Part shown: positions 1 through 35,213 of the stretch, piece after piece
How positions within the stretch are numbered: position 1 is the first letter of the stretch
Layout of the letters: every line of letters begins with the position of its first letter
From: Nemertoderma westbladi
Taxonomy: Eukaryota > Animalia > Xenacoelomorpha
Assembly (NCBI GenBank): GCA_032718475.1
Contig: JAUCBJ010001565.1
Coordinates: 1 to 35,213 of the forward strand
Length of the DNA stretch: 35,213 bases
Reading direction: 5' to 3'
Translations under genes and position numbers: made by a program
The notes under the pieces: model-generated
The model's database searches: none
What the model saw: the letters and a program-made list of their open reading frames with translations, nothing else
Told to the model about the DNA's origin: nothing

Positions 1-1075
1 CTTTAATGGGTAACTCACCTTCCCTCCAGCTCCTAGAAGGCCCCTGAGTCATCCTTTAACGGGTAACTCACCTTCCCTCCAGCTCCTAGAAGGCCCCTGC
101 ATCATCCTTTAATGGGTAACTCACCTTCCCTCCAGCTCCTAGAAGACCCCTGAGTCATCCTTTAACGGGTAACTCACCTTCCCTCCAGCTCCTAGAAGGC
201 CCCTGCATCATCCTTTAATGGGTAACTCACCTTCCCTCCAGCTCCTAGAAGGCCCCTGCATCATCCTTTAATGGGTAACTCACCTTCCCTCCAGCTCCTA
301 GAAGGCCCCTGAGTCATCCTTTAACGGGTAACTCACCTTCCCTCCAGCTCCTGGAAGGCCCCTGCGTCATCCTTTAACGGGTAACTCACCTTCCCTCCAG
401 CTCCTAGAAGGCCCCTGCATCATCCTTTAATGGGTAACTCACCTTCCCTCCAGCTCCTAGAAGGCCCCTGAGTCATCCTTTAACGGGTAACTCACCTTCC
501 CTCCAGCTCCTAGAAGGCCCCTGCATCATCCTTTAACGGGTAACTCACCTTCCCTCCAGCTCCTAGAAGGCCCTTGCGTCATCCTTTCACGGGTAACTCA
601 CCTTCCCTCCAGCTCCTAGAAGGCCCTTGCGTCATTCTTTAACGGGTAACTCACCTTCCCTCCAGCTCCTAGAAGGCCCTTGCGTCATCCTATAATGGGT
701 GACTCACCTTCCCTCCAGCTCCTTGAAGGCCCCTGCGTCATCCTTTAACGGGTAACTCACCTTCCCTCCAGCTCCTAGAAGGCCCTTGCGTCATCCTTTC
801 ACGGGTAACTCACCTTCCCTCCAGCTCCTAGAAGGCCCTTGCGTCATTCTTTAACGGGTAACTCACCTTCCCTCCAGCTCCTGGAAGGCCCCTGCGTTAT
901 CCTTTAATGGGTAACTCACCTTCCCTCCAGCTCCTAGAAGGCCCTTGCGTCATCCTTTAACGGGTAACTCACCTTCCCTCCAGCTCCTATAAGGCCCTTG
1001 CGTCATCCTTTAACGGGTAACTCACCTTCCCTCCAGCTCCTGGAAGGCCCCTGCGTCATCCTTTAACGGGTAACT
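1..1075 (-). repeat. 53-bp tandem array made of the last 50 nt of the L1-family TM exon plus intron bases GTG; every unit contains a GAAG|GTGAGT donor; runs off the left window edge
   Basis: ACTCACCT (reverse complement of AG|GTGAGT) recurs at 13, 66, ... 1020 with a 53-bp period (20 copies). The last copy (1023-1075) contains the coding exon end. Confidence 0.97.
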
Positions 1076-1225
1076 TTCGGCATCATTGGGCCGATATTTG
1101 TTCTCTCGATCCATCAGAGGATATTTACCGCCGCGGTTTCGCCGCACCAAACAAATTATTAGAATTATGAGGATCAAAAGTACCAGAATAATGATGAGAG
1201 CGATAAACCATGTTTGACCACCTTC
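1026..1225 (-). CDS. Nrg: Exon of an L1CAM/neuroglian-family cell adhesion molecule: transmembrane helix and start of the cytoplasmic tail
   Basis: EGGQTWFIALIIILVLLILIILIICLVRRNRGGKYPLMDRE...KDDAGAFQELEG matches the L1-family WFI-(TM)-C..KRNRGGKY signature. Acceptor TTTTTTTCTTTCAG ends at 1226; donor GTGAGT starts at 1025. Exon starts in phase 0. Confidence 0.88.
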
Positions 1226-2445
1226 CTGAAAGAAAAAAATGGTTAACATAATAATTATAATTACTTACTAAATTCATCTAACTAATAGTGCAAAACCTTA
1301 CTGGTAGATTGTAGGTGTGTACAAGATGAAGTGGGCCTTCGTGCGGCACGTGATATAAACATAATATTGGGCCTACAGACAAAAAAAAAACAAGAAAACT
1401 TATCCTAATCTCTGATAACAGCAGATGGTTTAAAATCTCAGAAAATAACTCAGTCTGCAGTCTAAAATTATGTCAGGTATCAATAATCAGGTCGAAAGGA
1501 TTATAGGGATAGGTGGAATTTGTGACAATACCTAAAAACGGTGACAACAGTCAGCCACAGTCAAAAAATATGGTTGACCATTATCAAAAATGGCCATAAA
1601 CAATGTGAATAATAGTAGATCGCAGTGCTACAAGTAATTCTGCCAAGATTCAGCTCCACATATCGCCGGCAAGTCATTGGAAAACAGCCAAATGTCTGGT
1701 GACAACACACAAAATGTACGGACAACACTCTAAATTATGAATTCAGTATTCTGCAATACAGGTAGAGGTAGATTAATACTTTAATACACCAGGCCAGACA
1801 CCATTCTGCCTGTCATTTTTTTTATACTGAATGTAACTCGCTGGTTCGCAAGCTTAGCCTACGGCTGTTGCTGGTACGGGTAGGCGTATCACTATTTAAA
1901 CCTTGGCCTATAATTAATACCACCGATGAATGCCGGAATGTTTATTAGCCTTCAAACATTCCGCGACAGATCGACCAACAGACGGAAGGACGGACAAGTG
2001 TTGAAAGAAATCCATAAACTACACGAAGTGGGGCCTTCGCGCAGCACGTGACTTAAATTTAATTTAAGTACTAATTCGAAAGTATTACTGTATTAGGATA
2101 TTATTGGAATGTGGTGTGGAATGTTAGGAATGTATATGAATCAGCAGTCCGGTAGAGGTTTACATATTTAAAAGAACTGCCGAAATATAAGTTATATGAG
2201 TATTATTTGTTATGATTTCTACCATTATATTCTTCCACGCAAAGTTCCTAGTCCTATAGGTCCAATCAAAACATTCTGTATATTGCCAATGGTTCAACGT
2301 AATCAAAGAGACGACGCTAGACACGCACGCAGCCAATCCCAGTGAAAAATGCACGCAAATAAGTAGTCATAAGTGATAATTCTAGAAAGGCTTTTCTGCG
2401 AATGTAGGCTATTGTGTAATTCATTTCAGTACCGGTCTGCCTAAC

Positions 2446-2690
2446 TGTCTGCACCAGGTGTCTGCACCAGGTGTCTGCACCAGGTGTCTGCACCAGGTGT
2501 CTGCACTAGGTGTCTGCACCAGGTGTCTGCACCAGGTGTCTGCACCCACCAGGTGTCTGCACCAGGTGTCTGCACCAGGTGTCTGCACCAGGTGTCTGCA
2601 CCAGGTGTCTGCACCAGGTGTCTGCACCAGGTGTCTGCACCAGTTGTCTGCACCAGGTGTCTGCACCAGGTGTCTGCACCAGGTGTCTGC
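2446..2690. repeat. 13-bp minisatellite (TGTCTGCACCAGG)n, about 19 copies
   Basis: Directly visible; it accounts for the overlapping repetitive ORFs at 2421-2753. Confidence 0.97.
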
Positions 2691-2819
2691 TTAACGTTTA
2701 CACCCCAATTCCGCTTGGTTTATATCTTGATTATCAATAAAATAGTAACGTGAAATATTTATGGAGCGTATATTTGAGAATGTTGAAATAATGCGTTTAG
2801 TAGTGTGACCAGCGTCTTG

Positions 2820-3541
2820 AATTTCCGCTTACCTCTAGCGGCAGACTGGAGAAATGCAGATCGACCACCTTCCTCAGAAAGACGCAGCATGTGCTCTAGT
2901 ACATATGCCAATATTCACTTTAAATAAATTAATATCAAGGAATTGGGGACAGTTATACATTTCGCCCTCTAGCGGCAGACTGGAGGACTCCAGACCGTTT
3001 ACTGCCCACCAAAGACTCAGGCCGACTTCTACTACATATCTGCTACGTTTCAGCTTGAACGGATCATAAATAACGAGATGGGAGAAAGATTTCACTTTCA
3101 AACATTTCGCCCTCTAGCGGCAGACTGAAGAACTGCACACGGATTAGCCTTCAATTCAATTCAATTCAATTCCTTCTTTCAAAGTCACAGCTAATGGTCT
3201 AGTACATATCTGCCAAATTTCAGCATAAATGGATTAAAAGCAAAGAAATGGGAGGACATTTAACGTTTAGACATGTGGCCCTCTAGCAGGAGACTATTGC
3301 TCTGATGGTGTCTGAAAGTCTCTCAAACGTCTCAACTTTAGCTCATATTGATACCTACAAATTTTCAACTTGGCAGCTTTAAATCCGACAAAGTTATTAG
3401 CATGTCAAAATCGTAACGACGACGACGACGACGACAACGACGACGACGACGACGACAACTATTTGCATAAATTGACCCACCCCCTAACAGTGTCAATTCG
3501 CTAAGGCTCCGCCAACTTCGTGGCTCGCCCCACATAATAAT
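2820..3541 (-). mobile_element. Probable Helentron-associated (HINE/DINE-1-like) non-autonomous element nested in the MULE
   Basis: On the minus strand: TATTATTA start, short GC-rich inverted repeat (~3505-3532), (GTC)n microsatellite (3416-3458), then four degenerate ~135-170-bp subrepeats marked by CCTCTAGCGGCAGACT (near 2832, 2966, 3111, 3281). Confidence 0.55.
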
Positions 3542-4979
3542 ACTGTAGGCCTATCTGGTAAGCAGTATTGCTGTATTGCAGAATACTGAATTCATAATTT
3601 AGAGTGTTGTCCGTACATTTTGTGTGTTGTCAACAGACATTTGACTGTTTTCCTACGACTTGCCGGCGATATGCGGAACTGAAACTTGGCAGAATTACTT
3701 TTAGGGCTGCGATCTACTATTATTCACATTGTTTATGGCCATTTTTGATAATGGTCAACCATTTTTTTTACTGTGGCTGACTGTTGTCACCGTTTTTAGG
3801 TATTGTCACAAATTCCACCTATCCGGATTATAGGGCAACAACAATAATAGATAGAAATAATAAATAGCAGAAGGTTTTTCATTTCAGACATTTCGCTCTC
3901 TTAGCGGTAGACTGTAGAACTGCAGATGGTTTAGCGTCCCCACGAAGACGAAGCAAGGGGTCTAGTAAATATCTTCCACAGATTATCCTTTACAGATTAT
4001 AAACTCCGAACCGGCAGGTTGGGCTCCTATTGGGCCGAGTTGGTGTCGCGAATTCCATCATATGGTGGATGTTGAGAAGCCAGAGACATTCGATCCTGTT
4101 CCGATTCGTTCAGTTGCTGCCAATGTTCCTGCCATTGGGGCTCGGTTTGAATCCACTGCGTGTTGAGTCCACTGGATGCCAGCTAGTGTTGGGGGACTTT
4201 GGATATGGCTGTATGTCATATAAGGATGCTGGAGGTTGTTCAGCTGGCTCTGGGCTGACACTATTGCTTAGACAGGGGCCTATCATATAAAGCAGTACCA
4301 AGTACAGCTTGCAAGTTGGCTTATTACTAGGCCAGTAGCGAAAAGCAGCGGGTAGAAAGTAGCCATCAGTAGCGAGTGAACAGTGGGAAAGTAGTGAGTA
4401 AATTGTTAAAACAGAAAGTAACTTAAGAAAATGTTTCATGTCGATTTTTTTGTAACTCGCGCATTTTATTAATTTACTTTCTACTTTCCTCTACAACATG
4501 TCCTGCAAAGCATATCCCAAATATACAGTTGCTGTTTAAATTGAGTAAATGAACCCCCCTAATTTTTCTTTAAATTATAATGAGATTGCATGAAATTGAA
4601 ACGGAGATAGTTTGACAACCCGACTTTTTTCTGGATTATTCCAAATTCCTATCTTCGCAAAAAATATCAGAATCAGAGCTGGAAAAGTATTTTTTTTCTT
4701 CAAATGTTAAGGTCAAGTTAAAAGTATCATTTTATTAAATCCAAAAAGCAAATGTACCGGTGGTTCAGTGCAGTACTGCAATATTAAATGTCTTGTATTA
4801 TAGTGTCTTAATTCAGTGCCTTCCCCCGATCCCTAATCTATATTTGATCGCATGAAATTTGAAACAGAGATAGTTTCACCTCCCTCCTCCTTCGCGGGTG
4901 AGCAAGAATTTATATTTTAGTTTTCAATCTTAAGCTAAAAGCGTTTAAATAGGTTTCTCCTTCGATACTGCACCAGTTC

Positions 4980-5171
4980 GGCACTGGTTCGATATGGGTC
5001 ACCCATTTTTTTTATATAAATATAAATCATTTATAGGTACTTTATAAGAGTTTTTGCACATTAATAAATATAATTAATATATATAATATTTATGTATTAT
5101 ATATATATTATATATTTTATAGGTGAGTTTGTAAAATTTCCAAATTGGGTGACCCATATCGAACCAGTGCC
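4980..5171. mobile_element. 192-bp MITE with ~26-bp TIRs and an 8-bp TSD
   Basis: GGCACTGGTTCGATATGGGTCACCCA ... TGGGTGACCCATATCGAACCAGTGCC; ACCAGTTC at 4972-4979 and 5172-5179; very AT-rich interior. Confidence 0.88.
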
Positions 5172-5653
5172 ACCAGTTCCACGTCCACCGCAGTCATTAT
5201 TCATTTATTCAACCTCATAACTAGATAAGTCATTTATCAGATAGCAAGCCAGCATAGCCAACTATATACAAAGCCATATAGCCAGGATGAATAATTTAAT
5301 TTTAATTGTAATTCTAGTGAAAAAATGAAAGATGTAAGTATTAATCTGAAATTAAAAAGTAAAATACTTTTCAAGCTCTGCTCTGAATTCAATCGTTTGG
5401 AAAATTATCGTCAGTCGATATAGCACTAATCGTACCACAGGATCTATCCATTGTTCTTGTATCTCTGGTGGATGGGTTGTATTGCGATGGGTAAGATTGG
5501 CTACAGATGGATGGGTAGTATTGAGAGGAATCCAGATCTGTAAATATTCCGAATTTCAATATCACTATATTCACTATAAATTAAATAAATAACTTATTTA
5601 ATTAATATTTAATTAATTTATATTGGTAGACAGACCCCTTGTCAGCCGCATAA

Positions 5654-5832
5654 GGCAGCGTTCACACTACCGAGTCAAAGTCAAAGTCAAAAGACAAAAT
5701 GTAAATCACAAAACATGAAATTTATTTTTTTCTAGAATCCCCTGATGTATTATTATTTATTATTGCTAGCTAACTATATTTATTTTATTTTGACTTTTAC
5801 TTTGACTTTGACTCGGTAGTGTGAACGCGGCC
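5654..5832. mobile_element. PIF/Harbinger (Tourist-like) MITE
   Basis: TIRs GGC(A/C)GCGTTCACACTACCGAGTCAAAGTCAAAGT at both ends; TAA TSD at 5651-5653 and 5833-5835. Confidence 0.85.
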
Positions 5833-6054
5833 TAACAGTTGTTTCAATAAAAAAAAATAGGAAATATGTTCGAAATCGAAAGTTGAATGGTTTTCCTATT
5901 TGTAAGACTTTACTATCAAACCATTCAAGAACACCATAAAAATAAAGAATAAAAATGCGATATTCAAGAATACGGAAACTATAATACCGCCGTTAACAGC
6001 TAATACTCATCGCAATCAATTATGTCCGTTTAAACGGAAAGTATTACTACAGTA

Positions 6055-7850
6055 CACCATGATCCGTAATACAGTGTCATTTTCTGATGACACGGGCCCC
6101 CCAGATTTTTCTACAAATCTTTACCATATTGCTTTAACTTTGAAACACAACTAGTTCCACTCACCGTCGTTGACCCCATGAAGCCGGAATTTTCGATTTT
6201 GCCCTTTAACTATTTTTTATAAGCGTTTTAAAAAAGTGTTTTTTTGCGAAATCGCACCCTCCGTGACGTGGCCATTCTCCACATTACCTCCGTGACGTGG
6301 CCATTCTCCACATTAGTCGTAATTTTATTCTATTCTAATTAATTTTATAGTTTCACCTCCTTCCTCCTCCGTGGGTGAGCCAGAATTTTTATTTTTGCTT
6401 TCATTCTTTAGCTACAAGCGTTTAAAAAAAGTGTCTCCGTCGATATTGCTTGCACCAGTTACACCGCAGTTATTCTTCAAACATTTAGTGATTTGTTGGT
6501 ACTAGACAGCTGACCGTGCAAGGATTCCAAATATGTAAAAACATTTGAATTTTGTTGGGAAATAGCTGAGATGAGGGCATTTTAATTTCGCATGTATTAG
6601 CTTCCACTGCAGGCCATTTATTCTATTAAATAAATACACAATGTTCTAGAACATTTTGATTATGTATGAATATCCATATACTAGTATTATCATGTAGGCA
6701 TTGCATTGTTGCCAAACTACTGAGATAAACAAAATGTTCTAGAACATTGTGTATTTATTAAGTAGAATAAATGGCCTGCAGCGGAAGCAAATACATGCAA
6801 AATTCGAACGCCAATAACTCAGCTATTTCCCAACCAAATTCACATATTTTTACATATTTGGAATCCTTGCACGGTCAGCTTTCTACTAGTACCAACAAAT
6901 CACTAAATGTTTCAAGAATAACTGCGGTGTAACTGGTGCAATATCGACGAGGACACTTTTTTTTAAACGCTTGTAGCTAAAGAATGAAAGCAAAAATAAA
7001 AATTCTGGCTCACCCAGCAAGGAGGAGGACACTATATTCCACTGAATAACGACACTATATTCCAGGACATGGTGTATAAATTTCGTTGAGAAACATCAGT
7101 CTTTGAAAGCCTATATCTCAGCTGTTTCTCAACGAAATTCATAATATTGTGTTACATAATTCGAATCCTTGTAACGCAATCTTTCTAATGATATGAAAAG
7201 AATACGACTAATGTGAAGAATGGCCGCGACATGGAGGTGCGATGTCGCAAGACACTTTTTTAAAACGCTTATAAAAATATTTTTTAGGCTATCAAAGATA
7301 GCAATAATTATTGTTCGGTGTAGGCAATTTTTTCTATTTAATAAATACACAATATTCTAGAACGTGTTATTTATTTTATGAGTTGGTAGGCAACAGCGGT
7401 TTTCATATCCAATATATCTATTGCGTAGCTATTCATACATAAACAAAATGTTCCAGAACATCGTGTATTTATTAAATAGAATAAATGGCCTTCAGCAAAG
7501 GATAATTCTTGCAATCTTTGAACGCCTGTATCTCAGCTATTTCTCAACGAAATTCAGATATTGTTACATATTTTTGGACTCCTTGCAACGCAAGCTTTTT
7601 AATGATATGGAATAATTACGACTAATGTGAAGAATAGCCACGATGCGGAGGGTGCAATTTCGCAAAACACTTTTTTAAAACTCTTATTAAAATTTAAAGG
7701 CAAAATTGAAAATTCCGGCTTCATGGGGTCAACGACGGTGAGTTGAACTATTTGTGTTTCAAACTTCAAACAATGTGATAAAGATTTGTATAAAAATCTG
7801 GGGGGGGACCCGTGTCATCAGAAAATGACACTATATTACGGTTCATGGTG
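6055..7850. mobile_element. Non-autonomous long-TIR element with TA TSD (Tc1/mariner-like), containing an internal foldback
   Basis: TA|CACCATGATCCGTAATACAGTGTCATTTTCTGATGACACGG ... CCGTGTCATCAGAAAATGACACTATATTACGGTTCATGGTG|TA. Inverted similarity extends >200 bp. A second inverted pair lies at ~6360-6660 / ~6725-7030. Confidence 0.8.
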
Positions 7851-8229
7851 TAATAGGAATAGGTAGGTACTAATTAATAGGTAGGTAGGGGGTTCCGATG
7901 GGGGTGTTGGTTTGGGGGGGCGAAGGCCGCCTCTCACATTCCCAACCATCCTCGCTACGTCACTATGCATCTGAATAAGATAAATAAGCAAATGAACATG
8001 GACGAGTAATCAGTAGGCAGAGTTATGTGCAGAAGTAGGCCTACTGGTATAATATAAGCTATTGCAAAGGTAGACGAGTCTATACAGGAATATGCCACGC
8101 CATAAGTCATTTTTTTGTAATAAAAACTAGTAAAATAAATTAAATGTACATAAATTTGTAAATAAAATGGTATTAATAAATACTAGCAATAATTTGCCAT
8201 TGGTAATAAAAACTAGTAATAACTATTTA

Positions 8230-9475
8230 TTCCAAAATTGTAACATTACTCAACGCCGTTAGTATTAACAGCGAGTTGTTATTTAGCACTTTACAACTTT
8301 AGAGGACATTACAGCATTGTATTGGCCTGTACATTTAGTATTGTATTTGGTGTTAATGTCCCCTTAGTGGACATTACTTAACGCCGTCATGGGTTACCAC
8401 GTAAACAATCGGTGGAAATTTGCCTGACAGCCAGATAGGCCTACTGCATTACCTAGCGGTAGGCGGGGTATAGCTATTAATAACCAGTAGGACCTAGCTA
8501 TATTATTATAACATGGCTCCAAACGCCACCATAAATATAACCTAACTTATTTATAACATAATTTATGTCATTTTTACATTTATTTATACAGCAACTAATA
8601 TAATTTGTGCACTTTCTATCACTTATAATGTATATGCACAATCATTTCGTAATGTTAACATTTTGGAAAACTACATACATACTTGTTGCAAAGTACTTTA
8701 CAGTGTTCTGTTCCTCGTGGCTTTATTTTCACTCACTCACTAACGTTCGTTCGTGTAACAAAGCCACTCGGATCATCACACTGTAAAGTGCTACTTTACA
8801 CACAAGTATGTAAATAGTTATTACATACCTTTGTTGTAAAGTAGCAGTTACAGTAGTAACAGTAGTTGTTACAGTGTGATGATGTGTAAAGTAGCACTTT
8901 ACAGTGTGCTGATCCGAGTGGCTTTGATACACTAACTAACGTTAGTGAGTGAGTGAAAATAAAGCCACGAGTATCAGAACACTGTAAAGTACTTTGCAAC
9001 AAGTATGTATGTAGTTTTATTCCAAAATGTTAACATTACGAAATGATTGTATATATATATTATAAGTGAAAGAAACTACACAAATTATATTAGTTGCTGT
9101 ATAAAGAAATTAAAAAATGACATAAATTATGTTATAAATAAGTTAGCTTATATTTATGGTGGCGTTTGGAGCCATGTTAATAGTTTATAGCTACTGGTTA
9201 TTAATTTATACCGGTAGATAATGCAGTAGGCCTGGCTGTCAGGCAATTAATTATGAATGCCACCTATTGTTTACGTGGTAACCAATGACGCCGTAACTTT
9301 ACATCTCACCGTCATTGGTTACCACATAAACAACGGACATTACAACACTCAATACAATACTAAATGTACAGGCAAATACAATGCTGTAATGTCCTCTAAA
9401 GTTGTAAAGTGCTAAATAACAACACGCTGTTAATACTAACGGCGTTGAGTAATGTTTCAATTTGAAAATTTGGAA
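8230..9475. repeat. Large imperfect palindrome (foldback) with ~570-bp arms and ~80-bp spacer
   Basis: 8242 AACATTACTCAACGCCGTTAGTATTAACAGCG... pairs with ...CGCTGTTAATACTAACGGCGTTGAGTAATGTT 9456. The inner ends are near 8804 and 8884. Confidence 0.9.
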
Positions 9476-9892
9476 AATAAAATTGTATTAATAAATACTA
9501 GCAATAATTAATATTTATATACAATGTAAATAGGACATATGATAATGCTGTCCATAGCAAAAAATTCACTTATTCACAATTCACTTATTATTAATAATTA
9601 ATATTCTCACTCCAACAGCATATCTGCAAACCTAATATTATCAATTAAGAAAATTATTATTTATTTAAATTTATGCAATTAATTCTTTTGTTAGAAAGCA
9701 AATGGCATTAACTAGCAAATACGACACAGCAAATTGTTAGTTTTAATTTAATGAATTCAGCAAAAGCAAGCAAACAGTCGGCCGAAGCCGGAGGCGACCC
9801 GAAGGCTCCTCCTTCGATAGCTGCTACCCGAAGAGTCTCTAGTCTTCATTTAATCGACCCATATGGATGGATGGAAAGGCTGAATGGTCGAT

Positions 9893-9952
9893 GACTGGTC
9901 TCGAACCTACAACCAATAGATTGTAAGACCGGAGCCCAACCAACTAAGCTCC
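9893..9952 (-). mobile_element. Degenerate tRNA-like segment, probably a tRNA-derived SINE head
   Basis: Minus strand GGAGCTTAGTTGGTTGGGCTCCGGTCTTACAATCTATTGGTTGTAGGTTCGAGACCAG has A-box-like and B-box-like (GGTTCGAGAC) motifs at tRNA spacing, but no convincing acceptor stem. Confidence 0.45.
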
Positions 9953-9953
9953 A

Positions 9954-10912
9954 TTAGCAGGTCCGCGTAGCGAGACCTCTAGTATTCACTCCGTTAGTAG
10001 GTCCGCGTAGCGAGACCTCTAGTATTCACTCCGTTAGTAGGTCCACGTAGCGAGACCTCTAGTATTCACTCTGTTAGTAGGTCCGCGTAGCGAGACCTCT
10101 AGTATTCACTCCGTTAGTAGGTCCACGTAGCGAGACCTCTAGTATTCACTCTGTTAGTAGGTCCGCGTAGCGAGACCTCTAGTATTCACTCCGTTAGTAG
10201 GTCCACGTAGCGAGACCTCTAGTATTCACTCCGTTAGTAGGTCCACGTAGCGAGACCTCTAGTATTCACTCCGTTTTTAGGTCCGCGTAGCGAGACCTCT
10301 AGTATTCACTCCGTTAGCAGGTCAACGTAGCGAGACCTCTAGTATTCACTCCGTTAGTAGGTCCGCGTAGCGAGACCTCTAGTATTCACTCTGTTAGTAG
10401 GTCCGCGTAGCGAGACCTCTAGTATTCACTCTGTTAGTAGGTCCGCGTAGCGAGACCTCTAGTAATCACTCCGTTAGTAGGTTCGCGTAGCGAGACCTCT
10501 AGTATTCACTCCGTTAGTAGGTCCACGTAGCGAGACCTCTAGTATTCACTCCGTTAGTAGGTCCGTGTAGCGAGACCTCTAGTATTCACTCCGTTAGTAG
10601 GTCCGCGTAGCGAGACCTCTTAGTATTCACTCCATTAGGTAGGTCCGCGTATCGAGACCTCTAGTATTCACTCCGTTAGTAGGTCCACGTAGCGAGACCT
10701 CTAGTATTCACTCCGTTTTAGGTCCGTGTAGCGAGACCTCTAGTATTCACTCCGTTTTTAGGTCCGCGTAGCGAGACCTCTAGTATTCATTCCGTTAGTA
10801 GGTCCGCGTAGCGAGAACTCTAGTATTCACTCCGTTAGTAGGTCCACATAACAAGACCTCTAGTATTCACTCCGTTAGTAGGTCCGCGTAGCGAGACCTC
10901 TAGTATTCACTC
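9954..10912 (+). repeat. 40-bp tandem array (TTAGTAGGTCCGCGTAGCGAGACCTCTAGTATTCACTCCG)n, about 24 copies
   Basis: Directly visible; each unit holds a small hairpin GGTC-CGC-GTA-GCG-A-GACC followed by TCTAGT. Confidence 0.97.
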
Positions 10913-11144
10913 AGTTGTTGTTGTTGGCGGTGTTAATATCCAGTTAGCATTTAGTTTTATAAGGCTTCCTACAGCAACGTGTCAAAGTTGGAAAAGCGTG
11001 GGACTGAGAATCTCTAGGTACCGAGTTCAATCCCACCTTTCCGGTGAATTATTTTGGTAGTAAGATTGGTAAGCCATTCAAGGAGACAGTTCTTACGTTA
11101 GCGGTTAGTAGACGCGGACCTTTGCGCGATTTCGCGTTGTTTTT
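9954..11144 (+). mobile_element. HINE/Helentron-type non-autonomous element whose 5' terminus is tandemly amplified
   Basis: 5' subterminal AGGTCCGCGT, (GTT)4 at ~10914-10925, matching inverted ACGCGGACCT at 11112-11121, hairpin CGCGATTTCGCG at 11125-11136, then a T-tract. Confidence 0.6.
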
Positions 11145-11240
11145 ATAGCTATAAAACACGAGTGATAACTTTTGTCTAAATATAAACCATTAAATATATT
11201 TATAATAATGCACTAAGTCTATGATTATAGATAAACAGAC

Positions 11241-11426
11241 CTCAGAGACTCTCTTTTCTGATGTTCCTCCGGTTTTGAATGTAGCAATCTCCCCAGCAGC
11301 GGTGTTTTCCCTACCATTTTCATCCTTACTGTACGCGGTGACACGGGTATCGTAATCCGCTCCAGCTTCCAATCCCTCAATCATAGACTGTTGCTCCTCG
11401 TGCCACATTGGGACAGGCTCCGAAGT
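11241..11426 (-). CDS. Nrg: Exon of the same L1/neuroglian-family gene: C-terminal half of the membrane-proximal fibronectin type III domain
   Basis: TSEPVPMWHEEQQSMIEGLEAGADYDTRVTAYSKDENGRENTAAGEIATFKTGGTSEKRVSE has the FN3 I.GL..G..Y..RV.A motif. Acceptor TTTCTATTGCTAG, donor GAG|GTCTGT. 186 nt, phase 0-0, joins in frame to the exon at 1225. Confidence 0.78.
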
Positions 11427-11710
11427 CTAGCAATAGAAATTGGTGTTTCTGTTGAATACCTTTTTTTATTATAATTATATCACTACATCACTACATCACA
11501 ATCTGACAGTAACTTTATAGAAGGAATACAGCAAATTGAATAGAACAAACCGTCTTCCAAAAACAAATGCAAGTAATATCCTTTTTAACAGACTTCGGAT
11601 GTGATTAAATAACTTAATAATATGCTAAAAATCAACATTTCATTCAATTCAACATTACCAACCACTCTCACACCTCCTTACAACTCTATCAGACTTTCTG
11701 TACACTATAG

Positions 11711-11896
11711 GGGTAGGTGTAAAACGCGGATCCGGATCCGGATCCGGATTCAGGATCCGGATACGGATCAGGACCCGGATTTGCGAGTGTAAAAGGCGGA
11801 TCCGGATTTACATACAATCCGTAACTGAGTGTAATATGCGGATTCTGAAATACGCAATCCGTATTGCAGTGTAAAACGCGGATTCATATATTTTGT
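11711..11896 (+). mobile_element. Left TIR-like terminus with subterminal GTGTAAAACGCGGAT motifs
   Basis: GGGTAGGTGTAAAACGCGGATCCGGATC (11711-11738) matches the reverse complement of 31464-31491 at 26 of 28 positions. Confidence 0.7.
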
Positions 11897-13100
11897 GAAT
11901 CCGGAATGGAGTGTAAAATACGGATTTACGTTAATTACCAAGTTTTATTGGATCCGGAATGGAGTGTAAAACACGGATTTTCGTTAATTATCAAGTTTTG
12001 TTGGATCCGGAATGGAGTGTAAAACACGGATTTTCGTTAATTACCAAGTTTTGTTGGATCCGGAATGGAGTGTAAAATACGGATTTACGTTAATTACCAA
12101 GTTTTATTGGATCCGGAATGGAGTGTAAAACACGGATTTTCGTTAATTATCAAGTTTTGTTGGATCCGGAATGGAGTGTAAAACACGGATTTTCGTTAAT
12201 TACCAAGTTTTGTTGGATCCGGAATGGAGTGTAAAACACGGATTTTCGTTAATTACCAAGTTTTATTGGATCCGGAATGGAGTGTAAAACACGGATTTTC
12301 GTTAATTATCAAGTTTTGTTGGATCCGGAATGGAGTGTAAAACACGGATTTTCGTTAATTACCAAGTTTTGTTGGATCCGGAATGGAGTGTAAAACACGG
12401 ATTTTCGTTAATTACCAAGTTTTGTTGGATCCGGAATGGAGTGTAAAACACGGATTTTCGTTAATTACCAAGTTTTATTGGATCCGGAATGGAGTGTAAA
12501 ACACGGATTTTCGTTAATTATCAAGTTTTGTTGGATCCGGAATGGAGTGTAAAACACGGATTTTCGTTAATTACCAAGTTTTGTTGGATCCGGAAAGGAG
12601 TGTAATTCGTTAATTACCAAGTTTTGTTGGATCCGGAATGGAGTGTAAAACACGGATTTTCGTTAAATACCAAGTTTTGTTGGATCCGGAATGGAGTGTA
12701 AAACACGGATTTTCGTTAATTACCAAATTTTGTTGGATCCGGAATGGAGTGTAAAACACGGATTTACGTTAATTACCAAGTTTTATTGGATCCGGAATGG
12801 AGTGCAAAACACGGATTTATGTTAATTACCAAGTTTTATCGGATCCGGAATGGAGTGTAAAACACGGATTTTCGTTAATTACCAAGTTTTGTTGGATCCG
12901 GAATGGAGTGTAAAACACGGATTTTCGTTAATTACCAAGTTTTAATGGATCCGGGAAGGGGTGTAAAACGCGGATTCAATTTATTTACCAAGTGTTACTA
13001 GATCCGGGAAGGGGTGTAAAACGCAGATTGATTCAGGTTGATTACAAAAGTGTTACTGGATCCGGGAAGGGGTGTAAAATGCGGATTTACGTTAATTACT
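11897..13100 (+). repeat. 53-bp tandem array (GGATCCGGAATGGAGTGTAAAACACGGATTTTCGTTAATTACCAAGTTTTGTT)n, about 22 copies, related to the TIR motif
   Basis: GGATCC at 11950, 12003, 12056, 12109, ...; variants recur in groups of about three units; the last units are degenerate. Confidence 0.96.
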
Positions 13101-13107
13101 GAGTTTG

Positions 13108-13182
13108 TTAATGAGGGACACAACTATTAATGAGGGACACACATTAATGAGGGACACAAACATTAATGGGGGACACCTTAAT
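13108..13182. repeat. 19-bp repeat (TTAATGAGGGACACAAACA-like), 4 copies
   Basis: Directly visible between the 53-bp array and the retroelement 3' region. Confidence 0.9.
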
Positions 13183-13184
13183 AG

Positions 13185-16026
13185 TAATTATCAATTAAGA
13201 AAGTTAATTATTACAAACAAATAGAAATACTACAATAATGAAGCACAAATTATAAAAAGCATCTCAGAATAGAGACAAATTACAAAGGGGGCGGGGGAAT
13301 AAGAGTTATAAGGGGGAGGGGAGATGGGATAGGGGGAGCGGGGAACGCAAGTGGAGGAGCCTAGGAGACGAGGTCCAACAGACCCTCGTCCGTGGACCTA
13401 ATCGATCCTAAGATCGAAGCGGCATTGCCGATCTGAATGGCAATGAGGAGCCTCTGTAGGAGGAATCGGTGCGACCGCGGCTCGTTGGTGACACTACGTA
13501 TACGGTCGCCGATCTCCTTCAGGAAACTGCGAGTGGAAGAGCCCGGACAGCCGTAGGTCTCAAAGGCAACCGGGGAGAAGATGTAGCCCCGGTCGACTAG
13601 CTCCCGGTATTTGGCTGTTTTCTTCTCCTCAGCCACCTCCGCAACGCGACCCCCAGCAGTCAGGGCAAGGTGTATGTGGCTGGGACAAAGGGGATCTACC
13701 ACAGTCGCATCCCAAGTGACGGATTTACCATGTTTCCATGGAACCATGGTTACTCCGTCGACTCGCTTCCCGCCACTCCTGCAGAGGCCTGGAGGTTCCA
13801 GCATAGCTGGGATCCTGCAGCTGGTCAACGCACGCTTAACCAGGTCATTGACCATGGCGTGGCGTGCGTGTCGCCCAGCGCTCCTCTTACAGGAGAGGCC
13901 ATGGAGACCGTTGGGTGCGACTGGGTCGTCACAGCGGGCGCATTTGTGAGGCTCGGTGACCGGGCTACCAAGGCGTATTGCGACTGCTACTTGCAACTGC
14001 GCGCCCGTAAGTTTCAGGCCCAGCGAGCTGACCGGAATGGCCTCAAGCCAGCAACCCGACACATCGTTCTTGATACAATTTAGGCGCGCAGTATCGAGTG
14101 GCAGTGCCCCCTCGCGGATGGAAGCAAGGGACGCCTCGTGGACCGGCTGTATCAGGACACGTTGTATGGCGTCAGTGGAGGAAGTGGCAGGTGGTGTGGT
14201 GCCAGTGTGGGAAGTAACTGTGGATGTGGTGTCAGTGGGAGAAGTGAGTGATGGTGTAGGTGCGGTGGCAGTGGGAACGTGAGTGTCTGTAAAAGTTGGA
14301 AGTTGTGCGTCCCGCGCGTTGGTAGCGAGGGCAATTGCAGGATCGGGGTGGCTCCCGTCCGTTCTAAATAGGCGGCCTGAGAGATCGGAGCATGCAGCCG
14401 CTGAGGCAATGAAAGCGGAAGGAGCGAGCACGCATGCTGAACTGATCCCCAGGCCACCCATCCGAACTGGGAGACAGGCCTGGTCCCACGATTTACCCCC
14501 CATGTCACAGTTGGTGATCTCCTGGAGCGCTCCACGGAGCGTCCGATCATACTCCTTAAGGAGCTCCTGGTGTGTGAAACACGGGGCAGCCCGAAGGAAG
14601 TAGACCAGACGAGGGATGGCAAAAGCGTTCTTTAAAAGGTAGAACGCGTGGTGCGCATCCAGGAGAGGGAGTCGTTTGGCGAGGGTGGAGAGGTCGCTGA
14701 TCTTCTCGCGGAGACAGGAGACCATAGCGGAGTCGCCGATGGGTGCACCGAGCATCTCTAGATCTTCGAGCGAGGTGGTAAGGATGCCTGGGCACACCGT
14801 CTCGAACTCCGCAGCGATCTCCAGACGGATCGAATTGGAGACCTCTCCAACTATAAAAAGCTCGGTCTTCTTAGGGTTGATCTCCAACCCGAGCCGCTTC
14901 CCCTCACCCATCACCGTATGTAGGTCCTCCAACACCGTCCGGTGGTCTCCGGCAAGGTTACCATCGTCCAGGTACCAAACGTTGAAGTCAGACTTCATTG
15001 AATGGACCAGGTCGACGGAGGTGTCGCCGAAGAGGGCCGGTCCATCTGCATCACCCTGTTGAATTCCCTCTTCCGAGAGGAGTATCTCATCCCCGTGGAA
15101 AAGGTAGCTTGGCTTGCCATAGGCAGCCAGAGTGTAGTTATACACTTGAGGGTGATTTCGATGGACCGTCTCTAGGATGGAGTCACGCCGGACGGAGTTG
15201 AAGGCGTTCCGAAAGTCCAGTTTCAGTAGAACAGTGCCAGGCGCGGAGGTGGTATTGATTAACGCCCGGGTCGCGTGGGCGGCAGCCTCGGCACCGTTCT
15301 TAGTCCCGATTCCCAGTTGGACGTCCCCGTAGGACTGACTCCGATCCCCACTGACGAGGTGCCCCGAGTATTTGGATGCCAGCCGCCGGAGGGTAAGTCC
15401 GACGGCTATTGGGCGAACCCCGTTGTCAGGTTTACTGAATGCGAAGAGGTTCGCCCCGAAGAAAACCGGTCGAATAACCGGGGGAACCTCGCCAGCGAGC
15501 ACGATCTCAGTGAACCGACACAGACCTTTCAGGAGCCGAGTCGCGGGAGCTCCGTTTGAAGGATCGACGAGGTCCTTCAAGACCTGTGGCCGGAGCCCGT
15601 CCGGTCCACCTGCGCTGCCGGGCGGGAAGGAAGCGATCTTCTGCTTGAGGACCGCCGGGTAGCAGGTGGGCCGGGGGAGATCGGTGGGAGGGGGAGGGGT
15701 TCGGAAGTCAGCCGGACGGGGGGGATGCTTCCCTCGCAGTTTCTCCAACGTCTCGGGGGTATTCGGCGCGAAGGTGGAGGTGGATGAGGCCAGCCGAATA
15801 GCCCCCTTGACGTCGCCGTCCTCGATCTTCTCAGCGACGGTGGTGGCCAGCCGTTCCTCGTCGCTGAGATTGCTCCCCCGCTTGCGATGGGATGGTGAAT
15901 CCGGCGGAGCCTGCAGGGGGTTGGCGCGGAACTCCAGGATGTTCCCGTTGACCTGCAAGGCCAGGGAGCGTTGGTGACGCCCTCCAGCCCGCGCCGGTGC
16001 GGGGATACACCGGGCGCTAAAGGTCA
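13185..16026 (-). mobile_element. 5'-truncated CRE-clade (RLE) non-LTR retrotransposon
   Basis: GC-rich block with an abrupt switch to AT-rich DNA at ~16030; C-rich then T-rich 3' UTR. The 3' boundary is uncertain. Confidence 0.85.
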
Positions 16027-16029
16027 GCT
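13361..16029 (-). CDS. Reverse transcriptase plus restriction-like endonuclease (RLE) protein of a CRE-clade non-LTR retrotransposon, 5'-truncated
   Basis: RT motifs SAGGPDGLRP, KPDNGVRPIAVG, KLDFRNAFNS, GIQQGD, WYLDDG, GLEINPKK; thumb LPVRMGGLG; CCHC knuckle CARC..HGLSC; RH..VN; RLE KRVDG..WDAT..EEKKTAKY..FETYG; C-terminal IQIGNA. The frame stays open upstream of the tracked ORF start (15958) to 16029 and has no true start. Confidence 0.92.
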
Positions 16030-16977
16030 AAAGGTCATTTAAAGTTACTTATTGAGAAAAATTTTTAATATTTAAAATCACTAACGCAGATCAGGCTGTC
16101 AGTATCAGCAGGCCGTAATAAATATCTCGCTCTAAGTTCCTTCTCTAGCATTAGTGTCCTAATCTTAGACACACTTTGTAAAATAAAACAAAATGGCTAA
16201 TAAATTATTCCTACACTACTGAAATAGTATAAATATTATGTACATTTTCTGAAGTAAGGCTCTCATTTCAGATCAATTCCTCATAATGTTAAATCATCTT
16301 AATGAGATTGACTCTAACACCGCTCCCTAAATTTATAGTATATTTCATAGTTACAGTATTACATTAATATGTTAATTGTAGCTTACCTACACTTACTAAT
16401 TATAATATTTAAAGTATATTGCCTAATTGCTTGTGTTGTTTCTACAACAATACAGTGGATATTATTTTCAATTTGAGGTAACATTCATATATTACAGTAC
16501 GTTATTCATAGCGCTGTTTTTAATGTTTCAACTTTAAGTGCAATTTCCCGCTAATTAAAATTTCCCGATCTTTGTGTGTTTAGGTATATATCTCTTGATT
16601 GGTTTGGTAAATTTCTATGAAATTTTCAATGAGTCTAGAATAATAAATTGAGCATGTTTTGTTCTAAAAGCACATCATACAGAGTTGACAAAATTTCGAA
16701 AACCAGTAAAATTGGTTACTCTATGAAACTGAACAATTTAAAACTTGTGCCCCTGAGGCCGTAATAAATATTTTTAAACTATCCTAAATAAAAGTTGTCT
16801 GAAAAGCCATAAAACATGATTGCCAAATTCCAAGGCAAAACCTTTTCTACATGCACACTTATGTGTCCTACATTTATATAGAAGACTTGTGTCCTTATGG
16901 GGGTGCCCTTAAGTTCACTATTGTCTGTTGTGACTCGCGATAGAACCCCGGTTTATTTTTAACTATTTTATTTTCAG

Positions 16978-17099
16978 CTGTGGCCTCGATAGACCCCCCA
17001 CCAGTATATGTTGTTATCGCCGGTGTTGAACCCGTTATGTTTACCAATTTATTTCCTTATTGGCGCCGTGACTCGGAAATAGCAACGGCCAACCGATTG
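16978..17099 (+). CDS. SVIL: Supervillin-like exon, end of the last gelsolin-like repeat
   Basis: VASIDPPPVYVVIAGVEPVMFTNLFPYWRRDSEIATANRL resembles supervillin Y.I.AGLEP..FTN.FP.W. Acceptor TATTTTATTTTCAG, donor TTG|GTGAGT; ends in phase 0. Confidence 0.85.
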
Positions 17100-17344
17100 G
17101 TGAGTTGTGACTGACTACACACATAAATGAGTACCAGTTAAATTACTTGGGAGCAAAACATGGGATAAGAGTAGCGCCCACCCCTATTTTCGGGTAGCAG
17201 ATAGGAGTAGCGCCAACCCCAACCCCCGGGTAGCAACTATCGAAAGATGAGCCTTCGGGTCGCCTCCGGTTTCGGCCGACTGTTTGTTTGCTTGTATCGG
17301 AATTCCATTAATAATTGTATTAATATTATAAACATTTTATAAAG

Positions 17345-17509
17345 GAATACAAATTGGAACCAGATGAATTTCCCGTGCTCAAGGCAACCGATGTGTTGCG
17401 GACTTTAACAGAAATCCGTCTAACTTACCAACAGATCCTAATCCATGACCTTCCGGAGGGAGTTGACCCTCACAAGTTGGAGACCTACCTGGACGATACA
17501 GAGTTCCAG
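17345..17509 (+). CDS. SVIL: Supervillin-like exon, linker and N-terminal part of the villin headpiece
   Basis: EYKLEPDEFPVLKATDVLRTLTEIRLTYQQILIHDLPEGVDPHKLETYLDDTEFQ contains the LPEGVDP.KLE.YL motif. Acceptor TTTTATAAAG, donor CAG|GTTAGT; 165 nt, phase 0-0. Confidence 0.9.
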
Positions 17510-20500
17510 GTTAGTCGGAGACCTACCTGGACGATACAGAGTTCTAGGTTAGTTGGAGACCTACCTAGACGATACAGAGTTCCAGGTTAGTTGGAGACCT
17601 ACCTGGACGATACAGAGTTCCAGGTTAGTTGGAGACCTACCTGGACGATACAGAGGGTCAGGTTAGTTGGGAAACCTACCTGGACGATACAGAGTTCCAG
17701 GTTAGTTGGAGACCTACCTGGACGATACAGAGTTCCAGGTTAGTTGGAGGCCTACCTGGACGATACAGAGTTCCAGGTTAGTTGGAGACCTACCTGGACG
17801 ATACAGAGTTCCAGGTTAGTTGGAGACCTACCTGGACGATACAGAGTTCCAGGTTAGTTGGAGACCTACCTGGACGATACAGAGTTCCAGGTTAGTTGGA
17901 GACCTACCTGGACGATACAGAGTTCCACGTTAGTTGGAGACCTACCTGGACGATACAGAGTTCCAGGTTAGTTGGAGACCTACCTGGACGATACAGAGTT
18001 CCAGGTTAGTTGGAGACCTACCTGGACGATACAGAGTTCCAGGTTAGTTGGAGACCTACCTGGACGATACAGAGTTCCAGGTTAGTTGGAGACCTACCTG
18101 GACGATACAGAGTTCCAGGTTAGTTGGGGACCTACCTGGACGATACAGAGTTCCAGCAGGTTAGTTGGAGACCTGGACGATACAGAGTTCCAGGTTAGTT
18201 GGAGACCTACCTGGACGATACAGAGTTCCAGGTTAGTTGGAGACCTACCTGGACGATACAGAGTTCTAGGTTAGTTGGAGACCTGTACGATACAGAGTTC
18301 CAGGTTAGTTGGAGACCTACCTGGACGATACAGAGTTCCAGGTTAGTTGGAGACCTACCTGGACGATACAGAGTTCCAGGTTAGTTGGAGACCTACCGGG
18401 ACGATACAGAGTTCCATGTTAGTTGGAGACCTACCTGGACGATACAGAGTTCCAGGTTAGTTGGAGACCTACCGGGACGATACAGAGTTCCAGGTTAGTT
18501 GGAGACCTACCTGGACGATACAGAGTTCCAGGTTAGTTGGGGACCTACCTGGACGATACAGAGTTCCAGAAGGTTAGTTGGAGACCTGGACGATACAGAG
18601 TTCCAGGTTAGTTGGAGACCTACCTGGACGATACAGAGTTCCAGGTTAGTTGGAGACCTACCTGGACGATACAGAGTTCCAGGTTAGTTGGAGACCTACC
18701 TGGACGATACAGAGTTCCAGGTTAGTTGGAGACCTACCTGGACGATACAGAGTTCCAGGTTAGTTGGAGACCTACCTGGACGATTCAGAGTTCCAGGTTA
18801 GTTGGAGACCTACCTGGACGATACAGAGTTCCAGGTTAGTTGGAGACCTACCTGGACGATACAGAGTTCCAGGTTAGTTGGAGACCTACCTGGACGATAC
18901 AGAGTTCCAGGTTAGTTGGAGACCTACCTGGACGATACAGAGTTCTAGGTTAGTTGGAGACCTACCTGGACGATACAGAGTTCCAGGTTAGTTGGAGACC
19001 TACCTGGACGATACAGAGTTCCAGGTTAGTTGGAGACCTACCTGGACGATACAGAGTTCCAGGTTAGTTGGAGACCTACCTGGACGATACAGAGTTCCAG
19101 GTTAGTTGGAGACCTACCTGGACGATACAGAGTTCCAGGTTAGTTGGAGACCTACCTGGACGATACAGAGTTCCAGGTTAGTTGGGGACCTACCTGGACG
19201 ATACAGAGTTCCAGCAGGTTAGTTGGAGACCTGGACGATACAGAGTTCCAGGTTAGTTGGAGACCTACCTGGACGATACAGAGTTCCAGGTTAGTTGGAG
19301 ACCTACCTGGACGATACAGAGTTCTAGGTTAGTTGGAGACCTGGACGATACAGAGTTCCAGGTTAGTCGGAGACCTACCTGGACGATACAGAGTTCTAGG
19401 TTAGTTGGAGACCTACCTGGACGATACAGAGTTCCAGGTTAGTTGGAGACCTACCTGGACGATACAGAGTTCCAGGTTAGTTGGAGACCTACCTGGACGA
19501 TACAGAGGGTCAGGTTAGTTGGGGACCTACCTGGACGATACAAAGTTCCAGGTTAGTTGGAGACCTACCTGGACGATACAGAGTTCCAGGTTAGTTGGAG
19601 GCCTACCTGGACGATACAGAGTTCCAGGTTAGTTGGAGACCTACCTGGACGATATAGAGTTCCAGGTTAGTTGGAGACCTACCTGGACGATACAGAGTTC
19701 CAGGTTAGTTGGAGACCTACCTGGACGATACAGAGTTCCAGGTTAGTTGGAGACCTACCTGGACGATACAGAGTTCCAGGTTAGTTGGAGACCTACCTGG
19801 ACGATACAGAGTTCCACGTTAGTTGGAGACCTACCTGGACGATACAGAGTTCCAAGTTAGTTGGAGACCTACCTGGACGATACAGAGTTCCAGGTTAGTT
19901 GGAGACCTACCTGGACGATACAGAGTTCCAGGTTAGTTGGAGACCTACCTGGACGATACAGAGTTCCAGGTTAGTTGGAGACCTACCTGGACGATACAGA
20001 GTTCCAGGTTAGTTGGGGACCTACCTGGACGATACAGAGTTCCAGCAGGTTAGTTGGAGACCTGGACGATACAGAGTTCCAGGTTAGTTGGAGACCTACC
20101 TGGACGATACAGAGTTCCAGGTTAGTTGGAGACCTACCTGGACGATACAGAGTTCTAGGTTAGTTGGAGACCTGTACGATACAGAGTTCCAGGTTAGTTG
20201 GAGACCTACCTGGACGATACAGAGTTCCAGGTTAGTTGGAGACCTACCTGGACGATACAGAGTTCCAGGTTAGTTGGAGACCTACCGGGACGATACAGAG
20301 TTCCATGTTAGTTGGAGACCTACCTGGACGATACAGAGTTCCAGGTTAGTTGGAGACCTACCGGGACGATACAGAGTTCCAGGTTAGTTGGAGACCTACC
20401 TGGACGATACAGAGTTCCAGGTTAGTTGGGGACCTACCTGGACGATACAGAGTTCCAGAAGGTTAGTTGGAGACCTGGACGATACAGAGTTCCAGGTTAG

Positions 20501-23500
20501 TTGGAGACCTACCTGGACGATACAGAGTTCCAGGTTAGTTGGAGACCTACCTGGACGATACAGAGTTCCAGGTTAGTTGGAGACCTACCTGGACGATACA
20601 GAGTTCCAGGTTAGTTGGAGACCTACCTGGACGATACAGAGTTCCAGGTTAGTTGGAGACCTACCTGGACGATACAGAGTTCCAGGTTAGTTGGAGACCT
20701 ACCTGGACGATACAGAGTTCCAGGTTAGTTGGAGACCTACCTGGACGATACAGAGTTCCAGGTTAGTTGGAGACCTACCTGGACGATACAGAGTTCTAGG
20801 TTAGTTGGAGACCTACCTGGACGATACAGAGTTCCAGGTTAGTTGGAGACCTACCTGGACGATACAGAGTTCCAGGTTAGTTGGGGACCTACCTGGACGA
20901 TACAGAGTTCCAGGTTAGTTGGAGACCTACCTGGACGATACAGAGTTCCAGGTTAGTTGGAGACCTACCGGGACGATACAGAGTTCCAGGTTAGTTGGAG
21001 ACCTACCTGGACGATACAGAGTTCCAGGTTAGTCGGAGACCTACCTGGACGATACAGAGTTCCAGGTTAGTTGGAGACCTACCTGGACGATACAGAGTTC
21101 CAGGTTAGTTGGAGACCTACCTGGACGATACAGAGTTCCAGGTTAGTTGGAGACCTACCTGGACGATACAGAGTTCCAGGTTAGTTGGAGACCTACCTGG
21201 ACGATACAGAGTTCCAGGTTAGTTGGAGACCTACCTGGACGATACAGAGTTCCAGGTTAGTTGGGGACCTACCTGGACGATACAGAGTTCCAGCAGGTTA
21301 GTTGGAGACCTGGACGATACAGAGTTCCAGGTTAGTTGGAGACCTACCTGGACGATACAGAGTTCCAGGTTAGTTGGAGACCTACCTGGACGATACAGAG
21401 TTCTAGGTTAGTTGGAGACCTGGACGATACAGAGTTCCAGGTTAGTCGGAGACCTACCTGGACGATACAGAGTTCTAGGTTAGTTGGAGACCTACCTGGA
21501 CGATACAGAGTTCCAGGTTAGTTGGAGACCTACCTGGACGATACAGAGTTCCAGGTTAGTTGGAGACCTACCTGGACGATACAGAGGGTCAGGTTAGTTG
21601 GGGACCTACCTGGACGATACAGAGTTCCAGGTTAGTTGGAGACCTACCTGGACGATACAGAGTTCCAGGTTAGTTGGAGACCTACCTGGACGATACAGAG
21701 TTCCAGGTTAGTTGGAGACCTACCTGGACGATACAGAGTTCTAGGTTAGTTGGAGACCTACCTGGACGATACAGAGTTCCAGGTTAGTTGGAGACCTACC
21801 TGGACGATACAGAGTTCCAGGTTAGTTGGAGACCTACCTGGACGATACAGAGTTCCAGGTTAGTTGGAGACCTACCTGGACGATACAGAGTTCTAGGTTA
21901 GTTGGAGACCTGTACGATACAGAGTTCCAGGTTAGTTGGAGACCTACCTGGACGATACAGAGTTCTAGGTTAGTTGGAGACCTGGACGATACAGAGTTCC
22001 AGGTTAGTTGGAGACCTACCTGGACGATACAGAGTTCCAGGTTAGTTGGAGACCTACCTGGATGATACAGAGTTCCAGGTTAGTTGGAGACCTACCTGGA
22101 CGATACAGAGTTCCAGGTTAGTTGGAGACCTACCTGGACGATACAGAGTTCCAGGTTAGTTGGAGACCTACCTGGACGATACAGAGTTCCAGGTTAGTTG
22201 GGGACCTACCTGGACGATACAGAGTTCCAGCAGGTTAGTTGGAGACCTGGACGATACAGAGTTCCAGGTTAGTTGGAGACCTACCTGGACGATACAGAGT
22301 TCCAGGTTAGTTGGAGACCTACCTGGACGATACAGAGTTCTAGGTTAGTTGGAGACCTGTACGATACAGAGTTCCAGGTTAGTTGGAGACCTACCTGGAC
22401 GATACAGAGTTCCAGGTTAGTTGGAGACCTACCTGGACGATACAGAGTTCCAGGTTAGTTGGAGACCTACCGGGACGATACAGAGTTCCATGTTAGTTGG
22501 AGACCTACCTGGACGATACAGAGTTCCAGGTTAGTTGGAGACCTACCTGGACGATACAGAGTTCCAGGTTAGTTGGGGACCTACCTGGACGATACAGAGT
22601 TCCAGAAGGTTAGTTGGAGACCTGGACGATGCAGAGTTCCAGGTTAGTTGGAGACCTACCGGGACGATACAGAGTTCCAGGTTAGTTGGAGACCTACCTG
22701 GACGATACAGAGTTCCAGGTTAGTCGGAGACCTACCTGGACGATACAGAGTTCCAGGTTAGTTGGAGACCTACCTGGACGATACAGAGTTCCAGGTTAGT
22801 TGGAGACCTACCTGGACGATACAGAGTTCCAGGTTAGTTGGAGACCTACCTGGACGATACAGAGTTCCAGGTTAGTTGGAGACCTACCTGGACGATACAG
22901 AGTTCCAGGTTAGTTGGAGACCTACCTGGACGATACAGAGTTCCAGGTTAGTTGGAGACCTACCTGGACGATACAGAGTTCTAGGTTAGTTGGAGACCTA
23001 CCTGGACGATACAGAGTTCCAGGTTAGTTGGAGACCTACCTGGACGATACAGAGTTCCAGGATAGTTGGAGACCTACCTGGACGATACAGAGTTCCAGGT
23101 TAGTTGGAGACCTACCTGGACGATACAGAGTTCCAGGTTAGTTGGAGACCTACCTGGACGATACAGAGTTCCAGAAGGTTAGTTGGAGACCTGGACGATA
23201 CAGAGTTCCAGGTTAGTTGGAGACCTACCTGGACGATACAGAGTTCCAGGTTAGTTGGAGACCTACCTGGACGATACAGAGTTCCAGGTTAGTTGGAGAC
23301 CTACCTGGACGATACAGAGTTCCAGGTTAGTTGGAGACCTACCTGGACGATACAGAGTTCCAGGTTAGTTGGAGACCTACCTGGACGATTCAGAGTTCCA
23401 GGTTAGTTGGAGACCTACCTGGACGATACAGAGTTCCAGGTTAGTTGGAGACCTACCTGGACGATACAGAGTTCCAGGTTAGTTGGAGACCTACCTGGAC

Positions 23501-26500
23501 GATACAGAGTTCCAGGTTAGTTGGAGACCTACCTGGACGATACAGAGTTCTAGGTTAGTTGGAGACCTACCTGGACGATACAGAGTTCCAGGTTAGTTGG
23601 AGACCTACCTGGACGATACAGAGTTCCAGGTTAGTTGGAGACCTACCTGGACGATACAGAGTTCTAGGTTAGTTGGAGACCTGGACGATACAGAGTTCCA
23701 GGTTAGTCGGAGACCTACCTGGACGATACAGAGTTCCAGGTTAGTTGGAGACCTACCTGGACGATACAGAGTTCCAGGTTAGTTGGAGACCTACCTGGAC
23801 GATACAGAGTTCCAGGTTAGTTGGAGACCTACCTGGACGATACAGAGTTCCAGGTTAGTTGGGGACCTACCTGGACGATACAGAGTTCCAGCAGGTTAGT
23901 TGGAGACCTGGACGATACAGAGTTCCAGGTTAGTTGGAGACCTACCTGGACGATACAGAGTTCCAGGTTAGTTGGAGACCTACCTGGACGATACAGAGTT
24001 CTAGGTTAGTTGGAGACCTGTACGATACAGAGTTCCAGGTTAGTTGGAGACCTACCTGGACGATACAGAGTTCCAGGTTAGTTGGAGACCTACCTGGACG
24101 ATACAGAGTTCCAGGTTAGTTGGAGACCTACCTGGACGATACAGAGTTCCAGGTTAGTTGGAGACCTACCTGGACGATACAGAGTTCCAGGTTAGTTGGA
24201 GACCTACCTGGACGATACAGAGTTCTAGGTTAGTTGGAGACCTGTACGATACAGAGTTCCAGGTTAGTTGGAGACCTACCTGGACGATACAGAGTTCCAG
24301 GTTAGTTGGAGACCTACCTGGACGATACAGAGTTCCAGGTTAGTTGGAGACCTACCTGGACGATACAGAGTTCTAGGTTAGTTGGAGACATACCTGGACG
24401 ATACAGAGTTCCAGGTTAGTTGGAGACCTACCTGGACGATACAGAGTTCCAGGTTAGTTGGAGACCTACCTGCACGATACAGAGTTCCAGGTTAGTTGGA
24501 GACCTACCGGGACGATACAGAGTTCCATGTTAGTTGGAGACCTACCTGGACGATACAGAGTTCCAGGTTAGTTGGAGACCTACCTGGACGATACAGAGTT
24601 CCAGGTTAGTTGGGGACCTACCTGGACGATACAGAGTTCCAGAAGGTTAGTTGGAGACCTGGACGATACAGAGTTCCAGGTTAGTTGGAGACCTACCGGG
24701 ACGATACAGAGTTCCAGGTTAGTTGGAGACCTACCTGGACGATACAGAGTTCCAGGTTAGTTGGAGACCTACCTGGACGATACAGAGTTCCATGTTAGTT
24801 GGAGACCTACCTGGACGATACAGAGTTCCAGGTTAGTTGGAGACCTACCTGGACGATACAGAGTTCCAGGTTAGTTGGAGACTTACCTGGACGATACAGA
24901 GTTCCAGGTTAGTTGGAGACCTACCTGGACGATACAGAGTTCCAGGTTAGTTGGAGACCTACCTGGACGATACAGAGTTCCAGGTTAGTTGGAGACCTAC
25001 CTGGGCGATACAGAGTTCCAGGTTAGTTGGAGACCTACCTGGACGATACAGAGTTCAAGCAGGTTAGTTGGAGACCTACCTGGGCGATACAGAGTTCCAG
25101 GTTAGTTGGAGACCTACCTGGACGATACAGAGTTCCAGAAGGTTAGTTGGAGACCTACCGGGACGATACAGAGTTCCAGGTTAGTTGGAGACCTACCGGG
25201 ACGATACAGAGTTCCATGTTAGTTGGAGACCAACCTGGACGATACAGAGTTCCAGGTTAGTTGGAGACCTACCTGTACGATACAGAGTTCCAGGTTAGTT
25301 GGAGACCTACCTGGACGATACAGAGTTCCAGGTTAGTTGGAGACCTGGACGATACAGAGTTCCAGGTTAGTTGGAGACCTACCTGGACGATATAGAGTTC
25401 CAGGTTAGTTGGAGACCTACCTGGACGATACAGAGTTCCAGGTTAGTTGGAGACCTACCTGGACGATACAGAGTTCCAGGTTAGTTGGAGACCTACCTGG
25501 ACGATACAGAGTTCCAGGTTAGTTGGAGACCTACCTGGACGATACAGAGTTCCAGGTTAGTTGGAGACCTACCTGGACGATACAGAGTTCCAGGTTAGTT
25601 GGAGACCTACCTGGACGATACAGAGTTCCAGGTTAGTTGGAGACCTACCTGGATGATACAGAGTTCCAGGTTAGTTGGAGACCTACCTGGACGATACAGA
25701 GTTCCAGGTTAGTTGGAGACCTACCTGGACGATACAGAGTTCCAGGTTAGTTGGGGACCTACCTGGACGATACAGAGTTCCAGCAGGTTAGTTGGAGACC
25801 TGGACGATACAGAGTTCCAGGTTAGTTGGAGACCTACCTGGACGATACAGAGTTCCAGGTTAGTTGGAGACCTACCTGGACGATACAGAGTTCTAGGTTA
25901 GTTGGAGACCTGTACGATACAGAGTTCCAGGTTAGTTGGAGGCCTACCTGGACGATACAGAGTTCCAGGTTAGTTGGAGACCTACCTGGACGATATAGAG
26001 TTCCAGGTTAGTTGGAGACCTACCTGGACGATACAGAGTTCCAGGTTAGTTGGAGACCTACCTGGACGATACAGAGTTCCAGGTTAGTTGGAGACCTACC
26101 TGGACGATACAGAGTTCCAGGTTAGTTGGAGACCTACCTGGACGATACAGAGTTCCAGGTTAGTTGGAGACCTACCTGGACGATACAGAGTTCCAGGTTA
26201 GTTGGAGACCTACCTGGACGATACAGAGTTCCAGGTTAGTTGGAGACCTACCTGGACGATACAGAGTTCCAGGTTAGTTGGAGACCTACCTGGACGATAC
26301 AGAGTTCCAGGTTAGTTGGAGACCTACCTGGACGATACAGAGTTCCAGGTTAGTTGGGGACCTACCTGGACGATACAGAGTTCCAGCAGGTTAGTTGGAG
26401 ACCTGGACGATACAGAGTTCCAGGTTAGTTGGAGACCTACCTGGACGATACAGAGTTCCAGGTTAGTTGGAGACCTACCTGGACGATACAGAGTTCTAGG

Positions 26501-29012
26501 TTAGTTGGAGACCTGTACGATACAGAGTTCCAGGTTAGTTGGAGGCCTACCTGGACGATACAGAGTTCCAGGTTAGTTGGAGACCTACCTGGACGATATA
26601 GAGTTCCAGGTTAGTTGGAGACCTACCTGGACGATACAGAGTTCCAGGTTAGTTGGAGACCTACCTGGACGATACAGAGTTCCAGGTTAGTTGGAGACCT
26701 ACCTGGACGATACAGAGTTCCAGGTTAGTTGGAGACCTACCTGGACGATACAGAGTTCCAGGTTAGTTGGAGACCTACCTGGACGATACAGAGTTCCAGG
26801 TTAGTTGGAGACCTACCTGGACGATACAGAGTTCCAGGTTAGTTGGAGACCTACCTGGACGATACAGAGTTCCAGGTTAGTTGGAGACCTACCTGGACGA
26901 TACAGAGTTCTAGGTTAGTTGGAGACCTGGACGATACAGAGTTCCAGGTTAGTTGGAGACCTACCTGGACGATACAGAGTTCCAGGTTAGTTGGAGACCT
27001 ACCTGGACGATACAGAGTTCCAGGTTAGTTAGAGACCTACCGGGACGATACAGAGTTCCATGTTAGTTGGAGACCTACCTGGACGATACAGAGTTCCAGG
27101 TTAGTTGGAGACCTACCTGGACGATACAGAGTTCCAGGTTAGTTGGGGACCTACCTGGACGATACAGAGTTCCAGAAGGTTAGTTGGAGACCTGGACGAT
27201 ACAGAGTTCCAGGTTAGTTGGAGACCTACCGGGACGATACAGAGTTCCAGGTTAGTTGGAGACCTACCTGGACGATACAGAGTTCCAGGTTAGTCGGAGA
27301 CCTACCTGGACGATACAGAGTTCCAGGTTAGTTGGAGACCTACCTGGACGATACAGAGTTCCAGGTTAGTTGGAGACCTACCTGGACGATACAGAGTTCC
27401 AGGTTAGTTGGAGACCTACCTGGACGATACAGAGTTCCAGGTTAGTTGGAGACCTACCTGGACGATACAGAGTTCCAGGTTAGTTGGAGACCTACCTGGA
27501 CGATACAGAGTTCCAGGTTAGTTGGAGACCTACCTGGACGATACAGAGTTCTAGGTTAGTTGTAGACCTACCTGGACGATACAGAGTTCCAGGTTAGTTG
27601 GAGACCTACCTGGACGATACAGAGTTCCAGGTTAGTTGGAGACCTACCTGGACGATACAGAGTTCCAGGTTAGTTGGAGACCTACCTGGACGATACAGAG
27701 TTCCAGGTTAGTTGGAGACCTACCTGGACGATACAGAGTTCCAGAAGGTTAGTTGGAGACCTGGACGATACAGAGTTCCAGGTTAGTTGGAGACCTACCT
27801 GGACGATACAGAGTTCCAGGTTAGTTGGAGACCTACCTGGACGATACAGAGTTCCAGGTTAGTTGGAGACCTACCTGGACGATACAGAGTTCCAGGTTAG
27901 TTGGAGACCTACCTGGACGATACAGAGTTCCAGGTTAGTTGGAGACCTACCTGGACGATTCAGAGTTCCAGGTTAGTTGGAGACCTACCTGGACGATACA
28001 GAGTTCCAGGTTAGTTGGAGACCTACCTGGACGATACAGAGTTCCAGGTTAGTTGGAGACCTACCTGGACGATACAGAGTTCCAGGTTAGTTGGAGACCT
28101 ACCTGGACGATACAGAGTTCTAGGTTAGTTGGAGACCTACCTGGACGATACAGAGTTCCAGGTTAGTTGGAGACCTACCTGGACGATACAGAGTTCCAGG
28201 TTAGTTGGAGACCTACCTGGACGATACAGAGTTCTAGGTTAGTTGGAGACCTGGACGATACAGAGTTCCAGGTTAGTCGGAGACCTACCTGGACGATACA
28301 GAGTTCCAGGTTAGTTGGAGACCTACCTGGACGATACAGAGTTCCAGGTTAGTTGGGTACCTACCTGGACGATACAGAGTTCCAGAAGGTTAGTTGGAGA
28401 CCTGGACGATACAGAGTTCCAGGTTAGTTGGAGACCTACCGGGACGATACAGAGTTCCAGGTTAGTTGGAGACCTACCTGGACGATACAGAGTTCCAGGT
28501 TAGTTGGAGACCTACCTGGACGATACAGAGTTCCAGGTTAGTTGGAGACCTACCTGGACGATACAGAGTTCCAGAAGGTTAGTTGGAGACCTACCGGGAC
28601 GATACAGAGTTCCATGTTAGTTGGAGACCTACCTGGACGATACAGAGTTCCATGTTAGTTGGAGACCTACCTGGACGATACAGAGTTCCATGTTAGTTGG
28701 AGACCTACCTGGACGATACAGAGTTCCAGGTTAGTTGGAGACCTACCTGGACGATACAGAGTTCCAGGTTAGTTGGAGACCTACCGGGACGATACAGAGT
28801 TCCATGTTAGTTGGAGACCTACCTGGACGATACAGAGTTCCATGTTAGTTGGAGACCTACCTGGACGATACAGAGTTCCAGGTTAGTTGGAGACCTACCT
28901 GGACGATACAGAGTTCCAGGTTAGTTGGAGACCTACCTGGACGATACAGAGTTCCAGGTTAGTTGGAGACCAACCTGGACGATACAGAGTTCCAGGTTAG
29001 TTGGGGACCTAC
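17475..29012 (+). repeat. 38-bp satellite (AGTTGGAGACCTACCTGGACGATACAGAGTTCCAGGTT)n, about 300 copies, made of the last 35 nt of the exon plus intron bases GTT
   Basis: 11,538 bp of near-identical units; the first unit is the coding exon end; nearly all units carry a YAG|GTTAGT site. Confidence 0.98.
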
Positions 29013-29139
29013 ATACATGCCTTATATCTAGCTATATGTAACAGCCAATAGGGGGATCTTCGGGTTGTCTCCGGTGTTTCACAAGTTCACGGATCTCTTT
29101 ACTTTTTTTAAACTGGAAAATACAGAGTTCCAGTTTTTA

Positions 29140-29212
29140 TAACATTGTTTATATTTCTACAGGAGGTGACCTCTTTGTAACATCGTTTATATTTCTACAG
29201 GAGGTGACTTCT
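29140..29212 (+). repeat. Two-copy 38-bp duplication spanning the 3' splice acceptor of the terminal supervillin-like exon
   Basis: TAACAT(T/C)GTTTATATTTCTACAG|GAGGTGAC(C/T)TCT occurs twice; the AG dinucleotides end at 29162 and 29200. Confidence 0.92.
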
Positions 29213-29287
29213 ATGACTCGAGATGAATTCATGGCTCTTGCTGAATGGCGACAATTCCAATTGAAGAAAGAGAAACATTTGTTTTAG
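29201..29287 (+). CDS. SVIL: Terminal coding exon of the supervillin-like gene, C-terminal villin headpiece
   Basis: EVTSMTRDEFMALAEWRQFQLKKEKHLF* is the headpiece M.R.EF..L..W.Q..LKKEK.LF motif; in frame with exon 17345-17509; absent from the ORF track. Confidence 0.93.
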   Translation, partial: EVTSMTRDEFMALAEWRQFQLKKEKHLF

Positions 29288-29486
29288 TTGATTTTTATTT
29301 TATTGTTTCATTCCATTTTTCTTTTATACTACTTATATCAGCAATCCAATCCACCTTTTTGTTGCCTTCTCTATTTTATCTATCTTATATTTTAATTGAG
29401 TATTTTTTTATTTCTGCTATTCCAATAGACTAGCCATATAACAATCAATCTATATTTTATTGCTTTAAATATATTGTTTATTATTT

Positions 29487-29492
29487 AATAAA
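29487..29492 (+). promoter_or_regulatory. Candidate polyadenylation signal AATAAA of the supervillin-like transcript
   Basis: First AATAAA after the stop codon; the region is AT-rich and other copies occur downstream. Confidence 0.3.
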
Positions 29493-30098
29493 ATCGCATA
29501 TAAAGTTAGGTATTCATTAGGTTTGGATTATTATGGTTTATAGCAATTACAATATTGCTTACAAACTGGTTTGTTACTCAACTAAATAGTTATTATCCAC
29601 CTGGTGCCTTTTAATCAAAATCTTTTGTTGTTCATTTTGTGCAATTTATATAATTATGCTGATAATTTTACATTCCCATTTTAGATTATTGTTATTGTAT
29701 GTTAGTAGTAATGGGTTATATTATTGGCGTTTATTGAATTGAATAGAATGGAACATAATTCATAATTTGAGTTTTTTTAATTCCTCGATTTAATAAATAT
29801 TATAAGACAAAGGAAGATCAGGGCAACTTCTAGTATTAACATTAAAATGCAGAGCAGTGGAGATCATTACAACGCACACAATAAATACCCAGTAAAAATG
29901 TATAAAGAAATTCTGTTTTAAAAAATACAAGACTGGTAGATATTATATTTTACTTTGCATTGAAGTATTTAATAAATAGCAAATGTATTGGGTTGTTTTT
30001 GTAAGGTAATTTAATATTGTTGACGTGTCATCAACATTGAATTTTGTCGATAAGCCGGCACAGCATTCTTAAAAATGCAGCTGGGTCAATAAGCTTAA

Positions 30099-32091
30099 AA
30101 GTGGCCAAAAAGGGGTACAAATTGACCGAAAATTTTTTGTCGGAAATTAGTGCCATACCATACACCATTCGAAAGATAATTTCATGGCGAATCTTGTGAT
30201 GGTAGAGGGAGAGCATGAGGCGGTGCTCAAAGGGAGACATATGGCAAAAACTAATGTCATATCTGTAACGTTTTTGTCTACCACTGTAACGCATTACAGT
30301 GATGACATTTATGGGACAAACGTCTGTAACGGCCATCTGTAACGGTAATTATGTTATATGGATTTTGCAGTATTTATAACTTATTGCTTCGACAATAAGG
30401 TAATTTATTGGACAAACATCTGTAACAAACAGCGATATCTGCCCATAACCATCGCATCCACTAAATTATATGTACTTAATACACATGGTTTCCAATAAAT
30501 ATAGAAAAAGTTTTTCACTAACATTTTTCTGTGTAACCGATAATCTTGTTTTACACGATTTTTTTTATCCCGTGTTAAATTTTCTCTATCGCGCCGCTTT
30601 TTATATGCTTGTTTAAAATACTATGTATAACAACCGCGGTACATTTGCTCTCTGTACTTATTTAACCGCTTCCTGGCGTTTCTCTGCAACTGATTCAGAT
30701 ACGTCCATTACCTCATCCAATAAACGGATCTGACTAAACTTATCACAATAATATAAGTAGTGCACAAGTCCGTCATGTAAGTCAGTAAGTGATGTTAAGC
30801 CAATGATTTAGAAATTGATAGTAAAATATAGGCCTTTTATACGCATTAGAGTATTTAATCATTAGAGTAAATTATAATCTTACATTGAAGTTACACAAGA
30901 CTCACTGATAACAGTCACTGGATTCTTTACTTTTGTTTATTTATTGCTTCATGTCAGATGAAATTAGACATACAAATTTATTGAAGTCTATCTATATACT
31001 GTACGTCTGCAGACCCTAATCATGAAAAACGAAAAACAAAACATTGGGCAAAGGACCGTCTGTACAATATATTGTATGTTAAAAAAAACACTGTTTGTAG
31101 GAAATGTATCTTCTACAATTCTAAACGAAATAAAGCGAAATTTTACAGAAAGCACATTTTATTAATACATAAAATTTATAAGATGGAGATTGTATATTTG
31201 CAATTAATTCCTAAATTATTTACCACGGACCCAGAAGCTCTGGATTCATACAATTTCATATGTGAAGTGAATCTGCGCTTTACTCCCCAGAATCCACAAT
31301 CACCTCTTCCCGGATAGAGATAAACATGAATCCGTGTTTTACTCCCCTTACGGGATCAAGTAACGCACTTGACAATGAAAATTATCTTGAATTCGCATTT
31401 TGGACTCATTTCCGGATTTCATGAAAATCCGGATCCGCGTTTTAACCCCAAAATCCGGGTACCGATCCGGATCCGTGTTTTACACTTACCCATCTTACAC
31501 TACCACATTACCATGAGCAGTTAGGATGTCAGTAGGAAGACGAAGAACGTATCAAACGCGTAGGCATTCAAGTATTGTCAGTGATGCCTTATTGTATTTC
31601 AGGATGACACTCCGTTACAGATAGGACTGTCATATAGATAGGACTGAAAACCTACAGTCTGTAACGCATCGATAACTGGTTATATAATGCGTTACAGATG
31701 AGACATCCCTTATCTGTAACGCACTGCACTGTAACGGTGACGCGTTACAGATTGTTGACAAAAACGCTTACCACCGCCATACATCATAGGTGTTTATTTA
31801 TCACATTAACTCTTGGGGTTAATGCGGCATAAATTAAAATTGCCTTTCCACACGTACCATTATACTTGTATGAGATTAATATTATCAAAATCTATGGCCA
31901 CATTTGTAGCGTTACAGATATGGACGTTTATGCTTTCTACAGTATATTGACTTTGTTAAACATAAATGCTTCCCAAATGAGGTGACCTTACCCTTTGTAT
32001 GCGATATTTGGCCTATATATGTTAGAAACCCTGTAGATTCTAAATATATCAAAACTGTAAACCTACAGTTAATATTTCAGATTCTAGACGT
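30099..32091. mobile_element. Degenerate repetitive element marked by many TCTGTAACG / CGTTACAGA motifs, apparently interrupted
   Basis: Motif clusters at ~30260-30430 and ~31610-31920; possible TTAA-flanked end at 30095-30098. Boundaries are uncertain. Confidence 0.35.
31268..31491 (-). mobile_element. Right TIR-like terminus with inverted subterminal ATCCG(T/C)GTTTTA motifs, same family as the 11711 end
   Basis: GATCCGGATCCGTGTTTTACACTTACCC (31464-31491); related motifs at ~31270, ~31330 and ~31433. Confidence 0.7.
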
Positions 32092-32324
32092 TGTGGCGGA
32101 GTCACAATTACTGGACAATACTCTAAATAGTAGGACCTATCTCACCTCCCCATATAGCTGAGATTAGGACTACAGCTGTTAGTACATAGTGAGATTGGTA
32201 TGTTGCTTAGCAACTTAACAACAACACCAGGATAATCAGCTTATCTGACAGCGCTGACCATATTAATATAACAACTTACTGAGAATCAAATTAATATGTT
32301 TTAACGATATTGTAAGTTGCTACA
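32092..32324 (+). repeat. 5' LTR (233 bp, TG...CA)
   Basis: TGTGGCGGAGTCAC...GTTGCTACA, repeated from 35006. Confidence 0.95.
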
Positions 32325-32325
32325 T

Positions 32326-32339
32326 TGGTGACCCGGCGT
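32326..32339 (+). promoter_or_regulatory. Primer-binding site, tRNA-Trp-like
   Basis: TGGTGACCCGGCGT, one base after the LTR, resembles the complement of the tRNA-Trp 3' end (TGGTGACCCCGACGT). Confidence 0.75.
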
Positions 32340-32421
32340 CTCAAAACGAATTTTTGAGAAAACCCCAAAAGAACCGATGCGACCGAATCACTAACGAACT
32401 TTCTCAACCAAATCAACAACC

Positions 32422-32725
32422 ATGGTTGAAGCGAACGCAGTCTCCCTGAAACTCCCCTCCTTCTGGACTTCCCAGCCTGAGGTATGGTTCGCCCAGGCCG
32501 AGGCACAATTTAATATCCGTAGTATCATAGCGGACGACACGAAGTACTACTACGTCGTGGGTGCTTTGGACCAAGACACCGCCAGCCGGCTCCTCAACCT
32601 AATACGAGATCCTCCAGCCGGAGATAAATATAACTCCCTAAAGGCGAAACTCATTAAAACATACAGCCTCTCACGGCGCGACCGTGCCGCAAGGCTCTGG
32701 GACCTAAACGGACTCGGCGATCCTC
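32422..32725 (+). pseudogene. gag: gag N-terminal portion, truncated by deletion
   Basis: MVEANAVSLKLPSFWTSQPEVWFAQAEAQF...TKYYYVVGALD; gag-like sequence stops after LNGLGD; no zinc knuckle or protease follows. Confidence 0.85.
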
Positions 32726-33950
32726 TCGATCCCATGTGGACAGACCCGGGGCCACGCCCTCCACCTTAGTTCTATAGCTGCCTCCAATGACGAGTTCGCC
32801 CAGATACTTGCCGAATATCCTGACATTACAGTACCACGGTTTTCTGACCCGACCGCGAAACACGGCGTGGAGCACTACATCCCCACGCAGGGACCTCCCG
32901 TGCACGCCCACGCCCGTCGCCTACCTCCAGATAAACTGGAAATCGCGAGGGAGGAGTTCCGCAAAATGGAAGAGATGGGGATCATCCGCTGGTCCAACAG
33001 TCCCTGGGCGTCGCCCCTCCACATGGCCCCCAAACCCTCGGGCGGTTGGCGGCCGTGTGGCGACTACCGACGACTTAACGACGCCACAACTCCGGACCGA
33101 TACCCCATCCCCCACATCCAGGACTTCTCCTCCCGACTGGCAGGTGCGAAGATCTTCTCGAAGATCGATCTGGTGCGCGGCTACCACCAGATCCCTGTCA
33201 CAGAAGCCGACATCGCCAAGACTGCGGTCATCACCCCGTTCGGACTGTTCGAGTTCCTTCGGATGCCGTTCGGGCTGAAGAACGCAGCCCAGGCCTTCCA
33301 GAGACTGATGGACACGGTGTGCCAGGGACTCGACTTCATATTTGTTTCCCTCGATGACATTCTCGTTGCAAGTCGGTCCAAGTCGGAGCACCGTGAACAC
33401 CTCCATCAGCTCTTCATGCGCCTTCAACACCAAGGCCTTGTTATCAACCTGGCAAAATGTCAGTTTGGTCGTGAAACAATCGACTTCCTTGGCCACCGTA
33501 TTTCAACTCACGGTGCCGTTCCGCTCCCCGACAAGGTCGCCGCCATCCGGGAGTTTACACAGCCAACCACGGTGAAAGGCCTACAGGAGTTTGTGGGGAT
33601 GGTAAACTTTTACCATCGGTTCGTCCCCTCCGCTGCTGACATCATGCGACCCCTCTATGCGGCCCTGGCGGGGAAACCCAAAACACTAAACTGGACTCCC
33701 AACATGGATCACGCATTCCAGATCGCAAAGGATGCCCTCGCCAATGCGACGATGTGAACTCATCCCAACACCAACGCCCACACAGCACTCACAGTGGACG
33801 CATCAGGTACAGCAGTGGGTGCTGTTCTAGAACAACTCATCGGTAACTCATGGCGCCCCCTTGCGTTCTTTAGCCGCCAACTACGTCCCCCGGAAGTCAA
33901 ATATAGTGCATTCGACCGGGAGCTGCTTGCGCTGTACCTAGCAGTCCGCC
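32726..33950 (+). pseudogene. pol: pol reverse transcriptase and partial RNase H, inactivated
   Basis: [42 protein letters not shown]; YxDD reads SLDD; in-frame TGA at 33755-33757; RNase H DASGTAVGAVLEQ...YSAFDRELLALYLAVR is then cut off. Confidence 0.92.
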
Positions 33951-33963
33951 AAGGTCCTAGGTC

Positions 33964-34980
33964 GCCTCCAAGGTGCAACGCAACATACGTGCACCCCTCG
34001 GCACCTTCGCAACCCCTCACCGCCGATTCGACCACATACATGTTGATCTCGTTGGTCCTCTACCACCATCACACGGTTTCACCCACCTGCTGACGATTGT
34101 GGACCGCTTCACTCGGTGGCCAGAGGCTGTACCCCTCAGCGAAACTTCCACAGAGAGCTGTGCGCGTGCACTCATTTCGACATGGATCGCCCGATTCGGT
34201 GTTCCAGCCGATCTCTCATCGGACCGGGGTTCACAATTCACCTCCCACCTCTGGTCGGCCATCAACAAGCTGCTGGGCACCCAACTACACCGCACCACCG
34301 CGTATCACCCACAGGCGAATGGACTGGTAGAACGGTTTCACCGTCATCTCAAGTCTGCCCTTCGAGCCTCTCTCGACAACCCTGATTGGGTAGACGCATT
34401 ACCATGGGTGCTTCTCGGAATCCGGACAGCACCCAAGGACGACTTAGGAACCTCCTCCGCCGAGCTCGTTTATGGTGCTCCGCTCACTGTCCCGGGAGAG
34501 TTCCTACCACCGTCTATAGAAACCCAACACACCCCGTCAACAATACTTCCCCAACTTCGTCAAGTGGTTGGGCGTTTTGTTCCGGTTCCCACATCACGCC
34601 ATGGTTTGACTTCGTCGTCAGTTCCCCCGGGCCTACAGAACGCCACCTACGTCTTCATCCGACGCGATGCCCACCGGACACCGCTAGAACGGCCCTATGA
34701 GGGCCCCTACAGGGTTCTCGAAACTGGAACAAAAACGTTCAAGATTGAGATGGGGGGTCGTACCGAAACAGTTTCGGTCGACCGACTGAAACCAGCACAT
34801 CTTGACATAACTAAACCTGTCACCCTTGCCCATCCACGGCGCCGTGGTCGACCACCTAACCCTATTCCGGTTCCCATACAACCAGCGGCTCCGAATAAAA
34901 TTGTCCCATCACAGAGCCCACCCTTAGCGCCCACACAAACTCGGTCAGGACGAACAATCCACCCGCCGGACTATTTGTAA
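33964..34980 (+). pseudogene. pol: Integrase core and C-terminal region, HHCC zinc finger deleted
   Basis: HIHVDLVGPLP, SDRGSQF, HPQANGLVERFH (DDE triad), PYEGPYRV, VSVDRLKP. Confidence 0.9.
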
Positions 34981-34994
34981 ACTATTTCGAGTCT

Positions 34995-35002
34995 GGGGGG
35001 GG
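34995..35002 (+). promoter_or_regulatory. Polypurine tract
   Basis: G8 run ending three bases before the 3' LTR. Confidence 0.75.
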
Positions 35003-35005
35003 TCA

Positions 35006-35213
35006 TGTGGCGGAGTCACAATTACTGGACAATACTCTAAATAGTAGGACCTATCTCACCTCCCCATATAGCTGAGATTAGGACTACAGCTGTTAGTACA
35101 TAGGAGATTGGTATGTTGCTTAGCAACATAACAACAACACTAGTATAATCAGCTTATCTGACAGCGCTGACCGTATTAATATAACAACTTACTGAGAATC
35201 AAATTAATATGTT
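35006..35213 (+). repeat. 3' LTR, cut by the window edge
   Basis: Matches the 5' LTR with about four substitutions and one 1-bp indel over 208 bp. Confidence 0.95.

What the first reader, a model, noticed from the sequence alone, without database searches (positions are those of the whole stretch)
1..29012. Two unrelated genes carry splice-donor satellites built by the same rule
Seen: array 1-1075 (L1-family gene, minus) has a unit of the last 50 exon nt + GTG. Array 17475-29012 (supervillin-like gene, plus) has a unit of the last 35 exon nt + GTT. In both, the unit starts at an exonic A|AGTT and ends at intron position +3, so the AGT that begins the next unit supplies donor positions +4..+6 (GTG-AGT, GTT-AGT). 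Each copy therefore rebuilds a complete U1-type donor with its native exon context. The two units share no other sequence. Known: single-locus VNTRs spanning a donor exist (e.g. the 31-bp VNTR of human CBS). Inference: two such arrays among five visible exons suggests a genome-wide process that seeds tandem expansion at exon-intron junctions using AGT microhomology, possibly linked to transcription or splicing.
Basis: partly seen in the sequence, partly recalled or inferred. Interest (0 to 1): 0.9.

Follow-up and report, generated by a model that had tools for sequence, protein, structure and literature searches.

The report
Splice-donor "mirage" minisatellites in two genes
In two neighbouring animal genes the end of an exon plus its splice signal is repeated head-to-tail into the next intron (about 20 or more and 305 times), the one spliced RNA-like data set uses only the first signal, and this is a repeat type already named "mirage" in lancelets, likely a tolerated by-product rather than a new splicing-driven process.

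Summary
Both arrays are real and as described: 50 exon nt + GTG (20 units, running off the window) and 35 exon nt + GTT (305 units). DNA contigs of two other samples hold both repeat units; spliced contigs of run X4 use only the first donor in each gene. The supervillin intron is ancestral, not made by the repeat. The class is known: amphioxus "mirages" (several genes), human F7, CBS, LMNB2, PDGF, ABCA7; this scan has met it in many other genomes. New details: a third junction duplication (38 nt) at the acceptor of the same intron, and both far ends. Neither far end shows the AGT that the microhomology idea needs: array 1 stops 28 nt into a unit, and array 2's last unit is split by a 100-nt insert and followed by TTA. 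Local excess over chance is real (P about 0.0006-0.001) but the window was picked for it. The shared +3/AGT register has a chance of 0.5-10% depending on intron length. No genome was held, so genome-wide enrichment is untested. Best reading: ordinary short duplication, filtered by selection for an intact first donor, then array growth.

The parts
1..1075 (-). Array 1: 53-nt donor-spanning minisatellite (last 50 exon nt + GTG), 20 full units in the window, continues beyond base 1; far end is a 28-nt partial unit followed by AT-rich sequence
   Evidence: far end in contigs of X1, X2, X3; mean pairwise difference of intronic copies 5.5%
1026..1225 (-). Exon of L1-family cell adhesion gene (transmembrane helix and start of the cytoplasmic tail); donor AG|GTGAGT, phase 2
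   Evidence: translation; best hit P0001 carries PF13882 and PF00041 (E 1.7e-7); both ends spliced in X4
11241..11426 (-). Upstream exon of the L1-family gene (fibronectin type III-like); donor GTCTGT, no array
   Evidence: fn3 E 0.01, below Pfam cut-off; joined to 1225 in X4; no exon copy in flanking introns
16978..17097 (+). Supervillin-like exon; donor GTGAGT, no array
   Evidence: joint 17098-17344 GT..AG in X4
17344..17509 (+). Supervillin-like exon with first half of the headpiece; donor AG|GTTAGT, phase 0, ancestral intron position
   Evidence: best PDB hit supervillin 2k6m E 6.5e-4
17475..29012 (+). Array 2: 38-nt donor-spanning minisatellite (last 35 exon nt + GTT), 305 units plus a 14-nt partial unit, with higher-order blocks
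   Evidence: mean pairwise difference 2.0%; units present in X1, X2, X3
29013..29112 (+). 100-nt insert that appears to split the terminal unit between unit positions 14 and 15; holds a decayed piece of the high-copy dispersed repeat seen at 17143-17293
   Evidence: the insertion reading is inference
29113..29136 (+). Second half of the terminal unit (unit positions 15-38, 21 of 24 identical), with the donor G replaced by T and followed by TTA, not AGT
   Evidence: alignment score 32, 0 of 200 shuffles reach it
29136..29212 (+). Two-copy 38-nt duplication of the acceptor (27 intron + 11 exon nt); the upstream AG (exon start 29163) would give a stop after five codons
29201..29287 (+). Last coding exon, villin headpiece C-terminus; this distal acceptor is the one joined to 17509
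   Evidence: PF02209 E 9e-9, above cut-off; loose end of X4

Best explanation
Both arrays are mirage-type minisatellites that copy an exon end and its donor into the intron, likely born as ordinary short tandem duplications, likely kept because the first donor stayed complete, and likely lengthened later by unequal exchange. Steps: (1) shown: unit anatomy, presence in other samples, first-donor use in X4. (2) Inferred: a 38- or 53-nt duplication arises by slippage or flap annealing, with or without a 3-4 nt microhomology. (3) Inferred from frame arithmetic: a duplicate wholly inside the exon shifts the frame and is purged; one that ends inside the donor survives only if the unit start rebuilds +4..+6, so an exonic AGT start is the shortest intron overlap that survives. 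(4) From F7 experiments: the most upstream of identical donors is chosen, so the copies are silent. (5) Inferred: block duplications enlarge the array, and the far end decays. The shared register then reflects a survival filter on exon-rich units plus chance, not a seeding signal.
For: First donor used in both genes, no X4 cover on intronic copies. Any later donor destroys the protein end: stop codon directly behind donor 1 in the L1-like gene; donors 2-6 of array 2 all lose the headpiece end. No extra conservation of copied donors: array 2 has 5 of 25 substitution alleles in the 9 donor positions, 5.9 expected; array 1 has 0 of 12 variable sites there, P 0.08. Higher-order blocks (e.g. 21 units repeated 50 units later) and decayed ends match minisatellite turnover as described for mirages (PMC3087553). 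The window is rich in other tandem repeats (18 TRF rows). Microhomology marks most tandem duplications generally (over 50% of duplications, nearly 80% of repeats in human). CBS has a similar exon-heavy unit, 24 exon + 7 intron nt.
Against: Survival alone does not favour +3 over any longer intron overlap: among donor-preserving microhomology duplications only 5.3% and 9.5% have this register (joint 0.5%), rising to 1.4% and 10% if the overlap is limited to 25 or 10 nt. Three of nine junctions carry duplications against 0.19 expected, more than neutral placement gives. Both arrayed exons hold the only AAGTT among the four donor-bearing exons. RNA evidence is one run's contigs, which drop rare forms.
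Confidence: 0.65

Rival explanations
1. A mutational bias seeds duplications at exon 3' ends: breaks, flaps or RNA-DNA hybrids concentrate at donors or on exon nucleosomes, and the donor's own AGT anneals to an exonic AGT, giving a genome-wide excess of +3/AGT units.
For: 2 of 4 donors and 1 of 5 acceptors duplicated (P about 0.001); identical register in two genes (0.5-1.4% under the long-intron nulls); 2 of the 3 donors with AGT at +4..+6 carry arrays, the 1 without does not; authors call the origin of mirages unclear.
Against: Window chosen post hoc. Neither far end keeps AGT behind the last donor as a clean microhomology. The acceptor duplicate has another junction. Known units vary: F7 4 exon + 33 intron nt, ABCA7 starts at the GT. 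Unchecked notes of this scan report only modest or twofold enrichment in other genomes.
Confidence: 0.22
2. The duplication junction created the AGT donor: the old donor was weaker (GTT followed by TTA in the supervillin-like gene), the exonic AGT supplied a better +4..+6, and the old donor then decayed.
For: The terminal unit of array 2 reads in register to +3 with G replaced by T and continues TTA, not AGT.
Against: That would make the old intron only 29 nt long, so sequence was probably deleted there and the old +4..+6 is unknown; array 1's far end is uninformative.
Confidence: 0.08
3. The arrays are functional decoy donors or U1 sponges that tune splicing or expression.
For: 304 of 305 and 20 of 20 copies keep GT..AGT; ABCA7 VNTR length affects splicing in humans.
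Against: Copies are young or homogenised (2-5.5% apart) and donor positions are not more conserved than the rest; no downstream use in X4 contigs.
Confidence: 0.03
4. Assembly artefact.
For: No long read checked the 11.5-kb length; the two genes face away from each other with only their 3' exons present, which may mark a misjoin between 11.4 and 17 kb.
Against: Structured variants and blocks; repeat units and the far end of array 1 in contigs from two samples of two studies. A misjoin between the genes would not create either array.
Confidence: 0.02

Closest known systems
Amphioxus 'mirage' minisatellites (Adh3, globins BflGb6/BflGb9, troponin C, PGBD5); PMC3087553 section 16 read whole plus passages, PMC3902484 passages; original paper PMC117041 not held
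   Same: Tandem units spanning an exon-intron boundary, at donors and acceptors, in several unrelated genes of one genome; normal splicing kept; ends less homogenised; units of 10-160 nt.
   Different: Far more copies here (305 against 2-7 in the globin and PGBD5 cases); I found no statement of a shared +3/AGT register in the passages read; organism here is not identified.
Human donor-spanning VNTRs: F7 IVS7 (37 nt), CBS IVS13 (31 nt), LMNB2 (100 nt), PDGF (81 nt), 6-16; PMC1557585 part 1 of 6 read, PMC2630376 passages
   Same: First unit spans the donor; identical pseudo-donors follow; most upstream donor chosen (F7, LMNB2, PDGF). CBS unit is exon-heavy (24 + 7 nt).
   Different: F7 unit is intron-heavy (4 + 33 nt); CBS and 6-16 also use two pseudo-sites, not seen here at contig level.
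Human ABCA7 intron 18 VNTR; PMC5954066 passages
   Same: Donor-containing unit, alleles up to 10,678 nt (about 427 units), the scale of array 2.
   Different: Unit starts at the GT and holds no described exon part; second donor is used at a detectable level; length affects splicing.
CBS 844ins68 duplicated intron 7/exon 8 junction; PMC2630376 passage
   Same: Duplicated 3' junction where the distal copy is the one used, as at 29163/29201.
   Different: 68 nt, human polymorphism; here it is not known whether the X4 animal carries the duplication.
Microhomology-mediated tandem duplication; PMC13167724 passages, bioRxiv 10.64898/2026.02.28.708716 passages
   Same: Generic origin of tandem repeats from 4-25 nt microhomology arms; depleted from coding sequence.
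   Different: No occurrence of 'splice' in either text; the arms are not preserved at the far ends here.

Membership tests
Mirage minisatellite | Tandem unit spans an exon-intron boundary of the host gene | tested here: met
   boundaries confirmed by spliced contigs
Mirage minisatellite | Most copies keep splice signals | tested here: met
   20 of 20; 304 of 305
Mirage minisatellite | Regular splicing is not disturbed | tested here: met
   one contig per gene in run X4 uses the first donor; rare forms would be missed
Mirage minisatellite | Concerted evolution inside, decayed boundary units | tested here: met
   blocks; terminal pieces 7 differences in 72 nt and 3 in 24 nt
Mirage minisatellite | Length polymorphism or somatic instability | tested here: inconclusive
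   contig depth on array 2 relative to flank differs between X1 and X2/X3, but the tool states depth is no copy number
Microhomology-mediated tandem duplication | Same short arm at both ends of the array | tested here: inconclusive
   exon-side arm AGT(T) present; far ends altered: 28-nt partial unit, split unit followed by TTA
Intron gain by tandem duplication (Rogers model) | Intron absent in relatives and made wholly of duplicated exon sequence | tested here: not met
   7 of 11 homologous hits run into unrelated sequence with V right after the same position; unit contains GTT not found at the start of the next exon; L1 intron position not tested
Genome-wide junction-seeding process | Excess of junction-anchored arrays and of AGT unit starts across the genome | not testable with these tools
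   no genome held; no other notes on this genome

The most novel reading that the evidence does not exclude
Mirage arrays have a preferred register: a mutational process tied to exon 3' ends (exon nucleosomes and Okazaki flaps, or donor-bound RNA-DNA hybrids) seeds duplications that close on the donor's own AGT, so that whole introns in this animal are rebuilt from their two splice junctions (here 11,503 of 11,691 nt are donor copies and most of the rest is a split copy and an acceptor copy). That would give the first mechanism for mirages and a route for rapid intron growth.
Probability: 0.18. Interest if true: 0.7.

Novelty: new member of a known kind. Interest (0 to 1): 0.27.

Why it matters
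As it stands it is a clean, large example of a known repeat type: 305 near-identical donors of which only the first is seen in use, a natural test of first-donor selection at a scale far beyond F7. The open point is why such arrays sit on exon edges; the origin of mirages is called unclear in print (PMC3087553). If the +3/AGT register held genome-wide it would tie tandem-repeat birth to gene structure and make that question testable. Practical note: such arrays mislead gene prediction and short-read assembly.

Tried and rejected
No whole genome was held and no other window of this genome had notes, so the genome-wide test was not run. No RNA holder was listed; X4 behaved as spliced when laid. 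Only 4 of 6 listed runs were laid; X2 and X3 are one sample; X1 could be the window's source and is then not independent. DNA runs show no cover at 17302-17460, which the tool says proves nothing. A word-index search with the supervillin exon found nothing; the full search gave 13 hits, of which I read 11 (P0003 and P0008 left out as partial matches) and aligned 9. The atlas did not answer. Intron gain was rejected for the supervillin intron. Selection on copied donors not seen. Hidden decayed exon copies at other junctions: of 9 exon-intron pairs only the piece at 29113 beat all shuffles; exon 16978 against its upstream intron was weak (7 of 200). The 30 letters behind array 1's far end end in AG and hold a branch-like motif, but the tool cuts at 30 letters, so I do not call it the acceptor. 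An alternative reading of 29079-29133 as an older, longer exon copy rests on one 9-mer and is not excluded. No tRNA or Rfam match for the suspected SINE head. Papers not held: PMC117041, PMC1783408. PMC10078293 passages gave nothing on junction-spanning arrays. Eight paper searches (listings only unless named above) found no genome-wide census of junction-spanning arrays or of their register; the library lacks most subscription papers, and no supplements were opened (mirage alignments in the supplements of PMC3087553 and PMC3902484 may show registers).

Full report
Observation. The repeat finder gives array 1 at 1-1075 (period 53) and array 2 at 17475-29012 (period 38). Array 1 begins 50 nt before the end of a 200-nt minus-strand exon (1225-1026); each of 20 full units is 50 exon nt plus GTG and all 20 give AG|GTGAGT with the next unit's start. 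Array 2 splits into 305 units of 35 kinds; 171 equal the exon copy, 304 give GTTAGT and 289 AG|GTTAGT. Both begin at an exonic A|AGTT. The units share only a 7-mer, at chance level (330 of 3000 shuffles).

Genes. The minus-strand exons encode a fibronectin-III-like piece (fn3 E 0.01, below cut-off) and a transmembrane helix with RRNRGGKY; the best of 2 hits carries PF13882 and PF00041 (I recall PF13882 as the L1-family cytoplasmic domain). The plus-strand exons encode a supervillin-like end: best PDB hit supervillin, villin headpiece in the last exon (E 9e-9). The organism is an animal; I did not identify it further.

Are the arrays real? Array 2 has recurring blocks, for example 21 units repeated 50 units later, which sequencing error would not make. 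Six runs were listed and four laid. Contigs of X1 (sample S1) and X2/X3 (sample S2) lie on the repeat units of both arrays at depths above the flanks. Lengths remain unconfirmed.

Splicing. Run X4 gives one spliced contig per gene. It joins 17098 to 17344, leaves the window at the first donor (17509) and continues with the sequence at 29201. In the L1-like gene it joins 11241 to 1225 and leaves at 1026. It has no cover on intronic copies. Contigs drop rare forms, so minor use is not excluded. Reading through donor 1 in the L1-like gene meets a stop at once, and donors 2-6 of array 2 all lose the headpiece end, so no useful isoform is predicted.

Far ends, which test the microhomology idea. A simple duplication closing on the donor's AGT leaves the last donor followed by AGT and then unrelated intron. 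Array 1's far end lies outside the window but appears in X1, X2 and X3: the repeat stops 28 nt into a unit and AT-rich sequence follows. Array 2 stops 14 nt into a unit at 29012; 100 nt later unit positions 15-38 resume (21 of 24 identical; 0 of 200 shuffles reach the score), with the donor G changed to T and TTA behind it. The exact fit of the two halves suggests an insertion into the last unit (inference). So neither end preserves an AGT arm. This does not refute microhomology, since the ends have been remodelled, but it removes the direct evidence, and array 2 allows the opposite reading that the duplication created the AGT donor.

A third duplication. Directly behind lies a two-copy 38-nt repeat of the acceptor, 27 intron plus 11 exon nt. 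The upstream copy would give a stop after five codons; X4 uses the downstream one. Of the 11,691-nt intron, 11,503 nt are donor array and 188 nt are insert, split unit and acceptor copies. The intron itself is old: 7 of 11 homologous hits read (of 13 found) run into unrelated sequence with a valine right after the same residue, as expected of gene calls reading into a GT intron; two continue into the headpiece, and two are ambiguous.

Chance. With arrays collapsed the window is 20,368 nt; 2 of 5 arrays on 4 donors has P 0.0006 (0.001 without the two retroelements); 3 of 13 repeat seeds on 9 junctions has P 0.001. These figures ignore that the window was flagged for this pattern among very many. 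For the register, simulated donor-preserving microhomology duplications (period 20-70, arm of 3 nt or more) have the +3/AGT form in 5.3% and 9.5% of cases, jointly 0.5%; if only 25 or 10 intron nt are available, 1.4% or 10%. The coincidence is therefore notable but not compelling from two cases. Donor positions in the copies are not better conserved than the rest (5 of 25 alleles against 5.9 expected; 0 of 12 sites, P 0.08). The three other arrays avoid splice sites; the 53-nt one at 11891 adjoins a repeat also found inverted near 31.4 kb, so it likely travels with a mobile element.

Mechanism. Most likely a short duplication of an exon-rich segment (units are 58% and 50% GC against 31% in introns) arose by the ordinary route; copies inside the exon would shift the frame, and the shortest overlap that leaves a full donor is one whose unit start supplies +4..+6. 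First-donor choice, shown by mutagenesis for F7 (PMC1557585), makes later copies silent, and block duplication enlarges the array. The origin, filter and growth steps are inferred. A real mutational bias toward exon ends remains the main rival (0.22).

What is known. Tandem repeats spanning exon-intron boundaries were named mirages in amphioxus Adh3 and occur in globin, troponin C and PGBD5 genes, at both donors and acceptors, without disturbing splicing; their origin is called unclear (PMC3087553; PMC3902484). Human cases are F7, CBS, LMNB2, PDGF, 6-16 and ABCA7, whose alleles reach about 427 units. CBS is exon-heavy like these; F7 is not. Microhomology-mediated duplication is a general source of tandem repeats. 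This scan's unchecked notes list the same class in sharks, a ray, abalone, sea urchins, annelids and an octopod; they gave me leads to F7, CBS and the short-intron argument, and are not evidence. My eight searches found no genome-wide census or register analysis.

Verdict. Observation confirmed; interpretation partly supported. The arrays are new members of the mirage class. The only part that may be new is a preferred +3/AGT register (probability about 0.18), which needs the whole genome. Interest 0.27.

Noticed in passing
window 1026-11426 (-) and 16978-29287 (+): The two genes face away from each other yet only their 3' exons are present. The supervillin-like upstream exon seen in X4 is not in the window and 0 of 79 other open frames hit Pfam. 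Either the genes interleave on opposite strands over more than 35 kb or there is a misjoin or rearrangement between 11.4 and 17 kb.
   Followed up: partly
window 13361-16027 (-): Single 888-aa open frame with reverse transcriptase and a C-terminus that I recall as a restriction-like endonuclease; a non-LTR retrotransposon, apparently 5'-truncated, with a short Thr/Ser-rich repeat inside.
   Followed up: partly
window 32092-35213 (+): LTR retrotransposon (RT, integrase, DUF7041) with two LTRs of about 209 nt, 204 identical; its frames are broken by stops, shifts and deletions.
   Followed up: partly
window 17143-17293, 9764-9830, 29040-29075: Very high-copy dispersed repeat (contig depth some 10,000-fold above flank) with an internal 36-nt tandem unit; the copy at 9764-9949 has a head that looks tRNA-like by eye (no Rfam or ARAGORN match) and abuts the 40-nt array 9949-10916.
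   Followed up: partly
window 11717-13106 and about 31330-31490: The 53-nt array at 11891 adjoins a GGATCC-rich element also present inverted near 31.4 kb, suggesting a mobile element with internal tandem repeats.
   Followed up: partly
window 1500-9500: Many nested long inverted repeats (arms 100-200 nt, 88-96% complementary), consistent with nested MITE-like elements filling the 10-kb L1-like intron.
   Followed up: no
window 1-1022 (-): 16 of 19 intronic copies of array 1 share one C-to-T change that the exon copy lacks: the array has homogenised apart from the exon, unlike array 2 whose commonest unit equals the exon.
   Followed up: partly
window 16030-17220: Run X1 holds several intron haplotypes at different depths: a pooled sample, high heterozygosity or paralogous copies.
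   Followed up: no

Follow-up and report, generated by a model that had tools for sequence, protein, structure and literature searches.

Opposite-strand, back-to-back last exons of an L1-type adhesion gene and a supervillin gene in Nemertoderma westbladi

We analysed a stretch of 35,213 nt from Nemertoderma westbladi (contig JAUCBJ010001565.1, hereafter the window), gap-free animal DNA with 0 N. The last exons of an L1-type adhesion gene (11426-11241 and 1225-1026, minus strand) and of a supervillin gene (last three exons, 16978-29287, plus strand) were confirmed to lie back to back on opposite strands. Reading frames are open and splice sites canonical in all five exons, each of which is intact. 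Contigs from four of six runs (X1-X4) were compared with the window over 10930-11790 and 13180-17474, while X5 and X6 (share 0.00) were left out. X1 to X3 are DNA runs. Run X4 is labelled 'DNA?' and behaves as RNA, as judged from its spliced contigs for both genes, while the unique intron DNA next to the L1 exon is not covered in it. The following features were assigned:

1-1075, minus strand: 53-bp array of the 3' end of the L1 transmembrane exon plus splice donor, 20 donor copies, running off the window
1026-1225, minus strand: L1-family transmembrane and juxtamembrane exon, acceptor used in an X4 contig, donor at 1026 predicted
11241-11426, minus strand: last FN3 exon of the L1-family gene, phase 0/0, both sides spliced in X4 contig 29 with 0 differences
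11427-35213, minus strand: putative L1 intron, 23,787 bp or longer, provided that the gene is contiguous
11661-11710, no strand given: fragment of a high-copy repeat whose continuation is known from other copies
11711-13106, plus strand: end of a high-copy element with terminal motif, leading into a 53-bp tandem array (11891-13106)
13193-16028, minus strand: non-LTR retroelement with an 888-codon uninterrupted open RT frame (RVT_1), 5'-truncated at 16028
16029-16977, plus strand: end of the supervillin upstream intron, multi-copy repeats at about 16189-16780, then unique DNA and acceptor
16978-17099, plus strand: third-last supervillin exon, starting in phase 1 and joined by splicing to sequence farther upstream in X4 contig 31
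17345-17509, plus strand: second-last supervillin exon, linker and first half of the headpiece
17475-29012, plus strand: 38-bp array, about 305 copies of the second-last supervillin exon end plus donor, with a higher-order pattern
29201-29287, plus strand: last coding supervillin exon with stop, acceptor at 29201 or 29204
31310-31491, minus strand: second, inverted end of the element family seen at 11711, with flanks unlike those of 11711

The FN3 exon spans 186 nt (62 codons), is open and is bounded by AG and GT. It matched Pfam fn3 with an E-value of 0.011, below the Pfam cut-off, and P0001 weakly in a pairwise comparison (E 0.029), and a PDB search returned two matches, both irrelevant. The transmembrane exon matched P0001, which carries fn3 and Bravo_FIGEY, with an E-value of 1.5e-7, and the two exons are spliced together in X4 contig 29. 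An FN3 domain followed by a transmembrane helix and an L1-type juxtamembrane motif identifies the gene as a member of the L1CAM/neuroglian family. Proteins of this family carry six Ig and five FN3 domains and a FIGQY tail, the rest of which would here lie outside the window.

The three supervillin exons join in compatible phases and are followed by AATAAA at 29487 and 29792. The last exon matched VHP with an E-value of 9.9e-09, above the cut-off, the best PDB match was supervillin 2k6m (E 0.00068, with villin at 0.017), and P0011, a gelsolin/headpiece protein, matched all three exons at 52, 54 and 42% identity. The predicted product comprises the end of the last gelsolin repeat, a linker and a headpiece, and is by sequence nearer to supervillin than to villin. 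Supervillin has a long N-terminal region and further gelsolin repeats, which would lie outside the window. A homolog search with the second-last exon (17345-17509) yielded no match among 26 candidates. Matches to P0003 and P0008 were set aside as chance, and metagenome contigs gave 0 exact matches and 0 confirmed out of 311 pattern matches.

Tandem copies occur at three of the splice junctions in the two genes. Besides the array on the L1 transmembrane exon, these are the 11.5-kb array at 17475-29012, with 254 exact donor-like copies and 38 unit variants, and the acceptor of the last supervillin exon, duplicated as 2 x 38 bp at 29136-29212. Tandem copies of exon-intron boundaries are described from amphioxus as 'mirages' (PMC3087553), which the junctions copied here resemble (20+ units of 53 bp, 305 of 38 bp and two of 38 bp), whereas the 11.5-kb array is far longer than the 3-6 units that PMC3087553 gives for BflGb6. 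The exon-end arrays are a side feature of a known kind and do not explain the arrangement of the two genes. Other repeats in the window include an LTR retrotransposon at 32092-35213, with LTRs 97.6% identical and gag-like, RT, RNase H and integrase pieces in separate interrupted frames. The L1 intron between the two late exons holds closed fold-back elements (1507-3824, 6053-7852, 6362-7026 and 8235-9463) with long inverted arms 82-95% alike, one of them with an internal 13-bp array, and a 40-bp tandem array of 24 copies (9949-10916) for which no exon link was seen. An extremely abundant short repeat, whose summed depth across the DNA runs X1-X3 exceeds 170,000, occurs at 9748-9830 and at 17148-17311, the latter inside the 245-bp supervillin intron.

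The spliced contigs of X4 carry both genes beyond the exons of the window. Contig 29 (2652 nt) agrees with 11426-11241 in 186/186 bases. One of its loose ends is the exon starting at 1225, with an exact match at 1195-1224, and its other end extends from the window's own L1 acceptor for 2124 nt upstream. The first 30 letters of this extension translate in frame as RRRAAEDEWS (by hand), which by eye resembles the last FN3 domain of P0001, and a search of the window for this 30-letter 3' end of the exon just upstream in the L1 gene, allowing up to 3 mismatches, gave 0 matches. In contig 31 (1141 nt), 16978-17099 is spliced to 17345, with removal of a GT..AG intron of 245 nt. The contig shows 0 differences across 252 nt of supervillin exon and continues for 296 nt upstream of exactly 16978. 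This extension was absent among the matches listed on 13180-17474 and 10930-11790. Trans-spliced leaders are shorter than 296 nt, and a leader was rejected as the source of the extension because of its length. Since both contigs carry upstream extensions, both genes have heads, and their neighbouring upstream exons lie outside the window; spliced contigs do not tell which genomic copy was transcribed, and an identical copy elsewhere is possible. The preliminary description, made from the DNA letters, had called the two genes headless. This holds for the window taken alone and fails for the genes, both of which produce spliced transcripts with upstream sequence. As readings it had offered, with no preference among them, a captured or duplicated supervillin 3' fragment in an L1 intron, a rearrangement breakpoint near 16030, a mis-join and antisense interleaving.

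Its further claim that the window contains no other exon of either gene was borne out, for supervillin by an ORF screen and for the L1-family gene by the letters of the upstream exon. A phmmer search with P0011 against 704 ORF pieces (14,998 unmasked bases) recovered the three known supervillin exons only, the next hit having an E-value of 0.69, and a conserved 40-residue block just upstream gave 113 against a distant supervillin and at best 37 in the window. For the L1-family gene the ORF-piece screen is insensitive, as the known FN3 exon itself reached only E 7.2, and the absence of a further L1 exon therefore rests on the transcript-derived upstream sequence. The preliminary description had also named, as a case that would refute it, a short transcript that starts at 16040-16970 and accounts for the plus-strand exons; we saw none and find no support for one. 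More generally, the supervillin exons could form a separate headpiece-only transcript with a non-coding first exon inside the L1 intron, and the segments 1-10929, 11791-13179 and 17475-35213, which lie outside the comparison with the 296-nt extension, would leave room for such an exon. The absence of the extension from the compared stretches argues against this, as does the start of exon 16978, which begins in phase 1 at the residue where the distant supervillin prediction P0005 departs from the canonical sequence (by eye). We regard a separate short transcript as highly improbable.

Multi-copy repeats are stacked over the roughly 5 kb that separate the two unique anchors. On the L1 side, 11138-11690 is contained in one contig in both X1, at a depth of 16.2 and with 0 differences, and X2, at a depth of 19.9 and with a single 8-bp gap. 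From 11690 to about 16700 everything is multi-copy or haplotype-level, and no contig in X1-X4 bridges 11690 to 16692. Other copies of the 11661-11710 repeat run on into sequence for which the window offers no exact match. An X3 contig crosses the junction at 11710 by 25 nt. Short 19-bp repeats separate the 53-bp array from the non-LTR retroelement, a putative CRE-like element with a restriction-like endonuclease. Its family is near-identical and multi-copy in all four runs, including the RNA-like X4, with core contigs at a depth of about 100 vs 16-20 for the exon contigs in X1 and X2. Other copies run on beyond 16028. No target-site duplication was found around 13193-16028 and the flanks do not match; there is a 10-bp local duplication at the truncated 5' end.

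At this end, X1 contig 6 (15999-16318) crosses 16028 with 0 differences at a depth of 8.8; roughly 30 of its letters lie left of 16028, at the margin of what counts as bridging, and the source sample may be X1 itself. Farther right, X1 reached a summed depth of 84-130 over 16204-16779. X2 and X3 have no contig on 16065-16188 (by bin arithmetic), which amounts to lack of cover. A joint of 16064 to 16449 in X1-X3 was dismissed, having a side of 27-28 nt and an above-single-locus depth, and probably represents another repeat copy. We interpret this 5-kb stretch as the debris of nested transposons. The preliminary description had seen about 0.9 kb of AT-rich DNA at 16030-16977, which proved largely multi-copy too, and a possible breakpoint near 16030. 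Sequence does run across 16030, as the X1 contig demonstrates, and 16028-16030 is the truncated 5' end of a retroelement and not by itself proof of a breakpoint, although the missing target-site duplication fits that suspicion. A template switch of the retroelement onto supervillin RNA was rejected because the supervillin fragment is antisense to the element and contains introns.

Such a stack raises the question of an assembly mis-join, in which the 53-bp array or the multi-copy retroelement would have linked two unlinked loci. The run of multi-copy or haplotype-level sequence, the high depth of the retroelement core contigs and the mismatched retroelement flanks would fit a mis-join. It is opposed by the contigs of X1 and X3 over the 16028 and 11710 junctions, neither of which covers the whole stack, and by a gap-free window in which the longest single repeat, at 2.8 kb, is shorter than typical long reads would be. 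The 0 N and the 11.5-kb array with its higher-order pattern suggest an assembly from accurate long reads, which should be able to cross repeats over 5 kb. We consider a mis-join improbable.

The window contains just two copies of the terminal motif of the element ending at 11711, the other at 31491. The two are oriented towards each other at a distance of 19.8 kb, with the whole supervillin tail between them, and the element family is very high-copy. Terminal-repeat DNA transposons of the Pack-MULE type are known to capture gene fragments. Two inverted ends of one element family around the supervillin tail could suggest such a capture, whereas no target-site duplication is shared by the two ends, the repeat broken off at 11661-11710 does not resume beyond 31491, and even in matched stretches the arms are only about 76-88% alike. 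Neither a target-site duplication nor a continuous empty site was found at 11711/31491, where the adjoining flanks differ, and a 7-mer shared by the flanks at unequal offsets is part of the low-complexity pattern of the terminal motif. A composite transposon spanning 11711-31491 is unsupported on these grounds.

We used contig depth and sequence differences to look for further copies of the two tails. Read depth is not copy number and is unreliable here by about two-fold, since the ratio of the supervillin-exon contig to the L1-flank contig was 1.08 in X2 and 1.84 in X3, both from the same sample (1.33 in X1). In X2 the L1-exon and supervillin-exon contigs had depths of 19.9 and 21.4. In X1 the L1 flank, the junction and the supervillin exon had depths of 16.2, 8.8 and 21.6, the last being a better fit to three copies (20.5-24.4) than to a heterozygous pair (12.4-15.6); the supervillin contig ends in a very high-copy repeat that may inflate this mean. 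X1, X2 and X3 share one non-window allele at 7 listed sites between 16782 and 16895, which together with the X1 depth leans towards an extra supervillin copy. The supervillin-side intron of the window differs from the contigs of both DNA samples by 10-13 substitutions and 11 gap bases, and the L1-side intron shows 0 substitutions against X1 and X2. X3 holds a second L1-side version (3 differences in 89 nt), so that the divergence on the supervillin side may be ordinary allelic variation. In a rough model, 0 exon differences beside a divergent intron are about 4 to 10 times likelier for a constrained than for a neutral copy (P0 0.39 vs 0.096, or 0.21 vs 0.02).

The supervillin tail could be a spare recent copy in the L1 intron, perhaps in some haplotypes only, or both tails could be unused inner copies of a tandem duplication of two convergent neighbours, with the working copies elsewhere. 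The three X1 depths would agree with one more supervillin copy or, should the single-locus depth of X1 be near 8, with a 2:1:2 tandem duplication. The contrast between the diverged supervillin side and the unchanged L1 side in X1 and X2 points the same way, and unequal crossing-over between two retroelement copies would create a junction without a target-site duplication. Set against this are the 0 differences from X4 in 252 supervillin and 186 L1 exon bases and the X2 ratio near unity. We judge extra copies to be unlikely, while keeping them as a serious contender. The half-depth junction in X1 (8.8 vs 16.2) and the missing target-site duplication would also suit a real inversion or translocation on the assembled haplotype, with a breakpoint in an intron of each gene and the other haplotype intact, and by geometry one inversion between two same-strand genes leaves two tails back to back. 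However, a heterozygous retroelement insertion explains the half depth equally well, and the rearrangement would knock out two conserved genes at once, so that we hold it to be quite improbable.

Our preferred reading, to which we assign a probability of about 45%, is a true tail-to-tail interleaving of the two genes, with introns of no less than 17 and 24 kb. Transcription of supervillin would enter from beyond position 1, proceed rightwards and stop near 29.3-29.8 kb; that of the L1-family gene would run leftwards from beyond 35213 and stop left of position 1. The last exons of the L1-family gene would lie inside one long supervillin intron (at least 16,977 bp if that gene is contiguous) and the last three supervillin exons, on the other strand, inside one long L1 intron, each gene splicing over the exons of the other as antisense intron. 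The window copies would be the transcribed ones and the upstream exons would be found on the same chromosome, to either side of the window. The window does hold two distinct protein-coding genes on opposite strands, as an interleaved antisense pair requires. Of supervillin, the part to the right of the L1 exon is limited to the last three exons, and no upstream exon of it was found in the window, so that the whole gene is not nested within one L1 intron. Tail-to-tail interleaving is favoured by the two X4 contigs, which match without difference and carry upstream sequence, by the 0 exon differences beside a divergent intron, by the five intact exons, by the like X2 depths of both exon contigs, by the signs of long accurate reads, and by the 10-12 kb introns that both genes already have here (10,015 and 11,691 bp). 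Evidence against it comes from the absence of any contig in X1-X4 that bridges 11690 to 16692, from the missing target-site duplication of the retroelement and the uncontinued 11661-11710 repeat, as at a breakpoint, and from the X1 depth nearer three copies and the non-window allele shared by X1-X3; a rare event would also be needed to swap two ancient coding tails.

The interleaved pair would likely have arisen from two convergent neighbours whose tail blocks swapped order without inversion, either by a local cut-and-paste move or by tandem duplication and loss of the outer copies. We think it rather improbable that the tails were swapped in one viable step and so recently that interleaved and non-interleaved haplotypes may still segregate. 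Here a 20-kb supervillin tail would have hopped between the transposon ends at 11711 and 31491, or tandem duplication would have been followed by reciprocal loss; if true, the birth of an interleaved gene pair would have been caught in the act.

If the tails are truly interleaved, the transcription units of two genes with broad roles collide head-on over 28 kb or more of common DNA, and each gene keeps essential coding exons, for a membrane anchor in one and an actin-binding headpiece in the other, within an intron of its partner. The locus would then be a clean case for studying the origin of interleaved pairs and the tolerance of convergent transcription, and gene predictors would be likely to split both genes. 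As a duplicate or a mis-join, it would be ordinary. We found no report of an interleaved supervillin and L1-family (neuroglian) pair in the parts of the literature consulted, and the locus is a probable new example of a known arrangement, one that works like an interleaved pair and is not proven as one. Among metazoans, gene pairs that are nested or interleaved are described as fairly common (PMC2291194). Nested genes are given as typically 5-10% of genes (PMC10282587), as mostly antisense (PMC3814207), and as faster evolving and narrowly expressed (PMC2291194, PMC3814207, PMC10282587). As in the pairs these accounts describe, opposite-strand coding genes would here have exons in each other's introns, given the presumed linkage. 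Unlike the nested genes described there, neither gene is contained in the other, and the overlap involves terminal coding exons that are ancient and belong to long, conserved genes. The Drosophila pair Dync2h1 (btv) and CG5674, called 'strongly mutually nested' (PMC10556659), is similar in that a large conserved gene has the exons of an antisense gene spread through its introns (PMC10556659). In that account all CG5674 exons lie within btv introns, whereas the two genes here would meet tail to tail, each extending beyond the other (PMC10556659).

Follow-up and report, generated by a model that had tools for sequence, protein, structure and literature searches.

A 38-bp minisatellite spanning an exon/donor boundary occupies the last intron of a supervillin-like gene in Nemertoderma westbladi

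Two genes on opposite strands

The window analysed here, that is, the whole stretch of DNA under study, comprises 35,213 nt of the forward strand of Nemertoderma westbladi contig JAUCBJ010001565.1 (GCA_032718475.1). It carries exons of a supervillin-like gene on the plus strand and of an L1/neuroglian-like gene on the minus strand, each adjoining a tandem array that contains its own splice donor. Both flanks of the larger array, with one or two units each, were compared with contigs from X1 to X4, the four of the eight listed runs that contain the stretch; all four consist of assembled contigs, in which rare forms are dropped and depth is no true copy number. The features, with the evidence for each, are as follows.

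1..1075, minus strand: 53-bp donor array of at least 20 copies, running off the window (unit listing)
1026-1225 and about 11240-11427, minus strand: L1-like exons (homology)
16978..17099, plus strand: supervillin-like coding exon, end of the last gelsolin-type repeat (X2 contig; tblastn with P0011)
17345..17509, plus strand: 165-nt coding exon, first half of the headpiece (PDB match; X2 contig, no differences)
17475..29012, plus strand: 38-bp minisatellite, about 305 copies (TRF; unit cutting)
17510..17515, plus strand: donor 1, GTTAGT, used in the probable X2 transcript (X2 contig mapping)
17510..29200, plus strand: intron of 11,691 bp (limits from the X2 contig)
17588..17590, plus strand: in-frame TAG on read-through past donor 3 (reading frame)
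29013..29112, strand not assigned: 100-bp insert splitting the last array unit (unit halves flank it in register)
29113..29133, plus strand: remainder of the last unit, matching at 19 of 21 bases, no GT after it (sequence match)
29136..29211, plus strand: duplicated acceptor, two 38-bp copies, with exon starts at 29163 (A1) and 29201 (A2) (sequence; contigs)
29201..29762, plus strand: final exon, coding for the rest of the headpiece and carrying the 3' UTR as far as the poly(A) site (Pfam; X2 contig)

The three plus-strand exons match P0011, a bivalve gelsolin and VHP protein of 1146 aa. Exon 16978-17099, the one exon of the gelsolin-type part that lies upstream of the headpiece exons in the window, matches it at 52% over 33 aa (tblastn, E 1.5e-7); the top solved-structure match of exon 17345-17509 is supervillin 2k6m (PDB, E 6.5e-4), and the last exon, with its stop codon at 29285-29287, is recognised as Pfam VHP (E 9.1e-9; 35.6 bits against a cut-off of 27). 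Judged by these homologies, the gene is a supervillin-like member of the villin/gelsolin family with a C-terminal villin headpiece. No further supervillin exons were found within the window by tblastn with P0011 and its relatives, protein word-index searches with the two upstream exons returned no matches, and an Atlas comparison gave no match reaching 0.8.

A first-pass annotation of this DNA had taken the KKEK region of the headpiece to be the F-actin-binding surface. That is roughly right, and the available part of a study of the headpiece (PMC7525818) narrows the residues for actin bundling to the first lysine, W, K/R and the terminal F (W815, K816, K821, F827). By spacing, their counterparts here are W, R, K and F, and all four lie in the last exon, beyond the array.

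The position at which the headpiece is split could be compared among 13 HMMER hits, from which P0003 and P0008 were excluded as unlike the others and P0012 lacked the motif. Among the ten homologues with the motif, six have F[E/Q]V and after it, at the position of the intron, either a stop or a tail of unrelated sequence, two read on into the headpiece and two diverge in another way. Because six of the ten diverge at F[E/Q]V, as if their gene calls had run into the GT, this intron position is likely to be old.

The gene on the minus strand has as its homologue P0001, which contains FN3 and PF13882. Its transmembrane exon adjoins the 53-bp array, whose unit is the end of that exon plus GTGAGT: in each of the 20 units listed, GTGAGT follows the exon end, the units are joined at the donor's AGT, and read-through meets an immediate stop. 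The build is the same as that of the 38-bp array, 16 kb away in the other gene. Further L1-like exons were sought in 51 frames of the window and none gave an FN3 or Ig match, a weak test in that the FN3 control itself reached only E 0.019. With no other exon of either gene found in the window, either the 3' ends of the two genes are interleaved over more than 30 kb or a breakpoint is present; if they are interleaved, the 38-bp array also lies within an L1-like intron.

Structure of the donor array and its intron

TRF reports a period of 38 with 305.4 copies and 94% matches over 17475-29012. The consensus unit, found as such at 17701-17738, consists of 33 exon bases followed by GTTAG, and the array starts inside the exon, at the AGTT common to exon and donor, with the final 35 bases of exon 17345-17509 constituting unit 1. 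The array fills 98% of the last intron of the supervillin-like gene, which is made up of 11,503 bp of array, 100 bp of insert, 21 bp of unit remnant, 29 bp of acceptor tract and 38 bp of acceptor duplicate. The first-pass annotation had described about 300 copies of the donor in an intron with less than 200 bp of non-array sequence, and both statements are borne out, with 305 donor-like sites counted and 188 bp remaining after the array (29013-29200).

The donors themselves are well preserved. CAG/GTTAGT is read at 254 of the 305 sites, 25 have TAG and 10 AAG before the junction, 15 are without the -1 G, and one has GA in place of GT. Since AG/GTTAGT is retained at 289 of the 305, the array donors are not being purged; loss of the donor motif was sought across all of these sites and not seen. 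When the array is cut at the donor, 253 of the 304 units have 38 bases, 31 have 34, 19 have 41 and one has 39, and the 38-base units diverge from the consensus by 1.1%. Blocks of variants, 16-21 units in length, reappear at distances of 16, 50 and 121 units, and no repeated block exceeds 21 units. The array contains 1053 distinct 31-mers, with the consensus 31-mers present 177-207 times each. The recurring blocks and the number of distinct 31-mers argue for biological turnover rather than a looped assembly. Head-to-tail units, a real exon/intron boundary, a repeated splice signal and internal turnover are thus all found together, as in a boundary-spanning minisatellite.

At the downstream end the last unit is interrupted by the 100-bp insert at 29013-29112, likely a piece of a dispersed repeat; X1, X3 and X4 contigs match parts of it and then continue unlike the window. 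The second half of the unit (29113-29133) follows in register; elsewhere, among 46,744 positions, the best match to it reaches 14 of 21 bases. Immediately after this half comes the 29-base acceptor tract. Given that no GT stands after this remnant and that the acceptor tract directly adjoins it, the ancestral donor has probably been deleted, and the donor now working is likely to be the duplication junction.

With so little of the intron outside the repeats (29 bases beyond array, insert and duplicate), and with a spliced junction that reads CAG/G, one might suppose that the duplication created the intron itself, as a gain from an AG/G proto-splice site. We consider this extremely improbable: homologues already point to an intron at this position, six of the ten breaking off after F[E/Q]V at the same place, and the T-rich acceptor tract is not exon-derived.

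Donor choice, acceptors and variation among samples

The evidence on donor choice comes from an X2 contig of 1141 nt (depth 171.3) that contains three exons, skips both introns GT..AG and has a poly(A) end. Its positions 725-845 correspond to 16978-17098 and 558-724 to 17344-17510 (reverse), in both cases without differences and with 245 bases skipped GT..AG after 17098; positions 24-561 correspond to 29762-29198, with the contig terminating in an A run behind 29762. The mappings overlap by four bases, CAGG, which are present at both the 17510 and the 29198 sides, and that a single X2 contig crosses both flanks was judged from equal length, equal depth and this overlap. The resulting junction, 17509 to 29201, joins donor 1 to the exon-proximal acceptor, and gives the intron the same limits, 17510-29200, as the first-pass annotation had placed from the letters.

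The X2 run is labelled 'DNA?', and we infer its RNA nature: two GT..AG skips and an A run make the contig probably RNA. A retrocopy was considered as its source; X2 has no cover on unique intron stretches that are covered by the DNA runs, and the contig stops at the A run, which makes RNA more likely. In the X2 individual, then, the supervillin-like gene is likely expressed and donor 1 likely used. A poly(A)-ended probable transcript speaks against an untranscribed, dead duplicate, which had been named at the outset as the finding that would undo the case. It had been proposed further that the spliceosome must choose the most upstream of about 300 donors or that the array silences the headpiece. 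The first agrees with the X2 contig, which runs unbroken from the exon through 17509 to 29201, albeit as one contig from another individual than that of the window and perhaps from a short allele; for silencing we found no support, and retain it below as a rival for long alleles. UTR differences from the window are common to all four runs, and none of them is therefore the window haplotype.

The X2 contig is likewise unbroken through the 35-base stretch common to exon and array, where, given how contigs are built, abundant alternative forms should have interrupted it. No X2 contig matched the intronic part of the unit, although contigs cannot show absence, and the unique exon part 17305-17457 has no contig cover in X1, X3 or X4, so that the passage from exon to array is not seen in those DNA runs, a coverage gap that proves nothing.

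Donor 1 makes 8 of 11 pairs with the U1 consensus, the same as 254 of the 305 sites. Its unpaired fraction by prediction, 0.22, equals the array median of 0.22; the predicted fold of the array donors contained no RNA structure feature that singles it out. With equal U1 match and equal predicted accessibility, donor 1 is set apart by position only. It sits 165 nt from the upstream acceptor.

The acceptor is duplicated as well. In the window its two 38-bp copies are identical at 35 of 38 bases, with A1 38 bp upstream of A2, and each has 7 T and 9 pyrimidines in 12 bases. Contigs of X3 and X4 skip 38 bases and have one copy, whereas X1 yields acceptor contigs of unit after unit, with depths of 108.7 and 177.6 against 26.6 in the adjoining exon, from which X1 is likely to have at least seven copies. 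Acceptor number therefore differs between samples, one in X3 and X4 and two in the window, with seven or more likely in X1. That the same 38-bp period occurs at both ends of the intron may be chance; the other minisatellites in the window have periods of 13, 29, 36, 40, 53 and 53.

The second acceptor changes the reckoning of reading frames. When the acceptor is that at 29201, use of donor 2 or 3 shifts the frame and use of donor 4 or any later one takes in the TAG at 17588-17590, just as first noted. The accompanying statement that donor 1 alone yields the KKEKHLF end holds with this acceptor and fails with the other, for donor 3 joined to the acceptor at 29163 stays in frame, adds 38 residues and also ends KKEKHLF, the frame being restored because both periods are 38. 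Donor 1 joined to A1 reaches a stop after five residues, in the last exon. For donor 5 and every later donor joined to the acceptor at 29201, the stop lies at least 71 nt ahead of the last junction; for donors 2-4 it falls in the last exon or within 33 nt of it.

These frames are what would give array length an effect, if long alleles often mis-spliced, products of downstream donors were degraded, and less headpiece-bearing supervillin were made as the array grew. The copies do match donor 1 by sequence and predicted fold, the stops from donor 5 onward lie 71 nt or more before the junction, and the X2 allele may be short; in the available text of the respective papers, moreover, ABCA7 splicing depends on repeat length (PMC5954066), and CBS and 6-16 splice from a second and a third donor too, according to work cited in PMC1557585. 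We nevertheless think this unlikely. Products of donors 2-4 should survive, yet the X2 contig is unbroken through donor 1; F7 minigenes use the most upstream site only, so far as the available part of that paper goes (PMC1557585); and a long array seems to be present in X4, from a separate study.

A stepwise removal of the intron, in which each CAG/GTTAGT served as a recursive splice site and the same donor was always rebuilt, would yield the very mRNA seen in X2, and every intact unit has CAG directly before the donor. It is very improbable all the same: of the 12 bases that precede CAG in the sense unit, 3 are T and 6 are pyrimidines, where five true acceptors of the window have 5-10 T, and another AG stands 9 bases upstream. 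The arrangement of branch point and pyrimidine tract before an AG and then a donor is not found on the sense strand.

At the acceptor end, alleles with two or more acceptors might use the upstream one, and the protein would then end five residues into the last exon without its actin-binding residues. First-AG scanning is widely accepted for 3' splice sites, A1 and A2 are equal in T (7) and pyrimidines (9) of 12, acceptor number varies between samples, and donor 1 with A1 does stop in the last exon. Against this, the X2 transcript enters at the exon-proximal position, though the X2 allele may have a single acceptor, and an allele with amplified acceptors exists in X1; in the lancelet globin BflGb6, moreover, 3-6 acceptor copies go with normal splicing in the part of the report available (PMC3087553). 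We hold such an effect to be distinctly unlikely.

The donor array also varies. Relative to the flank, the single deepest listed unit contig stands at 20x in X1, 20x in X3 and 115x in X4, values that are a rough guide only, and the array likely varies several-fold to about tenfold among animals, an estimate from contig depth that gives no copy number. X4 seems to carry a long array, and a unit variant with a 4-base deletion recurs in its contigs; an X3 contig runs from the last unit via the 100-bp insert into the last exon. Depth of about 20x in X1 and X3, set beside consensus 31-mers present 177-207 times in the window, would fit an array length that is an assembly artefact, and the lack of any further supervillin or L1-like exon, which requires interleaved genes or a breakpoint, would fit a gene copy that is a dead duplicate or a rearranged piece. 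Either is quite improbable: the 1053 distinct 31-mers and the absence of any identical block longer than 21 units are unlike a collapsed or looped assembly, X4 stands at about 115x and shares the deletion variant, and the two upstream exons are identical to the transcript.

Two further differences among samples were seen in passing. A 24-bp UTR duplication at 29291-29314 is present in the window and X1 and absent from X2, X3 and X4, and X1 and X3 bear the same sample code yet differ both there and at the acceptor.

Interpretation and precedents

We consider it probable that the array is a length-variable minisatellite that arose by slippage duplication over the exon/donor boundary, and that the cell ignores the copies by using the donor nearest the upstream acceptor. 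The first duplication would have come about through AG(TT) microhomology, with unequal exchange then amplifying blocks of units. Exon definition, or oriented scanning, over the 165-nt exon could fix the choice of donor 1 ahead of any competition from later copies, as for human F7. Any product of donor 5 or a later one would be a likely target of degradation, its stop standing more than 50 nt ahead of the last junction, whereas errors at donors 2-4 would escape such degradation. With donor 1 working, loss of the ancestral donor, and of most of the original intron with it, would have carried no cost, and once that donor was lost at least one junction copy would have to stay. The copies themselves would then be near neutral, a sign of a genome prone to such repeats.

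Several systems described elsewhere are built in a similar way. In human F7 intron 7, according to the available part of Borensztajn et al. 2006 (PMC1557585), a 37-bp VNTR contains downstream donors that are functional yet unused, only the most upstream being used, and in minigenes donor use fades with distance. As here, unit 1 spans the exon/intron boundary, identical donors follow and length is variable; F7 differs in having 5-9 copies with 4 exon and 33 intron bases, where the present array has 305 copies with 33 exon and 5 intron bases and a duplicated acceptor in addition. Given this precedent the choice of donor 1 is of small surprise, and a most-upstream-donor rule acting on a long allele is, by analogy, the likely mechanism here.

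Amphioxus 'mirage' minisatellites, reported for Adh3, the globins BflGb6 and BflGb9, troponin C and PGBD5 (Ebner et al. 2010, PMC3087553; PMC3902484; both in part), resemble this intron in placing arrays at 5' or 3' boundaries, in occurring several per genome, in their unstable length and in turnover within a cluster, and their mRNA is normal. They have 2-7 copies, with 5' and 3' cases in separate genes, whereas here both ends of one intron are affected and the donor array is 11.5 kb. From the citing text in PMC1557585, itself available in part, minisatellites of LMNB2, CBS intron 13, 6-16 and PDGF also reiterate an exon/intron junction, and by its title the LMNB2 paper describes a repeat that, like this one, covers most of its intron; these differ in having 10-25 copies, and CBS and 6-16 use two downstream donors too. 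A narrow literature search found no single intron with arrays at both ends and the original donor gone. Boundary-spanning minisatellites are already known, and this array is likely an unusually large, harmless example.

The study of the human ABCA7 VNTR is reportedly that of De Roeck et al. 2018. In the portion of the paper available (PMC5954066), the 25-bp repeat of ABCA7 intron 18 has alleles to 10.7 kb, about 427 units, and a second donor is used at some level. Each of its units starts with a donor GT and its size is comparable; it differs in that the unit is intronic and that exon skipping and disease risk are linked to its length, a kind of effect that is only hypothetical here.

A functional reading can be put together for the present locus from both ends and both strands of the intron. 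On the minus strand, 229 units read ACTAAC, 18 bases and CAG/GTAGGT, a row of branch point, acceptor and donor that makes them candidate recursive splice sites; the motif arises partly because the reverse complement of the donor is a branch-point sequence. The locus might thus be a two-ended, two-stranded splice-site VNTR, in which donor and acceptor copy number would set the share of supervillin with an actin-binding headpiece (A1 truncating without decay, donor 3 with A1 restoring the frame) and the array would give an antisense L1-like pre-mRNA about 230 recursive sites of branch point and AG/GT. We regard this as doubtful.

On the preferred reading, that of slippage copies which splicing ignores, the array is an extreme natural allele series for asking whether 'most upstream donor' holds with 300 equal donors and several equal acceptors. 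Wild animals appear to have one to several acceptor copies, and junction counts in genotyped animals could put the rule to the test without constructs. The lost ancestral donor would illustrate that a splice site can be supplanted by repeats of this kind, and irreversibly. Should splicing be unaffected, the array is a curiosity. Both arrays end inside the AGT of their donor, the unit closing at a donor position between +3 and +7 in each. Two of them within 35 kb suggest that this genome makes them often, which is relevant to annotation.

The window is rich in other repeats. An 888-aa open frame on the minus strand (13361-16027) matches the reverse transcriptase family RVT_1 (Pfam, E 4e-13), carries a cysteine/histidine and nuclease-like region at its C terminus, and belongs to an element that we take to be a CRE-type non-LTR retrotransposon. 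In the LTR retrotransposon at 32092-35213 the 209-bp repeats share 97.6% identity, and the frames (gag, RT, RNase H, integrase-like) are broken into pieces. A dispersed repeat of very high copy number, with a 36-bp duplication inside it, lies at 17148-17294, and part of it recurs inverted at 9748-9830; the flank that contains it drew thousands of contigs from the four runs, with a summed depth there in the hundreds of thousands. Other dispersed repeats form inverted pairs, one at 1507-1761 and 3571-3824 (95% alike) and one at 6053-6286 and 7623-7852 (87% alike), and minisatellites of 13, 40 and 53 bp occur at 2446-2690, 9949-10916 and 11891-13106, with no exon boundary evident by eye at their ends.
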